IMG/VR virus record: IMGVR_UViG_3300021085_000019
Coordinates: 1 to 64,000 of that record
Origin: a virus
Length of the DNA stretch: 64,000 bases
Direction: 5' to 3' (one strand)
Positions within the stretch are counted from its first letter, which is position 1; each line of letters starts with the position of its first letter. Below the pieces are notes generated by a model. That model worked only from the letters and a program-made list of their open reading frames with translations. It was not told where the DNA came from and did not search any database. A program made the position numbers and the translations under genes. Positions 1 through 64,000 of the stretch are shown in pieces.

Positions 1-251
1 TGTCGTCCTCTAACCAGACTGTGAATATCTTCGGTAATACATCGATCACTGGAAATCTGGACGTATCCGGATATACACATTCCGTCGGTGATGTTTCGAC
101 CACAGCCGGTAATGCGATCACGCTGGCCAGCCATACACATACCGAAGTACCTGGAACTGGTGGTGCTTCTTCTCCATCGCCTGGAACACAAGAAACATCT
201 GCGGGTAATGGCGAAGGTGGACCAGTAACAGGTGATGAACCAGCCGAATAA
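1..251 (+). CDS. Baseplate central spike (gp5-like), C-terminal fragment; gene starts upstream of the window
   Basis: Frame is open from the window edge (SSSNQTVNIFGNTSITGNLDVSG...). Beta-helix-like repeat followed by LASHTH (HxH apex motif of contractile-tail spikes). Lies directly before gp25, as in T4-like phages. The GTG at 21 is probably not the real start. Confidence 0.7.
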   Translation, partial: SSSNQTVNIFGNTSITGNLDVSGYTHSVGDVSTTAGNAITLASHTHTEVPGTGGASSPSPGTQETSAGNGEGGPVTGDEPAE

Positions 252-255
252 GGAG

Positions 256-263
256 TATAAATA
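256..263 (+). promoter_or_regulatory. T4-type late promoter TATAAATA (gp25)
   Basis: Exact TATAAATA, 5 nt before ATG 269. Confidence 0.8.
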
Positions 264-268
264 CTAGT

Positions 269-793
269 ATGTCTATTAAAACAATTAACTCAAGTTCCGA
301 TCGATCTGCCCAGCCGTATGATAGCCAAACGATAACACTCGGCGATGGTACGAAAGTTGAGCAATCTACTGGTATTATTGGTGATCTGCAAAAAGCATCA
401 AGATCGGCAAGACTAAAGCCATGGACTGATCTTGATTTAAGCTTAGTCCTTCATCCAATACGTAAAGATATTATTCCACTTAGGGATGATCAGGCAATCA
501 AGTACTCAGTACGTAATTTGTTATTGACTAACTTTTATGAGAGACCATTTAACCTGGGTATAGGCGCCAATATGAGAGCCCTATTGTTTGAACCAGCAGA
601 TGAAATTACAAAGGCGACACTACGTAAAAATATCGTACGATGTCTTACTACAACAGAGAGTCGAGTGACACCGATCTTTGTAAACATAGTCGATGAGCCA
701 GATACGAATACATATCGTATTCTGGTAAAATTCAGAATAAAAGAGGATGATTCTGCAGATGAAGTAGAAATTGTTCTCAGACGTTTAAGGTAA
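269..793 (+). CDS. gp25: Baseplate wedge subunit gp25 (with N-terminal extension)
   Basis: DLDLS...HP..KDI...D..AIKYSVRNLLLTNFYERPF..GIGAN...LLFEP motif; C-terminal LRRLR; precedes gp6. Confidence 0.92.
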   Translation: MSIKTINSSSDRSAQPYDSQTITLGDGTKVEQSTGIIGDLQKASRSARLKPWTDLDLSLVLHPIRKDIIPLRDDQAIKYSVRNLLLTNFYERPFNLGIGANMRALLFEPADEITKATLRKNIVRCLTTTESRVTPIFVNIVDEPDTNTYRILVKFRIKEDDSADEVEIVLRRLR

Positions 794-798
794 ATAAT

Positions 799-2661
799 AT
801 GGCAACTAATTTAAATGTAACAGAACTAGATTTTGATCAAATCAAAAAAAATCTAAAGAACTATCTCAAGTCACAGACTCAATTTAGTTCACACGATTTT
901 GAAGGATCAGGTCTTTCCGCACTCTTAGATGTGCTGGCTTATAATACACATTACAATGCGATGGCGGCACACTTTGCCTTAAATGAAGCCTTCCTTGACT
1001 CTGCACAGATTCGTGGTAACATTGTAACTCGAGCTAAGTTGCTTGGCTACATTCCAAGATCTGTCCTTGCGCCAAGAGCAATTGTAGATCTTATTGTTGA
1101 TGTCAGCGGAGAGAGTAATGTTCCTAGTTCTCTTACACTAGAACGTGGTACTAAGTTTACTACACAGGTTGACGGTAGAAATTATCGTTATGTTGTAATT
1201 AACGAACAGTCTGCATTGATTGATCAGGCCACTAATACATTTACATTCTCAAACGTAACTCTTGTTGAAGGTACAAGGAAGAAGCTTTTATATAGAGTGG
1301 ACAACGATATTGAAAATCAGAAGTATCAGATTTCAGATGATGACGTTGATACTTCTACACTTAAAGTGCTTGTACAGGCAAACGAGCAATCAACAGCATT
1401 TGACAACTATACACAATTCGAATCACTGATTAACGTTGATTCTTCAAGTCGTGTATACTATCTACAAGAAAATTCAAATGAATATTTTGAAGTATACTTT
1501 GGTGATGGTGTGACTGGTAAGCAACCGCTTAATAATAACATCATAACACTAGACTATATTTTCACTCATGGCCCAGATTCGAATGGTGCAAACAACTTCA
1601 CAAAGGTAGATAATATCGGTGGATTTGCTAACATCACTGTTAACACATTAACTAAAGCCCAGGGTGGTACTGAAAGAGAAACAAATGAATCAATACGATT
1701 CAATGCTCCTTTGACTTTTACTTCACAGAATAGAGCTGTAACATCAGATGACTATAGAGCTATTATTAAGAAAGAGTTTACGAATATTAATTCTATTTCA
1801 ACATGGGGTGGTGAGGATAATGATCCACCGGATTATGGTGCAGTATATATTTCAATTAAGCCTATTGTAAATGAGACTTTATCAGAAGGTGAGAAGACTG
1901 AAATTATTAATACTATTTTAAAGGGTAAAAGTGTTGTATCAATTACCCCTGTTATTGTAGATCCTAACTTTACATATTTAGAATTGGATGTCGCATTTAA
2001 ATATAACCCGAATCTTACAGATAGATCTAGAGTAGAATTAGAAGCTGTTGTAAGAGATACTATTTCAGATTATAACTTTAACGAACTAAATAAATTTGAT
2101 GGAGTGTTTAGACATTCTCAGCTGCTAAGAGCAATTGATAATGCAGATCCTTCTATTCAGAATAGTAGTGTAAGACCATATATGTTTATGGAGATTACTC
2201 CTAATTTAGCTGGTAGCGAAATAGATAATAACTTCCAACTAAACTTTACATCTCCGTTTTACGATACTGGTTCTTCCGATAAACATGTTATCACATCTAC
2301 TAGGTTTAAAGTTAATGGGGAAGATTTATATTTTGGCGATATCCCTATTCCTGGTTCTACTAACAGAAAAGTTATAGCATACAAAATCGTCGATAACACT
2401 AATATTACTGTATTAAGTGATTGTGGTGTTGTTGATATATCTAAAGGATCTATAACATTAAATAAATTTATTCCTGATAGCGATTCGGATACTAAGATTA
2501 GAATTACGGTTGTACCTAATTCTCTTGACTTAGCTCCTAAGAGAGATCAGTTAATTGCAATTGATCCTCTCAGAGTTGTTATTGCACCAAGTGTAGATAC
2601 CATCTCTGTATCTGGTTCTTCTGGAACAATTAATTATACAACGACCTCAAGGCTGAGATAA
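799..2661 (+). CDS. gp6: Baseplate wedge subunit gp6
   Basis: ELDFDQIKKNLKNYL...DFEGSGLSALLDVLAYNTHYNA; FGDGVTGK; QNRAVTSDDY; WGGEDNDPPDYG. Confidence 0.96.
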   Translation: MATNLNVTELDFDQIKKNLKNYLKSQTQFSSHDFEGSGLSALLDVLAYNTHYNAMAAHFALNEAFLDSAQIRGNIVTRAKLLGYIPRSVLAPRAIVDLIVDVSGESNVPSSLTLERGTKFTTQVDGRNYRYVVINEQSALIDQATNTFTFSNVTLVEGTRKKLLYRVDNDIENQKYQISDDDVDTSTLKVLVQANEQSTAFDNYTQFESLINVDSSSRVYYLQENSNEYFEVYFGDGVTGKQPLNNNIITLDYIFTHGPDSNGANNFTKVDNIGGFANITVNTLTKAQGGTERETNESIRFNAPLTFTSQNRAVTSDDYRAIIKKEFTNINSISTWGGEDNDPPDYGAVYISIKPIVNETLSEGEKTEIINTILKGKSVVSITPVIVDPNFTYLELDVAFKYNPNLTDRSRVELEAVVRDTISDYNFNELNKFDGVFRHSQLLRAIDNADPSIQNSSVRPYMFMEITPNLAGSEIDNNFQLNFTSPFYDTGSSDKHVITSTRFKVNGEDLYFGDIPIPGSTNRKVIAYKIVDNTNITVLSDCGVVDISKGSITLNKFIPDSDSDTKIRITVVPNSLDLAPKRDQLIAIDPLRVVIAPSVDTISVSGSSGTINYTTTSRLR

Positions 2662-2662
2662 G

Positions 2663-5600
2663 ATGGCTGGAACTCATAAAACTAATAATACTTTATTTAG
2701 CTCGGATATATCTTCACCTGGATATATCCAGTCTGTCGCTTCTTCGAAGAGTAAGACTAAAGAGCATTTAAGAACTCCAGAGCTTATACCATCTGAGATA
2801 CTAGATGTATCTGGTGGTATTGAATTATTATTAGAAGCATATTATGACTATATGAACTTACAAGAGTTTATATATCAAGAAAACGAAACGTACCAAGATA
2901 TTGTATTAGACGGTAAAGCCGTTTTTAGGGTTGTAGATCCTAGAAATGAAAATGACCACTTCTTTACAGATGACGATGGTGCTAATTCGACTCTTACACT
3001 AACAGATGACCGTGGGATTATTAAAACATTTAACTTGCAAAATTTAAACGTTGCGATTTCAAATGGTAATAATCTCCCAGGATCTCTTGCTAATTCTACT
3101 TCGGATATTGGTAAGACACTTACGGTTCATGGTTTAGATCAGGTCGTATTAGTAAACGGAGCAGTAACAAATAGTGTAGATGTAGTATTAGCTACATCAG
3201 ATTCTACAATTACTCCCGGTCAACCAGTCAGTGGAATTGGAATACCTGCTAATGTAACTGTTGATGAGATTAATGGTACTAGCTTAAAGCTAACACAACC
3301 GGTATCATTAGATGATGAAGTTGCTCTTACGTTTTCTAACAATACTAAAACAGCCACTATCACAACCCCAGTAAAATACTGGGCTGGCCCTGGTGCATCC
3401 TACACTCTTAACACGATTGAAGAGTCATTGGATATTGATAGCACAGCCGCATCTTACTTAGAATTAATTCAAAAAGAAATTGCGGCTGTTGTTCCACGTT
3501 CGATACAGGTTAATAAAAGAAATCTATATAAGGCTATTACAGATTATTATAAAATTAGAGGTTCGTCAGATTCTATTGAAGTATTCTTTAGACTATTATT
3601 TGATGATGAAGTTGAGGTAGAATATCCATGGAATGAAACATTAATTCCATCTTCTGGTAATTGGGAAGTAAATCCTTCTTTACCTAAAGGCGGTGTATAC
3701 TTAGACAAAAAAGGATTTTTATCAGACACAATTAAAATCCAAGATAGTTTAAAATACCAAAAGTTTTCTTATTTAATTCGTACTGGTCAAAGCTTGTCTG
3801 CTTGGGATTTTTTCTATAATAGACTAGTTCACCCGGCTGGATTTAAATACTTTGCTGAAATTCTTATTCAGTTATTTGGAACGCGTGATGAATTAGGTGA
3901 TGATCAGAAAATTGCTGGTCCTATTAATTTTATAGGTGGACCAAACCACGGCTTGCCTACTGGAGAATCTTTCGAAGGTTATGGAAGACAAAATAGAATT
4001 ACATATTCATCAATGCCCGATTTACAGCCTGGGGTTATTGGTCTAGAAGATGTTCCTTTACTTGTAGATCTATTCGCTTCTCTATTCTTACCATTTACTG
4101 AAGTTAATATTCATCAGTCTGCCAAAATTGCATTAACTGTAGAACAAACAAGCACTGATGCAAATTATGGTAAAGTAGTTTCTGCAGAAATTGTAGACAG
4201 CGGTTTTGGATATACCTCAGCTCCAAGCGTTATAATTAACGGTGTGCCTCAAACCGGACAAACGATTACTCAGGCAGTTATTACAACAACGATTGATTCA
4301 CTCGGTAGAGTTACAGGTACTAATATAACAAATCCTGGTGATAATTATAACTCTGCATTTGCTAACGTTTCAGCTAATCCAAACTTGTCTAAAGTTGCAT
4401 CGGTATCAATTGTTCCATCCACTACTAAAAAATATAGTACTCCTCCAGAAGTTATATTTACAGATCCTACTTCTATTGGAGATAACGGACTTCCATTACA
4501 AACTAATGTAACTGCTACTGGAAAATATATATTAGAACCTACTTCGGTTAATTCAGTCGAAATGACTTCAGTTGGTTCTAACTATACTATTCATCCGGAT
4601 ATTGCATTTTCAGATCCAGACGTATTCTATACTGCTCAGCCATTCTTTAGCGATAACTTTGAAAATGCTGCTATAGGAGATTGGGATAATAATTATTGGC
4701 ATATAGTAGGCACCGATGATCATACTGCGTCTATTCAAACTGTAGATGGATCTAAGGTATTAAAAGTACAAACATCCACATTAGACACAAGTGCTTCAGG
4801 AAGTATTGGTGGTGCAGTATATCAATTAGAATTAGCTAATCCTGAGTTCACAAATAGACTGCCAGGAAATACAATTAAAGTAAAATGTAGAGCGAAGAAG
4901 GCAACTTCAGGTGGAGCAAACACATTTAGGATGGCGTATTCAACATCACAACACGGTAACTCTGGTTGGTTTACTAAAAACTTAACAACTGATTGGCAAG
5001 ACTTTGAGTTTGAATATAATATTGTAACTGATACTCCTACTAATGTAGATTACGTAGGATTCCAAGGTGATGGTAATGATGGTATAGTATATATCGATGA
5101 TGTTTCTATTACTGTTAAAAAGGATTTCCCAAGAGTTATTAGTGACATTGAAGATGGAAGATTAAATTCAATAACAGTTTTATATAAAGGATCTGGATAT
5201 AAAGAAGTTCCATCAATATCTATTTCTGGTAATGCAACTGCAGTTGCTCAGTTAGTTCCTTCTAAAGTTGAAAGCGCAGTTATAGTAAATCCAGGATTTG
5301 GTTATGTGTTTGATCCACTAATATATATTAGCTCTAAAGCTAAAAACGAAAACCGGGCAAAAGCACAGCCAGTTAAAAAAATCATAGAGTTAAATCATAC
5401 CGACGTAGATCCCTTATTTAATAAGGTAAATAATCCAGTTCAGACTAATCCTTCAGTGAGAGGAAGACAATTATATAATGGCGGGTTATTACAGAAGGGC
5501 GTTCTTAGTTCAGGTCAGAACTGGACTATAACTCAATCGACACCGGCTACTGATAAAACTATGGGTGGTTATGATGTTACGGTAGTGGCTGCTGGATATA

Positions 5601-5770
5601 GAACACAAGTTAGTAACAATTATTATAATCAAAAAACAAACATATTAGAAAATAGTATGCTTTACGACTTTAACGAAACTTTAGAGGTATTAGGTGATGT
5701 AGAATTGCAAAGTACTTCTATAAGTGATATAAATAAATATAACGTGAATTCTTTTATTCATAACAATTAA
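2663..5770 (+). CDS. gp7: Baseplate wedge initiator gp7-like protein with accessory inserted domains
   Basis: Between gp6 and gp8; DYYKIRGSSDSIEVFFRLLF and IQDSLKYQKFSYLIRTG...LVHPAGFKYF motifs typical of gp7-like proteins in T4-like phages. Confidence 0.8.
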   Translation: MAGTHKTNNTLFSSDISSPGYIQSVASSKSKTKEHLRTPELIPSEILDVSGGIELLLEAYYDYMNLQEFIYQENETYQDIVLDGKAVFRVVDPRNENDHFFTDDDGANSTLTLTDDRGIIKTFNLQNLNVAISNGNNLPGSLANSTSDIGKTLTVHGLDQVVLVNGAVTNSVDVVLATSDSTITPGQPVSGIGIPANVTVDEINGTSLKLTQPVSLDDEVALTFSNNTKTATITTPVKYWAGPGASYTLNTIEESLDIDSTAASYLELIQKEIAAVVPRSIQVNKRNLYKAITDYYKIRGSSDSIEVFFRLLFDDEVEVEYPWNETLIPSSGNWEVNPSLPKGGVYLDKKGFLSDTIKIQDSLKYQKFSYLIRTGQSLSAWDFFYNRLVHPAGFKYFAEILIQLFGTRDELGDDQKIAGPINFIGGPNHGLPTGESFEGYGRQNRITYSSMPDLQPGVIGLEDVPLLVDLFASLFLPFTEVNIHQSAKIALTVEQTSTDANYGKVVSAEIVDSGFGYTSAPSVIINGVPQTGQTITQAVITTTIDSLGRVTGTNITNPGDNYNSAFANVSANPNLSKVASVSIVPSTTKKYSTPPEVIFTDPTSIGDNGLPLQTNVTATGKYILEPTSVNSVEMTSVGSNYTIHPDIAFSDPDVFYTAQPFFSDNFENAAIGDWDNNYWHIVGTDDHTASIQTVDGSKVLKVQTSTLDTSASGSIGGAVYQLELANPEFTNRLPGNTIKVKCRAKKATSGGANTFRMAYSTSQHGNSGWFTKNLTTDWQDFEFEYNIVTDTPTNVDYVGFQGDGNDGIVYIDDVSITVKKDFPRVISDIEDGRLNSITVLYKGSGYKEVPSISISGNATAVAQLVPSKVESAVIVNPGFGYVFDPLIYISSKAKNENRAKAQPVKKIIELNHTDVDPLFNKVNNPVQTNPSVRGRQLYNGGLLQKGVLSSGQNWTITQSTPATDKTMGGYDVTVVAAGYRTQVSNNYYNQKTNILENSMLYDFNETLEVLGDVELQSTSISDINKYNVNSFIHNN
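5728..5735 (+). promoter_or_regulatory. T4-type late promoter (gp8), embedded in the gp7 3' end
   Basis: Exact TATAAATA 47 nt before the gp8 ATG. Confidence 0.7.
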
Positions 5771-5782
5771 TAGGAAATAAAA

Positions 5783-7207
5783 ATGACGGCAATAGTAACC
5801 TCTAAATTCAGAACGTTGAATGCAGAAAACTTTAAAGAGGACATAGCATCTGCTGGCACGAGCGTATACGTAGCCATTGGTAAAAGTGATGCTTGGTCTT
5901 ATACAACTTCTGATACAACAGATCAAGAACCATTTACACCATACGATAACTTAGACTCCTTAACAGAAGCTAGGGAAAACATCTTCGCTATGAAACTACT
6001 AGGAGCGGCTGATGTTACGCATGTTGTACCAAGGCATACCTGGACAACTGGTAATACTTATGTTGCCTGGGATTCAGATGATCCCGACATTTTTGATAAA
6101 AAGTTTTACGTGATTACTTCTGAGTTTAAAGTTTATAAGTGTATATACTCTCCAGGTACTGGATCGACTCAAGAGCCAACACAAACTCTAACAGACCCTA
6201 CAGCTGAATCAGATAATTATATTTGGAAATACATGTATACGGTAGCCGTTGCTGATGCTGAAAAGTTCCTTACTACATCTTATATGCCTGTAAAAACCGT
6301 TGATCCTAGATCTGGTGATCCTGCTCAAGCCTCGGATTACCTTAGCGATTCTGCAGCCGAACAGTTTTTGAGTGAAGGTGCTTACGCACAATATCTAAAC
6401 CAAAAAGCTTCAGTCAACTCTACTACTGCTGGAGGAATTCAAAGAATTGAAGTGACTGCTGGTGGTACTGGATATACTTCTGCTCCTAGTGTAATTATTA
6501 CTGGTGCTGGAAGTAATGCTACAGCAACTGCTACTATATCAGGTGGTTCAGTTACCGCTATTAACGTAACAGCGAAAGGAACAGATTATTCTTCAGCTCA
6601 CATTGTACTTTCTGGAGGCGGTGGTTCTGATGCTACGGCTAGAGCAGTACTTTCTCCTGAAAATGGTCATGGTACTGATCCTGTAAAAGAACTAGGTGGA
6701 TTCTTTGTTGCAGTTAATACACTGCTAGATGGTACTGGTGGTGAAGAAGACGATCTTACAGTAGGTAACGATTTTAGGCAGATACTACTAATAAAAAATC
6801 CAGTAAACTACGGAACTACTAATATCTCAACTAGCGCAACGCGTAAAGCTATGCATGGTATTAGCTTTGCTTCTGTTAGTGGAACGTTACAAGTCGATGA
6901 ACTTATTTTCCAAGGTACTGGAGCAAATAGAGTAGAAGCATTTATTACTGAAATTGATAGCGATGCAGGTGTTTATTATCTTACACAGAATAATAAGACT
7001 GGATATGGTAATTTTGCACATACTAACGGCGTTGTGACTGGAGCAACATCTGGTGCACAAGGAACTCCTACGTCTGCTGCAAATACATTCTCAACAAATC
7101 CGGATATTGATGTACATTCAGGAGATATTATTTTCTTAGAAAACAGAAATCCAATTGATAGAATTTCTTCACAAATTGAAGACATTAAAATTATTATAGA
7201 ATTCTAA
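5783..7207 (+). CDS. gp8: Baseplate wedge subunit gp8
   Basis: MTAIVTSKFR..NAENF; VVPRHTW; FYVITSEFKVYKCI; YIWKYMY; GHGTDPVKELGG; ENRNPIDR...EDIKIIIEF. Confidence 0.92.
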   Translation: MTAIVTSKFRTLNAENFKEDIASAGTSVYVAIGKSDAWSYTTSDTTDQEPFTPYDNLDSLTEARENIFAMKLLGAADVTHVVPRHTWTTGNTYVAWDSDDPDIFDKKFYVITSEFKVYKCIYSPGTGSTQEPTQTLTDPTAESDNYIWKYMYTVAVADAEKFLTTSYMPVKTVDPRSGDPAQASDYLSDSAAEQFLSEGAYAQYLNQKASVNSTTAGGIQRIEVTAGGTGYTSAPSVIITGAGSNATATATISGGSVTAINVTAKGTDYSSAHIVLSGGGGSDATARAVLSPENGHGTDPVKELGGFFVAVNTLLDGTGGEEDDLTVGNDFRQILLIKNPVNYGTTNISTSATRKAMHGISFASVSGTLQVDELIFQGTGANRVEAFITEIDSDAGVYYLTQNNKTGYGNFAHTNGVVTGATSGAQGTPTSAANTFSTNPDIDVHSGDIIFLENRNPIDRISSQIEDIKIIIEF

Positions 7208-7215
7208 TATAAATA
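7208..7215 (+). promoter_or_regulatory. T4-type late promoter
   Basis: Exact intergenic TATAAATA before ORF 7241. Confidence 0.8.
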
Positions 7216-7240
7216 TTAGTAAATATACAAGAGAGAACTT

Positions 7241-10200
7241 ATGACTACAACCAATATAAAAGTTTTTCCTGAAGGACCATATAACGACGACTATTTAAAA
7301 ACACAGTCAGATGGTTCTACTGTAGAAACTAAAAATTATCATAGAATATTATTTCGCCCTGGCTATGCAGTTCAGGCTAGAGAGCTTACTCAAATGCAAA
7401 CTATGTTGCAGGCTCAAATAGATAGACATGGCCAATATGCTTTTAAAGATGGTTCTAGAGTAGTTAATGGTGAATTATCTCTTAATGTAGAATATGATTT
7501 TATTAAATTGGAATCTACAACTGAATTAAGTTTGTTTGAGAATACTGTTATTACTGGAACAAATGGAGTTAAGGCTCGTGTGATACAAGCCGTATCAGCA
7601 GTTGACGCTTCAAATCCAGATACTTTATATATTAAATATTTAAAAGCCGACGCAGCCAGTAAAACTATTAGCGTGTTTGCTGCAGGAGATAACTTTTCTT
7701 CTAATGCATCTTCATCAAAATCTGGTCAAGTTAGGACTACAACTTCTGAATCAGATCCTGCTGTTGGAAAGGGCTCTAGTGTATCAATATCAGAAGGCGT
7801 TTATTTTATTTCCGGATGCTTTGTATATGTTGCTCCTACTACTATTATATTAGACAAGTATACAAACAATCCGTCTTATATTATTGGCCTACAGGTTATT
7901 GAAGATATTGTATCTTCAGGTGAGGATGGAACACTTGTTGATAATGCTCAAGACGTTCCTAACACTTCTGCTCCTGGTGCTAATAGATATCAGGTTAAAA
8001 CTCAATTAATTAAACAGCCCATTGATATTAATTCTAGAACAGTGGATAATTATATCACTCTACTTACTGTTAATAATGGCGAAGTATCTATAGACAAGAC
8101 TGATAAAACTGAAGATACTGGACTTACATTAAGACTGGCGCAAAGGACACACGACGAATCTGGCGATTATGTAGTAAAACCATTCGAGTTGGAAATACTA
8201 GAACATCTAAACGACACTACAAATTTTGGTAAATACCTACAGTCTGACGGTGGCGATATAGACAAAATCGCAATTGGTGTTGAACCATCTACTGCATATG
8301 TTCAAGGTTATAGGAATCAGAAAGTTGGAACAACATATGTAGAGATTGATAAGCCTCGTGGAGCAGATGCAACAGGATTTCTAAATGAATCTAACACTCA
8401 AATTAATTTTGGTAACTATATTAAACTTAACGCATCTAACTTTGCTAGAGTTCCAGATTTAGAAGGATTTGAAACTATTAACTTAGTAGATACCACTTCG
8501 GGTACTACCACGGTCGGTACTGCTAGAGTTCGTGGTATGGAATTCTTTGCAAATCCAGATCATATTAGACTATATTTATTTGATATTAATATAACGCATG
8601 GTTCAAAAACATTTTCAGATGTAGATAAAGTTACTGGATCGGGTAGCTTTTCGGCAAACTTTTTAGCTGGTTCTGAAGGAACTCGATTTGATGTCGGTAA
8701 TAATGTTGCGGTGTTTAAGTTACCACAATCAGCAATTAAAACTTTAGCAGATCCTTCTAGAGATACAACGTATTCTATAAAAAGAAAATTTAATCAGACT
8801 ACAAGTGCAACTGGAGAATTATCGTTTTCAACAGCTGTTGGACTTTTTACTGATCATGACGATGTTATTATTGCTCCGAGTAATGGTCCAATTAAGACAG
8901 ACGTAAGTAGTAGCATTGTAACAGGAACTGGTAACGGTACAAACGGTTTAGAATACACAAACGCTATAGGCATTGGTAATAATATTGCTTGTGAAATTAT
9001 CGCAACGATTAAAAAAACTATAGCGCCTAAAACAAAAACAAAAACTACATTTGCTAAAACTATTAATGTTACAAATGGGGATACTGCATCATATGACTTA
9101 GGCCATTCAGATGTTATTGAGGTTGTGTCTATTGTAGATTCAACATCGGCCAATATCACTGAAGACTTTACTTTAGATAACGGTCAAAGAGATAATTTTT
9201 ATGACACAGGCAAAATAGTAAAAAACGGTGGTACAGGAACTGTACCTACTGGAAATATGATAGTAACTTTTAAATATTATACTCATGGAGCTGGTGATTA
9301 TTTTTGTGTTGATTCATATCCTGCTCAAGATTACGCAGATATTCAATCTTTCTCTAGCTCGGCTGGTTCAGTCGATTTAAGAGATTGTATAGACTTTAGA
9401 CCGAGAAAAGATAATACAAGTTCTAATTTCTCTGGTACTGGTTCCAGCTTGTCTGGTGCACCAAAGGTAGGACATGCATTAACAGCAGACATTAATTACT
9501 ACTTACCTAGAATAGATAAACTCGTCATGAAAAGAGACGGTGGATTTGAAGTTATTAAAGGAGTTCCATCAGAATATCCACAGCCTCCTTCTGATAAAGA
9601 AGATGCATTGACATTATATCAGCTAAAGCTTAAACCATACGTGTTTACGTTAAACGATGTTATTCCTGTAATACAAGATAACAAACGATATACTATGAAA
9701 GATATTGGTAAGCTTGATAAAAGAATTAAAAACCTTGAATACTATACTTCGTTATCGTTACTAGAACAATCTGCCGCTGATGTGCACATGGTTGATGGTA
9801 ATGGATTAACAAGGTTGAAAAATGGTATTATAGTAGATTCATTTAAAGATCACACTATAATAGATTCTGCTCATAAAGAAACTAGTGAATCTATTGACAA
9901 AGAAAATGGATTGCTTAGACCAGAATGCCCTAGTAAAAATATAAACTTAATTACAGATCCATCTCAAAGCGGGTCAAGTATAGCACAGAAACGTGGATCA
10001 AACTGGATACTAAATTATTCTGAAGTAGCCCATACTGTTCAGCCTTATGCGTCTGTCGCAATTAACGTAAATCCATATAATGTATTTACTTGGGACGGTA
10101 GAGTTCAATTATCTCCTGAGTCAGATGAATGGAAAGAAACTGACGTTAGGCCAGATGTAGTTATAGACGATGATGGTCAATACGAACAGTTTGTAGCTAG

Positions 10201-12463
10201 AGCTGAAGAGGACGGTATCTTAGGAACTGTTTGGAACGAATGGCAGACTAACTGGACCGGTAGACAAGTAGAAGAAGAAGTTCAACAAAATAGAGGGATT
10301 AGAGCTGGTGGTGATTTCTGGTGGAATAGAAGACTTTTCGGAAGACCAAATCAACAACAAACTATAACAACAACTACTGTAACTTCTAATCAATCTAGAT
10401 CAGGACTAAGAACCGATGTAGCCTTTGATACGGTAACAAGGGAGAGCAGTAACCGAATTGTTGAAGTTAACTTTGTTCCATTTATGAGATCAAGGAAAAT
10501 TTACTTTAAAGCTTCTAGAATGAAGCCTAACACCAAGGTATATGCTTTCTTTAACGATGTTAATGTTACTGCATTTTGTAGAGAAGAAGCGTATCAAGAG
10601 TGGTCTGATACTAGTACTGTTCTTAATTATGCAGGAGCTACATCACACCCAGGAGGAAGTTCTGGTGTATTAAATACAGATAATCAGGGTAAAATTAGTG
10701 GCACGTTTATTATACCTAGAAACACTAGTACTAAATTTAAAACTGGTGTAAAGGAATTTAGATTATCAGATTCACAAACTAATGATAAGGCAGCAGAAAA
10801 TACTTCAGCTGAAACTTTATTCCACGCTCAAGGTTTAATTGAATCTACTGAAAGAACTATTACTAACACTAAAGTTCCAAGGTTAGAAACCTCTAGATTA
10901 AGCGACTCGCGGGTTATCAGTGAAACATTCAATAGAACAACGACTACATGGTCAGATCCACTTGCTCAATCTATTTTAATTGAAAAGTCAGGCGGTATCT
11001 TTGTAACTTCTGTTGACTTGTTCTTCAAATCTAAGTTTACAATTAAGACTGGAGATGATACTGACATTCCAGTATCAGTAAGTATTGTCGCGAATGAAAA
11101 TGGCATACCGACTCAGGTCACTATACCTGGAACAGAAGTTGATAAATATTCTGCCAGCGTAAACGTGGATGCAGTTAATGCTACAGCCGCCACACGATTC
11201 ACTTTCGATCATCCGGTTTATTTAATGCAAGATCAGGAATACTCAATTGTAATTCAATCACAGTGTGATGAGTACGAAGCCTGGGTTGCTGAAATGGGAG
11301 GCTTTGATGTTGCTAATACGGAAACTAGAATTAATAAGCAACCTCATGGAGGTTCATTCTTTACATCTCAGAATGCATCTACTTGGACTCCAGATCAAAG
11401 TAAAGATCTTAAGTTTACACTTAATCGTGCAGAGTTTAGTTCATCTCAAAAAGAACTATATTTAGTAAACGACGTTATACCGGTTAAAAGTCTAAAATCA
11501 GATTCACTTGCAACAACTTCTGGATCTAATGTAATTACAGTAAGACATAAGAATCATGGGTTACATGGAGCATCTTGTAAAGTTACAATTGCAGGAGCAA
11601 CTGGTTTTAATAATATTAATGCCAGTGATATTAACGGAACACACACAATAAGCGGTGTTAAACATGATTCGTATAATATAACAGTTGGGAGTACTAATGC
11701 AGATGCTACTGGCTCTGGCGGAGGAAGTTCAATTACTGCAACTGAAAATTATCATTATGACTTATGTCAATTAGTAGCAGCAACTACTATTGTACCTGGA
11801 ACTGATATAAGATTCTATCTTACTCCATGTTCAGGAAAATCTATTAATGGTAATGAAGTGGCGCATACTATGGATAATAGTAATCCAATTGAAATATTGC
11901 CAAATATGAATAACATTTTTAATGCGCCCCAAGTAGTTGTTTCTGGTAATAACGAAAGCTTAGTAACTGGAGCTGGAAAATCATTTAAGGTTAAAGCAGT
12001 ACTTACATCAAATAGTACTCACTTAACTCCGGTTTTAGATGCTAATAGACTTTCAGCTATTCTAGTTCAAAATAGAGTTGGTGATAATGGAGATGTAGCA
12101 GAAACAAATGCTTATGGCGGATCAGAACTTTGTAAATATATAACTAAGAAGATTGACCTAGCTGAAGAGGCAGATGTTATTGATCTTTATCTTTCGGTTA
12201 ATAGACCTTCAGGTTCTAATGTAGATGTGTATTATAAGACATCGCCTGCAGGATCTGATGTAGACTTTAATTCACTGGCATGGCAAGAAGCTAATCCTGC
12301 AGCATCGATACCTATTAATAACGGTGATGTTTATAGTGAGGTTAAATATAATATTGATCCAACTGGAAGTTTTGGTTCACTAGCATTTAAATTAATTTTA
12401 AGATCTAACAATTCTTCTACGCCTCCAACGGTAAAAGACTTACGAGCGATCGCAGCTACATAA
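7241..12463 (+). CDS. Large virion structural protein, VrlC/DUF4815-like (probable baseplate periphery or fibre anchor)
   Basis: PYNDDY...NYHRILFRPGYAVQARELTQMQT; APGANRY; RTHDESGDY; YTMKDIGKLDKRIKNLEYYTSLSLLE; DPLAQS; follows gp8 as in cyanophage-type myoviruses. Confidence 0.85.
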   Translation: MTTTNIKVFPEGPYNDDYLKTQSDGSTVETKNYHRILFRPGYAVQARELTQMQTMLQAQIDRHGQYAFKDGSRVVNGELSLNVEYDFIKLESTTELSLFENTVITGTNGVKARVIQAVSAVDASNPDTLYIKYLKADAASKTISVFAAGDNFSSNASSSKSGQVRTTTSESDPAVGKGSSVSISEGVYFISGCFVYVAPTTIILDKYTNNPSYIIGLQVIEDIVSSGEDGTLVDNAQDVPNTSAPGANRYQVKTQLIKQPIDINSRTVDNYITLLTVNNGEVSIDKTDKTEDTGLTLRLAQRTHDESGDYVVKPFELEILEHLNDTTNFGKYLQSDGGDIDKIAIGVEPSTAYVQGYRNQKVGTTYVEIDKPRGADATGFLNESNTQINFGNYIKLNASNFARVPDLEGFETINLVDTTSGTTTVGTARVRGMEFFANPDHIRLYLFDINITHGSKTFSDVDKVTGSGSFSANFLAGSEGTRFDVGNNVAVFKLPQSAIKTLADPSRDTTYSIKRKFNQTTSATGELSFSTAVGLFTDHDDVIIAPSNGPIKTDVSSSIVTGTGNGTNGLEYTNAIGIGNNIACEIIATIKKTIAPKTKTKTTFAKTINVTNGDTASYDLGHSDVIEVVSIVDSTSANITEDFTLDNGQRDNFYDTGKIVKNGGTGTVPTGNMIVTFKYYTHGAGDYFCVDSYPAQDYADIQSFSSSAGSVDLRDCIDFRPRKDNTSSNFSGTGSSLSGAPKVGHALTADINYYLPRIDKLVMKRDGGFEVIKGVPSEYPQPPSDKEDALTLYQLKLKPYVFTLNDVIPVIQDNKRYTMKDIGKLDKRIKNLEYYTSLSLLEQSAADVHMVDGNGLTRLKNGIIVDSFKDHTIIDSAHKETSESIDKENGLLRPECPSKNINLITDPSQSGSSIAQKRGSNWILNYSEVAHTVQPYASVAINVNPYNVFTWDGRVQLSPESDEWKETDVRPDVVIDDDGQYEQFVARAEEDGILGTVWNEWQTNWTGRQVEEEVQQNRGIRAGGDFWWNRRLFGRPNQQQTITTTTVTSNQSRSGLRTDVAFDTVTRESSNRIVEVNFVPFMRSRKIYFKASRMKPNTKVYAFFNDVNVTAFCREEAYQEWSDTSTVLNYAGATSHPGGSSGVLNTDNQGKISGTFIIPRNTSTKFKTGVKEFRLSDSQTNDKAAENTSAETLFHAQGLIESTERTITNTKVPRLETSRLSDSRVISETFNRTTTTWSDPLAQSILIEKSGGIFVTSVDLFFKSKFTIKTGDDTDIPVSVSIVANENGIPTQVTIPGTEVDKYSASVNVDAVNATAATRFTFDHPVYLMQDQEYSIVIQSQCDEYEAWVAEMGGFDVANTETRINKQPHGGSFFTSQNASTWTPDQSKDLKFTLNRAEFSSSQKELYLVNDVIPVKSLKSDSLATTSGSNVITVRHKNHGLHGASCKVTIAGATGFNNINASDINGTHTISGVKHDSYNITVGSTNADATGSGGGSSITATENYHYDLCQLVAATTIVPGTDIRFYLTPCSGKSINGNEVAHTMDNSNPIEILPNMNNIFNAPQVVVSGNNESLVTGAGKSFKVKAVLTSNSTHLTPVLDANRLSAILVQNRVGDNGDVAETNAYGGSELCKYITKKIDLAEEADVIDLYLSVNRPSGSNVDVYYKTSPAGSDVDFNSLAWQEANPAASIPINNGDVYSEVKYNIDPTGSFGSLAFKLILRSNNSSTPPTVKDLRAIAAT

Positions 12464-12478
12464 TGAGGAATAAAAGTA

Positions 12479-12706
12479 ATGCCTAGAAAAAAGAAAGTTG
12501 AAAATAATCCTAGCTTAGTGAGGGATACCACCAATCAAGCTATTATAAATACTAATACAGATGCTTTTGTCGCAAGACGAGCTCAGATTAAAGCAATAGA
12601 AAACAAAATAAAACTTGATGAGCAGCAATCGATTGATATAGATAATCTTAAGAGCGATGTTGCTGACATTAAGAAAATGTTACAGAAACTAATTGGTGGG
12701 AAATAA
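12479..12706 (+). CDS. Small coiled-coil protein typically found after the VrlC-like gene
   Basis: LVRD...AIINTN motif and heptad C-terminus (LKSDVADIKKMLQKL); GAGG SD upstream; stop overlaps next ATG. Confidence 0.75.
   Translation: MPRKKKVENNPSLVRDTTNQAIINTNTDAFVARRAQIKAIENKIKLDEQQSIDIDNLKSDVADIKKMLQKLIGGK
12544..12551 (+). promoter_or_regulatory. T4-type late promoter (probably for the 2830-aa fibre)
   Basis: Exact TATAAATA inside the 75-aa ORF. Confidence 0.55.
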
Positions 12707-15700
12707 TGGCTAACAAAGAAACTAGAATTTATAAAACGGATACACTGGAAACTCTTAGGCAAAAGTCTAATGAAATTTCGTTGCACTTAGGAGATAACGA
12801 ACAGCTTAATTCGTTAATGGCTGATAAGACTTATGTTTATTCTGCAGCTGCAGGTGATACTTTATTTGCTGGTGCTGATACTTCAAGTCCAGCTAAAACA
12901 GCACGGTTTGAAGTAAGTCCTACACACACTGTAGATAATACCGGCGGATATATTGTTCTTAAGAGCGTATCTTCACTAGATAGTTCATACATTCCAGGAA
13001 ATATTATTTATCAAGGTACTTCTGGATCTGCTAGTTATTCCGCTACTATTGTTTCAGCGTCAACGGATAGAATTTTAGTTAGAGATTCTTCAGGAAATTT
13101 TAGCACTTCTACTGACTTAAAAGTTGGAACAGGATCTCCAGACGTAATTGCACATGCAAATATTGAAAGAATAGTTATTGAAGCAAATCCAGTTGGAATT
13201 GTTAGAGTTTATAAAAATGGAACAGAACTAAATCAAGCAATGGTAACTAATGGTTTCCATGTAGCTGATATTAGAGCAACGATTACACATACTGGATCTC
13301 CAACACTTACGGATTTTACAAGAGGCGTTACTATTTACCAAGGTAGCTCTCAATCAACTCAAGCTGGAGTTGAAGCAAATGCTGATTGGTATGGTACTCT
13401 ACACTCAGTTTCTGGTGGAGTTATTAGAGTAAAAACTTACAACGGAAACTTTATTACATCTGGCGCTGGTTCATCTATAAGAGCTTTAGGTTCTAGTAAT
13501 ACAATTACTTCGCACGGAAGTCTTACTGCAATAGATAATACTTACGGATCTTATATCGAGTTAACAACACCTGCTTCATCGTCTGATCAGATTAAAGTTT
13601 TTTCACTAGATGTTGTAGCTGCAATTAACGAATTGCAAGATGATATTGGTGGTGTTGAAAGTTTAACAACTGCTGCTAATAACTTAGTTCTAGCAATTAA
13701 TGAACATGATGCAGAACTTGGAACAATTACTGCATCAGCAATGGGTACAGCAGCTTCAACTGTAAGTACTGCTATTAGAGAACATGAGGATCAGATCGGT
13801 AATGAAAGTATTAGTAGTGTCGATGCTGAAGATTCTAATAATACAATTACTGGCGCATTAAATCAATTACATGCTGAAGTAGGTGATGTTACTTCTACTA
13901 ACTTAGGAACATCCGCTTCAAACTTAACGGCAGCAATTAGAGAGCATGAAGATCAAATTGGTAATGATAATATTAACGCAATTTCTTCTACTAATAATAC
14001 AATTAAAACTGCGCTAAATCAATTACATACTGAGATCGGTTCATCGGTACTTACAGATAATTTACCTACTGATTTTGCCTATAATGTAACCGATCACACT
14101 ACTGCAACAAATACAATGTCTTCCTTTATTGGTAATACTTCTATTGCTAATATCGGAACAACAGATACTGTAACAGGCGCATTACAAAAATTACATGCTG
14201 AACTTGGTTCATCTTCAATCACAGATAATCTACCTACTGATATTACATATACAGTAACAAATCATACGACCGCGCTTAACACAATGTCTGCCTTTATCGG
14301 TAGCACATCGATTAATAATATTGGTGCACCAGACACTCTTACTGGAGCATTGCAATCGTTGCACGGTGAAATTGGTAATATGGTATTTGGATCTTCAGGT
14401 CCTGTAGATACTGTTAATTCGACAACACTAACTGGCGCGGTAAACGTCCTAGATGCTGAAATCGGTAATACAAATTACAACAGTGTGGGTACTGATATTA
14501 GTACTGCTTTATTAAACTTATATAATGACATTTACACGACCGCTTCTGTAACTGGCTTAAACACAACCGCTACTCATTTGGTTGGAGCAATCAACGAATT
14601 AGAACAAGATTTGTTTAATGCCGAAGGCGGAACTAAAAGAACTAGATCGAGTTTATTGACTTCAGATAAGACTTCTATTGTAGATGCAATTAATGAATTA
14701 CACACTGAGTTATATACTTCTGGTGCTTCGTTCACTGGTCTCTCAGCTAATAATTTTAAATCTGCTATTAACGAACTAAGAGCAGAACTTGGTGATGTTA
14801 ATGATATTAATAATGCTACTGGATATTCTGCTACAACAGCTGTAACTGGTATCACAGAAATTCAAGGCGATATCGGAAATGTTGATGCATTAACTTTAGA
14901 GGCTGGCACAATTGTCGGAGCTCTTAATGAAATTGAAGCTATCTTCGATGCATCAACAAGAGAAATTAGCGCAAGCAGTGATCCTTTTACTGTTACATCA
15001 GGTTCGTTCCTGATAAATTCATCGGGCAACATTGTATTCGACAATGGAACAAATCACACTGTGTTGAAAAAAGACGGTGTTGAATATGCTAGATTTACAA
15101 AGAGCGGAACAGATTTTCAATTAAAAGCTGGACATTTAGGTGCTTTATTCTTAACAGCATCAGGTCAAAATGCAACTTTTGCTAATAACTTAACAGTAGA
15201 CAATAATTTAGAAGTAGATGGTACTGCTGGAGTTGATGGTAACTTTAGAGTTGGAGTATCAGGCAGTAGCCGCTTTACTGTAGCTGCTTCTAATGGTAAT
15301 ACTTCAGTCGGTGGTACACTTGGAGTAACAGGAAATACTACTCTCGGCGGAACGCTTGGAGTAACAGGAGCTACAACTTTATCTTCAACATTAAATGTTA
15401 CTGGAGCTGCTGAATTAGTTTCATCATTAGGCGTTGATGGTAATTTAAGAGTAGGATCTAATAAGTTTAATGTAACAGCATCTAATGGTAATACACAAAT
15501 TGATGGAACTCTTGAAGTTGATGGCTCTACTGGAATTGATGGTAACTTTAGAGTTGGCGCTGAAGGTGCAAGTAAGTTTACTGTGACTGCTTCCAACGGT
15601 AATACTACAGTGTACGGAACACTTGGTGTAAGTCAACATACTTCGGTATCTAGTCTTTCAGCTTCTGGTAATGCAAGCGTTGGTGGTACATTAGGTGTTA

Positions 15701-18700
15701 CTGGAGCTACAACTTTATCTTCAACATTAAATGTTACTGGAGCTACTGAATTAGATTCAACACTAGGTGTTGATGGCAACTTAAGAGTTGGTAATAATAA
15801 GTTTAATGTAACAGCAACTTCTGGTAATACTCAAATTGATGGCACATTAGAAGTTGATGGCTCAGTTGGAATTGATGGAAACTTTAGAATTGGATCTAAC
15901 AGTCCTTCTCCAAAATTTAATGTTACTTCATCAAGTGGTAATACAACAATTGGTGGTACATTAGGCGTTGATGGAAATACTACTATCGCCGGGACTACTA
16001 CAATAACAAATACTACTCAATCATCAGTAAGTAGCGCAACAGACGGAGCATTGATTGTAGCTGGTGGCGTATCGATTGGTAAGAATCTATATGTTGGTGG
16101 AAACTTACAGGTTGAAGGTACACAAACAATTCTAAACACTGAGACTTTAACTGTTGAAGATACATTAGTTCTTGCAGGTAACAATTTATCATCCGAGCCA
16201 ACTACTGGCGGATTTGGTTTAGAAGTTGGTCCAATTACAAGTCCAAGCGGTGTAGCTTCAAACGTAACTGGTGCTCATAGTATTGTATATAACTATGCTA
16301 CTGATCGATGGGAAGCTGATGGTTCATTAATTCTATCAACAGCGACGCTTGCAACTCCTCAGGTCGAAGGTGTTGATTTTGGTCCATCTGATAACTTAAC
16401 ATTTAACGCAGGTGTTGGTCTAAGTGAGACTGTTACAAAAACAGGGGCTACAATCGTTACTCAGTATGTTAATACTGATAGAGGTTCTGTTGCGGCAGCT
16501 GCTCTTAATATATTCTCTAGTGTAGTTCCTTCATCAGGTACAACTGCAACAGCTGATAATAATAATGATGCATTGAATCTTACACAAGGTACTGGTATTT
16601 CTACAGTAGGTGATGGCGATAATGTTATTACTATTACAAATACTGATAGAGGTTCTGTTGCTGCTTCAGCATTAAGAATGTTTAAAACTATCTCTCTTGC
16701 CGATGTGCCAGATTCAACAAATGCTGATGTTGTAGCTGATTCAAATGCTGATATTCTTAAGTTAAGAGCTCTTGATGCTATCACATTAACATCTGATTCA
16801 AATAATGATATTATTAGTATTGATCATGATGACTTTGGTACTGCTGGAACATATGGTCCAGACGTTCAAGACGGCGAATATATTAAATCGATTACTGTAA
16901 ATTCTCAAGGTCACGTTACAGCCATAACAACTGATGATTTTGATACAAGATACGAAGCTTCAGATCCTACATGGGCATTATTTAATAATACAACTAAAAT
17001 TGACGATGTTGCAAGTGGAGATACTGTCAAATTTATTGGTGGTAATGCAATTGATTTAGTAAGTTCACACACTTCTGGAACTTCTACTTTACAGTTTAAT
17101 CATGCTAATACATCAAGCGTATCTAGTCTATCTTCAGATAATTCAGGCGGTAACGTATTACAAGATATTTCATTAACATTCGATACATACGGTCACGTAA
17201 CAGCTAGATCAATTGGAACTGTCAATTTAGATAACAGATATATTAGATCTTTCCAAGTTGAAGATGGAGATGGTACTGAAGTTACGATTAATCAGGCAAA
17301 TGAATGGAAATTTGTAGAAGGTTCTGGCACTGGTGCTACGATTGATATTAATTGGACTGATACATCTAATGGTTCAAATACAGATCCTTATGATTTGACA
17401 TTTACTGTAAATAACACAGACAGAGGTTCTGTTGCTGTAGCACCATTAAGAATATTTAAGTATGTTGCTTCAGATAGCGGAACTGCAGAAGCAGATAGTA
17501 CTGCTGATACATTAACAATTGCAGGTGGTACAAATATTAATACAGCTGTTGTAGGTGATACACTTACTATCAATAATGAATATGTTTATAATCACCCAAC
17601 ATATAACGGTGATGATTTCAGTATCGATACCGGACTACTTAGCGGTGCAACTGTAATTTCCGATTTAGATATTAATGTTACAACTGATACATTAGGACAT
17701 GTCGTTGATGCTAATGGTACAGTAGCTACAAGAACCTTAATACCGGGCGATTTAGGTATTTATGGTTGGGATCTACACGAAAATGGTAGTTCATCACCAA
17801 TAGTTAATAACATATTAAATGATCAAGTAGATTTTGTAAATGGTAATCACACAACTGCAGTTGTTACAAATCCATCTGCTAATAATGGCCGTGTAACATT
17901 TAATCACAACACCTTCACATCAGGCGGAACATTCGTAGGTGGTGCCAATAACGGTATCGTAATTGAAGATTTTTATATTGATTCGTATGGTCACGTTAGA
18001 AGTGTTGGAACAAGAGATCTTGATGGCAGATATGATAAATATGACGAATGGAGAATTCAAGATAACGGTGATTCTACAACACAATATGGTAAAGTAAGTT
18101 CTGCTACAGAAGATAGTACTGGATATGTAAAATTTATCAATGGTACTAATACAACAACGGAGAGAGGTGGTTCTGGTACTGTATCCGATCCGCATACAAT
18201 CAAAGTTAACTTTGTAAATCCAGGATATATATCATCTCAAAGATCTGCTACATTCGATGCAACACAAAGCACAGCTAACAGTAATAATAATCCATACTTA
18301 ACTATGAGTGATGCAGGCCCGCATAACGTAAAAATCGTTGGTGGTACTAATGCTACTGTTACAAGAAATAGCGATAATCAAATTACTATTGCGGCCACTG
18401 ACACAAACGATGATGTAAATGATACTAACTTGAGAGCAAAGCTTGAAGCATTAAATCCAGATCAAGGTATTGTTTATATTGGAGATACCGGTAACGATCT
18501 AGATCTTAAAATCAGAGGTAATCTGACAGTTCTAGGCACTCAGACGATCATGAATACTGAGACTGTTACTACTCATGATAATAAGATTGAGCTTAACTCA
18601 AATGCTGCTTCTACTCCTACTGAAGATGCTGGTATAATCGTTAATAGAGGATCATCAACGAACGCACAAATTTACTGGAGTGAAGCAAGCGATAGATGGT

Positions 18701-21198
18701 ATCACACTTATGGTGATGGCGGTACTGCATATGTAATTCCGCTTCCATCAGAAAGTATGAGTGGGTTTACTATTCACGATGGTGATGGTACACAAAGACC
18801 AATCGCTGATAGTAAAGAAATAAAATTCCAAGAAGGTACTACTTCTGCAGTTAGAAGTGGTGATGATTATATTCAAATTAATTGGACTGACACATCTCAT
18901 GGTTCAGATACCGATCCTTATGATTTAACATTTGCCCATAAACTTACTACTCGTACTGATCCAGCTTTAGGTTCAGCTTTACTTGCTTTTGGAGGTAATT
19001 TTACTGCTGTTACTGGTGTAACCACAAATCCTACAGGTCACGTTACTGCGATTAATACTACTCAGTTTACTTTACCTACAGAAACAGCACGTAATAATGG
19101 TCTATTGACCATGTCCACTTTAGCTGGACTTGATGGTAGTGCAACGTTTTCAGCTGATCAGGCCGGTCCCTCAACATTTACAGTTTCACTAGACTTATCT
19201 GAACTTACTGATATGACACCTGATGTTGATGGTGCGGTTGATGAACTTATCTTACTTGACAATAGTGTAGAAAAAAGAAAGCGCATTGGAGAAATTAAGC
19301 TAGGTCAGTTTGTTAATGACCAAGGTTGGACGGATAATGAAGGTGATATTACACAAGTTAATATTACAGCAGGTAACGGTTTAACAGGTAGTAAAAATAC
19401 TACATCTGGTAATCACGTACAAACTATTCACGTTGGTGCTGGTGCTCTTATTGATGTTCGAGCTGATCATGTTGATGTCGATCTAAACGAACTTAGCGAC
19501 ATGGGCGATTCCACTGCAGTTGTTGGAACAACAGATTATTTACCAATTCTTGATAGTGGTGTACAGAAGAAAAAGAAAATTAGTACAATTACACTAAGTG
19601 ACTTTGACAATGATAATGGTTGGACGGATAATGACGGTACTGTGACAAGTGTGGGAATAACTCCCGGTACAGGATTAGATGTAAGTAATACACCGATTAC
19701 AACTAGCGGTAATATAAGTATCTCTTTAGACTTATCAGACCTTACTGATATGACTGCAACGGTTAATAGAGATCAAGACGAACTTATATTGCTTGATAAT
19801 GGAGCCGAACGTAGAAAGCTGACTAAGGAAATTGGACTGTCAGTCTTTAACAATGACCTTGGAAACTATGGAGGTTTCTCTACAACCGATACATTCTTAA
19901 GTGATGTAACAGCTATCACTGATAATACAACCGATATTAAATTGGTTCACACAATGTCTAACGCCGCTACCCACGATATTGTTATAGAAGCTGGATCTGG
20001 TATTACACTAACAGATAATGCTAATAATGATTATGCGTTTGAAATCTCTGTTAATGAATCTGATCTTGACTTTGATAACTATGCGCATTGGAGATTTAAG
20101 GAAGGTAATGGTACTGAGACTGGTATTATTACTTCAGAAGATACTTTACACTTCGCTCAAGACGGTATTACTACTGTTGAAAAGACCGCTGATGATCAAT
20201 TGACGATTAGTACTCCAGGCACAGATTTATCTAATACTACTACCACTACTAAAGTCACTGTTGCATCGAGTACTGGTAATAATACTGATATATTAGAAGC
20301 CACGGGTTCAAGAGCTGGTGTAATGACAGTTGCGCATCATGATAAACTTGATGCTATTGCACCAAGTGCTGAAGTTAACCAAAATGCATTTAGTAATCTC
20401 ATGGCGAATACATATGATTCTAGTACTCAGACTGGAATAAATGTTGCAGTACTTTCTGCAGATAGTAAAACAGATACATTTACTATTGAAACTGGTCATG
20501 GATTTACAACTACAGCAACTTCTTCTTCTGATTCAATGACAATCAATAGAAATAATGATTGGAGAACAAAATACGATAACGATAATGCTTACGTAGGTAA
20601 TAAGAGTAAAGAATACATATACTTTGATCCAGCTGGAGAAGTTAAGTTATACTCTCATGGCGTAGAAAATGTAAGATTTTATAACCCTAGCGGGACCGTA
20701 AATAGTGTCATGTATTTCCCGCATTCAATGGGCCCAGCTATGGGTATTAAAAGTAGTGAGGGTACTGGAAGTAATAAGTTAGAGATATTTGCTGAAAACA
20801 CTGGTAACCTAGATGCGAAATTTATATTTACTCATGCTGGAGCGTTACATGTACATGATGATATTACAGCTTTCTCATCATCAACTGCCTCTGATGTTAA
20901 ACTCAAAGAAAATATTGAAAGAGTTGAAGGTGCATTAGATAAAGTATCACAATTAGATGGCGTAACATTTACTTGGAAGAGAGACGGAAAAGAATCTGCT
21001 GGTGTTATTGCACAAAATGTAGAAGAGGTATTACCATCTGCAGTAAAAGAAGTTGAGACAGTAGATGGTGAAGAAATTAATAAGCATGTTGATTATACAC
21101 AATTATCGGCATTGTTCATCGAAGCAATTAAAGAATTAAAAGAAGAAAATAAATTACTTAGAGCTGAGATTGAAAGCTTAAAAGATATAAATAGTTAA
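12706..21198 (+). CDS. Giant fibre protein (2830 aa): helical repeats, beta repeats and a C-terminal Peptidase_S74 intramolecular chaperone
   Basis: N-terminal TDTLETLRQKSNEI; about 20 'AINEL..EIG' helical repeats; GGTLGVTG repeats; C-terminal SDVKLKENI...GVTFTWK...AGVIAQNVEEVLPSAV...VDYTQLSALFIEAIKEL. Confidence 0.88.
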   Translation: MANKETRIYKTDTLETLRQKSNEISLHLGDNEQLNSLMADKTYVYSAAAGDTLFAGADTSSPAKTARFEVSPTHTVDNTGGYIVLKSVSSLDSSYIPGNIIYQGTSGSASYSATIVSASTDRILVRDSSGNFSTSTDLKVGTGSPDVIAHANIERIVIEANPVGIVRVYKNGTELNQAMVTNGFHVADIRATITHTGSPTLTDFTRGVTIYQGSSQSTQAGVEANADWYGTLHSVSGGVIRVKTYNGNFITSGAGSSIRALGSSNTITSHGSLTAIDNTYGSYIELTTPASSSDQIKVFSLDVVAAINELQDDIGGVESLTTAANNLVLAINEHDAELGTITASAMGTAASTVSTAIREHEDQIGNESISSVDAEDSNNTITGALNQLHAEVGDVTSTNLGTSASNLTAAIREHEDQIGNDNINAISSTNNTIKTALNQLHTEIGSSVLTDNLPTDFAYNVTDHTTATNTMSSFIGNTSIANIGTTDTVTGALQKLHAELGSSSITDNLPTDITYTVTNHTTALNTMSAFIGSTSINNIGAPDTLTGALQSLHGEIGNMVFGSSGPVDTVNSTTLTGAVNVLDAEIGNTNYNSVGTDISTALLNLYNDIYTTASVTGLNTTATHLVGAINELEQDLFNAEGGTKRTRSSLLTSDKTSIVDAINELHTELYTSGASFTGLSANNFKSAINELRAELGDVNDINNATGYSATTAVTGITEIQGDIGNVDALTLEAGTIVGALNEIEAIFDASTREISASSDPFTVTSGSFLINSSGNIVFDNGTNHTVLKKDGVEYARFTKSGTDFQLKAGHLGALFLTASGQNATFANNLTVDNNLEVDGTAGVDGNFRVGVSGSSRFTVAASNGNTSVGGTLGVTGNTTLGGTLGVTGATTLSSTLNVTGAAELVSSLGVDGNLRVGSNKFNVTASNGNTQIDGTLEVDGSTGIDGNFRVGAEGASKFTVTASNGNTTVYGTLGVSQHTSVSSLSASGNASVGGTLGVTGATTLSSTLNVTGATELDSTLGVDGNLRVGNNKFNVTATSGNTQIDGTLEVDGSVGIDGNFRIGSNSPSPKFNVTSSSGNTTIGGTLGVDGNTTIAGTTTITNTTQSSVSSATDGALIVAGGVSIGKNLYVGGNLQVEGTQTILNTETLTVEDTLVLAGNNLSSEPTTGGFGLEVGPITSPSGVASNVTGAHSIVYNYATDRWEADGSLILSTATLATPQVEGVDFGPSDNLTFNAGVGLSETVTKTGATIVTQYVNTDRGSVAAAALNIFSSVVPSSGTTATADNNNDALNLTQGTGISTVGDGDNVITITNTDRGSVAASALRMFKTISLADVPDSTNADVVADSNADILKLRALDAITLTSDSNNDIISIDHDDFGTAGTYGPDVQDGEYIKSITVNSQGHVTAITTDDFDTRYEASDPTWALFNNTTKIDDVASGDTVKFIGGNAIDLVSSHTSGTSTLQFNHANTSSVSSLSSDNSGGNVLQDISLTFDTYGHVTARSIGTVNLDNRYIRSFQVEDGDGTEVTINQANEWKFVEGSGTGATIDINWTDTSNGSNTDPYDLTFTVNNTDRGSVAVAPLRIFKYVASDSGTAEADSTADTLTIAGGTNINTAVVGDTLTINNEYVYNHPTYNGDDFSIDTGLLSGATVISDLDINVTTDTLGHVVDANGTVATRTLIPGDLGIYGWDLHENGSSSPIVNNILNDQVDFVNGNHTTAVVTNPSANNGRVTFNHNTFTSGGTFVGGANNGIVIEDFYIDSYGHVRSVGTRDLDGRYDKYDEWRIQDNGDSTTQYGKVSSATEDSTGYVKFINGTNTTTERGGSGTVSDPHTIKVNFVNPGYISSQRSATFDATQSTANSNNNPYLTMSDAGPHNVKIVGGTNATVTRNSDNQITIAATDTNDDVNDTNLRAKLEALNPDQGIVYIGDTGNDLDLKIRGNLTVLGTQTIMNTETVTTHDNKIELNSNAASTPTEDAGIIVNRGSSTNAQIYWSEASDRWYHTYGDGGTAYVIPLPSESMSGFTIHDGDGTQRPIADSKEIKFQEGTTSAVRSGDDYIQINWTDTSHGSDTDPYDLTFAHKLTTRTDPALGSALLAFGGNFTAVTGVTTNPTGHVTAINTTQFTLPTETARNNGLLTMSTLAGLDGSATFSADQAGPSTFTVSLDLSELTDMTPDVDGAVDELILLDNSVEKRKRIGEIKLGQFVNDQGWTDNEGDITQVNITAGNGLTGSKNTTSGNHVQTIHVGAGALIDVRADHVDVDLNELSDMGDSTAVVGTTDYLPILDSGVQKKKKISTITLSDFDNDNGWTDNDGTVTSVGITPGTGLDVSNTPITTSGNISISLDLSDLTDMTATVNRDQDELILLDNGAERRKLTKEIGLSVFNNDLGNYGGFSTTDTFLSDVTAITDNTTDIKLVHTMSNAATHDIVIEAGSGITLTDNANNDYAFEISVNESDLDFDNYAHWRFKEGNGTETGIITSEDTLHFAQDGITTVEKTADDQLTISTPGTDLSNTTTTTKVTVASSTGNNTDILEATGSRAGVMTVAHHDKLDAIAPSAEVNQNAFSNLMANTYDSSTQTGINVAVLSADSKTDTFTIETGHGFTTTATSSSDSMTINRNNDWRTKYDNDNAYVGNKSKEYIYFDPAGEVKLYSHGVENVRFYNPSGTVNSVMYFPHSMGPAMGIKSSEGTGSNKLEIFAENTGNLDAKFIFTHAGALHVHDDITAFSSSTASDVKLKENIERVEGALDKVSQLDGVTFTWKRDGKESAGVIAQNVEEVLPSAVKEVETVDGEEINKHVDYTQLSALFIEAIKELKEENKLLRAEIESLKDINS
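15181..16020 (+). repeat. Intragenic tandem beta-strand repeats including an exact 42-nt direct repeat
   Basis: GGAGCTACAACTTTATCTTCAACATTAAATGTTACTGGAGCT at 15367-15408 and 15703-15744 (336-nt, 112-codon period). Confidence 0.9.
21186..21193 (+). promoter_or_regulatory. T4-type late promoter embedded in the last codons (KDINS*) of the 2830-aa gene
   Basis: Exact TATAAATA 17 nt before ATG 21211. Confidence 0.75.
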
Positions 21199-21210
21199 AG
21201 GAATTGAGGA

Positions 21211-21561
21211 ATGGCGATATATTCTAACTTAACAGTAGATCAAGGTTCAACATTTTCAGTCGAGATTGACGTAACAGACTCGGCTGGAGATCCATTAAAC
21301 CTTACTGGTTATCAAGTTGCAGGGCAGATAAGAAAAACTTATAGCTCTAATACATTTACCAATTTTGCTGCATCTGTTTACAACAATATAGGTGGAGTAG
21401 TAAAAATAGAATTAAGCGCTGCTACTACGAACGCGATGAAAGCTGGAAGATATGTCTACGATGTAGAAATATCAAGAACTATTAATAGTGTTGATGAAGT
21501 TACTCGTATAGTAGAAGGGCAGTTAGAAGTTAAACCAGGAGTTACTAAGGTAATAGAATGA
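21211..21561 (+). CDS. Small virion adaptor protein (BppU N-terminal-like beta-sandwich)
   Basis: NLTVDQGSTF...NLTGY...QIRK.Y...AGRYVYDVEI...RIVEGQLEVKPGVT pattern seen in fibre-associated ORFs of T4-like phages. Confidence 0.65.
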   Translation: MAIYSNLTVDQGSTFSVEIDVTDSAGDPLNLTGYQVAGQIRKTYSSNTFTNFAASVYNNIGGVVKIELSAATTNAMKAGRYVYDVEISRTINSVDEVTRIVEGQLEVKPGVTKVIE

Positions 21562-21803
21562 CTATAAAGGCTAAGATAAGGCAGACCGGAAAGTTAATAG
21601 GTAAGGCACAGACACAGAATGAAATTGTAGCTACTTCAATGAAAATCCAAGCTGGTGAATTAAGGCTTGGAGATTTGGCCGATGTTGACGCATCTCAACA
21701 AGCAGATGGAACTATGATGATTTACGATGCTGCATCAGGCACATATAAAATTACAACTCAGATTGAAAATGAGAATCTGAATATAATAGGAGGCACGTAC
21801 TAG
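21558..21803 (+). CDS. Small fibre-associated linker protein ending IIGGTY
   Basis: ATGA overlap with previous ORF; LGDLADVD...DGTMMIYDAASG.Y fibre-type motif. Confidence 0.7.
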   Translation: MTIKAKIRQTGKLIGKAQTQNEIVATSMKIQAGELRLGDLADVDASQQADGTMMIYDAASGTYKITTQIENENLNIIGGTY

Positions 21804-23476
21804 TGGCTAATTTGACAAGAATAAAAATCTTAACTACGGGGTCAACCACTACCGCTCCTAGTAATCTAAAAACTGGTGAGTTAGCGTACTCCTACGTAGC
21901 TGGAACACAGGCAAATAATGGTGACAGATTATATATCGGAACAGGAGCTGAAAGCGGAAATCCTGCAGTTGCATCAACAGTTGATATTATTGGCGGTAAG
22001 TATTTTACTAGCTTATTAGCTCATGAGCACGGAGTACTAACTAATAATAGTGCAGTGATTGTTGGACCAACTGGAAAGGTTGATCAATTTAATGTAGACA
22101 ATTTAAAATTAGATGGAAATTCTATTACTTCTACCAACACTGATGGTAATATAGTAATTAATCCAAATAATAATGGTAAAACCGTATTGCATAATACGTT
22201 TATTGGTGGGACAAGTGTAAGTTTAGAAGAATTTATTTATGATACAGTTGGAGGAGCAGTAACTGCAGGGACAGGAATTACTGTTACTAACGACGATGCT
22301 GGTAACTCATCAACAGTTTCTATTACAAACACTGGAGTATCTGCAGGAACATATGGTTCGGCTTCTAAAATTCCAGTACCTGTCGTAAATGCTCAAGGTC
22401 AAATCACATCTATTACTGATGTTCATCTTCCAGACTTAGCATTTTCTGGTGATTCTGGCACAGGAGCAATTGATCTTAATACTGAAACGTTGACATTTTC
22501 TGGCGATACCGGAATTACTACAACAGTAAGTGCAAACGATGTTAATATTGATTTAGACGATACTACTGTTAGTGCGGGTCAGTACGGTTCAGCAACTCAG
22601 ATTGCACAGTTTACAGTCGACGTTCAAGGTAGGTTAACACAAGCTGCCAATATTAATATTGCTACAACTCTTAATATCGCCGCGGATAGCGGGACAGATG
22701 ATGGAGTTGCTCTATTAACTGATACGCTTACTATTGCTGGTACAACTAACGAAATTGAAACATCTGTTACAGGCGATACAATTACAGTCGGACTACCTAA
22801 CAACGTAGAAATTGGCAACAATCTTGTTGTTGGTGGCAACTTAACAGTTGAAGGTACAACTACTACTGTCGAATCTACTATTATTGCGCTATCTGATCCT
22901 GTTATTGCTCTTGCAGACGATACTACATCAGTCACTTCAGACGGATTTGATCGTGGTGCTAGATTTAAGTGGGGTAATGGAACAGCCGTTAAAACTGGTT
23001 TCTTTGGTTTTGACATTCAAACAGAAAGATTTGTATTTACTAAAGACGAAACAGTTACGTCCGATGATTTCTCATCGCCTTGGGGTGACGCTGAATTTGG
23101 AAATGTTTATGGTACTGGTGCTGACTTTGGTAATGTACAAGTTGGATTAGGCGACAATCAGACAATTACTACTGCATCTGGAAAACTAGTTCTAGACGCG
23201 TCAACCAATGAAGTTGAAGTAAATGCTTTCCTAGATGTTAATGGTAATGCTGACGTAAGTGGTACTTTAAATTCTACAACCCTCACTCTTACAAATGACC
23301 TCGCTGTTACTCATGGTGGTACTGGATTAAGTTCTTTCACCGGCAAAGCGGTGTTTATTTCTAACAATGCTGGAACTGCAGTCTCATTCCTAACTGGAAC
23401 CGAAGGTAACATTATACAATTTAACAATCAAGGTGAACCTATTTCATCAAATATAATTGACGGCGGAGAATATTAA
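21803..23476 (+). CDS. Fibre protein (557 aa) with Mtd_N-like N-terminus and C-terminal IDGGEY
   Basis: GTG start with GGAGG SD; TAPSNLKTGELAYSY N-terminal motif; AGTYGSA...VNAQGQIT repeats; GNLTVEGTTTTV module; LAVTHGGTG. Confidence 0.8.
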   Translation: MANLTRIKILTTGSTTTAPSNLKTGELAYSYVAGTQANNGDRLYIGTGAESGNPAVASTVDIIGGKYFTSLLAHEHGVLTNNSAVIVGPTGKVDQFNVDNLKLDGNSITSTNTDGNIVINPNNNGKTVLHNTFIGGTSVSLEEFIYDTVGGAVTAGTGITVTNDDAGNSSTVSITNTGVSAGTYGSASKIPVPVVNAQGQITSITDVHLPDLAFSGDSGTGAIDLNTETLTFSGDTGITTTVSANDVNIDLDDTTVSAGQYGSATQIAQFTVDVQGRLTQAANINIATTLNIAADSGTDDGVALLTDTLTIAGTTNEIETSVTGDTITVGLPNNVEIGNNLVVGGNLTVEGTTTTVESTIIALSDPVIALADDTTSVTSDGFDRGARFKWGNGTAVKTGFFGFDIQTERFVFTKDETVTSDDFSSPWGDAEFGNVYGTGADFGNVQVGLGDNQTITTASGKLVLDASTNEVEVNAFLDVNGNADVSGTLNSTTLTLTNDLAVTHGGTGLSSFTGKAVFISNNAGTAVSFLTGTEGNIIQFNNQGEPISSNIIDGGEY

Positions 23477-23493
23477 TTCAAGGTTTCTTCTAG

Positions 23494-23501
23494 TATAAAT
23501 A
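23494..23501 (+). promoter_or_regulatory. T4-type late promoter
   Basis: Exact intergenic TATAAATA. Confidence 0.8.
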
Positions 23502-23508
23502 GAATAAA

Positions 23509-23571
23509 GGTTTATATAAACCATTAGAATTTTATACAGCTCTATATAGAGATTGACATAGGAGAAGCCTA
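23509..23571 (+). promoter_or_regulatory. Structured leader: two perfect TATATA-centred palindromes plus an SD-sequestering hairpin
   Basis: GGTTTATATAAACC (23509-23522), CTCTATATAGAG (23540-23551), TAGG-AGAAG-CCTA (23559-23571) before the TTG start. Confidence 0.55.
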
Positions 23572-23573
23572 AA

Positions 23574-26500
23574 TTGGCCAGAAAGACAGACATTAGACTA
23601 AGGCGTTCTAATACAGAAAACGCTATACCAACTCACACCAATTTGAATGATGGCGAACTCGCCATGAACACCTATGACGGTGCTCTTTATTTCAAAAAAT
23701 CTGATAACACGATAATTACTGCACACGATAATACTATTTTACATCTTAATAGTAATACAAGTCGTGTCGGTATTGGAACAACATCTCCGGCCGGTAATCT
23801 TCATGTCAAATCTGTAGGTGATGTCGGCGATGCTTTACTTATCGTTGAAGCAGATGCAGATAATAATGTTGAAGGCGATAATCCAAAAATTGAATTAAGA
23901 CAGGATTCTGGTTTTGTTACAGGCGCTATGTATTTAGAAGGTAATGCCGCCTCACAAGCAACTAACTCATTACAAAACGGTTTTTTACTAGACGCAAAAG
24001 GAGCCTCAAGCGATGGAGGCACAATACAATTTGCTACTGGTGGATTAGCCGCTAATCAAAGTGGCGGACCGACCAATAGTGCTGTGAGAATGACAATTCT
24101 ACGGGACGGAAACATAGCCATTGGTCAAATCACATCTAGCCATAAACTTACAGTAGCAGGAAATACTTTCTTATCAGGCGATAACAGACATGTATATTTT
24201 GGTGGTAATAATACTTTTATTGGAGAAAATTCTAGTTCTAGTAAACTAGAATTAAGAGGCGGCGGGTCTAGCTCATCAGAAACAGTTTATGTCAATAGTA
24301 ATGGAGCAGTCGGTATTGGGATAATTGCACCTACTGAAAAGCTTCATGTTGTTGGTAATGCAATTTTTCATTCTGGTGCGGCATACGGCGATTTAGTCGT
24401 TGGGCGTGGCTCCAACCAAGAAATTAAATTATACGTTAGTGACGCAAATACACAAATTATTGGATATCAGGATAGTGACAGTGATGGAAATCATTCTTTC
24501 GATATAATCAGAGAATTTGATGGTGCTGGTGAAAATGATTTTACTATTAGAAAGGGGTCAGGATCAGTACAATTTGATATTAATAAAGATGGTAATATTA
24601 CATTTAATAATGCATTTACTTTTCCAAATGCAGATGGACAAGCTGATCAGATATTAAAAACAAATGGAAGTGGTACCTTAACTTGGGCAAATGATTCTGG
24701 TGGTGGATCTTCAGTTAGTCTATCCGATAGTGATAACGACACTCTTATTCAAGTAGAAGAAAGCAATGACGAAGATATAATTAGATTTGATGTTGCGGGT
24801 TCTGAAGTTGCTCAAATGACTGACGACGGCCTTATATTGAATGATGGATATAATTTTGAAGGCGATGTTATTGGAGCTATTAAATTTAAGGCACAAGCTG
24901 GTGAAGCTTTAACAAAGGGTGATGTAGTTTATATATCTGGTATATCAGGTAATACAACAGTAGTATCAAAGGCAGATGCAAATGACGCTGCTAAAATGCC
25001 GGCGTTTGGATTAGCTGCAAGTACAGTAAGTTTAAATGCTGCGGTACAAATTGTCACATTTGGTACTTTACAAGGAATAGACACATCATCATATTCAGAA
25101 GGTGATGAACTATACGTTAATGTATTAGCCGGCACACTCACAGATAGCGCTCCTACAGGTTCTAGCTCTGCGTTACAAAAAATAGCAAAGGTCACTCGAT
25201 CAGATGCAAGTGCTGGTTCAGTAAAAGTTTCAGGAGCTGGAAGAACAAACGCTACTCCTAATCTTGATGAAGGTAAGATATTTGTAGGTAATGCTTCTAA
25301 TAAGTCTGTTCAAGGCGATGATACACTTCATGTTGATATGGCTAATAGCCGTGTTGGTATTAATAAAGCTTCTCCCGACCGTTCACTGCATATTGATGGA
25401 ACTGTTAGAATCGACGGGGGAACAGGAGTAGTTTCGACTGGTGTTTTAGAAGTAATGCAAAATGGCGATACTGCCAATAACGCAATCGCTCTAACAAGCA
25501 GTAATGCCGTTTCAACTAGGATATGGAAAAATGGTAGTGGAACATTTTTTATTGGATCGTCTAGTGCTAATAACGCTTTTCAACAATTAGTAAATGGCAA
25601 TACTACTATCAATGCTCAAGAGTTTACTATAGCACATGCCAACCCAACTCTTATATTAAAAGACACAACTGACGACGATGATCATAATATATTATTTAAA
25701 GACAGCTCCGATAATACTATTGCTAAAATAAGTACAGCTTTACCAGTAATGGATGATTTAAATATTGGTACTGTTACTGCTAGGGAATTTAATCTATTCA
25801 CAAATAACACCACCGCGATGTCAATCGACACATCTCAAAACTCAGTATTTGCAGGTGATGTTTCTATTTTAACCGGCACAAGCGCTAAGCAAGCTAGTGA
25901 TATGTTATATATTGGCGGATCCGGTTTAGGTAGCACTGATGCAGCAATTTATCTAGGAAATGCCGGTGACGGAACTGGATATGGATGGAGATTTTTCTAT
26001 AAAGGTTCTGGTGATGGTAATGAAAATAGATTAATTATTAGATCTGAAAATTCCGGATCGCCAGTCGATGCATTGTCGTTTACCCAAAATGGCCAGGCAT
26101 TATTCGGCGATAGCATTGTAATGGGTAATAGTGAGAAGATATACTTCTTATCAAATGGTGACGCGAATACTGGATCATCGTATTGGTATAGAGCTGGTGG
26201 TAATGCTACTAGATTGCTTTATAGAGATAATGTTTTAGTGTTTGATGCATATCAAGATCATTCTGCTGAATTTAGAAACTCTAACGATGATATTATATTT
26301 AAAGTCACTCCAAATGCAACTGCTACTAATAGTGCAACAATAGTTAGTAATGGTAACTTTTCTATCGCTAATGGAGCATTAAATATTGGAGGATCTGAGC
26401 TTTCTGACAATAATAGAAATGTAACAACTAATAATTTAACTGTTGGTGGTAATTTAACAGTTAATGGTTCTGTGACAACATTAAACACTGCCACGCTTAC

Positions 26501-29500
26501 CGTTGATGATTTAAATATTACAATCGCTGATGGAGCCGCTAATGCAGCTGCCGCAAATGGTGCTGGAATTACGGTTGATGGTGCAAATGCTACAATTACA
26601 TATACATCAGCCCAAGATGAATGGAACTTTAATAAAAATGTAGTAATCGGCGGAAAGGACACAACTGCTTCTTTCCCACTTATGATAAGATCTGATTCTG
26701 CGCATAAGGGACTTCATATAGAAGAAAATGCTGGCGCCGAAAGTTGGCAGATGGGCGTTAGTGTTACTGGCGATTTACACTTTTATAATTCTGGTTCTAA
26801 TACTGCTTCTGTTACTTTTGAAGATAGTGGTGATGTTGGTATTGGGGTATCAGCACCAGGCCAAAAATTAGATGTTGCAGGTAATGTTCGAGTTACAAAT
26901 AACGCAGCATTTATGGGAACAAATGTCGCTGGAAGTTCTAGGTCGCTTGTGCATTTGGGCAATGATAATATTCTAAGAATAAAGGGTAACGATTCAGAAG
27001 GTTCTGCTAATGTAATGTCTATGATTGCTGGCGGTAGTGTTGGTATTGGAACTACTGCGCCAATCGCTAAGCTTGATGTGAACGGAAGTATTAATGTAAA
27101 ACAAGCTACTTCTATTGCATTAGCTCAAGACACTTCTAGTACTGTTGCTATTCTAATTCCTAGAGGTTTAAAAATTGCAAGTAATACCACAGGAGATTAT
27201 ATTAGAAATATAATTGAACACGGTGGTACGACCGGTAATGGTCCTATTAATATTGGCCAACAAGGAACGGCCATTATTACTGATATTAATTTATATCCTG
27301 GAAGTTCAGGAAAAATGCAGGTTTTCTCTGATGGAACTTCAACAGCTAAAGTTGTAATTGATTCCGCAGGTAAAATGAGCATAGGAAATAATAATCCAGA
27401 ATATAATCTTGATATTCGTGGCGATAGCCCAGTTTTAAGAATTGCCGATGACAATTTAAATAACGTAGAAGATGCTGCAGCAATTTGGTTTGGTGAAAAT
27501 GATACAAGTGAATCCAGAGGGGCTGGTATAACATATGACGGAGCTAATAACGCTTTACATTTTAGAACGAGTAATAACGGTGCAACTTTAACAGATCCAT
27601 TTGATTCAGAAAAACGTATGACAATACTTGAAACAAATGGTAATGTCGGAATAAACATAACAGACCCAGATGAAAAATTAGAAGTCAACGGATCTATTAA
27701 AGTAGACTACAGTAGCACAAATGCTAATATGTTTAAGCAAGGAAACGCTTTTGGTGGTGGGTCTATTACTCCTTTTAATAACAGTGGACATTTTGTTTTT
27801 AATGTAGAATATACAGCTGGAGATTCTGATTACATCTGGAGAGTAAACGATACAACTGAGCTGATGAGACTTGAAGAACAAGGACAGCTTGGTATCGGAA
27901 CGAATAACCCAACTGAAAGACTGCACGTATCTAATATAACCGGTGGTGAAACTAAAATACGAATCGATTCACTAGACAATGCTAGAAACAATTATATTGG
28001 TATTACTGGACATGATAACTTAGTATTGTCTGCAGATGCTGGTCAAGAGGGCGCGGACAGTTCTATTAGATTTAATGTTGATAATGCAGAAGTTGGTAGA
28101 TTTACGCACCATGGCAGATTTGGAGTTGGAGGAATTATTCCAGCTACTACTTTAGAAATTTCTGATAGTGCGCCTAAACTAAGAATTACAGATACTAGAA
28201 ATATTTCATGGACCGTAGGTGATACTATGGCGTCAATTGAATTTGATAGTGACGATTCATCAGGTGGAGCAGGGACCTCAGCTGAGCCTAGAGCGGCAAT
28301 TACAATGTATGCGGCCAGCACTTTTGGTTCATCAACAGGCCTAGCCTTCTATACTAAGTCTGATACTACTGACTATCCAACTAGGCAAATGGTTATTACT
28401 AACGACGGCAAGGTTGCTATCGGTACTTTAACAGCAAATGCTAAGCTTCATGTATCAGATGCGTCTGCACCAACATTTAGACTTTCAAGAACTGGCACAG
28501 GTCAAATTTGGCAACAGTCTATTGATTCAAGCGGTAGATTTCTTTTACAAGAAGGAGCAAGTGAAGGCGGTACAAAATATACTAGATTCGCAATAGATGA
28601 TGATGGAAACGTAGGTATCGGCACAGGTGATCCAGGAAGGAAATTGCACGTTGAAGGGGACAACAATACTGCTATAACTGTTGTATCACCAAATACAAAC
28701 TATGCTCAATTAGCTTTAGGTGATACAGATGATGATAATTATGCTCAACTAATATTAGATAATGCTACTAATAAACTACAACTTCAAAATGGCGGCGGAG
28801 GAGTTGTAGGCGAAAGAGGAATTACATTAGATAGTTCAGAAAAAGTCGGTATTGGAACGTCTTCTCCAAGAGAAGAGCTGGAAGTTAATGGTACTATATT
28901 CGCAACTCCGGCCAGCTATGCATCAAATCAGAATACGTATGTCTTAAAAGTAGGAGCTACTAATAATACTGCCTGGGATGGAATGGGCTTTAAGTTGAAG
29001 TCTTTATCTGGTGGATCGCCGTATCTAAGTGTTATGGGAAGTCCTTCTGTTGAAACAATGGTCTGGAAAAGCCAGCATGTAGGCATGGGAATTGCTGATC
29101 CATCTGTAAGCGGATCTAGAACTACTTTACACATTGATAATGTAAGTAACGGCTCAGCAATTAGACTATCACAAAATGACTCAGGGGCGTTATTTAGATA
29201 TGATACGACTGCTGGCTTAAAAATAGGAACCATTTCTACTGAAAATTTAACACTTGAAACTGACGATGTCGCTAGGTTGGTAATTGCTGCAGATACCGGT
29301 AATGTTCTTATTGGCACTAATACAGTACAGCCTGAAAAGCTTTATGTAAATGGTGCTACAAGAATTGTCGGCCAAGGCAATACGCAACCTGCGTTTGAAG
29401 TATTTACTAGTCAAGATAATGACGCCACTGATGATTACAATGCTATGGTTATTGATTATAATGTTACCGGTAGCCAAACGATTGTTTCTGATGATACACT

Positions 29501-31382
29501 TCATAAAGCTTTATTCATTGATGTAGATTCTACTGCAACCGGAGGCACCACAGCAGACGAGCATAGACTTTATGGAATGCATATTGATATAGATTTTAGT
29601 GGCGATAGCGATATAGTTTACGGTTCTTTAGTTCAAGCCGAATCTAATACGACTGCTGGCCAGGTGACTAGTTTATATGGTGTTTACGGCCAGGCCGTAA
29701 ACGATACTTCAGGCACTGGTAAAGTACTAAACTCATATGGCGGATATTTTAATGCACAGTTTCAGCATAGCTCTACAAATACAACTAGAGATCAAAATAT
29801 AATAGGTGCTTACGCACGTGCCGCAGTCGTAGCTTCAGCTGATGGCGGTGGAATGAATGATGTTACTGGCTTATTTGCTGAAGTTGAAATTGATGATATA
29901 GGCCAGGCCGGAGTAATGGATAATATATATGTTGTAAGAGCATATTATGACAATGATGATACAGCTAATAATTATCTGGATATGGGATCCACATATCTAT
30001 TTCATGGAACATACGCTGGCGGAATTCCTGCTAATGCAAATAGTGCTTATGGTATGTACATTAGCACTAATGTTAATAACTACTTATTGGGCTCTTTAGG
30101 AATTGGTATTCAAACAACCGGTCAGAGCTGGCCCTACAAATTAGACGTCCAAGGAGAAGCTAATAAAGCTGCAACTAGAATAAGAAATAATACTGTTACT
30201 AGCTCTGATTGGTGGTCAAATTCACAAGCTGCATTACTTATAGGAAATGTTGATACAAGCCAATCAGCTATACTAAAGTTTGATCGTGCATCAAGCAGAA
30301 TCGTATATGGTTCCAGCAGCACTGATGATAGATTAGTTTTCTCGTCACGTCATTCAACTTCAGCTAGTTCTGATCAAGTAGTATTTGACAATAACGGAAA
30401 CGTAGGTTTAGGAACTACAGCTCCGGGTCAACAGCTTCATATTAAGAAAACTGTAACTGCTACAACAACTGCAGGTTTGGCTGGTATTAGATTGCAAAAT
30501 GATGATACAAATACTAATTCTAAAACTGGTATTGTATTTCAAAAAGCTAGGCCAACATCTGGAACTTCTACTTCATACTTGTATCAAGACTCATATAATG
30601 TGACTATGGACTGCGATGAAGCATTCACTGTTAAGACTAACGGTAGTAATTCATTACACATAGCCGGAACAGGCCTCATCGGGATTAACAATCCTGGTCC
30701 AGATTATAGACTGGATATTGGAAATCAATCGTCTCCATCTACTACTAACACTATAAGAATTGGACAGCAGAATAGTGGAACAGCAATTCGTATTGGTGCA
30801 GGTGGCGGCTCTTCAGATGTAGTACTACTCAGAGTTGATGGTGATAGTACTGATAATAAACATGATGGTACAACAGATGCTGGAGCATATGGATTTTCGC
30901 TAAAGTATATGGGCTCTAGATCAGGAAATGAAAATGCACTTGCGATCATGTCTGATAATGGCGGTAATGTTACTCAGGTAGAAGCATTGACGGTATTACA
31001 GGCCGGTGAAGTTGGAATATTTAATGCATCACCTAAAGCTAGATTCCAAGTAGAAGAATACGGAATTGATACAACAGAAACATCGTCTTCGGCTACTACT
31101 GAAATTGCTATACACACTTTCCCAATTGCTGACTTTAGAAGCGCCAGGTTTACAGTTCAAGTTACTAATTCAACTGATAATACATATCACACAACTGAGT
31201 TATTGGCTTTACATGATGGAACAACTGCAAATATTACGGAGTTTGGAACAGTATTTACCGGATCAGCCATTGAAGCTCAGTTTGACGCGGACGTAAATTC
31301 TGGAAACTTTAGACTATTAGCAACTCCTTCTTCTACAGATAGCATGGAATTTAAAGTTGTATGTCATAGTTTGACAGTTTAA
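23574..31382 (+). CDS. Giant fibre protein (2602 aa) with Mtd_N-like N-terminus, about 19 GxVGIG..P repeats and a ~100-aa C-terminal beta domain
   Basis: TTG start with AGGAG SD; IRLRRSN...PT..NLNDGELAMNTYDG; repeated GNVGIGT.xP..KLHV units; C-terminal FRSARFTVQV...TELLALHDG...TEFG domain. Confidence 0.85.
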   Translation: MARKTDIRLRRSNTENAIPTHTNLNDGELAMNTYDGALYFKKSDNTIITAHDNTILHLNSNTSRVGIGTTSPAGNLHVKSVGDVGDALLIVEADADNNVEGDNPKIELRQDSGFVTGAMYLEGNAASQATNSLQNGFLLDAKGASSDGGTIQFATGGLAANQSGGPTNSAVRMTILRDGNIAIGQITSSHKLTVAGNTFLSGDNRHVYFGGNNTFIGENSSSSKLELRGGGSSSSETVYVNSNGAVGIGIIAPTEKLHVVGNAIFHSGAAYGDLVVGRGSNQEIKLYVSDANTQIIGYQDSDSDGNHSFDIIREFDGAGENDFTIRKGSGSVQFDINKDGNITFNNAFTFPNADGQADQILKTNGSGTLTWANDSGGGSSVSLSDSDNDTLIQVEESNDEDIIRFDVAGSEVAQMTDDGLILNDGYNFEGDVIGAIKFKAQAGEALTKGDVVYISGISGNTTVVSKADANDAAKMPAFGLAASTVSLNAAVQIVTFGTLQGIDTSSYSEGDELYVNVLAGTLTDSAPTGSSSALQKIAKVTRSDASAGSVKVSGAGRTNATPNLDEGKIFVGNASNKSVQGDDTLHVDMANSRVGINKASPDRSLHIDGTVRIDGGTGVVSTGVLEVMQNGDTANNAIALTSSNAVSTRIWKNGSGTFFIGSSSANNAFQQLVNGNTTINAQEFTIAHANPTLILKDTTDDDDHNILFKDSSDNTIAKISTALPVMDDLNIGTVTAREFNLFTNNTTAMSIDTSQNSVFAGDVSILTGTSAKQASDMLYIGGSGLGSTDAAIYLGNAGDGTGYGWRFFYKGSGDGNENRLIIRSENSGSPVDALSFTQNGQALFGDSIVMGNSEKIYFLSNGDANTGSSYWYRAGGNATRLLYRDNVLVFDAYQDHSAEFRNSNDDIIFKVTPNATATNSATIVSNGNFSIANGALNIGGSELSDNNRNVTTNNLTVGGNLTVNGSVTTLNTATLTVDDLNITIADGAANAAAANGAGITVDGANATITYTSAQDEWNFNKNVVIGGKDTTASFPLMIRSDSAHKGLHIEENAGAESWQMGVSVTGDLHFYNSGSNTASVTFEDSGDVGIGVSAPGQKLDVAGNVRVTNNAAFMGTNVAGSSRSLVHLGNDNILRIKGNDSEGSANVMSMIAGGSVGIGTTAPIAKLDVNGSINVKQATSIALAQDTSSTVAILIPRGLKIASNTTGDYIRNIIEHGGTTGNGPINIGQQGTAIITDINLYPGSSGKMQVFSDGTSTAKVVIDSAGKMSIGNNNPEYNLDIRGDSPVLRIADDNLNNVEDAAAIWFGENDTSESRGAGITYDGANNALHFRTSNNGATLTDPFDSEKRMTILETNGNVGINITDPDEKLEVNGSIKVDYSSTNANMFKQGNAFGGGSITPFNNSGHFVFNVEYTAGDSDYIWRVNDTTELMRLEEQGQLGIGTNNPTERLHVSNITGGETKIRIDSLDNARNNYIGITGHDNLVLSADAGQEGADSSIRFNVDNAEVGRFTHHGRFGVGGIIPATTLEISDSAPKLRITDTRNISWTVGDTMASIEFDSDDSSGGAGTSAEPRAAITMYAASTFGSSTGLAFYTKSDTTDYPTRQMVITNDGKVAIGTLTANAKLHVSDASAPTFRLSRTGTGQIWQQSIDSSGRFLLQEGASEGGTKYTRFAIDDDGNVGIGTGDPGRKLHVEGDNNTAITVVSPNTNYAQLALGDTDDDNYAQLILDNATNKLQLQNGGGGVVGERGITLDSSEKVGIGTSSPREELEVNGTIFATPASYASNQNTYVLKVGATNNTAWDGMGFKLKSLSGGSPYLSVMGSPSVETMVWKSQHVGMGIADPSVSGSRTTLHIDNVSNGSAIRLSQNDSGALFRYDTTAGLKIGTISTENLTLETDDVARLVIAADTGNVLIGTNTVQPEKLYVNGATRIVGQGNTQPAFEVFTSQDNDATDDYNAMVIDYNVTGSQTIVSDDTLHKALFIDVDSTATGGTTADEHRLYGMHIDIDFSGDSDIVYGSLVQAESNTTAGQVTSLYGVYGQAVNDTSGTGKVLNSYGGYFNAQFQHSSTNTTRDQNIIGAYARAAVVASADGGGMNDVTGLFAEVEIDDIGQAGVMDNIYVVRAYYDNDDTANNYLDMGSTYLFHGTYAGGIPANANSAYGMYISTNVNNYLLGSLGIGIQTTGQSWPYKLDVQGEANKAATRIRNNTVTSSDWWSNSQAALLIGNVDTSQSAILKFDRASSRIVYGSSSTDDRLVFSSRHSTSASSDQVVFDNNGNVGLGTTAPGQQLHIKKTVTATTTAGLAGIRLQNDDTNTNSKTGIVFQKARPTSGTSTSYLYQDSYNVTMDCDEAFTVKTNGSNSLHIAGTGLIGINNPGPDYRLDIGNQSSPSTTNTIRIGQQNSGTAIRIGAGGGSSDVVLLRVDGDSTDNKHDGTTDAGAYGFSLKYMGSRSGNENALAIMSDNGGNVTQVEALTVLQAGEVGIFNASPKARFQVEEYGIDTTETSSSATTEIAIHTFPIADFRSARFTVQVTNSTDNTYHTTELLALHDGTTANITEFGTVFTGSAIEAQFDADVNSGNFRLLATPSSTDSMEFKVVCHSLTV

Positions 31383-31386
31383 TATG

Positions 31387-31394
31387 TATAAATA
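31387..31394 (+). promoter_or_regulatory. T4-type late promoter
   Basis: Exact intergenic TATAAATA. Confidence 0.8.
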
Positions 31395-31433
31395 GTATTA
31401 TAATTTAACCGTGGACAGTGAAACGGAGTACAC

Positions 31434-34400
31434 ATGGCAACAGATCATAACTTTAAGGTCAAAAACGGCCTTGCCGTAGAAGGCGCAGATTTAAAAATAA
31501 CCGGGGACGGAAACGATACTCGAATAGAATCAGGTGGAGAAATCAGATTTCGACCTGAAGGTTCTTCATCGAATAAAGTCAGAATTACGTTAAACGAACT
31601 TGAAGTCTCAGGTTCCATTGACGCATCTGCAGATCTAAAAACAAATAACACAACTCGTATTAATTCTTCCGGAGGCTTTACTCTAGGCAGTGGATCCATG
31701 ACTGGTCCGGTTACAATTTCACCTCCAAGTGGACAAAATACCGTATTAAATCTAAACGGAGCATTAGATACGTTCTTAGAAAAGGACACTGGTAGCCACT
31801 TTTATATTGCTAATAATGTTGAAGATAAAGACATAAAATTTAGAATTAATAACGGTGGAACTCAAAAAATTCCATTAACAATACACGGACAATCTGGCAC
31901 AGTAGATTTAACTGGCGATTTAGATGTGTCTGGAGATCTCGCAGTTTCCGGCGATTTAAATATTACAGGTGATATCAATTCAGTTAGCACTACTGATTTG
32001 GATATTACAGATAAGACTATTACATTATCAAAGGGATCAACTAGTTCTTCAACCTCTGATGGCGCAGGTATTATTATTGAAGGTCCGTCACCTGCACCTG
32101 AACTAAAATACCAACATTCGAATGCCAGATGGACGTTAAATAAAGAAGTATTTACTCCGTCAGGATTTATGATTGGTACAACATCTACTGATGTTGGATT
32201 GATGAGAAATAGTTCAGGCGTATTTGATTTCCAAGCTCAATCAGGTCGTGAAATTTCATTTAGTAATGCTACTAATGGTGAACATGTAAGAATTGATGCT
32301 GACGGCAAAGTTGGTATCGGAACAGATAACCCAGGTGTTAATTTACAAATTAATGATAGTACTACTACTCAAACTAATTCCGAATTTAGAATTTACGGAT
32401 ATGATACGGGAACTAGTGATGCAAAATATGGTAGAATTTTTATTGATAGTGGCGGTAATTTAAATGTTGCGGCTCAGGATAGTTATTTAATATTGACCTC
32501 AGGAAATTATATCCAAGCAAATGATACGCTCTACGCATTAGAATCTATATTAATGCGCAACAACAAAAAGATTCAGATGGCTGGTAGTGATGGTGGCTTT
32601 AATGGAGTAATGAATGTTAGCACAAGTGACGTCGTTCAAGTTGGAGGTGTTAGTGGTTGGGGTGGTACAATTGGCCAGCTAGCTCTTTATAGTAATGATG
32701 GCGAAGCTGTTCGTATAGATGAAAATCAATGGGTCGGAATAGGAACTAATGATCCATCTAGAAAGCTTCATGTTTATCAGAACAATGGAACTAATGTAGT
32801 TGCAGCATTTGAGTCAAACGACGCGCAAGTGTGGATTGATTTACGTGACTCTAATAGCACTAGTTATGGCGGAAGTGCTTATGGATGTTTACTGGGTCAT
32901 GATCCTGTTAACGATCATTTGTTTATAGTTGCTGACGGCAACGTAACTAAACATTTTGTAGTAGATAATACAGGAAATGTTGGTATAGGAACTAGCGACC
33001 CTAAAACAGATTTGCACGTATTAGGAGCTTCGGGAAATGCTCAAGCTACAACTGTCCGATTAGGCGGCGATGGCGCAAATGGAAATCATACTCCTAAGCT
33101 AGAATTTACAGAAGGTACAACCGGCACAAGCATGAATTTTGGATTTTCGCTTTTAGCCGATGGCAATAGCAGTAATAATTTCCTTATAAGGAATCATAAT
33201 AGTAGCACTGGCGGAGCTGTTGCAATTTGTGTTGACCGTGCAACAGGATTTGTTGGAATAGGAAATAATTCGGGATCACCTAAGTCCAGGCTTGATATTA
33301 ACTCAAGTGGAGATAATTTTGTATATTTAAATTATACAAGAAGTACTGGTGGAACAAATGAAAAGTATTGGAGATCTGGAATTGAAACAAATCACAGGTT
33401 TGCAATTGGTAAAGTTAACGACGCATATAATAGCTTATCCGAGTATCTAACAATACTTAGTGGTGGTAATGTTGGTATTGGCATTAATAATCCATCTGAA
33501 AAATTAGAAGTCAATGGAAATATAAAGGCTGATACATTAAAAATCGATAATATAGTATTTGAAGATGAAGATGGATCTCCTACTGATAGTATTACCGCAT
33601 CTACGGAATGGGATGGAACAAATTCAACACTTTCATTCGAAGGTTCGGCTGGACAATTATTTGCCATTAGTAATAACTTAACTGGAACTATATTCTCTGT
33701 AAATGACATTTCAGGTATTCCAAGTATTGAAGTTGAAGATGACGGAGAAATTCGTTTTGCTGAGTTTGGTGGATATGTAAAAATCGGACATGACTCATCA
33801 GTTCCCGGCCAAGAAGCGCCTCTCATCGTAACTAAAACACAGGGAACTTTACCACCGGCTCCAGACACTCCAAGTAAAAACGTTGCAGTGTTTCAAAATA
33901 ATTCAACTGCCGGAGAATATTCAATTATTTCGATTATTGGTGGTAATACCGGTAGATCATCTATTCATTTAGGTGATACTGATGACGATAATGCTGGAGC
34001 TATATACTATACACATAACGATAACAAATTACATTTTAGAACTAATAGTTCCGGTGATGATGTTCAAATAGAAAGTGATGGCACGTTAAATATTTCAACC
34101 GGTGATTTACGTTTAGGCGTTGGTAAAAAGTTTTATATGGGCGGTAGTAATCATACATATATCAGCGAAGACATCGATGACAGATTACGATTCTTCACTG
34201 GTGGCCAAGAGTTTATGAGATTCACTGAGGCTGGAACAGACACAGTAAACTTCTACACGCCAGTTTCTTCATCAGGTACTATTACCGCTCCGGCTCTAAA
34301 CGGTACGGATAGTACAAATAATGTCGGGTTTAATATTGCAACAGACAGCACTAGTAACGGTAGAGCATTTATAATTTTAGATAGTGATTCAACCGATGGC

Positions 34401-37400
34401 GTTGGAGTTGGAAGTGATTATACGTATATTGGTTCAGATTATGCTTCCTTTAGAGGCTGGGTAAGTGCCGGACAAAATGGTGCTTCAGGCGGCGTAAGGG
34501 TTTCTGACGGAAGTGGCACAGCTCCTACATTGTCATTTGCTGATAGAACTGACACTGGTTTATGGGCTCAAGATTATAGTACCGGCGAAGACAGAGTAAT
34601 GATAAGTACTGGAGGTTCTATTAGAGCTGAGGTTCAAAGTGCGGGTGTTTATTCATATGCAAATGTATATGCTGTTAATGAGTTTAGAAATATTACTAAT
34701 ACCTGGAAAGCAACTACGTCTCAAGTTTCCCAAGATTTTCAGTTTATAGGTAACACAAGCAATACTCCTGTGACAATAATGCATTTAGATACCGGCAACG
34801 CAAACGTTGGTATTGGCACGACTAGTACAGATTCTACGTATAAACTTCAAATTGCTGGAGCTCAGCGTACTACAGTTACTGGTTCTAACACGGTGGCCGG
34901 TTGGTTTGAAAATACAGACGATCATGATTATAATATTAGAATTGTACCAAAGCTTTCATCGGGAGGTTATAATCCAATAACTTCTACTGGAGACTCTGGA
35001 ATAATTTTCTCAACCGATAACGACCATACTAATGCTGTTGATAATAATGGATTAATTATTGCGCCACATAGTGATGAAAAAGGTGGGTTGTATATTGCGG
35101 AAAGCGGTAACGTTGGTATTAATGTAAGAAATACTGGGTCTCAGGCTTTATGGGTAGAAATTCCAACTGCGCAGCAAAGTGATACAAATCTAGTAGCATA
35201 TTTTAAATCTCACAATAATAAAGCGTGTATTCAAATTACAGATAATGATACAACTGCAGTTGTATCAGCTGAAGGCACTAGGATGTCTTTAGGTGGTCAA
35301 CAAGGTGTTCATGCAAATAACGTAAATATTAACACTTCAAATGCAAATACAGGAATAGGTATTATTACTGGTAGTGATGGTGATTTAAGCTTAAATGTGC
35401 CGCGGCTTCATGTAAAAGCTGATACTCAGCAGGGTGTTAATGCGTTAGTCGCTAGATTTGAAGCTGGTAATGATAATGATAATACCGGCGCAGCAATTCT
35501 CATCAACCATTCAAATGATAGAGGATTGTTAATTGAAGGCGGTAGATCTAACTCGGATAGAGCAATAGCACATTTGGGTCTTGTCACTTCAGGTGGTGAT
35601 CACAATCGCGTTTTGACAATTAGACAAGACGGAAGTAATTACTGGGCAGGTATTGGCACAGAAGTTCCTGAAGCGCTTTTACACGTAAAGGCTGCTAGTG
35701 GAACTACAGCAACTATAAGAATCGAAGGCGGCAGCAACACTGTTTCTGCAAGCGGCGAAATAAATTCTCAACTTGACTTTGGTTCAAATGATGGTTCTGT
35801 AAACAGCGCTGGCCAAGTTGGAGGTAGAATAGCAAGTGTTACCGAAAATACAAACGGCGCTTACACTGGAATGGCGTTTTATACCTTCACACAAAGCGGG
35901 TCTCCTGATTTAGCTGAGAAAATGCGAATCAGGTACGATGGTAGTGTTGGAATTGGAGAGGCCTCTCCAACAACTGGAAAGCTTGTAGTAAATGGTAATA
36001 CTAATCAGTATACACTTAGACTAAATGGTGGAACTTCATCCGGAACTAGCTATGGTGCTAGGATACGTGCCGGAACTAATACTTCTGATTATGGATTAAT
36101 AGTTGAAAATACAAGCGCGGGCCCGCAGTTTGCTGTTAGAGGTGATGGCCATGTAGGTATTGGAACTAATGACCCTATCGATCAATTTCATTTAAAAAGT
36201 TCCAGTGGTGATGCAAGGATGGTTCTTGAATCTCCAGTAGATTCCGATTGTGAAATTAAACTTTCAGAGAATGGAACGGTAAAATTCACTGTTGGATTTA
36301 ATGCAGCAGATGATACATTTAGAATAGGAACTACTAACGTAGACACAAACCCAAGGATGGCTATCACTTCGGCCGGTAAAGTTGGATTTGGTAGAGAAAA
36401 TCCGCATAATAAATTTCATGTAATTGGCGATGGACGTTTTGAAGGAAACCTAATGACGGGAAGTGCCTCGTATACTAACGTTCCCGCTAAGGCAATTCAT
36501 ATTAAAGATAGTGGCGATAACGCATGTCTAAGAATAGAAGACTCTACTGGCAGTAATAAAGTTTATGATTTTAGAGTAAATACTGGAGCTGGTTTAAAAA
36601 TTATTGACCAAGGGACAGTAGGAACGGGGAATAACGTAAGATTTAGAATTGAAGACGATGGTAAGGTTGGTATTGGCAACTTCCCAACAACTAATAACAA
36701 TTCTAATAATCATGATTCAATTGCTCCTGCGGCAAGGCTTCACGTATATGATACTGGTGGCGGTGGAACAGAAAAGCCATTAATGATATTAGAAAATTAT
36801 ATCGGCGATCATGGTACTACACCTTCTAAAGTAAGTATTGATATAAGAAACCAAGACAGTAATAATAATCCTAACAGAGTATCATTAAAAAATGTCACCG
36901 TCAATTCTACGACTTATGGAGTAAACGATGAAGCTGCTGCTCACTTTGTTATTGGACTAAGTAAAGGTGGAAATGTTATAGAAAGAGCAATGTTCCATGC
37001 TGACGGTCATATGTCTATTGGTACTTCAATGTTTAATCCGTATACTCACGTGAACACCGGATCTTACTTTAAACCAAAAACAAATGTAACTAGTAATAGA
37101 ACTTTATCAATCGGGGGTGGTGATGCAGGCGCTGATATTAGTTTAGTTTCTAGTACTACATCTGATGATGGACACGTTGGTGGATTATTTTTTACTTCTA
37201 CTGCTGGTGCAACTGATGCGCATAAACAATTAGCCGGTATAGATTGTGTATATGATAAACATGCAACTAGTGACGCGGTAAGTGGTGGTCATTTAAGATT
37301 CTTTACTAAACCTACTGGATCTGGTATTAATAGTCCAAGAATGTGGATACACCAAAATGGTAATATCTACATGAAAAATCAGAGTGGTTCAGATGTGGTA

Positions 37401-38012
37401 GCATTTGATGCACAAAACTCTAGATTTAACTGTGATTGGTTTGGTGGTTATCAATATGCAGCCAATTCGTTCCTAGATTTTGATAATGACTCACCTGGTA
37501 GTAGTGGATCTAATGGTGTTCATTTGGCGTCAGTTGCTGGTATGGACTTTACTATTGACTCAAATAACAATGGGACAGCTGATGAATTTACCTGGCGCGT
37601 CAACTCGCCTACAGCGTCAACCGGCACTGAGTTGATGAGCTTAGACAGCGACGGTGATTTAACAGTTACTGGAGCTCTTGCCGCAACAACAAAATCATTT
37701 GATATTGAGCATCCAACAAAAGAGGGTAAGAGATTACATCATGGTGTTCTTGAAGGACCCGAGCATGCAGTATATATTAGAGGAAAAACAAAAGAATCAA
37801 TCATTCAATTGCCTGAATATTGGAATGGGCTAGTTCATGAAGATACTATAACTGTTCAGCTTACAGCAATTGGCCGGTCAGAATATCTTTATGTCGACGG
37901 CATTAAAGATAACACTGTAAGTATTTCTAATGACACTGAATATTTTTACTTTATACAAGCCGAGCGTAAAGATGTCGAAAGGTTTGAGGTAGAATATGAC
38001 GACGTCGACTAA
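31434..38012 (+). CDS. Giant fibre protein (2192 aa) with about 15 GxVGIG repeats and a C-terminal non-S74 chaperone-like domain
   Basis: N-terminal NFKVKNGL; LSFEGSAGQLF module; C-terminal TKSFDIEHP...LHHGVLEGPEHAVYIRG...LPEYW..LV...TVQLT...AERKDV. Confidence 0.85.
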   Translation: MATDHNFKVKNGLAVEGADLKITGDGNDTRIESGGEIRFRPEGSSSNKVRITLNELEVSGSIDASADLKTNNTTRINSSGGFTLGSGSMTGPVTISPPSGQNTVLNLNGALDTFLEKDTGSHFYIANNVEDKDIKFRINNGGTQKIPLTIHGQSGTVDLTGDLDVSGDLAVSGDLNITGDINSVSTTDLDITDKTITLSKGSTSSSTSDGAGIIIEGPSPAPELKYQHSNARWTLNKEVFTPSGFMIGTTSTDVGLMRNSSGVFDFQAQSGREISFSNATNGEHVRIDADGKVGIGTDNPGVNLQINDSTTTQTNSEFRIYGYDTGTSDAKYGRIFIDSGGNLNVAAQDSYLILTSGNYIQANDTLYALESILMRNNKKIQMAGSDGGFNGVMNVSTSDVVQVGGVSGWGGTIGQLALYSNDGEAVRIDENQWVGIGTNDPSRKLHVYQNNGTNVVAAFESNDAQVWIDLRDSNSTSYGGSAYGCLLGHDPVNDHLFIVADGNVTKHFVVDNTGNVGIGTSDPKTDLHVLGASGNAQATTVRLGGDGANGNHTPKLEFTEGTTGTSMNFGFSLLADGNSSNNFLIRNHNSSTGGAVAICVDRATGFVGIGNNSGSPKSRLDINSSGDNFVYLNYTRSTGGTNEKYWRSGIETNHRFAIGKVNDAYNSLSEYLTILSGGNVGIGINNPSEKLEVNGNIKADTLKIDNIVFEDEDGSPTDSITASTEWDGTNSTLSFEGSAGQLFAISNNLTGTIFSVNDISGIPSIEVEDDGEIRFAEFGGYVKIGHDSSVPGQEAPLIVTKTQGTLPPAPDTPSKNVAVFQNNSTAGEYSIISIIGGNTGRSSIHLGDTDDDNAGAIYYTHNDNKLHFRTNSSGDDVQIESDGTLNISTGDLRLGVGKKFYMGGSNHTYISEDIDDRLRFFTGGQEFMRFTEAGTDTVNFYTPVSSSGTITAPALNGTDSTNNVGFNIATDSTSNGRAFIILDSDSTDGVGVGSDYTYIGSDYASFRGWVSAGQNGASGGVRVSDGSGTAPTLSFADRTDTGLWAQDYSTGEDRVMISTGGSIRAEVQSAGVYSYANVYAVNEFRNITNTWKATTSQVSQDFQFIGNTSNTPVTIMHLDTGNANVGIGTTSTDSTYKLQIAGAQRTTVTGSNTVAGWFENTDDHDYNIRIVPKLSSGGYNPITSTGDSGIIFSTDNDHTNAVDNNGLIIAPHSDEKGGLYIAESGNVGINVRNTGSQALWVEIPTAQQSDTNLVAYFKSHNNKACIQITDNDTTAVVSAEGTRMSLGGQQGVHANNVNINTSNANTGIGIITGSDGDLSLNVPRLHVKADTQQGVNALVARFEAGNDNDNTGAAILINHSNDRGLLIEGGRSNSDRAIAHLGLVTSGGDHNRVLTIRQDGSNYWAGIGTEVPEALLHVKAASGTTATIRIEGGSNTVSASGEINSQLDFGSNDGSVNSAGQVGGRIASVTENTNGAYTGMAFYTFTQSGSPDLAEKMRIRYDGSVGIGEASPTTGKLVVNGNTNQYTLRLNGGTSSGTSYGARIRAGTNTSDYGLIVENTSAGPQFAVRGDGHVGIGTNDPIDQFHLKSSSGDARMVLESPVDSDCEIKLSENGTVKFTVGFNAADDTFRIGTTNVDTNPRMAITSAGKVGFGRENPHNKFHVIGDGRFEGNLMTGSASYTNVPAKAIHIKDSGDNACLRIEDSTGSNKVYDFRVNTGAGLKIIDQGTVGTGNNVRFRIEDDGKVGIGNFPTTNNNSNNHDSIAPAARLHVYDTGGGGTEKPLMILENYIGDHGTTPSKVSIDIRNQDSNNNPNRVSLKNVTVNSTTYGVNDEAAAHFVIGLSKGGNVIERAMFHADGHMSIGTSMFNPYTHVNTGSYFKPKTNVTSNRTLSIGGGDAGADISLVSSTTSDDGHVGGLFFTSTAGATDAHKQLAGIDCVYDKHATSDAVSGGHLRFFTKPTGSGINSPRMWIHQNGNIYMKNQSGSDVVAFDAQNSRFNCDWFGGYQYAANSFLDFDNDSPGSSGSNGVHLASVAGMDFTIDSNNNGTADEFTWRVNSPTASTGTELMSLDSDGDLTVTGALAATTKSFDIEHPTKEGKRLHHGVLEGPEHAVYIRGKTKESIIQLPEYWNGLVHEDTITVQLTAIGRSEYLYVDGIKDNTVSISNDTEYFYFIQAERKDVERFEVEYDDVD

Positions 38013-39273
38013 TCAAAAAATAGTTACCAGGGGATTAAAATACGCCTGGGATATGAATAATAAAAAGTCGTGGAAAGGTAAACCGACTACTAACTTATTA
38101 AGTAATCCTGATTTTAGTAATGGAACTACTGGCTGGACTCTAACTTCAAGGTCGTCATCGACACACAACGATACTATGGAAATTAGATACGAGCCTAATG
38201 GTACACCGTATCTTAACATGCATTTGGAAAGAACTTCCGGCAGCGGGAATAGTTGGTCTCACTTAAGACAAGGCTCTGTATTCTCCTCGACTGGAAATTA
38301 TGCAACTTCAGGACAATTTAGAGTTAATGCGTATTCGGTATCTAGTGGGAGCACATTGTCACAGTTTAGAGGGTCCGCCTTTTATAATGATTGGTGGTCA
38401 GCAAATAGACCTATTAGAAATATATCTGCAAGTGATATAGGTCAGGGATGGTTGGATTTAGAATTAAATAGAGATTACGTGTCCTCATATACTGATAGTA
38501 ACGGAACAGTTTATAATTTAGATGGGTGTTTTGAATTTTATACTGGAAGTATGCCAGCCGTTGGAGATCTTATTGATATCGATATAAGATTAATTCAAAT
38601 AGAGTCAGGCACTTTTGCCACGCCTTTTGTGAATGGCACTAGAACGAATACGAACTCATTACGCGATATGACTTCTAGTAATACTCTTACACTAAGCGCG
38701 CTTACATATAATTCTGACGGGACTTTTGAGTTTGATCAAAGCGCTTCAAATAGAATTACATCTGATAAACTTATGAGAACTCTTATGGATAGTGTAGACA
38801 CTTATACGTATTCATGTGTTATAAAAAGAACAGCGTCTATGCCTGACGGTCACGGGATTGCTTTAGGACTTCAAGGATATAACTGTGGTATTCTTTTAAA
38901 GAACGATGGTATTATTGCAAGTAATTGGTATAATAATGGGTCGGGGTATTCTGTTAAACAAAGCGGAACTGCAACTTTAGCAAATAACACTTGGGCCCAT
39001 GCGACTATGACTTGGAATTGTAGAGAAAACATGAAGCTGTATATTAATGGCGAACTAACACATACTGTATCGGTTTCTGCTCAAACTGGTAGTAGCAATA
39101 ATGAATGGTATGGAGTAACGTCTGCACACAGTAATCCAATAATGGCTGGCGGTGGTTCGAGTCATTGGGAAACAAATTCTGTAATAAAAGAAGCTCAGGT
39201 GTATGATAGAGAGTTAAGTGCAGAAGAAGTAAAACAAAATTTTATTGCGGTGAGAGGTAAATACGGTCTATGA
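37996..39273 (+). CDS. LamG/concanavalin A-like lectin-domain virion protein with inserted carbohydrate-binding-like domain (paralogue 1)
   Basis: IVTRGL..AWD..N.KSW; TWAHATMTW...KLYINGEL; VYDRELSAEEVKQNF...RGKYGL. Confidence 0.8.
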   Translation: MTTSTNQKIVTRGLKYAWDMNNKKSWKGKPTTNLLSNPDFSNGTTGWTLTSRSSSTHNDTMEIRYEPNGTPYLNMHLERTSGSGNSWSHLRQGSVFSSTGNYATSGQFRVNAYSVSSGSTLSQFRGSAFYNDWWSANRPIRNISASDIGQGWLDLELNRDYVSSYTDSNGTVYNLDGCFEFYTGSMPAVGDLIDIDIRLIQIESGTFATPFVNGTRTNTNSLRDMTSSNTLTLSALTYNSDGTFEFDQSASNRITSDKLMRTLMDSVDTYTYSCVIKRTASMPDGHGIALGLQGYNCGILLKNDGIIASNWYNNGSGYSVKQSGTATLANNTWAHATMTWNCRENMKLYINGELTHTVSVSAQTGSSNNEWYGVTSAHSNPIMAGGGSSHWETNSVIKEAQVYDRELSAEEVKQNFIAVRGKYGL

Positions 39274-40406
39274 TTTCTCATAACAGCAAAATTACTCTTG
39301 ATGGTTTAGAACTATATTGTGACGCAACAAATCCTAAAAGTTTTGAAGGTGAGGCTACTACAAATCTATCAAATACTTCGGCCGGAGTAAAGGATTGGAC
39401 TATCGGCAATCTTGTGGCAAGTGTTTCTTTATCTACGGTTACAACTAATAGCGTATATAGGATTACTAGTGGGTCTACGGCTGGGGCTTTTAGATTTTAT
39501 TTTAATGTTAGTAATTTAACGGACGGTGAAACGTATACTATGAGTTTTAGAAATAAAATTATCAGTTCAACTGGTGGAGTAACTCCTAATTTTACTCCTA
39601 CAGATTGGAACGATCAATCTATAACAAAGACACAAACGTTAAATAACGATCATTGGTATCATACCGCAACTGGTTCAAGAAGTACATATACAAATACGTA
39701 TAGATTTATGGATTTTTATATTACTGCAAATACAGTAGTTGAGATATACGACGTTCAATTAGAAGAAAAAGATCATGCTACGCCGTACGTGGCGTATCAG
39801 AGAAATACATGGAAGGACTTGACTAAAAACGGTTATGATTTAAATTTTGTCAGTGGAACTCCGGAGTATTCATCTACTAATAACGCGGTGTCCTTTAGAA
39901 GCGCTGATACAGAATATAGTACGGCAACTATTGACAAAGGAATACTAAAAGCTACTAACGAACTTGGAGAGTGGTCGTTAGAATGTCTATTTAAACAAAT
40001 AAGTGATTCTAATGCCAATGAAGCCGTAATTATAGGAAGAAGCGGACATCACGGCGGAATATTAGTTCAGACAAATCATATACGCCATCAAATAAGAACT
40101 GTTGATGGTAGTACAGGACAGTTATCTGAATCGGCTGGAAACATGACAAATGGAAATTGGTATCATAGCGTTATGACATATGAAAATGGTTTAGTAAATT
40201 CGTATTTAAATGGCGTATTAGTTTCTTCCGATCAGTTCGACAAAAATACTTATAATATACGCGCGTACGATAACACCTTATATGTTGGAGGTATTAGTGG
40301 TAGATATCCTAATATTGATTTATCGCTAGTTAGGGCTTACTCTAAAGCTTTAAATAGCTCTGAAGTTCTTACTAATTATCACGCGACAAAGGGAAGAATG
40401 ATATGA
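39270..40406 (+). CDS. LamG/concanavalin A-like lectin-domain virion protein (paralogue 2)
   Basis: ITLDGLELYCDATNPKSF; WYHSVMTYENG...YLNGVL; YSKALNSSEVLTNY. Confidence 0.8.
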   Translation: MISHNSKITLDGLELYCDATNPKSFEGEATTNLSNTSAGVKDWTIGNLVASVSLSTVTTNSVYRITSGSTAGAFRFYFNVSNLTDGETYTMSFRNKIISSTGGVTPNFTPTDWNDQSITKTQTLNNDHWYHTATGSRSTYTNTYRFMDFYITANTVVEIYDVQLEEKDHATPYVAYQRNTWKDLTKNGYDLNFVSGTPEYSSTNNAVSFRSADTEYSTATIDKGILKATNELGEWSLECLFKQISDSNANEAVIIGRSGHHGGILVQTNHIRHQIRTVDGSTGQLSESAGNMTNGNWYHSVMTYENGLVNSYLNGVLVSSDQFDKNTYNIRAYDNTLYVGGISGRYPNIDLSLVRAYSKALNSSEVLTNYHATKGRMI

Positions 40407-41740
40407 GTTTATTAGTTGCCATTGATGCCTATAATCCGTCTAGCTGGAAGGGTAGACCTACTAACAATTATTTAGCTACTTCTACTTGGGGCCAGGCCAA
40501 TAGTGTTGGAAGATCTGACAAAAAGCCTTTTGCCAGTAATAGCCACTCTGCTAGTGGTCAGTTGGCTTCTGATGCAAACTGGTATGTTGGTCCAATTATA
40601 AACATTCCAGAATTGCCTGTTGAAGATTGTAATATATTTTATGTGGAAGATAGTAATCCAGACAATTATTCTAGATGGAGCCCCCACGCTGGGTTTGACA
40701 TTGACGAATTAGATACACTAGATGTTACTCACGTTTTAAGTTGTTATGTTTATATACCTCCAGGAACAACGGTAGGTAATAGCACATTTTCTACGGTCAC
40801 GCAAAATAGCACAGGTGCGGATTGGCATACACAAAATTCAACCGCTTCTTCGGCAGTATATAATAGCCAATATAATTATTGGAATTTTACCGCAGATATA
40901 AATCAAACTGAGGTACTGGCAAACACTAGCACTCGTGGTTCATGGCAACGAATACACGTTCCTTTTGTTCCTAAAAGCACTATTAGAGATCAGGAAAGTG
41001 ATAGTCCTAGGATAGATAAACTAGGCGGATATTTAAGGCCTAATTTAGTAGGACAGTCTAACTATAATTATCTGTACATTGCAGCCAGTCAGCTAGAAGA
41101 AGGTAGCTTGCCTAGTCCGTACATTAGAGGCGAAAGATCTAATACAGAATCTATATTAGATTTGTCTTCTTATAAGCGAACGGTTACTGCTACATCATTA
41201 ACATATGGATCCAATGGCAAATGGGAATTCACGAATACGTCAAACGATAAAATAACAATAGATAATAACAACGATCTACATCCAGATGGAGACTTTTCAG
41301 TTGAGTGGTGGTTTTATTGCGATTCTTCTCAAAATAATCCATATCCAAGAGTTTTTGATAAAACCAATCCGTTATGCCATATAGGACAGACGTTTCCTAC
41401 TTATGTAGCATTTAATAAAACAATTGCCGGAAGCACGTTAAGACAAACAACTGCTTCAAGTCCTATTAATCACAGCACTTGGTACCATATAGCATTTACA
41501 TATAATGGTAGATACGCAAAAATATATATTGATGGAGTATTAGTCGTAGATAAAGACTGGACCACTGTAGAATATTTAAGCTCAGGTGGAATTGGGACTG
41601 ATATGACTATTGGTGGAAACAGCGGAACAAGCAGAAGTTTTAATGGTAAGATAGAGATGTTTAAATTCTATAAGGATGAGATATTATCAGCCGCTGAAGT
41701 AAAACAAAGTTATTTAAGAGGAAGAGGGAGATACCTATAA
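40403..41740 (+). CDS. LamG/concanavalin A-like lectin-domain virion protein (paralogue 3)
   Basis: IDAYNPSSWKG; FSVEWWF; WYHIAFTYNG...IYIDGVL; FNGKI; LSAAEVKQSY. Confidence 0.8.
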   Translation: MSLLVAIDAYNPSSWKGRPTNNYLATSTWGQANSVGRSDKKPFASNSHSASGQLASDANWYVGPIINIPELPVEDCNIFYVEDSNPDNYSRWSPHAGFDIDELDTLDVTHVLSCYVYIPPGTTVGNSTFSTVTQNSTGADWHTQNSTASSAVYNSQYNYWNFTADINQTEVLANTSTRGSWQRIHVPFVPKSTIRDQESDSPRIDKLGGYLRPNLVGQSNYNYLYIAASQLEEGSLPSPYIRGERSNTESILDLSSYKRTVTATSLTYGSNGKWEFTNTSNDKITIDNNNDLHPDGDFSVEWWFYCDSSQNNPYPRVFDKTNPLCHIGQTFPTYVAFNKTIAGSTLRQTTASSPINHSTWYHIAFTYNGRYAKIYIDGVLVVDKDWTTVEYLSSGGIGTDMTIGGNSGTSRSFNGKIEMFKFYKDEILSAAEVKQSYLRGRGRYL

Positions 41741-41742
41741 GG

Positions 41743-41750
41743 TATAAATA
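41743..41750 (+). promoter_or_regulatory. T4-type late promoter
   Basis: Exact TATAAATA, 5 nt before ATG 41756. Confidence 0.8.
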
Positions 41751-41755
41751 GAAGC

Positions 41756-41950
41756 ATGCAAGCTAATTTTAAGTATAATAAATCAACTGGAGAACTTACA
41801 ATCGTAGATAAAGATGGTGAGGAAATGTCAGTACACGCAGAAATTACATCTGATACACCGACTAGAGTATTGTTTTATGTGCAATGCGACGTCGAAGATG
41901 ATTTTAGTTTATATCCATATTTAGAACCAGGAGTTGACGATGGCGACTAG
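41756..41950 (+). CDS. Small acidic hypothetical protein (64 aa)
   Basis: Fills the gap between a late promoter and the next gene; overlaps next start. Confidence 0.65.
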   Translation: MQANFKYNKSTGELTIVDKDGEEMSVHAEITSDTPTRVLFYVQCDVEDDFSLYPYLEPGVDDGD

Positions 41951-44492
41951 AACATCATCCCAGTCAGGAAATTTTAATTCTACCTCAACTTGGGGAGGCT
42001 CTGCAGTTCCCGTAGATGGAGATCAATTTGTGGTTTCTGCCGGTCATATAGTAACCGTTAGCGATGATCGCAGAACTACTAACGGTTATCATGATTCTAC
42101 GTGTTATGGAAAGCTTCATATTACTGGTTCTGGCAAAATACGAATGAACGGCAATTTTACAGTTGATCACGTAAATGGTACCGGCGGAACAAATGCTAAT
42201 GATATAAATTATTATTTTATAGAAAACAACGCAAATACCGGGCCGTATTTTTTAATGGACAACGGTGCTATTTTTGAAATAAAAGGTAACGATGCAGACC
42301 AACATTCGATTAGAATGAAAGGTCGATACGTAATGACATTTGAAGTTAATGGTAATAATCCTAATCAAGAAACTACGTTAAATGGCGCAAAGACTATAGG
42401 ATCTACGGCGCTGACGTTTACTTCAGCATCTGGCTTTGCCGCAGGTGATTGGATTCAAGTTTATAGAACTCTTGAAAATACAAATCAATACTGGAATCAC
42501 GGAAAAATGGATGAAGGGTTTATTGTGCATGATGTGAGCGGTAACGCCGTTTATTTTAGACAATTTGTTTCTCCTACTGCGGTTATTGAAAAAGTTAATG
42601 GAACTAAGGTACGAGTCGATGATGCATCGGCGTTTAGAGTTGGACAAAAGGTTATTTTTGGAACTGGATCAAACAGAAATATTAAGACTATTACAGATAT
42701 AGGGCTTGGCGGTAATCGTATAACATTTAATAACGCTGTTGCTGGTAGTGTAGTAGGAGAAACTATGTACCAAACTGGAACAGAAAAATATCATTATGAT
42801 GATGATGCTGTTCAAAAAGTTGCAACACCGTTAACTGCAGACTCTAATGCAGGAACTAATCAGATTACAGTAGCTTCTACTGCCGGTATGGCAGTAGGCA
42901 AAAGAATATTAATTGACGCAAACAATCCTTCAGATACTAACTGGGATTATGAAGCTAGATATACTATTTCTGCGATAAGTGGCAATACAATTACGTTAAC
43001 AACAAATTTAGCAAATGACCGTAAAGCAAGAACAACTTCAAATCCTGGCGGCTGGGTGCTTATCTACGATAGAGATACACAAATTAGGGCTGCTACTATT
43101 CAAGAAGACGGCGGGGCTAGTACATCAGAGGATAGACCGTTTATTTACATCGAAGGAACTACAAGCAGCAACGCATATAAAAGACGATTTAGGTTGCGGA
43201 ATTGTTTGTTTGAAGGTATAGGATCTAATAGTAAAAATAGTACTTGGTATAGAGGAGTAATGTGTCGTGGTTACTTTAGTTATGACAATGCTTCTCATGG
43301 TCAATATGCTTCTGGAATTGAAGGTAATGTGTATACGCCAAACAATAGTGGCAATAATTCTTCATTTGCTGTAAGAGATTTTCACCAAGGGTATATTAAG
43401 CGTAATGTCTATTACAACGGTCATCAAAACATGTGGAGATATTCTAGTGGTAATAACATGCAGATTATGGGAAATTACTCAACTAGGTCTTCATATTCAT
43501 CTTTTCATTTTGATGGTTTTTACGAGCCTTATACCGAATTTGCATATAACTATGGTTCTAGGTCAGACGATTATGGTGTATTAGTACATCATCAGCGTGC
43601 AGCATCATCTTTAATACGACATAATTACTTGTTGTTTCATGAGCAACGGCCTTGGTATGAATATTATACTGCTGGCAATGTAGTTCGCGATAGAAATTAC
43701 TTTGACTTTTATAGATCTTGGCCTATTTTAGGAACTGGCGGAAATGTAAATTGGCTAAACTCTTATTTTGGAAATCAATGGGATGCTACTGGCGGAGCAA
43801 CAACTCCGGTAAACGGAGTACAAATACAGGGTAATGGCAACCAGTCTCCGGATAGATCATATAAAAACGAAATTATGACTTCAATTAATCATAATTTTAA
43901 AATAAACGATACTGCGCAATGGACATATCGAAGATGGAGAACTTGGGACAATGATGAAAACGCATGGAAAAATTATGTAGATACTAATTCCAGCAACGAA
44001 GGTGGTTTTGCAGAATCAGTGTATGTTCCAGCTGGCGCTACAGTTTATATTGCTGGAGAATTAAAATTAAGTAGTGGATTTAGTGGGACAATGCCGTATA
44101 TAGTAGGTAGGTGTGTAAACAGCTACCTACAAGGAAGATTCTACGATGGATCTGCTACAAGTGGACAGCAATCAGGAGTATCTCCAGATTCTTACTGGGG
44201 TGGCTTCTTTGAACAAAATCAATTTACAACAGCGGCCGCTTCTGGTTATGAAAGAAAGACTGTTACAATTGATCCTGTAAATTATGATTATTATATTACA
44301 GCTTATATAAGATCTACATCAACAAACCAAGGTGATGGAGATGAACATTGGTTTGAAAAACCAATTGAAATTTATATGGATAAAGGAAGCGGCGTAAAAG
44401 AACGAAAATTTATGACACATCAACAATCTAGAAGAGGATTTAACAACTCGACCACTCGAAGAGTAAAGCGTATTGGCGGTAGATTAAAATGA
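41940..44492 (+). CDS. Putative tailspike or polysaccharide-binding/degrading beta-helix protein (G8-like N-terminus)
   Basis: Start more likely ATG 41940 (GGAG SD at 41930-41933) than TTG 41934; SGNFNSTSTWGG..VP..GD...V.AGH.VT N-terminus; Asn/aromatic-rich parallel beta-helix-like C-terminal half. Confidence 0.6.
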   Translation: MATRTSSQSGNFNSTSTWGGSAVPVDGDQFVVSAGHIVTVSDDRRTTNGYHDSTCYGKLHITGSGKIRMNGNFTVDHVNGTGGTNANDINYYFIENNANTGPYFLMDNGAIFEIKGNDADQHSIRMKGRYVMTFEVNGNNPNQETTLNGAKTIGSTALTFTSASGFAAGDWIQVYRTLENTNQYWNHGKMDEGFIVHDVSGNAVYFRQFVSPTAVIEKVNGTKVRVDDASAFRVGQKVIFGTGSNRNIKTITDIGLGGNRITFNNAVAGSVVGETMYQTGTEKYHYDDDAVQKVATPLTADSNAGTNQITVASTAGMAVGKRILIDANNPSDTNWDYEARYTISAISGNTITLTTNLANDRKARTTSNPGGWVLIYDRDTQIRAATIQEDGGASTSEDRPFIYIEGTTSSNAYKRRFRLRNCLFEGIGSNSKNSTWYRGVMCRGYFSYDNASHGQYASGIEGNVYTPNNSGNNSSFAVRDFHQGYIKRNVYYNGHQNMWRYSSGNNMQIMGNYSTRSSYSSFHFDGFYEPYTEFAYNYGSRSDDYGVLVHHQRAASSLIRHNYLLFHEQRPWYEYYTAGNVVRDRNYFDFYRSWPILGTGGNVNWLNSYFGNQWDATGGATTPVNGVQIQGNGNQSPDRSYKNEIMTSINHNFKINDTAQWTYRRWRTWDNDENAWKNYVDTNSSNEGGFAESVYVPAGATVYIAGELKLSSGFSGTMPYIVGRCVNSYLQGRFYDGSATSGQQSGVSPDSYWGGFFEQNQFTTAAASGYERKTVTIDPVNYDYYITAYIRSTSTNQGDGDEHWFEKPIEIYMDKGSGVKERKFMTHQQSRRGFNNSTTRRVKRIGGRLK

Positions 44493-44493
44493 G

Positions 44494-44501
44494 TATAAAT
44501 A
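44494..44501 (+). promoter_or_regulatory. T4-type late promoter
   Basis: Exact intergenic TATAAATA; GGAGG SD downstream. Confidence 0.8.
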
Positions 44502-44526
44502 AGAGTATAATTGGAGGAAATGACTA

Positions 44527-47500
44527 ATGTCAGATGATTTACTGATAACCCCGGGATCGAGAAAGCAAGAGTTTAAAGATTCTTCTGGGAACGTCGACGC
44601 AAAAATTGAAACGGATTCCAGTGGCAATCTTAAGATTACTAATGCTGGTGGTGATATCGAAATTGGAGATACTTCTTCTGATGTATATATTGGTGACGGT
44701 ACTAACAGCGTCGATATTGTTTTTGAACAAGATGGTAGCATTCGTGGTACATCCGGAGTAACGCTTACATTAGGCGCAAGCGGAAGTAATGTGTCATTAG
44801 CGTCAGATCTTTCTTTAGGAGGCAATGATTTAACTAATGTAGGTGATCTTACGATTACTGGAAATTTAAATATTACTGGCGATATCAATAGCACATCTGT
44901 TACTAACTTAGACGTTACTGATAAAACAATTACAGTTGGTATTGGCCAAAATGAAGCTTCTTCCGGTGGTTCTGGATTAATTGTTGATGGTTCAGGCGCC
45001 CAAATGCTTTGGGACGAAACCGATAACAGGTTTGAATTTAATAAGAATGTGTACACAACGGGACAATGGCAAGGAAACGGTTCAGGCCTAAATACTTTAA
45101 ATGCTTCTAATATTTCAAGTGGCACTATTGCAGATGCTCGATTATCGTCAAAAGTATTTTTAGCAAATAATAGTGGAACTATTTCCGGAGGTAATTCGCA
45201 GGACTTTAATGATAAAACTGCTAATGGTATTCATTATATTTCAAATTGGCCTAATGGCACAGGAACAGCTAACGGGCCTGCGCACGAGGGTAATGCATAT
45301 GGTTGGGGTATGCTTCGTGTAACTCAATTTATAGACAATGATAATTATGTAGTGCAAGAATATATACCACACAATGATGATGGTGCTTTTATTCGTGTAA
45401 AATGGAATGGCACATGGGGTCCCTGGAGACAAAGCTGGACAAGTAGAAGCGATGGTGCAAGCTCAGGCCTTGATGCGGATAAGTTAGATGGCCAACAAGG
45501 TTCTTATTATGCAGCTGCCTCTAGTATTCCTTCTGTAGGCAATGGCACTCTTACTATTTCTACGTCAGGAATTGTTTCTGGCGGAGGGACTTTTACAGCA
45601 AACCAAAGTGGTAATACTTCTATTACAATATCTGCATCAGAATCTGATACTTTGGATTCTGTAACTGATAGGGGAAACACTACACCAAACCAAATTGGTG
45701 TTGGCGGAGCATCTATACATACAACGGGCGGAACTCACGGACTTATAACAAATTCATTCTCAATACATTCAAGTGGAAGTGACTTAATGTATATGAGACC
45801 TTCTGCATTGAGATCGGATAACGGATTTTTTCAATGGCAAACATATAATGGTAATAATGATGGTGATATTGAACTACAGCCTTATGGTGGTTCTGTAACA
45901 ATATCAACTGGAAGTTCTGCAACTTCTTCAGATAGAGGTCTTAGATTTCAAACAGGTTCAGGAAGTTACTCAGACGGCCGTTGGCAACATAGATTTAGAA
46001 AGCAAGATAAAGGTGGAGGAATACCACTTTATATTGATGTTTCAACTTCTACCGCAAACTCATTTAGTGAACTAGCTAGATTTGGTACGTACACTGGTAA
46101 CAGCTATGAGTTTGAGGTTACAGGTGATATAAACGCAACTGGTGCTGTATATTCTAATGGTAACCAGGTACTTACATCACACCAATCTTTATCGGCGTAT
46201 GCTCCAATAGCCAGCCCAACATTTACTGGCGACTTAAATATGCCAAACAAATTAAGGCATGACGGTGATACAAATACATACATACAGTTCCATGCAGCAG
46301 ACCAATTTAGAGTTGTGGCCGGTGGTAATGAGGTAACAGAATGGCGTTCAGATAGAATGCAGATGAATGGAGTAAAGCCAATCACGTGGACCAGTTGGGA
46401 TAGCTTTAGTGAAACTGCTCTAAGTGGGTTCGGATATTCAGCACTTAACGCTCCAATACATTTGCCGGCGTTCAACGTACAAACTACAAACAAATATTTA
46501 CCTTTCCTACAGGGTTCTGCTCAACATGGTTCAGGTTATAGAACAAGTTATGTGTTTGGAGCCTATAAGAGGGCTGTACTTGATAACGGAACAACTCAGG
46601 CTAGCTGGGGAGATGGCCATACCGGCTTCTTTATGGCTATGGGTGAGAATGATAGTAACCCTACTGAAGAATTTAGATTTTCTTGGGATGGAAAAATATG
46701 GCATAGCGGAAGCGGAAATGGTAGTACTTATATTGATTATGGTGATGCAAACGTATTAAAGTTTGTCGCGAATAGCACACAAAGAATGGAAATTACTGCT
46801 GGAGGAACTACTTTTAATGATAATGTGAACATTGGAGATAATCAATTAGAAAATATTGGTGATGCTTACTTTAATGAATATCTGTATCATACTGATGATA
46901 CAGACACTTATATTAGATTTGAAGCAAACTCAATGAAATTTAGAACAGGCGGTGGCGATAGATTACAAGTTACGAATGATACGGTAACCGTAAATGCAAA
47001 CCTAGACTTAAAAGCAGAAGATGGTACAGGTACAAACTCTATTCACTTACCAAGAGGCGGGCAAATTACATTCTATGGAGATGGTAGCGCTCATCATAGT
47101 ATAGCATCTACAAGCAGTTCCAATAGCGTTACGGATGACATGAGAATTTCATCTTATGGAGCTGTATACGTTGACTTAGATTCAAACAATAATAATACTT
47201 CTACTGCAAATTTTGTTATTGCAAGACATAACACTGCAGCGGCCCTATTTGAAGTGGATGGAGAGACAGGAGCAGGAAAGGGTATGCATTCATATCCAAA
47301 TGCTGGAGCTGATGGTGTATCTCTTATGTCATACGCTCAGGGAACTGTACCGATCAATCAAGGCGTTGTACAGATCAGGTCAGTTGGTAAAACTGGTTGG
47401 GCCAATGGCGACGAGATGGGTAGTATCGATTGGTATAACAGCGATGGTTCAGGAGTAGGCGCAAGAAATCTTGCAAGAATTGTTGCAGTAAATACCCAAG

Positions 47501-49059
47501 GTAATGGTTCAAGTACCACTACTTTTAATGGTGAACTTCATTTTTACACCTCAGATTACAATACTGCTCAGTTAAATGCTCCTGCAATGAAGATTACCGC
47601 GAGTAATAAAGTAGTTATTGGAGATGGTACTGATGCAGGTTCTTGTCTACAGTTAAGACCTGCTGATGATGGCGCTGCTGATGATATACAGTTCTACAAT
47701 GGCTCTACACGAGTGGGAGAAATCGGAACACAAGACACTAGTTGGTTAAGAATAAACCAAACAACAAGCAAAAACATTTACACTCCTCGTTATATTCGAG
47801 CTGATAGTGGATTGTTTGTGATGGAATCAAGTGTAAACTACGGAATTAATAATTCTGGTAATGGAGTATTTAGGACTGCAGCTACTGTTGGAGCTACTGA
47901 TATAACTGGTACGGTAACAGTTCATGACGGGTCCGGCGAATTATGTTCATTGAATGGTTGGGGATTATCAATGGCCCGCGGTGCTTCATATATTAGGCCG
48001 AGCACGGATAATGATAAAATACTTTATATTGGAGGTGCAGATGCATCTTTAGATTGGAACTCAATATATTTTAGAAGTGGAAATGGTCTTTATATGACCG
48101 GCGTTCGTTTCATGGATAGCGGTAGAAATATAGAAAACGTACCTCTGGCAACTATAGGTAAATTGCATGTTGGCGGTGATACAACTAATTACCCAGATGG
48201 TAACGATCCCGACATTTCTACTGATGACATGTTTGCCACAGTAAAAGTAGTTTCTCCAAAGTTTGTATGGCTTAACGATGCATCTGGCGATGATAACTAT
48301 GTTATCTGTGACGATGGCAATACTGCGTATTCAGTCGACGGTAACAGCGCAGGGGCTTGGTGGAAATGGTATGGAGATAAAACCTTAAGCCACGCCGGAC
48401 ATGTCTTTGATTATTGGAAAGGTAAAGGTGCCGAATTAAGCCAGAATATAAAAATGAGTACTACCGGCGGTGAAATTCGCTTTTATATTGACACATACTC
48501 AATAAATGCATATGGCCAATCAGTATTTAGAGGCGGCAGTACTACTGATCATGATAGCAGGAATGGAATAAGATTTTATCATTCGATGGGCCCTCAAATG
48601 ACATTGTGGTATCATGCTTCTGGAACTGGCGTTGGTAATATGAAAATATTCTCTTCTAATAGTGGTGTTGGTGATTGTTTTCAATTTACTCCTACTGGTG
48701 CTTTTCATGCTAAGGGAGATATTACTGCGTTTTCGACCACAACCACTTCAGATGCTAGATTAAAGGAAAACGTAAGAGATTTAGAAGGATCATTAGATAG
48801 AACACTGAAATTAAGAGGTGTAAAGTTTGATTGGATTGATGAGAGTAAGTCAAAAGACAATTTAGGATTTATTGCTCAAGAAGTAGAAGAAGTAATACCC
48901 GAGGTTGTAAAAGACATTACAAATATCGATGGGGAAGAACACAAAGTAGTAAATTATCAAGCAGTTGTTCCAGTACTAGTAGAAGCAATAAAGGAGCAAC
49001 AAAGTCTTATAAATAGATTAGAGGAAAGACTAAAAGTACTCGAAGAGGGCGAGAAATAA
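44527..49059 (+). CDS. Tail fibre protein (1510 aa) with C-terminal Peptidase_S74 chaperone
   Basis: SGTIADARL; GLDADKLDG; W.G.WGPW knob; SDARLKENV...LRGVKFDW...GFIAQEVEEVIPEVV...VNYQAVVPVLVEAIKEQ. Confidence 0.88.
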   Translation: MSDDLLITPGSRKQEFKDSSGNVDAKIETDSSGNLKITNAGGDIEIGDTSSDVYIGDGTNSVDIVFEQDGSIRGTSGVTLTLGASGSNVSLASDLSLGGNDLTNVGDLTITGNLNITGDINSTSVTNLDVTDKTITVGIGQNEASSGGSGLIVDGSGAQMLWDETDNRFEFNKNVYTTGQWQGNGSGLNTLNASNISSGTIADARLSSKVFLANNSGTISGGNSQDFNDKTANGIHYISNWPNGTGTANGPAHEGNAYGWGMLRVTQFIDNDNYVVQEYIPHNDDGAFIRVKWNGTWGPWRQSWTSRSDGASSGLDADKLDGQQGSYYAAASSIPSVGNGTLTISTSGIVSGGGTFTANQSGNTSITISASESDTLDSVTDRGNTTPNQIGVGGASIHTTGGTHGLITNSFSIHSSGSDLMYMRPSALRSDNGFFQWQTYNGNNDGDIELQPYGGSVTISTGSSATSSDRGLRFQTGSGSYSDGRWQHRFRKQDKGGGIPLYIDVSTSTANSFSELARFGTYTGNSYEFEVTGDINATGAVYSNGNQVLTSHQSLSAYAPIASPTFTGDLNMPNKLRHDGDTNTYIQFHAADQFRVVAGGNEVTEWRSDRMQMNGVKPITWTSWDSFSETALSGFGYSALNAPIHLPAFNVQTTNKYLPFLQGSAQHGSGYRTSYVFGAYKRAVLDNGTTQASWGDGHTGFFMAMGENDSNPTEEFRFSWDGKIWHSGSGNGSTYIDYGDANVLKFVANSTQRMEITAGGTTFNDNVNIGDNQLENIGDAYFNEYLYHTDDTDTYIRFEANSMKFRTGGGDRLQVTNDTVTVNANLDLKAEDGTGTNSIHLPRGGQITFYGDGSAHHSIASTSSSNSVTDDMRISSYGAVYVDLDSNNNNTSTANFVIARHNTAAALFEVDGETGAGKGMHSYPNAGADGVSLMSYAQGTVPINQGVVQIRSVGKTGWANGDEMGSIDWYNSDGSGVGARNLARIVAVNTQGNGSSTTTFNGELHFYTSDYNTAQLNAPAMKITASNKVVIGDGTDAGSCLQLRPADDGAADDIQFYNGSTRVGEIGTQDTSWLRINQTTSKNIYTPRYIRADSGLFVMESSVNYGINNSGNGVFRTAATVGATDITGTVTVHDGSGELCSLNGWGLSMARGASYIRPSTDNDKILYIGGADASLDWNSIYFRSGNGLYMTGVRFMDSGRNIENVPLATIGKLHVGGDTTNYPDGNDPDISTDDMFATVKVVSPKFVWLNDASGDDNYVICDDGNTAYSVDGNSAGAWWKWYGDKTLSHAGHVFDYWKGKGAELSQNIKMSTTGGEIRFYIDTYSINAYGQSVFRGGSTTDHDSRNGIRFYHSMGPQMTLWYHASGTGVGNMKIFSSNSGVGDCFQFTPTGAFHAKGDITAFSTTTTSDARLKENVRDLEGSLDRTLKLRGVKFDWIDESKSKDNLGFIAQEVEEVIPEVVKDITNIDGEEHKVVNYQAVVPVLVEAIKEQQSLINRLEERLKVLEEGEK
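49008..49015 (+). promoter_or_regulatory. T4-type late promoter (in the 3' end of the 1510-aa gene)
   Basis: Exact TATAAATA 45 nt before ATG 49061. Confidence 0.6.
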
Positions 49060-49060
49060 C

Positions 49061-49330
49061 ATGGCAATTACAAAAACAAGGAAAATTGAGAATATAAAGG
49101 TATTACCAGCTGAGGATCAATCTTTAGAGGCTGATGTATCAACTAATAGAGCTAATCCTACAGTCACGGTTGTGTATATAAATACATGGGACGATCCTAA
49201 CGACGGCGACTTACCTGTAGTATCACCGTCCTCTCATGTAATATTTAGATATCAAGACGACGGAACAAGCACTGACTATTCGACGCACGATGAGTTGGTT
49301 AGATCAATATGCTTGGCAACTTGGAGTTAA
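49061..49330 (+). CDS. Small fibre-associated protein (possible fibre assembly or tip partner)
   Basis: Directly after an S74 fibre; MAITKT..IE.I.V ... D.S..D..V..IC...W pattern of small ORFs that follow marine phage fibres. Confidence 0.6.
   Translation: MAITKTRKIENIKVLPAEDQSLEADVSTNRANPTVTVVYINTWDDPNDGDLPVVSPSSHVIFRYQDDGTSTDYSTHDELVRSICLATWS
49177..49184 (+). promoter_or_regulatory. T4-type late promoter (probably for the gp13-gp17 operon)
   Basis: Exact TATAAATA about 150 nt upstream of gp13. Confidence 0.5.
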
Positions 49331-49333
49331 AAA

Positions 49334-50080
49334 ATGGCAAAACCAAATAGCAGAACAACATTAATAGACTATTGCTTTAGAGCCTTAGGTGCACCTGTAA
49401 TTGAAATTAATGTTGACGATGATCAAGTCGATGATAGGATTGATGAAGCGTTACAATTCTACCAACATTATCATGCAGATGCTATTGAAAAGGTGTTTCT
49501 AAAGCATCAGGTAACTGCAGATGATATCACTAATGGATACTTAACAGTTCCAGATTTAGTTACAGATGTTGTTCAAATATTCCCTCTAAGAGAAAGCGGC
49601 GGCCATAATATGTTTGATATTCAATATCAGATGCATTTAAATGATATGTACTCTCTTGGTTATATGGGATCTCTCGTAGAATATGAGATGGCACAACAAT
49701 GGCTATCTATGTTGGATCTTATTATGGATTCAGACACTAAGCATCTTAGCTTTGATAGACATAAAAACCAATTACGAATTGACATGGATTGGTCTAAAGA
49801 AGTAGAAGTTGATGAGTATATAATTATTGAGTGTTATAGAATTTTAGATCCAACCACATACACTGATGTTTATAACGATTATTTTTTAAAACGATATGCT
49901 ACTGCTTTAATAAAAATGCAATGGGGAATTAACCTATCGAAGTTTGAAGGTATGGTAATGCCTGGTGGTGTAACATTTAACGGACGTCAAATACTAGAAG
50001 ATGCTAAAGAAGAAATCGAAAAATTAAATGAAGAAGTCAGACTAAATTGGGAACAACCAGTCGACTTTTACACAGGGTAA
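49334..50080 (+). CDS. gp13: Neck protein gp13
   Basis: LIDYCFRALGAPVIEINVDDDQVDDRIDEALQ; WGINLSKFEG..MPGGVTFNG. Confidence 0.95.
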   Translation: MAKPNSRTTLIDYCFRALGAPVIEINVDDDQVDDRIDEALQFYQHYHADAIEKVFLKHQVTADDITNGYLTVPDLVTDVVQIFPLRESGGHNMFDIQYQMHLNDMYSLGYMGSLVEYEMAQQWLSMLDLIMDSDTKHLSFDRHKNQLRIDMDWSKEVEVDEYIIIECYRILDPTTYTDVYNDYFLKRYATALIKMQWGINLSKFEGMVMPGGVTFNGRQILEDAKEEIEKLNEEVRLNWEQPVDFYTG

Positions 50081-50084
50081 TTAA

Positions 50085-51014
50085 ATGCCAAGAAATGTAT
50101 ATTTCTCTCAGGCTGTGGCCTCTGAGCAAACAGTTTACGAAGATCTAGTAATAGAATCTCTCAAAATATATGGACAAGATGTTTATTATATTCCAAGGGT
50201 TTTAGTTAATAAAGATAATATCTTAGGAGAGGATCATGCTTCTAAGTTTGATGATGCGTATCTGATTGAAGCTTATATCGAAAATCCAGATGGTTTTGAC
50301 GGCCAGGGCGATTTGTATCAAAAATTTGGTATAGAAATACGTGATGAGGTTACGTTTGTTATAGCCCGTAGACAGTGGACAAATTTAGTAGGTGTTTGGA
50401 ATAACGATGTAGAAACTATTAGGCCAATGGAAGGTGATTTAATATTTTTACCGATGACTAATAAGTTTTTTGAAATAAGTTTTGTTGAGCATGAACAGCC
50501 CTTTTATCAATTATCAAATTTGCCGGTGTATAAACTTAATTGTAGCTTGTTTGAATATAACGATGAGGACTTTGATACAGGCGTTGGAGCAATAGATATT
50601 ACGGAAGTTAAAAATTCATATCAGGTTCCAATGACTCTTACTGTTGAAAACAATGAGCATTTTGAAATAGGTGAAATTGTAACTCAAGTTATTAGTACTG
50701 ATCCTGCTATAACTGTATACGGAACAGTTCAAACAATAACAAAGGTTTCAAATCTTTTATCAGAAATATCAGTTTCAAACATAGGTGTTAATGGAAGCAC
50801 TGAGGCTAGAGACTTTTATGTATCCGACAGTGTCGGATTAACCGGAAGTATACACGGATATATTGCGTATCCTACTGCGGTCGGTAATGTAGCAGACGAT
50901 ACTGCATTTGCTAGTGATGGACATGCGGAAAATTATGCGTTTGAAATAGAAGCCGATGGCTTTGTAGATTTTACTGAAACTAATCCCTTTGGCGATATAT
51001 CGGAGACTTATTAA
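50085..51014 (+). CDS. gp14: Neck protein gp14
   Basis: EQ..YEDLVIESLKIYGQDVYYIPR; RPMEGDLIFLP; FVEHEQPFYQL; DFTETNPFG. Confidence 0.95.
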   Translation: MPRNVYFSQAVASEQTVYEDLVIESLKIYGQDVYYIPRVLVNKDNILGEDHASKFDDAYLIEAYIENPDGFDGQGDLYQKFGIEIRDEVTFVIARRQWTNLVGVWNNDVETIRPMEGDLIFLPMTNKFFEISFVEHEQPFYQLSNLPVYKLNCSLFEYNDEDFDTGVGAIDITEVKNSYQVPMTLTVENNEHFEIGEIVTQVISTDPAITVYGTVQTITKVSNLLSEISVSNIGVNGSTEARDFYVSDSVGLTGSIHGYIAYPTAVGNVADDTAFASDGHAENYAFEIEADGFVDFTETNPFGDISETY

Positions 51015-51760
51015 TGTTTGGAAGTCATTTTTATCACGCAACTACTAGAAAGGCAGTAGCTTTGTTTGGAACGCTATTTAATAATATCTCTGTAATTAGA
51101 AAGGATGGAAATGGCAATGTGTTAAATCAAATTAAAGTTCCTCTTGCATATGGACCTAAGCAAAAGTTTTTGGCAAGGCTAGATCAGTCTACAAACACTG
51201 ATGCTTCTATGGCGATTAAACTTCCTAGAATGGCCTTTGAAATAACATCAATGGACATTGATTCGACACAGAAGTTAGCTAAGAGAAATCAGATAGTAGA
51301 AGCGCATGCCACGGATTCGAATAAAAAGAAGACAATTAAACAAGCGGTGGCTTATAACATTAATATGTCGTTATTTGCTATGGCAAAAAATCAAGATGAC
51401 GGGTTGCAAATTATGGAGCAAATACTGCCGTACTTTCAACCCGAATATACAGTAACGATTACTCCAGTTAATGGATTTACATACAAGCAAGATGTTCCTA
51501 TTATATTGAATAACGTAACAGTTCAAGATGATTATGAGGGTGATTTCTTAACTAGAAGAGCTTTAATATATCAGTTTGATTTTGTTATGAAGATGAAGTA
51601 TTTCGGGCCCACTGCCGATCAAGGTGTTATAAAAGAAATTAATATTGATTTTAACGCTGATCAAGGTGGATCTAATGTTTTAGAAAATATGGATTTTACA
51701 ATATCTCCAACAACTGCTGATGAGGACGATAACTATACAGTTAATGTAAGTATAACATAG
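51014..51760 (+). CDS. gp15: Tail sheath stabiliser/terminator gp15
   Basis: FYHATTRKAVALFGTLFNNI; KVPLAYGPKQKFLARL; LPRMAFE; QIMEQILPYFQP. Confidence 0.95.
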   Translation: MFGSHFYHATTRKAVALFGTLFNNISVIRKDGNGNVLNQIKVPLAYGPKQKFLARLDQSTNTDASMAIKLPRMAFEITSMDIDSTQKLAKRNQIVEAHATDSNKKKTIKQAVAYNINMSLFAMAKNQDDGLQIMEQILPYFQPEYTVTITPVNGFTYKQDVPIILNNVTVQDDYEGDFLTRRALIYQFDFVMKMKYFGPTADQGVIKEINIDFNADQGGSNVLENMDFTISPTTADEDDNYTVNVSIT

Positions 51761-51767
51761 GTATATT

Positions 51768-52199
51768 ATGGATAAATTAGAAAAAATGCAGGCAAGCCTG
51801 AATAAGAACTTGCCTGAGAAAAAAGTCAAAACTGCTGAGCTCACAAAGACCCAAAAAGAGGTCAAAGATGATTATGAATTTTCTAGGAAAACATATAAGG
51901 ATCTCATTGAAACTGGAGTAAGATCTCTTGATGTATTAGCAGAACTTGCAAGGGAATCAGAGCATCCAAGAGCATTTGAAGTTTTATCTAAGGCTATAAA
52001 GGATATCGGTGATGTGACCGATAAACTTATGGACCTGCAGAAAAGTAATCGCGATTTAAACGATGAAAATAAGGGTAAGAAAGAAGTAACTAATAACAAT
52101 TTATTTGTTGGTAGTACAACAGATCTACAAAGGTTGTTTGCAAAGCACGATAAAGAAAATAAAGAAAAGAAGATTATAGATGCCACGCCCGAAGAATGA
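51768..52199 (+). CDS. gp16: Terminase small subunit gp16
   Basis: DDYEFSRKTY; ESEHPRAFEV; NNNLFVGSTTDLQR. Confidence 0.95.
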   Translation: MDKLEKMQASLNKNLPEKKVKTAELTKTQKEVKDDYEFSRKTYKDLIETGVRSLDVLAELARESEHPRAFEVLSKAIKDIGDVTDKLMDLQKSNRDLNDENKGKKEVTNNNLFVGSTTDLQRLFAKHDKENKEKKIIDATPEE

Positions 52200-53778
52200 A
52201 CATGAAGGTTATCTAGGAAATCCTAATGTAAAAAAGGATGGAGTAGAAAGCCAATTTAGCGAAGAACAAATAAAGGAGTACCGTCAGTGTATGATGGATC
52301 CTGCGTATTTTGCTATTAACTATCTAAAAGTTATTTCATTGGATGATGGTCTTGTTTCTTTTGATTTATATCCATATCAAAAAAACATGTTTAAACATTT
52401 TAACGATAATAGATTTAGTATAGTTTTAGCGTGTAGGCAGTCTGGTAAATCAATTTCAGCCGTTGCATATCTTCTATGGTATGCTTGTTTTCATCCAGAA
52501 AAAACTATTGCGATATTAGCAAACAAAGGATCTACTGCAAGGGAGATGCTTGCTCGCATAACGTTGATGTTAGAAAACTTACCATTTTTTCTACAGCCTG
52601 GATGTAAAGCATTAAATAAAGGATCAATTGAGTTTAGCAATAACTCTAAAATAATCGCATCGGCTACTTCTGGTAGTTCTATTCGTGGCTTATCTATTAA
52701 CCTATTGTTCTTAGACGAATTTGCGTTTGTAGAAAATGATGCGCAGTTTTACACATCGACGTACCCTGTTGTATCTTCAGGTAAGGATACTAAAGTTATC
52801 ATTACTTCTACTGCTAATGGAATTGGTAATGTATTTCACAGGATATGGGAAGGTGCAACAACATATACAAATGAGTATAAAGCTTTTAGGGTTGATTGGT
52901 GGGATGTTCCTGGAAGAGATGATGAATGGAAAAGGCAGACAATTGCAAACACTTCGGAATTGCAGTTTGACCAAGAGTTTGGAAATAACTTCCACGGAAG
53001 GGGAAACACGTTAATTGATGCAAGTGATCTACTTGCTCAGAAATCCTTGCGGCCTATGACGTGGAATGAAAATTTATACATATACGAAAAATGTAAAGAA
53101 GATCATCAGTACGTAATGACGGTTGACGTATCAAAAGGCCGTGGTCAGGATTATAGTACCTTTACTGTAATAGATACTTCATCAAATCCGTTTAAACAGG
53201 TATGTGTGTTTAGGGACAACAATATATCTCCTATGCTGTTACCTGATATGTGTTATAAATACGCTAAACTATATAACGATGCATACATTATCGTAGAATC
53301 AAATGATCAAGGGGCTATTGTATGTAATGGGTTATATTATGATTTAGAATATGAAAATATGTTTGTAGAATCGCAGGTTAAGGCGAATGCGATTGGTGCA
53401 ACTATGACAAGAAGAGTTAAGAGAATAGGTTGTTCTACGTTTAAAGATTTGATAGGTCAAAAAAAGCTTCATATTGTTGATGCTAATACTATTGAAGAAA
53501 TGTGTACGTTTGTTGCAAGAGGTAACTCATTTGAAGCACAAGCTCCTAATCACGACGACCTAGTAATGAATTTAGTATTGTTTTCATGGTTTACAACAAC
53601 TGATATTTTTCAAGGTATAACAAATATTGATATGAAAAATTTATTATATAAAGAACAATTGCAGGCAATACATGATGATTTATTGCCGTTTGGTCTTATT
53701 AATGATGGTCGAAGTACCGTTTCTGATGGAAAGGGTGATGGAGAGGGTAATGTTTGGTTCGAAGTAGAGCACCTTTAA
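52180..53778 (+). CDS. gp17: Terminase large subunit gp17
   Basis: YLGNPNVK; Walker A CRQSGKS; Walker B LFLDEFAFV; ITSTANG; nuclease DVSKGRGQDYS; HDDLVM. Confidence 0.97.
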   Translation: MPRPKNEHEGYLGNPNVKKDGVESQFSEEQIKEYRQCMMDPAYFAINYLKVISLDDGLVSFDLYPYQKNMFKHFNDNRFSIVLACRQSGKSISAVAYLLWYACFHPEKTIAILANKGSTAREMLARITLMLENLPFFLQPGCKALNKGSIEFSNNSKIIASATSGSSIRGLSINLLFLDEFAFVENDAQFYTSTYPVVSSGKDTKVIITSTANGIGNVFHRIWEGATTYTNEYKAFRVDWWDVPGRDDEWKRQTIANTSELQFDQEFGNNFHGRGNTLIDASDLLAQKSLRPMTWNENLYIYEKCKEDHQYVMTVDVSKGRGQDYSTFTVIDTSSNPFKQVCVFRDNNISPMLLPDMCYKYAKLYNDAYIIVESNDQGAIVCNGLYYDLEYENMFVESQVKANAIGATMTRRVKRIGCSTFKDLIGQKKLHIVDANTIEEMCTFVARGNSFEAQAPNHDDLVMNLVLFSWFTTTDIFQGITNIDMKNLLYKEQLQAIHDDLLPFGLINDGRSTVSDGKGDGEGNVWFEVEHL

Positions 53779-53789
53779 AACTTTATTTA

Positions 53790-53797
53790 TATAAATA
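53790..53797 (+). promoter_or_regulatory. T4-type late promoter (gp18), part of palindrome TATTTATATAAATA
   Basis: Exact TATAAATA; reverse-strand copy at 53784-53791. Confidence 0.8.
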
Positions 53798-53861
53798 ATA
53801 CTGATTGAATATAACCGTATTATGAAAACTTATTAATAACTCAAATTGAGAGGACAAAAAA

Positions 53862-55544
53862 ATGGCATTTCAAGTATCACCAGGCGTCCAAGTCAAGGAA
53901 ATTGACGCATCGGGCGTAATACCTGCCGTATCAACCAGTATTGGTGGATTCGCAGGCGCTTTTAATTGGGGTCCAGTAGAAGAGGTTGTTACGGTTGGTT
54001 CAGAGACAGAATTAGCTAACATCTTCGGTTCACCAGATTCCAGTACGGCAAAATACTTTTTAACTGCAGCATCATTCTTAAAGTATGGTAATGCACTAAA
54101 AGTAGTACGAGCAGCATCAGGTCATCTAAACGCGACTGACGGATCTGCACAACTTATTAAAAATTTAGAACACTTTGAGGAATCTTCTATTACTACCGGG
54201 CAGTTTCATGCAAGATATCCCGGAAAATTAGGTAATTCACTAAGTGTTTATATAGCTACGAACTCAACTTCCCAGGCTGCTCTCCCGGCCCAAGTAAAAG
54301 CCGAATTCGATAGAGACCCCGGCACGTCGGAAACTGCATCTGCATCACCATATACGATTACAGGCGATGAAATGAATATTGCAGTTGTTGATAGCTTAGG
54401 TTCATGGACAGGAGTTCCTGGTACTGTTTTAGAAACTTTTCAGTTAGTTTCTCAAGCTATCGATTCTAAAACTCCACAAGGTACATCTAACTATTACAAA
54501 GAGGTTATTAACAGAACTTCTAGGTATGTTTATGCGAATCTTGAACCTTCGACGTTAACAGAAATAGGTGACCCAATTAGTGGATTCACAGCAAACGGTT
54601 CATATACTACCTCTGACGCCGAAATTGTAGTTGATTTAGTAAATGGAACTGACGATAACGCACCAACTCACGGTGAGATTGGTACTGGATTTGATGCCTT
54701 AGCAGATGCTGAAACAGTTGATGTTAACTTGTTGTTTGCATATCCAGACGCCAACAGCCAAAAAAATATTGCAGATAAACTAATTTCCATATGTGAAAGT
54801 AGAAAAGATTGTATGGCTTTTATATCGCCTCCGATTGAAGCTTCTGTTGGAGTCGCTAATCCAGCTGCAACAGTAAAGGCTTGGGTTGACGATATTAACT
54901 CAACTTCTTATGCTTCTGCTGATTCAAGTGCTGTATACGTTTATGATAAATATAACGACGTTTACAGATGGTTGGGTGCTTCTGGTCTTTGCGCAGGTCT
55001 TTGTGCGAACACAGATAACGTTGCTGATGCATGGTTCTCACCTGCAGGAACAACAAGAGGTCAACTATTTGGTGTAACCAAACTAGCATATAATCCTAAG
55101 AAAGCTGATAGAGACATGCTTTATAAAGCAAGAGTTAACCCACTCGTTTCTTTCCCTGGACAAGGTACAATGTTATTTGGTGATAAAACACTATTAAGTA
55201 AGCCAAGTGCATTTGATAGAATTAACGTAAGGAGATTGTTTATTGTAATTGAAAAAGCAATCGCGACTGCAGCTAAAGGACAACTTTTCGAATTTAATGA
55301 CGAGTTTACTAGAGCTCAATTTAGAAATCTTCTTGAGCCATTCTTAAGAGATGTAAAAGGAAGACGTGGTGTTACAGACTTTAGAGTCGTATGTGATACT
55401 ACAAACAACACAGGTCAAGTAATTGACGCTAATAGATTTGTTGCTGATATCTTTATCAAGCCTTCTAGATCTATTAACTTCATCACACTTAACTTTATTG
55501 CAACAAGAACCGGAGTCGATTTCTCAGAAGTCGCCGGCGGTTAA
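53862..55544 (+). CDS. gp18: Tail sheath protein gp18
   Basis: MAFQVSPGVQVKEID; FNWGP; WFSPAG..RG; FDRINVRRLF; FEFNDEFTR; IKPSRSINFITLNFIA. Confidence 0.97.
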   Translation: MAFQVSPGVQVKEIDASGVIPAVSTSIGGFAGAFNWGPVEEVVTVGSETELANIFGSPDSSTAKYFLTAASFLKYGNALKVVRAASGHLNATDGSAQLIKNLEHFEESSITTGQFHARYPGKLGNSLSVYIATNSTSQAALPAQVKAEFDRDPGTSETASASPYTITGDEMNIAVVDSLGSWTGVPGTVLETFQLVSQAIDSKTPQGTSNYYKEVINRTSRYVYANLEPSTLTEIGDPISGFTANGSYTTSDAEIVVDLVNGTDDNAPTHGEIGTGFDALADAETVDVNLLFAYPDANSQKNIADKLISICESRKDCMAFISPPIEASVGVANPAATVKAWVDDINSTSYASADSSAVYVYDKYNDVYRWLGASGLCAGLCANTDNVADAWFSPAGTTRGQLFGVTKLAYNPKKADRDMLYKARVNPLVSFPGQGTMLFGDKTLLSKPSAFDRINVRRLFIVIEKAIATAAKGQLFEFNDEFTRAQFRNLLEPFLRDVKGRRGVTDFRVVCDTTNNTGQVIDANRFVADIFIKPSRSINFITLNFIATRTGVDFSEVAGG

Positions 55545-55557
55545 TTAGGAGAAGAAA

Positions 55558-56085
55558 ATGGCAATTTTAGGCGTAGACGATTTTAAATCTAAGCTCGTTG
55601 GAGGTGGTGCACGTTCTAACATGTTCAAAGTAACATGTAACTTCCCATCTTATGCTCAAGGCGATGTTGAATTATCTTCTTTCATGATTAAGGGTGCTCA
55701 GTTTCCTTCATCAGTTGTAGCTCCTGTCCCTGTATTATTTAGAGGCAGACAACTACAATTGGCTGGAGACAGAACTTTTGAGCCAGTATCATTAACAGTG
55801 ATTAATGACACAGGTTTTGAAGTAAGAAATGCATTCGAAAGATGGATGAATGGTATCAGCGAACACAATAACAATACAGGTCAAAGTAATCCTACTGATT
55901 ATATGGCTGATATTATTGTTGAGCAATTAAACAAGCAAGGTGAAGTAACTAAGACTTACGATATGAGAGGTTGTTTCCCAACAAATCTTTCTACAATTGA
56001 GCTTTCATACGACAATGAAAACCAGATTGAAGAATTTACTGTTGAGTTACAGGTTCAATATTGGGAGTCAAATACTACTTCTTAA
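55558..56085 (+). CDS. gp19: Tail tube protein gp19
   Basis: FKSKLVGGGARSNMF; FRGRQLQLAGDRTFE; VINDTGFEVRNAFERWMN; IEEFTVELQVQYW. Confidence 0.97.
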   Translation: MAILGVDDFKSKLVGGGARSNMFKVTCNFPSYAQGDVELSSFMIKGAQFPSSVVAPVPVLFRGRQLQLAGDRTFEPVSLTVINDTGFEVRNAFERWMNGISEHNNNTGQSNPTDYMADIIVEQLNKQGEVTKTYDMRGCFPTNLSTIELSYDNENQIEEFTVELQVQYWESNTTS

Positions 56086-56091
56086 AAGCGG

Positions 56092-56099
56092 TATAAATA
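56092..56099 (+). promoter_or_regulatory. T4-type late promoter (gp20)
   Basis: Exact intergenic TATAAATA. Confidence 0.8.
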
Positions 56100-56139
56100 A
56101 TATTAGATGAGGGGAGTTGTTCTCCCCTCTGATAATATT
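56099..56139 (+). promoter_or_regulatory. Stem-loop in the gp19-gp20 intergenic region
   Basis: GAGGGGAG-TTGTT-CTCCCCTC (56109-56129) inside outer arms AATATTA/TAATATT; no U-tract. Confidence 0.65.
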
Positions 56140-56153
56140 GAGGTAAATAAAAA

Positions 56154-57644
56154 ATGGCAGAACTTTTTGGTTTTGAGATCAATAGAAAGGGTCAAAAGCT
56201 TCCAGAGCTTCCTTCTTTTGTTCCGGACACAGATGATGATGGTGTTGGCGTCATTAACAGCGGTGGTCACTTTGGCCAGTATGTTGATATTGATGGCGAT
56301 ACTGCAAAAAATGAAGTAGATCTTATATACAAGTATAGAGATATCGCTTCACACCCAGAATGCGACGCGGCCGTAGAAGATATTGTAAATGAAGCAATTG
56401 TAGGTGATAATAAATCAGCACCTGTTGAAATTGTTATGGATGAGATGGATGCTTCAACTCAAGTTAAAAAGGCTATGAAGGATGAGTTTGAAAATATTAT
56501 TTCATTGTTAAAATTTAATAGCTATTCGCACGACATTTTTAGAAAATGGTATGTAGATGGTAGATTACCATATCATATTATTATCGATAATAATAACCCT
56601 AAAAAGGGTATATTAGAATTAAGATATATTGATCCCACTAAATTAAGAAAGATTAAAGAGATCGAAGAAGAAAAAGATCCAAGGACTGGGGCTAATATCA
56701 TTAAGAAGTCAGAAGAGTACTTCTTATTTCAAGACGGAAAGATGACCGGTGAAAACCAAGGGTTAAAGATTCACCCGGATTCAATAGCATATTGTACTTC
56801 TGGTATGTTAGATCCAAGTAGAAAAAGAATATTATCATTTTTGCATAAGGCTATTAAGCCAGTAAATCAGCTAAGAATGATGGAAGATTCATTGGTAATC
56901 TACAGAATTAGTAGGGCGCCGGAACGAAGAATTTTTTATATTGATGTTGGTAACCTTCCTAAAGGTAAAGCAGAAGAATATCTAAAAAATATTATGGGCC
57001 AGTATAGAAATAAATTGGTCTATGATGCTAAAACCGGTGATATAAAAGACGACCGTAAGCATATGTCTATGTTAGAAGATTTCTTTTTACCACGTAGAGA
57101 GGGCGGAAGAGGAACAGAGATTTCAACCCTACCAGGTGGAGAAAACTTAGGTCAAATAGAAGATATTGTATATTTCCAAAAGAAACTATATAAATCATTA
57201 AACGTTCCTGCTAATAGACTAGAGCAAGAATCTGGATTTAATTTAGGTAGAAGCACCGAAATTACCAGAGACGAAGTTAAGTTTAAAAAGTTTTTAGATA
57301 GACTGAGAAAGAGATTTAGTGATTTGTTCTTACAACTGTTAAAAACACAGTTAATGCTTAAGGGCGTAATTACTAAGGAAGATTGGGTTAAATGGAAGGA
57401 AGATATATATTTTGACTTTATCGAAGATAATTATTTTAGTGAGTTAAAAGAAGCTGAAATTATTCGTGAAAGGTTTGAAATGCTTGCTCAGATGGATGAG
57501 TACGTTGGGAAGTATGTGTCTAATGAGTGGATTCGTAAGAATATCTTACGTCAAAACGATGATGAGATCGCTGAGATGAAGAAACAAATCGAAGCAGAGA
57601 AATCTTCAGGTGAAATTGAAGATGAAGATGATCTTGACATTTAA
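56154..57644 (+). CDS. gp20: Portal vertex protein gp20
   Basis: FRKWYVDGR; LHKAIKPVNQLRMMEDSLVIYRISRAPERRIFYIDVGNLPK; LPRREGGRGTEISTLPGG. Confidence 0.98.
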   Translation: MAELFGFEINRKGQKLPELPSFVPDTDDDGVGVINSGGHFGQYVDIDGDTAKNEVDLIYKYRDIASHPECDAAVEDIVNEAIVGDNKSAPVEIVMDEMDASTQVKKAMKDEFENIISLLKFNSYSHDIFRKWYVDGRLPYHIIIDNNNPKKGILELRYIDPTKLRKIKEIEEEKDPRTGANIIKKSEEYFLFQDGKMTGENQGLKIHPDSIAYCTSGMLDPSRKRILSFLHKAIKPVNQLRMMEDSLVIYRISRAPERRIFYIDVGNLPKGKAEEYLKNIMGQYRNKLVYDAKTGDIKDDRKHMSMLEDFFLPRREGGRGTEISTLPGGENLGQIEDIVYFQKKLYKSLNVPANRLEQESGFNLGRSTEITRDEVKFKKFLDRLRKRFSDLFLQLLKTQLMLKGVITKEDWVKWKEDIYFDFIEDNYFSELKEAEIIRERFEMLAQMDEYVGKYVSNEWIRKNILRQNDDEIAEMKKQIEAEKSSGEIEDEDDLDI

Positions 57645-57649
57645 TTTTT

Positions 57650-57657
57650 TATAAATA
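57650..57657 (+). promoter_or_regulatory. T4-type late promoter (gp67-gp21-gp22-gp23 operon)
   Basis: Exact intergenic TATAAATA. Confidence 0.8.
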
Positions 57658-57677
57658 TATAACGAAGGAAACAAATA

Positions 57678-57845
57678 ATGAGTATTGAAAATTTAATTGA
57701 TAATGTTAAAAATGGCGATAATGTTGCTGCTAGTAAGCAGTTTAACTCTATTATGGCCGATAAATTAACAGCTGCTCTTGATGCAAAGAAGATTGAAATT
57801 GCTTCTACATTGCAAGACAGACAAGCCTCTAAAGAAGAGGAATAA
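57678..57845 (+). CDS. Prohead core protein, gp67-like (55 aa; not in the supplied ORF track)
   Basis: Translated by hand: MSIENLIDNVKNGDNVAASKQFNSIMADKLTAALDAKKIEIASTLQDRQASKEEE*; AAGGA SD; syntenic with T4 gp67 between gp20 and gp21. Confidence 0.8.
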   Translation: MSIENLIDNVKNGDNVAASKQFNSIMADKLTAALDAKKIEIASTLQDRQASKEEE

Positions 57846-57861
57846 TAACGGAAATAAGTAA

Positions 57862-58515
57862 ATGAAACTTATAGCAGAATTTAATGACAGTAACCTAGAG
57901 GTTATTGAAGAAAAGGTTAATGGCAAAAAGACTCTCGTGATCGAGGGTGTTTTTATGCAAGCCGATTCTAAAAATAGAAACGGTCGTATTTACGAAAAGA
58001 GCATTCTTGAAAATGCGGTAAGTAAATATGTAAAAGAACAAGTAAGTACTGGTAGAGCAGTTGGGGAACTAAACCACCCTGAAGGTCCTACTATTAACTT
58101 AGATAAAGTTTCACATAAGATTACGGAACTCAAATTTGACGGAAGTAATGTTATTGGAAAAGCATCGATCTTAGAAACCCCTATGGGGCAAATTGTAAAA
58201 GGTTTGCTTGAAGGTGGAGTTAAGCTTGGTGTATCAAGTCGTGGTATGGGTAGTCTTGTGCAAAAGAATGGCGCTATGTATGTGAAAGATGACTTTATGT
58301 TGTCTACAGTAGATATCGTTCAAGACCCTTCAGCTCCAGAGGCATTTGTCAATGGAATTATGGAAGGTGTTGATTGGGTATGGAATAATGGCGTTCTTTG
58401 TCCACAAGAAGTTGAGAAAATTGAGACTGAAATCAAGGAAGCTCGAGGTGTTAGTTCATCTGATGTCGAGATTAAAGCTTTTAAAAATTTCCTCTCTAAA
58501 CTTGTAAATTCTTAA
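57862..58515 (+). CDS. gp21: Prohead protease gp21
   Basis: IEGVFMQAD.KNRNGRIY; GELNHP; GVSSRGMGS; DIVQDPSAPEAFV. Confidence 0.97.
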   Translation: MKLIAEFNDSNLEVIEEKVNGKKTLVIEGVFMQADSKNRNGRIYEKSILENAVSKYVKEQVSTGRAVGELNHPEGPTINLDKVSHKITELKFDGSNVIGKASILETPMGQIVKGLLEGGVKLGVSSRGMGSLVQKNGAMYVKDDFMLSTVDIVQDPSAPEAFVNGIMEGVDWVWNNGVLCPQEVEKIETEIKEARGVSSSDVEIKAFKNFLSKLVNS

Positions 58516-58529
58516 TAGGAGAATAAATT

Positions 58530-59645
58530 ATGTCTAATGACGAAATTAAAAATGATTTAGTCGAAGACGTATCAGAAACTGAAGAGCTTGATAACGAGGA
58601 GCTCGTTGAAGACGAACAAGTTCAAGACGAAGAAATCGTAGAAGCTAAAGTCAAGAAAGAAGCTGACGAAGAAGGCGATGATGATGACGAGGAAGAAGTT
58701 AAGGAAGATTCCGATGAGGAAGATGACGAAGACGAAGAGCCTGTTGTTGAAATGCCTAAAACTAAAGCTGCAATCATGGCATCAGTAAATGATATGTTGA
58801 AGAAATCAAAAAAACTAGACGCACAAAAGATTTACGCTAGCGTTGTGAAAACAATGGAAAGTGATCATGGTGATGACGAAGAAGAAGAGAAGCCAGTTAA
58901 GGAAGACGTTAACGTTGACCATATTGACTACTCTGAAGATTTAGAAAACCTAGTCGCTGAAGAAGCTACGTTGTCTGACGGTTTCCAAGCGAAAGCTGGA
59001 ATTATCTTTGAAGCTGCTTTAAAATCTAAAGTAGGTGCAGAGATCGAAAGACTAGAATCTGAGTACGTTTCAAACCTTGAAGAAGAGGTAACTGAAATCA
59101 AGACTGAGCTCGTAGAAAAGGTAGATTCTTACCTTAACTATGTTGTTTCAAACTGGATGACAGAGAATGAAGTTGCGGTAACTACAGGACTTAGAACTGA
59201 AATTGCTGAAGACTTTATGACTTCTTTACAGTCAGTGTTCAAAGAACACTATATCGAGGTTCCAGAAGGTAAGGTTGACCTAATTGACGAATTGTCAGAT
59301 CAGGTTGCTGAGCTTGAGGAATCATTAAATAAATCAACAGAAGAGAATATCGCACTAACTGAGTCTGTTTCCAATTTGGAAAGAGCTGAGATTGTGAGAA
59401 ACGCTTCTTCTGGGCTAGCATTGACTGAAGCTGAAAAGCTTGCATCTTTGGTAGAAGATATTGATTTTGATTCAGCAGAATCTTTCGAAATGAAAGTGAA
59501 TGTTGTTAAAGAGTCATACTTCAAATCTGAAGCTCAAGAATCAGTAGATGAAGCTCAAACCTTAGTTGGTACTGACGAAGCTCCGGCTGACCTCAGTGAT
59601 GTAATGGCTAGATACACTTCAGCTATTTCAAAATTTAACAAATAG
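58530..59645 (+). CDS. gp22: Prohead core scaffold gp22
   Basis: Acidic N-terminus; IFEAALKSK; KVDSYLNYVV..WM.ENEVA; EHYIEVPE.KVD; KESYF. Confidence 0.93.
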   Translation: MSNDEIKNDLVEDVSETEELDNEELVEDEQVQDEEIVEAKVKKEADEEGDDDDEEEVKEDSDEEDDEDEEPVVEMPKTKAAIMASVNDMLKKSKKLDAQKIYASVVKTMESDHGDDEEEEKPVKEDVNVDHIDYSEDLENLVAEEATLSDGFQAKAGIIFEAALKSKVGAEIERLESEYVSNLEEEVTEIKTELVEKVDSYLNYVVSNWMTENEVAVTTGLRTEIAEDFMTSLQSVFKEHYIEVPEGKVDLIDELSDQVAELEESLNKSTEENIALTESVSNLERAEIVRNASSGLALTEAEKLASLVEDIDFDSAESFEMKVNVVKESYFKSEAQESVDEAQTLVGTDEAPADLSDVMARYTSAISKFNK

Positions 59646-59666
59646 TCTAATAGGGGAAAACAAAAA

Positions 59667-61031
59667 ATGTTTAACGCAGACAAAAACTTAATGGAAAAGT
59701 GGGCTCCGGTTCTCGAGCATGCTGATGTTCCATCAATTCAAGACGGCCATAAGGCAGCTGTTACAGCACGTCTTTTAGAGAACCAAGAAATCTCAGCAAG
59801 AGAAGAAGAAATTGCTAAGCAAGGTAACTTCCTTGGTGAAGCGGCTGCAGCTAACCACATTGGTGCTGGTAACGCTGATGCAATCAAAGGCTTTGATCCT
59901 GTATTGATCTCTCTCGTAAGAAGAGCAATGCCGAATCTTATTGCTTATGATATTGCTGGTGTTCAGCCTATGTCAGGTCCTACTGGACTTATCTTCGCAA
60001 TGAAGTCAAGATACTCAACACAAGCTGGTACTGAAGCACTATTTGACGAAGCTAATGCTTCATTCTCAGGTGACGCTTCTGTTACTCAAGAAGCTGGTCC
60101 TTCAGGTCTTGAAGCTGCTGTTGATAACGGCGACAAAGACTTAAGCACTAACGAAACAGCTGGCGAAATCGTTTCTGACGTTGCTGGTGGTCTTTCTACT
60201 AGTGCGGCTGAGAGATTAGGCGTTGGCGAATCAGGCGACGGTGCTTTCGGTGAGATGGCTTTCTCAATCGATAAGGCTACTGTAACTGCTAAGTCAAGAG
60301 CTCTTAAAGCTGAATACACAATGGAGCTTGCTCAGGATCTTAAGGCTGTTCACGGTCTAGATGCTGAAGGTGAGCTTGCTAACATCCTTTCTTCTGAAAT
60401 CCTTGCGGAAATCAACAGAGAAGTTGTTAGAACTGTAAACAGAAAAGCTACTTTGGGTGCTGGTACATCTAACGTTGCTATCAAAGGTATCTTTAATGTA
60501 GATACTGATAGTGATGGCAGATGGTTGGCTGAAAAAGCTAAAGGTCTTATCATGCAAATCGAAAGAGAAGCAAATGCGATCGCTAAAGCAACAAGAAGAG
60601 GAAAAGGTAACTACATTATCTGTTCTTCTGACGTAGCTTCAGTACTTGCTGCTTCTGGCATGCTTGACTATAGCCCTGCTCTTAACACTAACTTGAACGT
60701 TGATGATACTGGTAATACTTTTGCTGGTGTTCTTAACGGTAAGTTTAAAGTGTATGTTGATCCATATTCAGCAGGTGCTAACCCTGACTACGTAACAGTA
60801 GGTTATAGAGGTGCAAACCCTTATGACGCAGGTCTTTTCTACTGCCCATACGTACCATTAACAATGGTTAAAGCTCTTGGTGAGAATGATTTCCAACCAA
60901 GAATCGGCTTCAAAACTAGATACGGAATGATTGCTAACCCATTCGTTGCTGTTGACGGTACTACTGGTGCTGATAGAGCTAACCCATACTTTAGAATCTT
61001 TAGAGTAGACGGTATTATGGCTAGTGCTTAA
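59667..61031 (+). CDS. gp23: Major capsid protein gp23
   Basis: LISLVRRAMPNLIAYDIAGVQPMSGPTGLIFAM; KSRALKAEYTMELAQDLKAVHGLDAE; FQPRIGFKTRYG. Confidence 0.99.
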   Translation: MFNADKNLMEKWAPVLEHADVPSIQDGHKAAVTARLLENQEISAREEEIAKQGNFLGEAAAANHIGAGNADAIKGFDPVLISLVRRAMPNLIAYDIAGVQPMSGPTGLIFAMKSRYSTQAGTEALFDEANASFSGDASVTQEAGPSGLEAAVDNGDKDLSTNETAGEIVSDVAGGLSTSAAERLGVGESGDGAFGEMAFSIDKATVTAKSRALKAEYTMELAQDLKAVHGLDAEGELANILSSEILAEINREVVRTVNRKATLGAGTSNVAIKGIFNVDTDSDGRWLAEKAKGLIMQIEREANAIAKATRRGKGNYIICSSDVASVLAASGMLDYSPALNTNLNVDDTGNTFAGVLNGKFKVYVDPYSAGANPDYVTVGYRGANPYDAGLFYCPYVPLTMVKALGENDFQPRIGFKTRYGMIANPFVAVDGTTGADRANPYFRIFRVDGIMASA

Positions 61032-61051
61032 TCTTTAATTAGATTAAACTT

Positions 61052-61080
61052 AAGGGGACTCTTCGGAGTCCCTTTTTTTT
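61052..61080 (+). terminator. Rho-independent terminator with cUUCGg tetraloop after gp23
   Basis: GGGACTC-TTCG-GAGTCCC (61055-61072) followed by T8. Confidence 0.95.
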
Positions 61081-61098
61081 ATTTGACTTTTAAACTTG

Positions 61099-61106
61099 TA
61101 TAAATA
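61099..61106 (+). promoter_or_regulatory. T4-type late promoter (gp3)
   Basis: Exact TATAAATA, 5 nt before ATG 61112, downstream of the terminator. Confidence 0.85.
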
Positions 61107-61111
61107 AGTGT

Positions 61112-61570
61112 ATGACTACTGCAAATAAAAACTTTTTAAGTCCCACTGGGTTTCAATTTAAAATCGATTCTACTCAATATGCAAACATTGAGTATTTTTG
61201 TACATCCGTAACTCTTCCTGATCTGTCGTTAGGTGAATCAGCAGCTCCATATAAAGGAACTAATTTATCTTTTACTGGGGATAGAATGACTTTTGGTGAT
61301 TTAACCCTTAGGTTTAATGTAACTGAAGACATGGAGAATTATGTTGAAATGTTTAACTGGATGCATAACATTATTGAAAAGGGAGATTCCTTTAAATCAG
61401 ATGCAACGTTATCAATTCTAAGTAGTCACAATAACGTAACGAAAGAAATTACATTTAGGGATTGTTTCCCTACAAATTTATCAGCAGTAGAGTTCTCTAC
61501 ACAGCAAACCGATATAGAATACTTACAAGCTGATGTTACATTGAAATACACTTACTTCGATATAAAGTAG
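61112..61570 (+). CDS. gp3: Tail tube terminator/completion protein gp3
   Basis: NFLSPTGFQF; YFCTSVTLP; GD...FGDLTLRFNVTEDMENY.E..NW; FRDCFPTNLS; located after gp23 as in marine T4-like phages. Confidence 0.85.
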   Translation: MTTANKNFLSPTGFQFKIDSTQYANIEYFCTSVTLPDLSLGESAAPYKGTNLSFTGDRMTFGDLTLRFNVTEDMENYVEMFNWMHNIIEKGDSFKSDATLSILSSHNNVTKEITFRDCFPTNLSAVEFSTQQTDIEYLQADVTLKYTYFDIK

Positions 61571-61574
61571 CATA

Positions 61575-61582
61575 TATAAATA
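61575..61582 (+). promoter_or_regulatory. T4-type late promoter (uvsY-uvsW)
   Basis: Exact intergenic TATAAATA. Confidence 0.75.
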
Positions 61583-61583
61583 T

Positions 61584-61620
61584 ATATTGTAATGCATATT
61601 GTAATGCATATTACAATGTA
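61584..61620 (+). repeat. 12-bp tandem repeat plus inverted copy in the uvsY leader
   Basis: ATATTGTAATGC x2 (61584-61607), then ATTACAAT (61610-61617) complementary to ATTGTAAT. Confidence 0.85.
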
Positions 61621-61635
61621 TAAAATGGAAATATT

Positions 61636-62082
61636 ATGAATAATTTAGAACAAATACTTGAGATGTGGAAAAAAGATTCCGTCATCGATGAACTTCAATT
61701 AGATCAATCAGCACGCGATTCCGCAAAGCTTCATTCGAAGTACCTAGAACTATACTCTGTAAACAAGCTTAGATATAAAAAGCTTGACCTGGAATTTAAA
61801 GTTTTACTTAAAGACAAGTTTATGCATTATAACGGCAAACTGAGTCAAGAAGAAATGGACTCTAAGGGTTGGGACTATGATCCATTAAATGGCCTTACTG
61901 TGTTAAAAGGTGATATGGATAAATGGTATGATGCTGATCCAGTCATTCAGGCACATCAAGCTAAGATGCATTACACTCAAGAGCTTATAGATACATTGAA
62001 AGAAATATTAGATAATATTAAATGGCGACATCAAAACATAAAAAATATTATTGAGTGGAATAAATTTACTAGTGGAATGTAA
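61636..62082 (+). CDS. uvsY: Recombination mediator UvsY
   Basis: W.KDSVID...LD......KLHSKYL; Y.GK; R...IKNIIEW.KF..G; precedes uvsW. Confidence 0.9.
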   Translation: MNNLEQILEMWKKDSVIDELQLDQSARDSAKLHSKYLELYSVNKLRYKKLDLEFKVLLKDKFMHYNGKLSQEEMDSKGWDYDPLNGLTVLKGDMDKWYDADPVIQAHQAKMHYTQELIDTLKEILDNIKWRHQNIKNIIEWNKFTSGM

Positions 62083-63590
62083 TGGATCAGATAGTAGTTA
62101 AAAAGAAAAATGAAGTCTTTTTAAGTATAGACACAGAGCCGAGCATAGAAATGGAACTATCCGAGCATTTTTGCTTTTATGTTCCTGGATATAAGTTCAT
62201 GCCGGCATATCGCAATCGTATGTGGGATGGTAAGATACGGCTATATGATTTGCGTAAACAACAGCTGTATAGTGGATTGTTTAAATATTTGTCTGAATTT
62301 GCAGACGCGCGAAATTATGAGATTGTGGTAGAAGATAATTCTGCTTTTGGTAGGCCTGATAGTACTGAGCTTCACGACATTCCCAGCTTCTTAAAAGATG
62401 TAACGCTTACGGCTAACGGAGATAGTATTACACCTAGGGATTATCAATTAGATGCGCTCTCACACGCGCTTCATAGAAAGAGTTCTTTGTTGTTAAGTCC
62501 AACTGCATCTGGAAAAAGCTTAATAATATATTTGGCCATTAGGTATTATCTTGAAATGTATGATAAGAATGTACTAATAATCGTTCCTACTACGTCACTA
62601 GTTGAACAGATGTATTCTGATTTCGGTGATTATTCAGCAAAGGATGAATGGTCGGTTGAGGATAATTGCCATAGAATATATTCTGGTAAAGAAAGATATA
62701 ACCTAAAACATAGAGTGATTATTACTACATGGCAGTCAATTTATAAGATGCAGAGCAATTGGTTTAAGGATTATGGAATGGTTGTTGGTGATGAGGCACA
62801 CAATTTTAAAGCTAAGTCGCTAACTGCAATATTAGAAAAATGTGTTAACGCACAATTTCGTATGGGTACTACTGGAACATTAGATGGTACACAAACCCAT
62901 CAGCTAGTATTAGAGGGGTTGTTTGGTCCTGTACATAAGGTCACAACAACTAAAAAGTTAATTGAAGAAAATTCTTTAGCACAATTAGATATCTTCGTGT
63001 TATTGTTAAAATACGGAGAAGAGTATCGCAAACTTGTGTCAAAGATGAAATATCAAGATGAGATTGATTTTATAGTAAAGTACGAACCAAGGAATAATTT
63101 TATATCTAACCTTGCTATGGATCAGGATGGTAATACACTTATTTTATTTCAATTTGTAGAAAAACACGGTAAGCCACTACATAATATGTTACGCGAGAAG
63201 TTTGACGCATTACCACGTAATACTAGGAGATTATTTTATGTATCAGGAGAGACCGACGTGGATACGAGGGAAGAGATACGAGCAATTACAGAGGAGCAGG
63301 ACAACGCGATTATTGTCGCGAGTATGGGCACTTTTTCTACTGGTATTAATATTAAGCGGCTCCATAACATTGTTTTTGCTTCACCAAGTAAGTCTCAGAT
63401 TAGGGTTCTTCAAAGTATCGGAAGAGGATTAAGGAAATCTGGGGATGGTATAAATACTAAAGTGTATGATATTGCTGATGATCTTCATTGGAAAAATAAG
63501 AAAAATTATACATTAGAGCACGCAGCTGAGAGAATTAAAATATACAGTCGCGAAAAATTTGACTACAAATTACACGATATAAATATATAA
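62082..63590 (+). CDS. uvsW: SF2 DNA helicase UvsW
   Basis: FYVPGYKFMPAYRNRMWDGKIRL; SPTASGKS; VPTTSLVEQM; GDEAH; GTFSTGINIKRLHN; LQSIGRGLR. Confidence 0.96.
   Translation: MDQIVVKKKNEVFLSIDTEPSIEMELSEHFCFYVPGYKFMPAYRNRMWDGKIRLYDLRKQQLYSGLFKYLSEFADARNYEIVVEDNSAFGRPDSTELHDIPSFLKDVTLTANGDSITPRDYQLDALSHALHRKSSLLLSPTASGKSLIIYLAIRYYLEMYDKNVLIIVPTTSLVEQMYSDFGDYSAKDEWSVEDNCHRIYSGKERYNLKHRVIITTWQSIYKMQSNWFKDYGMVVGDEAHNFKAKSLTAILEKCVNAQFRMGTTGTLDGTQTHQLVLEGLFGPVHKVTTTKKLIEENSLAQLDIFVLLLKYGEEYRKLVSKMKYQDEIDFIVKYEPRNNFISNLAMDQDGNTLILFQFVEKHGKPLHNMLREKFDALPRNTRRLFYVSGETDVDTREEIRAITEEQDNAIIVASMGTFSTGINIKRLHNIVFASPSKSQIRVLQSIGRGLRKSGDGINTKVYDIADDLHWKNKKNYTLEHAAERIKIYSREKFDYKLHDINI
63578..63585 (+). promoter_or_regulatory. 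T4-type late promoter embedded in the uvsW 3' end
   Basis: Exact TATAAATA, 5 nt before ATG 63591. Confidence 0.7.
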
Positions 63591-63962
63591 ATGGAAGCTA
63601 TAGATATAAGACACTTTAAACTAACGAATGGCGAAGATCTAATTTGCTATGTCCAGTCGACAAATGAGCATGCCTTTATTGTAGAACGGCCTGCGGCCGT
63701 ACGGGTTTCACCCGCTGGTATATGGACTTTTGCCGATTGGTTTCCATTTTCAGAAAAGAAAGTATTTAAAATAATGAAGCGGTTTGTCATTAATCATACG
63801 GAAGTAGTAGACGAAACAAAAGAGTCATATATAAAGTACTCTTGTCAAGATATGATTAAGAAAGTTCGAGAAACAGTAGAATCGTTTGAAGAATATGGTG
63901 ATGAAATTAATATTGATGAAGCCTTTGAATTTGATGCGGAAGAGAACAAAACAATACATTAG
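63591..63962 (+). CDS. Conserved hypothetical protein after uvsW (possible Sm-like fold)
   Basis: IRHFKLTNGEDLIC...W.PFS pattern; acidic tail ending TIH. Confidence 0.6.
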   Translation: MEAIDIRHFKLTNGEDLICYVQSTNEHAFIVERPAAVRVSPAGIWTFADWFPFSEKKVFKIMKRFVINHTEVVDETKESYIKYSCQDMIKKVRETVESFEEYGDEINIDEAFEFDAEENKTIH

Positions 63963-64000
63963 TATACCCCTACCTCACCGGTGGACTCTTATATTATATC

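What the first reader, a model, noticed from the sequence alone, without database searches (positions are those of the whole stretch)
21211..38012. Apparent plug-and-socket daisy chain linking successive fibre proteins
Seen in sequence: the 81-aa ORF ends LNIIGGTY* and the next gene (557 aa) starts with an Mtd_N-like domain (RIKIL...TAPSNLKTGELAYS). The 557-aa protein ends NIIDGGEY* and the next gene (2602 aa) again starts with an Mtd_N-like domain (IRLRRS...PT..NLNDGELAMNT). The 2602-aa protein has no chaperone or obvious receptor tip but ends in a ~100-aa beta domain (31053-31382), and the next gene starts with a short NFKVKNGL peptide. Established: in Bordetella phage BPP-1, Mtd is mounted on a fibre end via its N-terminal region. 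Inference: gene order mirrors assembly order, with each C-terminal cap docking the N-terminal cap of the next trimer. That would build one very long or branched appendage (adaptor 116 aa > 81 > 557 > 2602 > 2192 aa) from swappable segments, a docking code I do not know to be described.
Basis: partly seen in the sequence, partly recalled or inferred. Interest (0 to 1): 0.85.

Follow-up and report, generated by a model that had tools for sequence, protein, structure and literature searches.

The report
Serially joined phage tail fibre genes
A marine T4-like phage encodes four consecutive fibre proteins whose ends match the connectors that join phage T4's long tail fibre. They probably assemble end to end into one very long appendage, which reuses a known principle in a new order rather than being a new kind of system.

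Summary
The 81-aa and 557-aa proteins end in ..IIGGTY* and ..IIDGGEY*. The 557-aa and 2602-aa proteins start with a conserved ~45-aa domain. The 2602-aa protein ends in an eight-stranded beta domain, and the 2192-aa protein starts with NFKVKNGL.

The serial-docking reading is supported by computation only, with two corrections.

1. The N-domain is the T4 gp37 N-terminus type (hhalign 96%, E 1e-9), not Pfam Mtd_N. T4 gp36 (ends ..DFGYY*) is known to bind the gp37 N-terminal region.
2. The 2602-aa C-domain resembles the C-terminal domain of T4 gp9 most closely (Foldseek E 4e-6, Z 14.6). That domain is the long-fibre socket. The NFKVKNGL start aligns weakly with the gp34 N-terminus.

So all three joints look like T4 joints, iterated and in a different order from T4.

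The plug-then-socket gene pairs recur in about 60 non-redundant metagenomic loci. They also occur in myo-, sipho- and podoviruses (T4, Acinetobacter AC4, S-CBS2, Vibrio 1.293.O, Limnohabitans DC31).

A 3+3 complex model of the 557-aa C-terminus with the 2602-aa N-terminus scored 0.90, against 0.03 for the best control. The last eight residues contact residues 1-13.

The proximal anchor and the 2602-to-2192 link remain inferred. I rate this a new variant of a known kind, of moderate-to-high interest.

The parts
21186..21193 (+). T4-type late promoter motif TATAAATA ahead of the 116-81-557 gene block
   Evidence: 19 of 20 TATAAATA matches in the window lie on the + strand. This one sits 18 nt upstream of the 116-aa start.
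21211..21561 (+). 116-aa Ig-like protein, a homologue of the T5 p132 / DT57C LtfC fibre-anchoring collar protein
   Evidence: phrog_3304 at 7.6e-24 and phrog_1084 at 6.8e-28. PDB 7qg9 p132, E 2.4e-4, residues 16-112 aligned to 26-139. Its stop overlaps the start of the next gene.
21558..21803 (+). 81-aa small fibre-base protein carrying plug 1 at its C-terminus
   Evidence: conserved in Melnitz, P-HM1, Mosig, DC31 and about 60 IMG/VR loci. The N-terminal IKAKI strand and the C-terminal motif are both conserved.
21777..21800 (+). plug 1: terminal peptide LNIIGGTY-COOH (class consensus phi-[NETI]-G-G-[TEQN]-[FY])
21803..23476 (+). 557-aa middle fibre segment with a socket at its N-terminus and a plug at its C-terminus
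21803..21937 (+). socket 1: N-terminal domain (..RIKIL..APSNLKTGELAYS..), the class found on middle fibres
23450..23473 (+). plug 2: terminal peptide NIIDGGEY-COOH (class consensus I-D-G-G-T-Y). It shares D(-5), G(-3) and an aromatic at -1 with T4-type gp36 ends.
   Evidence: In the complex model, residues 550-557 and 534-539 form the interface.
23494..23501 (+). late promoter motif TATAAATA ahead of the 2602-aa gene
23574..31382 (+). 2602-aa giant fibre segment (TTG start): socket 2, then about 2400 aa of repeated VGIGT..P..KLHV beads, then a gp9-C-like end domain
23574..23717 (+). socket 2: T4 gp37 N-terminus-type domain
   Evidence: hhalign 96.4%, E 1.2e-9. BLASTP 33% identity over 48 aa, E 3e-7; tblastn hits to gp37 of Straboviridae; residues 1-13, 17, 19, 23-24 and 30 lie in the predicted interface.
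31059..31379 (+). eight-stranded beta domain at the extreme C-terminus, similar to the C-terminal (long-fibre socket) domain of T4 gp9
   Evidence: profile search, top PDB hit gp9 168-269, E 0.081; pLDDT 89.5. Foldseek 1qex_A E 4.3e-6, TMq 0.60. Z 14.6.
31387..31394 (+). late promoter motif TATAAATA ahead of the 2192-aa gene
31434..38012 (+). 2192-aa fibre protein with a gp34-like N-terminal peptide and a conserved C-terminal domain of unknown role (phrog_17490/28536)
31434..31508 (+). N-terminal NFKVKNGL peptide, aligned in register with the T4 gp34 N-terminus (REFRAEDGLDAGG)
   Evidence: hhalign 59.7%, E 8.9e-5, 20 columns; the motif recurs after gp9-C-like genes.

Best explanation
The block 21211-38012 encodes the parts of one serially assembled trimeric fibre, built with the same kinds of joints that hold the T4 long tail fibre together.

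Proposed order, N-terminus proximal throughout:
1. A p132/LtfC-like Ig protein (116 aa) anchors the 81-aa protein.
2. [quoted passage not shown]
3. The C-terminal peptide of the 557-aa fibre (..IIDGGEY) docks onto the N-terminal strand and domain of the 2602-aa fibre. This is a T4 gp36->gp37-type joint.
4. The 2602-aa fibre ends in a gp9-C-like socket domain, onto which the gp34-like N-terminus of the 2192-aa fibre attaches coaxially. This is a T4 gp9->gp34-type joint.

Two distinct plug/socket classes (phi-[NE]-GG-x-F with ..GELAYS, and IDGGTY with ..GELALN..DGKLY.K) would fix the order and stop the middle segment from polymerising with itself.

What is shown: the motifs, the homologies, the synteny and a passing complex model for step 3.

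What is inferred: physical binding, steps 1, 2 and 4, the site on the virion, and the role of the two classes.
For: Termini and ORFs.

The socket is the gp37 N-terminus type:
- hhalign 96.4%, E 1.2e-9.
- BLASTP E 3e-7.
- tblastn of 55 aa hits the 'long tail fiber distal subunit' of Acinetobacter, Klebsiella and Enterobacter T4-like phages.

T4 precedent:
- T4 gp36 ends ..QDFGYY* and gp37 starts MATLKQIQFKRS..GELAINL.
- Neither gp36 nor the gp37 N-terminus matched any PDB chain, so the complex pass is unlikely to come from memory of a solved structure.

Complex model (3x557C + 3x2602N):
- ipSAE 0.90/0.91/0.90, best of 3 controls 0.03.
- This mark was reached by 58 of 80 solved complexes and by 2 of 110 mismatched pairs.
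- The runs share >=98% of contacts; partner pLDDT 91.
- Interface: 557 residues 550-557 and 534-539 against 2602 residues 1-13, 17, 19, 23-24, 30.

Synteny in 68 non-redundant loci:
- 66 middle fibres end in the plug motif.
- 54-59 of 62 upstream small ORFs end in the plug motif.
- About 43 of 48 downstream genes start with the socket.
- Third genes range from 64 to 2602 aa.

The same pairs occur in other lineages: S-CBS2 (462>374>372), Vibrio 1.293.O (174>239>682), DC31, AC4 and Metamorpho gp36>gp37.

Two plug and socket classes.

The 116-aa protein is homologous to T5 p132, which anchors the fibre N-terminus by strand augmentation (PMC10038345, PMC10713586).

2602->2192 link:
- gp9 is the top profile hit, E 0.081.
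- Foldseek E 4.3e-6, TMq 0.60; Z 14.6.
- The long tail fibre attaches coaxially to the gp9 C-terminal domain (PMC3004832).
- NFxVKNGL against the gp34 N-terminus: hhalign 59.7%, E 8.9e-5.
- An NFxVKNGL gene follows in 31 (strict) to about 37 of 57 loci.

Late promoters lie before each unit.
Against: - No experiment: every binding step is inferred from a model, from homology or from synteny.
- The loci used for the co-occurrence counts are related by descent, so the Fisher p of 1e-87 is not an independent test. Only about 6 lineages are independent.
- The plug could not be linked to the gp36 C-terminus by profile comparison; only D-x-G-x-[YF]-COOH is shared.
- Some socket-bearing fibres have no plug gene next to them (S-SKS1, S-CAM7, S-SCSM1, S-T4, DSL-LC02). 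S-SKS1, S-CAM7 and S-T4 each carry one small plug-ended ORF elsewhere, immediately upstream of the neck gene gp13, and DSL-LC02 carries two plug-ended ORFs elsewhere.
- For the 2602->2192 link, the gp9 profile hit is marginal (E 0.081), and the fold is also shared with C-terminal domains of tailspikes (Z 9.5-11) that are not known to dock anything.
- The gp34 alignment covers only 20 residues.
- About 20 of 57 loci have another gene after the C-domain gene.
- The specificity of the two classes was not tested.
- No fused (Rosetta-stone) form of the 81-aa protein was found.
Confidence: 0.6

Rival explanations
1. The chain is real for 81->557->2602 but ends there. The gp9-C-like beta domain is the distal tip (a receptor-binding or capping domain, like tailspike C-terminal domains). 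The 2192-aa fibre attaches elsewhere on the virion, and its position after the 2602-aa gene is only conserved gene order.
For: - The fold is also shared with C-terminal domains of Acinetobacter and Klebsiella tailspikes (Z 9.5-11).
- The gp9 profile hit is only E 0.081.
- The gp34 similarity covers 20 residues at 59.7% probability.
- About 20 of 57 loci lack an NFxVKNGL gene directly after the C-domain gene.
- The 2192-aa gene has its own late promoter.
- The C-domain is always at the extreme end of proteins of 154-3211 aa, as a tip domain would be.
Against: - gp9 and its KP1 homologue are the two best structural matches (Z 14.6 and 12.2), and gp9 is also the top sequence-profile hit.
- The NFxVKNGL gene follows even in loci where the C-domain is only 34-48% identical.
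- The alignment with gp34 is in register.
Confidence: 0.22
2. The fibres attach independently. The N-domain is a generic anchor to the baseplate or neck, and the C-terminal GGx[FY] peptide is a folding or trimerisation cap or a tip. Adjacency reflects inherited gene order.
For: - Socket-type fibres occur without an adjacent plug gene in S-SKS1, S-CAM7, S-SCSM1, S-T4 and DSL-LC02.
- The co-occurrence counts are confounded by common descent.
- No profile link between the plug and the gp36 C-terminus.
Against: - In T4 the homologous N-terminal region is the gp36-binding end of gp37, not a baseplate anchor.
- The same plug-then-socket order appears in myo-, sipho- and podovirus lineages with otherwise unrelated fibre bodies.
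- The same terminal pentapeptide follows at least four different preceding folds.
- The complex model places exactly these termini in contact, scoring 0.90 against 0.03.
- The 'orphan' genomes still encode a plug-ended small ORF.
Confidence: 0.1
3. The N-domains are true Mtd_N domains, and they work as Mtd does in BPP-1 rather than as a T4-type joint.
For: - 4 of 35 socket-2 relatives hit PF18454 weakly (best E 0.0014).
- An atlas cluster with 90% Mtd_N members appears at score 0.85.
- Mtd sits at the end of each BPP-1 fibre (PMC3567102).
- Bbp9, encoded upstream of mtd, ends ..ADLGGIA*.
Against: - The window's own N-termini have no PF18454 hit at E<=10.
- hhalign against the BPP-1 Mtd N-terminus gives 1.2% probability, against 96.4% for T4 gp37.
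- A profile search of PDB sequences does not find Mtd.
Confidence: 0.08

Closest known systems
T4 long tail fibre distal half: gp36 (trimer) bound to the N-terminal region of gp37
   Same: - The socket domain is homologous.
- The plug gene lies immediately upstream of the socket gene.
- The plug protein ends in D-x-G-x-aromatic-COOH (T4 QDFGYY, AC4 LDYGTF, Metamorpho QDFGNY).
- Gene order follows assembly order.
   Different: - Here the joint is used twice in a row, through a middle protein that carries both ends.
- The plug carrier can be as small as 70-117 aa and is not detectably homologous to gp36.
- No gp35-like hinge is seen.
- The plug is GG rather than [FY]G.
- The segments reach 2602 aa.
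T4 gp9 ('socket protein') with the gp34 N-terminus attached coaxially to its C-terminal domain
   Same: - The C-terminal domain of the 2602-aa protein has the gp9 C-domain fold, and gp9 is its top sequence-profile hit.
- The next gene starts with a peptide that aligns with the gp34 N-terminus.
   Different: - gp9 is a 288-aa baseplate protein whose N-terminus binds gp7. Here only its C-domain is present, fused to the far end of a giant fibre.
- The joint would therefore lie distal to the gp36/gp37-type joints, the reverse of T4.
T5 p132 / DT57C LtfC collar with LtfA and LtfB
   Same: - The 116-aa protein is a sequence homologue of p132.
- In T5-like phages this Ig protein anchors the fibre N-terminus by beta-strand augmentation, and in DT57C a second fibre (LtfB) hangs on the first.
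   Different: - T5 is a siphovirus, and its collar is a dodecamer around the tail-tip p140 ring. No p140 equivalent or ring was examined here.
- LtfA has a helical N-terminus, not the 81-aa type.
BPP-1 Mtd mounted at the end of the tail fibre (Pfam Mtd_N)
   Same: - A receptor-binding trimer is carried at the end of another fibre.
- The N-terminal motif has a similar style (phi-x-phi-R-[RG]..GE/RE).
- A few relatives graze PF18454.
   Different: - The window's sequences do not match PF18454 or the Mtd N-terminus.
- Bbp9 ends ..LGGIA*, not [DN]GGx[FY]*.
Branched or chain-like receptor-binding assemblies (T4gp10-like branching in Klebsiella/CBA120-type phages; rope-and-dimer fibres of podophage A1002)
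   Same: Several gene products are combined into one appendage through conserved docking modules.
   Different: - Branching uses gp10-like platforms on a first tailspike (from memory).
- The A1002 fibres are dimers threaded on a rope protein (PMC13730344), not trimer-to-trimer end joints.

Membership tests
T4 gp36-gp37-type fibre joint | The downstream protein starts with a domain homologous to the gp37 N-terminal (gp36-binding) region | tested here: met
   hhalign 96.4%, E 1.2e-9. BLASTP 33% identity over 48 aa, E 3e-7. tblastn hits to gp37 of several Straboviridae.
T4 gp36-gp37-type fibre joint | The upstream protein's C-terminus is homologous to the gp36 C-terminus | tested here: inconclusive
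   hhalign of 48 plug ends against the last 60 aa of gp36 found nothing. Only the terminal pattern D-x-G-x-[YF]-COOH is shared.
T4 gp36-gp37-type fibre joint | Physical binding of the upstream trimer to the downstream N-terminus | not testable with these tools
   Model only: ipSAE 0.90 against best control 0.03. That mark was reached by 58 of 80 solved complexes and 2 of 110 mismatched pairs.
Pfam PF18454 Mtd_N | A match to the family HMM at the curated threshold | tested here: not met
   No hit for either N-terminus, even at E<=10. 4 of 35 relatives hit below threshold, best E 0.0014. hhalign against the BPP-1 Mtd N-terminus gives 1.2%.
T5 p132 / LtfC collar protein | Sequence homology over the whole Ig domain | tested here: met
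   PDB 7qg9 p132, E 2.4e-4, residues 16-112 aligned to 26-139 of 140. phrog_3304 'L-shaped tail fiber protein assembly', 7.6e-24.
T5 p132 / LtfC collar protein | Forms a dodecameric ring that clamps the fibre N-terminus | not testable with these tools
   Known for T5 and DT57C. Not examined here.
T4 gp9 (long-fibre socket protein) | C-terminal eight-stranded beta domain | tested here: met
   Foldseek 1qex_A E 4.3e-6, TMq 0.60. VIA Z 14.6, rmsd 6.6, 125 aligned, gp9 residues 138-284; the KP1 homologue gives Z 12.2. Profile hit to gp9 168-269, E 0.081.
T4 gp9 (long-fibre socket protein) | N-terminal coiled coil and middle domain that bind gp7 in the baseplate | tested here: not met
   The match covers only the last ~125 residues of the 2602-aa protein. 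Its N-terminus is gp37-type. It is therefore not a gp9 orthologue.
T4 gp34 N-terminus (gp9-binding end) | N-terminal peptide homologous to gp34 residues ~5-25 | tested here: inconclusive
   hhalign with 27 sequences: 59.7%, E 8.9e-5, 20 columns in register. With 4 sequences: 8.9%.

The most novel reading that the evidence does not exclude
Tailed phages of all three morphotypes share a small set of orthogonal end connectors: at least two plug/socket classes of the gp36C/gp37N type, plus the gp9C/gp34N type. These connectors can be strung in any order. In this phage four gene products (81 + 557 + 2602 + 2192 = 5432 residues per chain) would form one fibre roughly twice the length of the T4 long tail fibre. 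The distal pieces would be swappable (third genes range from 64 to 2602 aa), and the class of the terminal pentapeptide would dictate assembly order.
Probability: 0.35. Interest if true: 0.78.

Novelty: new variant of a known kind. Interest (0 to 1): 0.62.

Why it matters
- It assigns a role and a partner to several giant 'hypothetical structural proteins' that dominate the genomes of marine T4-like phages of cyanobacteria, SAR11 and methylotrophs.
- It gives a concrete, testable model for the T4 gp36-gp37 joint: the last ~8 residues of the upstream trimer pair with the first ~13 residues of the downstream trimer. This joint has been known biochemically for decades, but neither partner matched any chain in the PDB copy searched.
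- It offers a simple rule for reading fibre architecture from sequence: a gene ending in [DN]GGx[FY]* followed by a gene starting like gp37.
- If the plug/socket classes are orthogonal, they would be natural parts for building chimeric fibres in laboratory phages.

Tried and rejected
- Pfam on whole proteins and on termini: no Mtd_N and no other family.
- PDB profile search with the socket alignment: nothing, and Mtd was not found.
- megablast of 21000-24500 and tblastn of the 81-aa protein against the phage collection: no match.
- Search for fused forms of the 81-aa protein among longer proteins: none, which is weak evidence. One internal socket was seen in a 1382-aa protein of L054.
- hhalign of plug ends against the gp36 C-terminus: nothing.
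- tblastn of the 2192-aa N-terminus (50 aa) against phages: no match.
- PDB sequence search with the 2192-aa C-terminal 199 aa: nothing meaningful.
- BLASTP of the 2602-aa C-domain against the free-standing 110-aa protein of L013: not significant.
The context of C-domain homologues was taken from IMG/VR loci instead.
- The single complex-prediction job went to the 557->2602 joint. The 81->557 and 2602->2192 joints and the swapped-pair controls could therefore not be run.
- The literature searches found no description of the terminal peptide motif. That does not prove there is none.
Full report
**What is in the window.**
The window is part of an 83.6-kb IMG/VR viral contig. It carries the structural module of a T4-like marine myovirus. 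Homologues of gp25, gp6 and gp8 lie upstream, and gp13, gp14, gp15, terminase, sheath, tube, portal and capsid genes lie downstream.

Between them lie very large fibre-like genes. The finding covers five of them, all on the + strand:
- 116 aa (21211-21561)
- 81 aa (21558-21803)
- 557 aa (21803-23476, GTG start)
- 2602 aa (23574-31382, TTG start)
- 2192 aa (31434-38012)

T4-type late promoter motifs (TATAAATA) precede the 116-aa, 2602-aa and 2192-aa genes. The first three genes overlap at their stop and start codons.

**Checking the observation.**
Among the window's 33 ORFs, only the 81-aa and 557-aa proteins end in GGxY*. Only the 557-aa and 2602-aa proteins begin with the phi-x-phi-[KR][KR]S...P...L..GE-phi-A motif.

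The label 'Mtd_N-like' does not hold for these sequences:
- Pfam gives no hit, even at E<=10.
- A profile of the domain does not find Mtd in the PDB.
- hhalign against the BPP-1 Mtd N-terminus gives 1.2% probability.
- Four of 35 relatives do graze PF18454 (best E 0.0014), so a remote link cannot be excluded.

**What the N-domain is.**
It is the N-terminus of T4 gp37.
- hhalign of eight such N-termini against T4 gp37 residues 1-80 gives 96.4%, E 1.2e-9.
- The 2602-aa N-terminus is 33% identical to gp37 over 48 residues (E 3e-7).
- A 55-aa query finds the 'long tail fiber distal subunit' of Acinetobacter, Klebsiella and Enterobacter T4-like phages.

In T4, gene 36 lies directly upstream. gp36 ends ..QDFGYY* and gp37 starts MATLKQIQFKRS...GELAINL. 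[quoted passage not shown]

Neither gp36 nor the gp37 N-terminus matched any chain in the PDB copy searched. A 2026 T4 preprint shows the gp37 N-terminus only as a map.

**Recurrence.**
A four-gene module was first seen in Methylophilales phage Melnitz, Prochlorococcus phage P-HM1 and Pelagibacter phage Mosig. It consists of:
- a ~111-aa Ig protein;
- a 70-117-aa protein ending in the plug;
- a 436-1011-aa fibre with socket and plug;
- a gene starting with the socket.

Counts in 80 IMG/VR loci found through the 557-aa protein, reduced to 68 non-redundant loci with a complete middle gene:
- 66 middle genes end in the plug motif, plus one IDCGTY variant.
- 54 of 62 adjacent upstream small ORFs do so by regex, plus five S/C variants.
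- 36 of 48 downstream genes match a strict socket regex, and about 43 by inspection. Two further loci have a socket gene after one small coiled-coil ORF.

The third gene ranges from 64 to 2602 aa, with unrelated bodies and ends.

These loci share descent, so the Fisher test is not independent evidence. The same order does, however, appear in unrelated phages:
- siphovirus S-CBS2 (462 aa ..SGGSF* > 374 aa socket ..IDGGTF* > 372 aa socket);
- Zobellviridae podovirus Vibrio 1.293.O (174 > 239 > 682-aa pectin-lyase tailspike);
- Limnohabitans myovirus DC31;
- S-CRES3;
- S-B43.

The terminal pentapeptide follows at least four different preceding sequence types. That pattern fits a short linear docking tag.

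**Two classes.**
- Plugs of the small proteins are phi-[N/E/T/I]-G-G-[T/E/Q/N]-[F>Y].
- Plugs of the middle fibres are I-D-G-G-T-Y (D in 59 of 61).
- Sockets of the middle fibres read ..IRIKRSS..NP.TL..GELAYS.
- Sockets of the third genes read ..LKKSS....P...DL..GELALN..DGKLY.K.

T4 gp37 belongs to the second socket class, and T4-type gp36 ends share D(-5), G(-3) and an aromatic at -1 with the second plug class.

I infer that the two classes set the order of assembly and prevent self-polymerisation of the middle segment. This was not tested.

**Complex model.**
Three copies of the last 110 residues of the 557-aa protein were modelled with three copies of the first 90 residues of the 2602-aa protein, each with its own alignment.
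- ipSAE was 0.90, 0.91 and 0.90. The best of three controls scored 0.03.
- The tool's mark was reached by 58 of 80 solved complexes and by 2 of 110 mismatched pairs.
- The runs agree in at least 98% of contacts, and the partner's pLDDT is at least 91.
- The interface is formed by residues 550-557 (NIIDGGEY) and 534-539 of the 557-aa protein with residues 1-13, 17, 19, 23-24 and 30 of the 2602-aa protein.

This supports binding but does not show it. The calibration used single-chain pairs and other alignments.

**The proximal end.**
The 116-aa protein is a homologue of T5 p132 (PDB 7qg9, E 2.4e-4 over nearly its full length; phrog_3304). In T5 and DT57C this Ig protein forms the collar that clamps the N-terminus of the side fibre by strand augmentation. 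In DT57C a second fibre hangs on the first.

By analogy, the conserved N-terminal IKAKI strand of the 81-aa protein would insert into the 116-aa protein. This step, and the site on the virion, are inferred.

In S-SKS1, S-CAM7 and S-T4 the socket-bearing fibre has no plug gene beside it. Each of these genomes still has one small ORF ending [LI]DGG..[YF]*, and it lies immediately upstream of the neck gene gp13. From memory, T4 has wac at that position. A neck or collar location is therefore as possible as a baseplate one.

**The distal end.**
The last ~125 residues of the 2602-aa protein occur at the extreme C-terminus of proteins of 154 to 3211 aa (3786 clusters at E<=0.001). Where the start is intact, most of these proteins begin with the socket. 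A 160-aa protein in L007 consists of just the socket plus this domain (46% identity).

- A profile of 53 such domains has T4 gp9 residues 168-269 as its top PDB hit (E 0.081, marginal).
- The AF2 model (pLDDT 89.5, eight strands) has gp9 as its top Foldseek hit (E 4.3e-6, TMq 0.60).
- VIA-align gives Z 14.6 for gp9 and 12.2 for the KP1 homologue, ahead of tailspike C-terminal domains at Z 9.5-11.

[quoted passage not shown] The N-termini of 27 NFxVKNGL-start proteins align in register with the T4 gp34 N-terminus (REFRAEDGLDAGG; 59.7%, E 8.9e-5, 20 columns).

In 57 non-redundant loci with the C-domain gene, the next gene starts with NFxVKNGL in 31 by strict regex. The count is about 37 when variants and loci with inserted genes are included.

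**Verdict.**
The best reading is a serial fibre built from T4-type joints used in a non-T4 order, with a middle piece that carries both connector ends. The principle is known from T4, so this is a new variant of a known kind.

The literature searches did not turn up any description of the following:
- the terminal peptide motif and its two classes;
- the iteration of the joint;
- a gp9-type socket at the end of a giant fibre;
- the spread of these pairs across morphotypes.

Confidence is about 0.75 for 81->557->2602 and about 0.5 for the extension to the 2192-aa protein.

Noticed in passing
L180, L181, L183 (S-SKS1, S-CAM7, S-T4): In three cyanophages whose socket-bearing fibre has no adjacent plug gene, the genome's only ORF ending [LI]DGG..[YF]* is a small ORF whose stop overlaps the start of the neck gene gp13. 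This hints that plug-bearing base proteins may sit at the neck.
   Followed up: partly
window 12706-21198 and 44527-49059: The 2830-aa and 1510-aa proteins both end in a conserved ..EAIKEL..-type coiled-coil tail. Their C-terminal regions hit 'tail fiber / long tail fiber distal subunit' PHROGs. They look like fibres with a C-terminal intramolecular-chaperone-type end and carry neither plug nor socket.
   Followed up: no
window 37996-41740: Three tandem genes (425, 378 and 445 aa) follow the 2192-aa gene. The first starts 17 nt before the 2192-aa stop. They hit phrog_8510 and phrog_3545 weakly and could be accessory or tip proteins of the same appendage.
   Followed up: no
window 37650-38009: The C-terminal ~115 aa of the 2192-aa protein (FDIEHPTKEGKRLHHG...) matches phrog_17490 and phrog_28536 strongly, but no Pfam family and no PDB sequence. 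Its role is unknown.
   Followed up: partly
window 31362-31379 and P0009-P0158: The gp9-C-like domain ends in a strongly conserved hexapeptide, [RC]-H-[SC]-[IL]-T-[VT]-COOH (for example RHCITV x27 and CHSITV x23 among 150 representatives). It may be a further terminal contact motif.
   Followed up: no
L054:12493-16641: A 1382-aa protein carries a socket-1-type domain internally (at residue ~701) and ends in the plug. It is the only fused form seen, in which a 700-aa segment precedes the socket in one chain.
   Followed up: no
window 23574; L007:2413, L011:11785, L075:11574, L076: The socket-2 genes of this clade keep a TTG start codon (LARKTD.., LARQSD.., LARNTN.., LATQLV.., LAVKTE..). This suggests deliberately low translation initiation of the giant segment.
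   Followed up: no
L084 (BPP-1) 4599-6125, minus strand: Bbp9, the putative tail fibre encoded directly upstream of mtd, ends ..NIGLADLGGIA*. This is a loose resemblance to the plug, in a different register.
   Followed up: no
L007:2968-5444: Two enzyme-like genes (192 and 632 aa) are inserted between the 160-aa socket+gp9C-like gene and the NFxVKNGL-start fibre gene. Their ends resemble 2OG-Fe(II) oxygenases.
   Followed up: no
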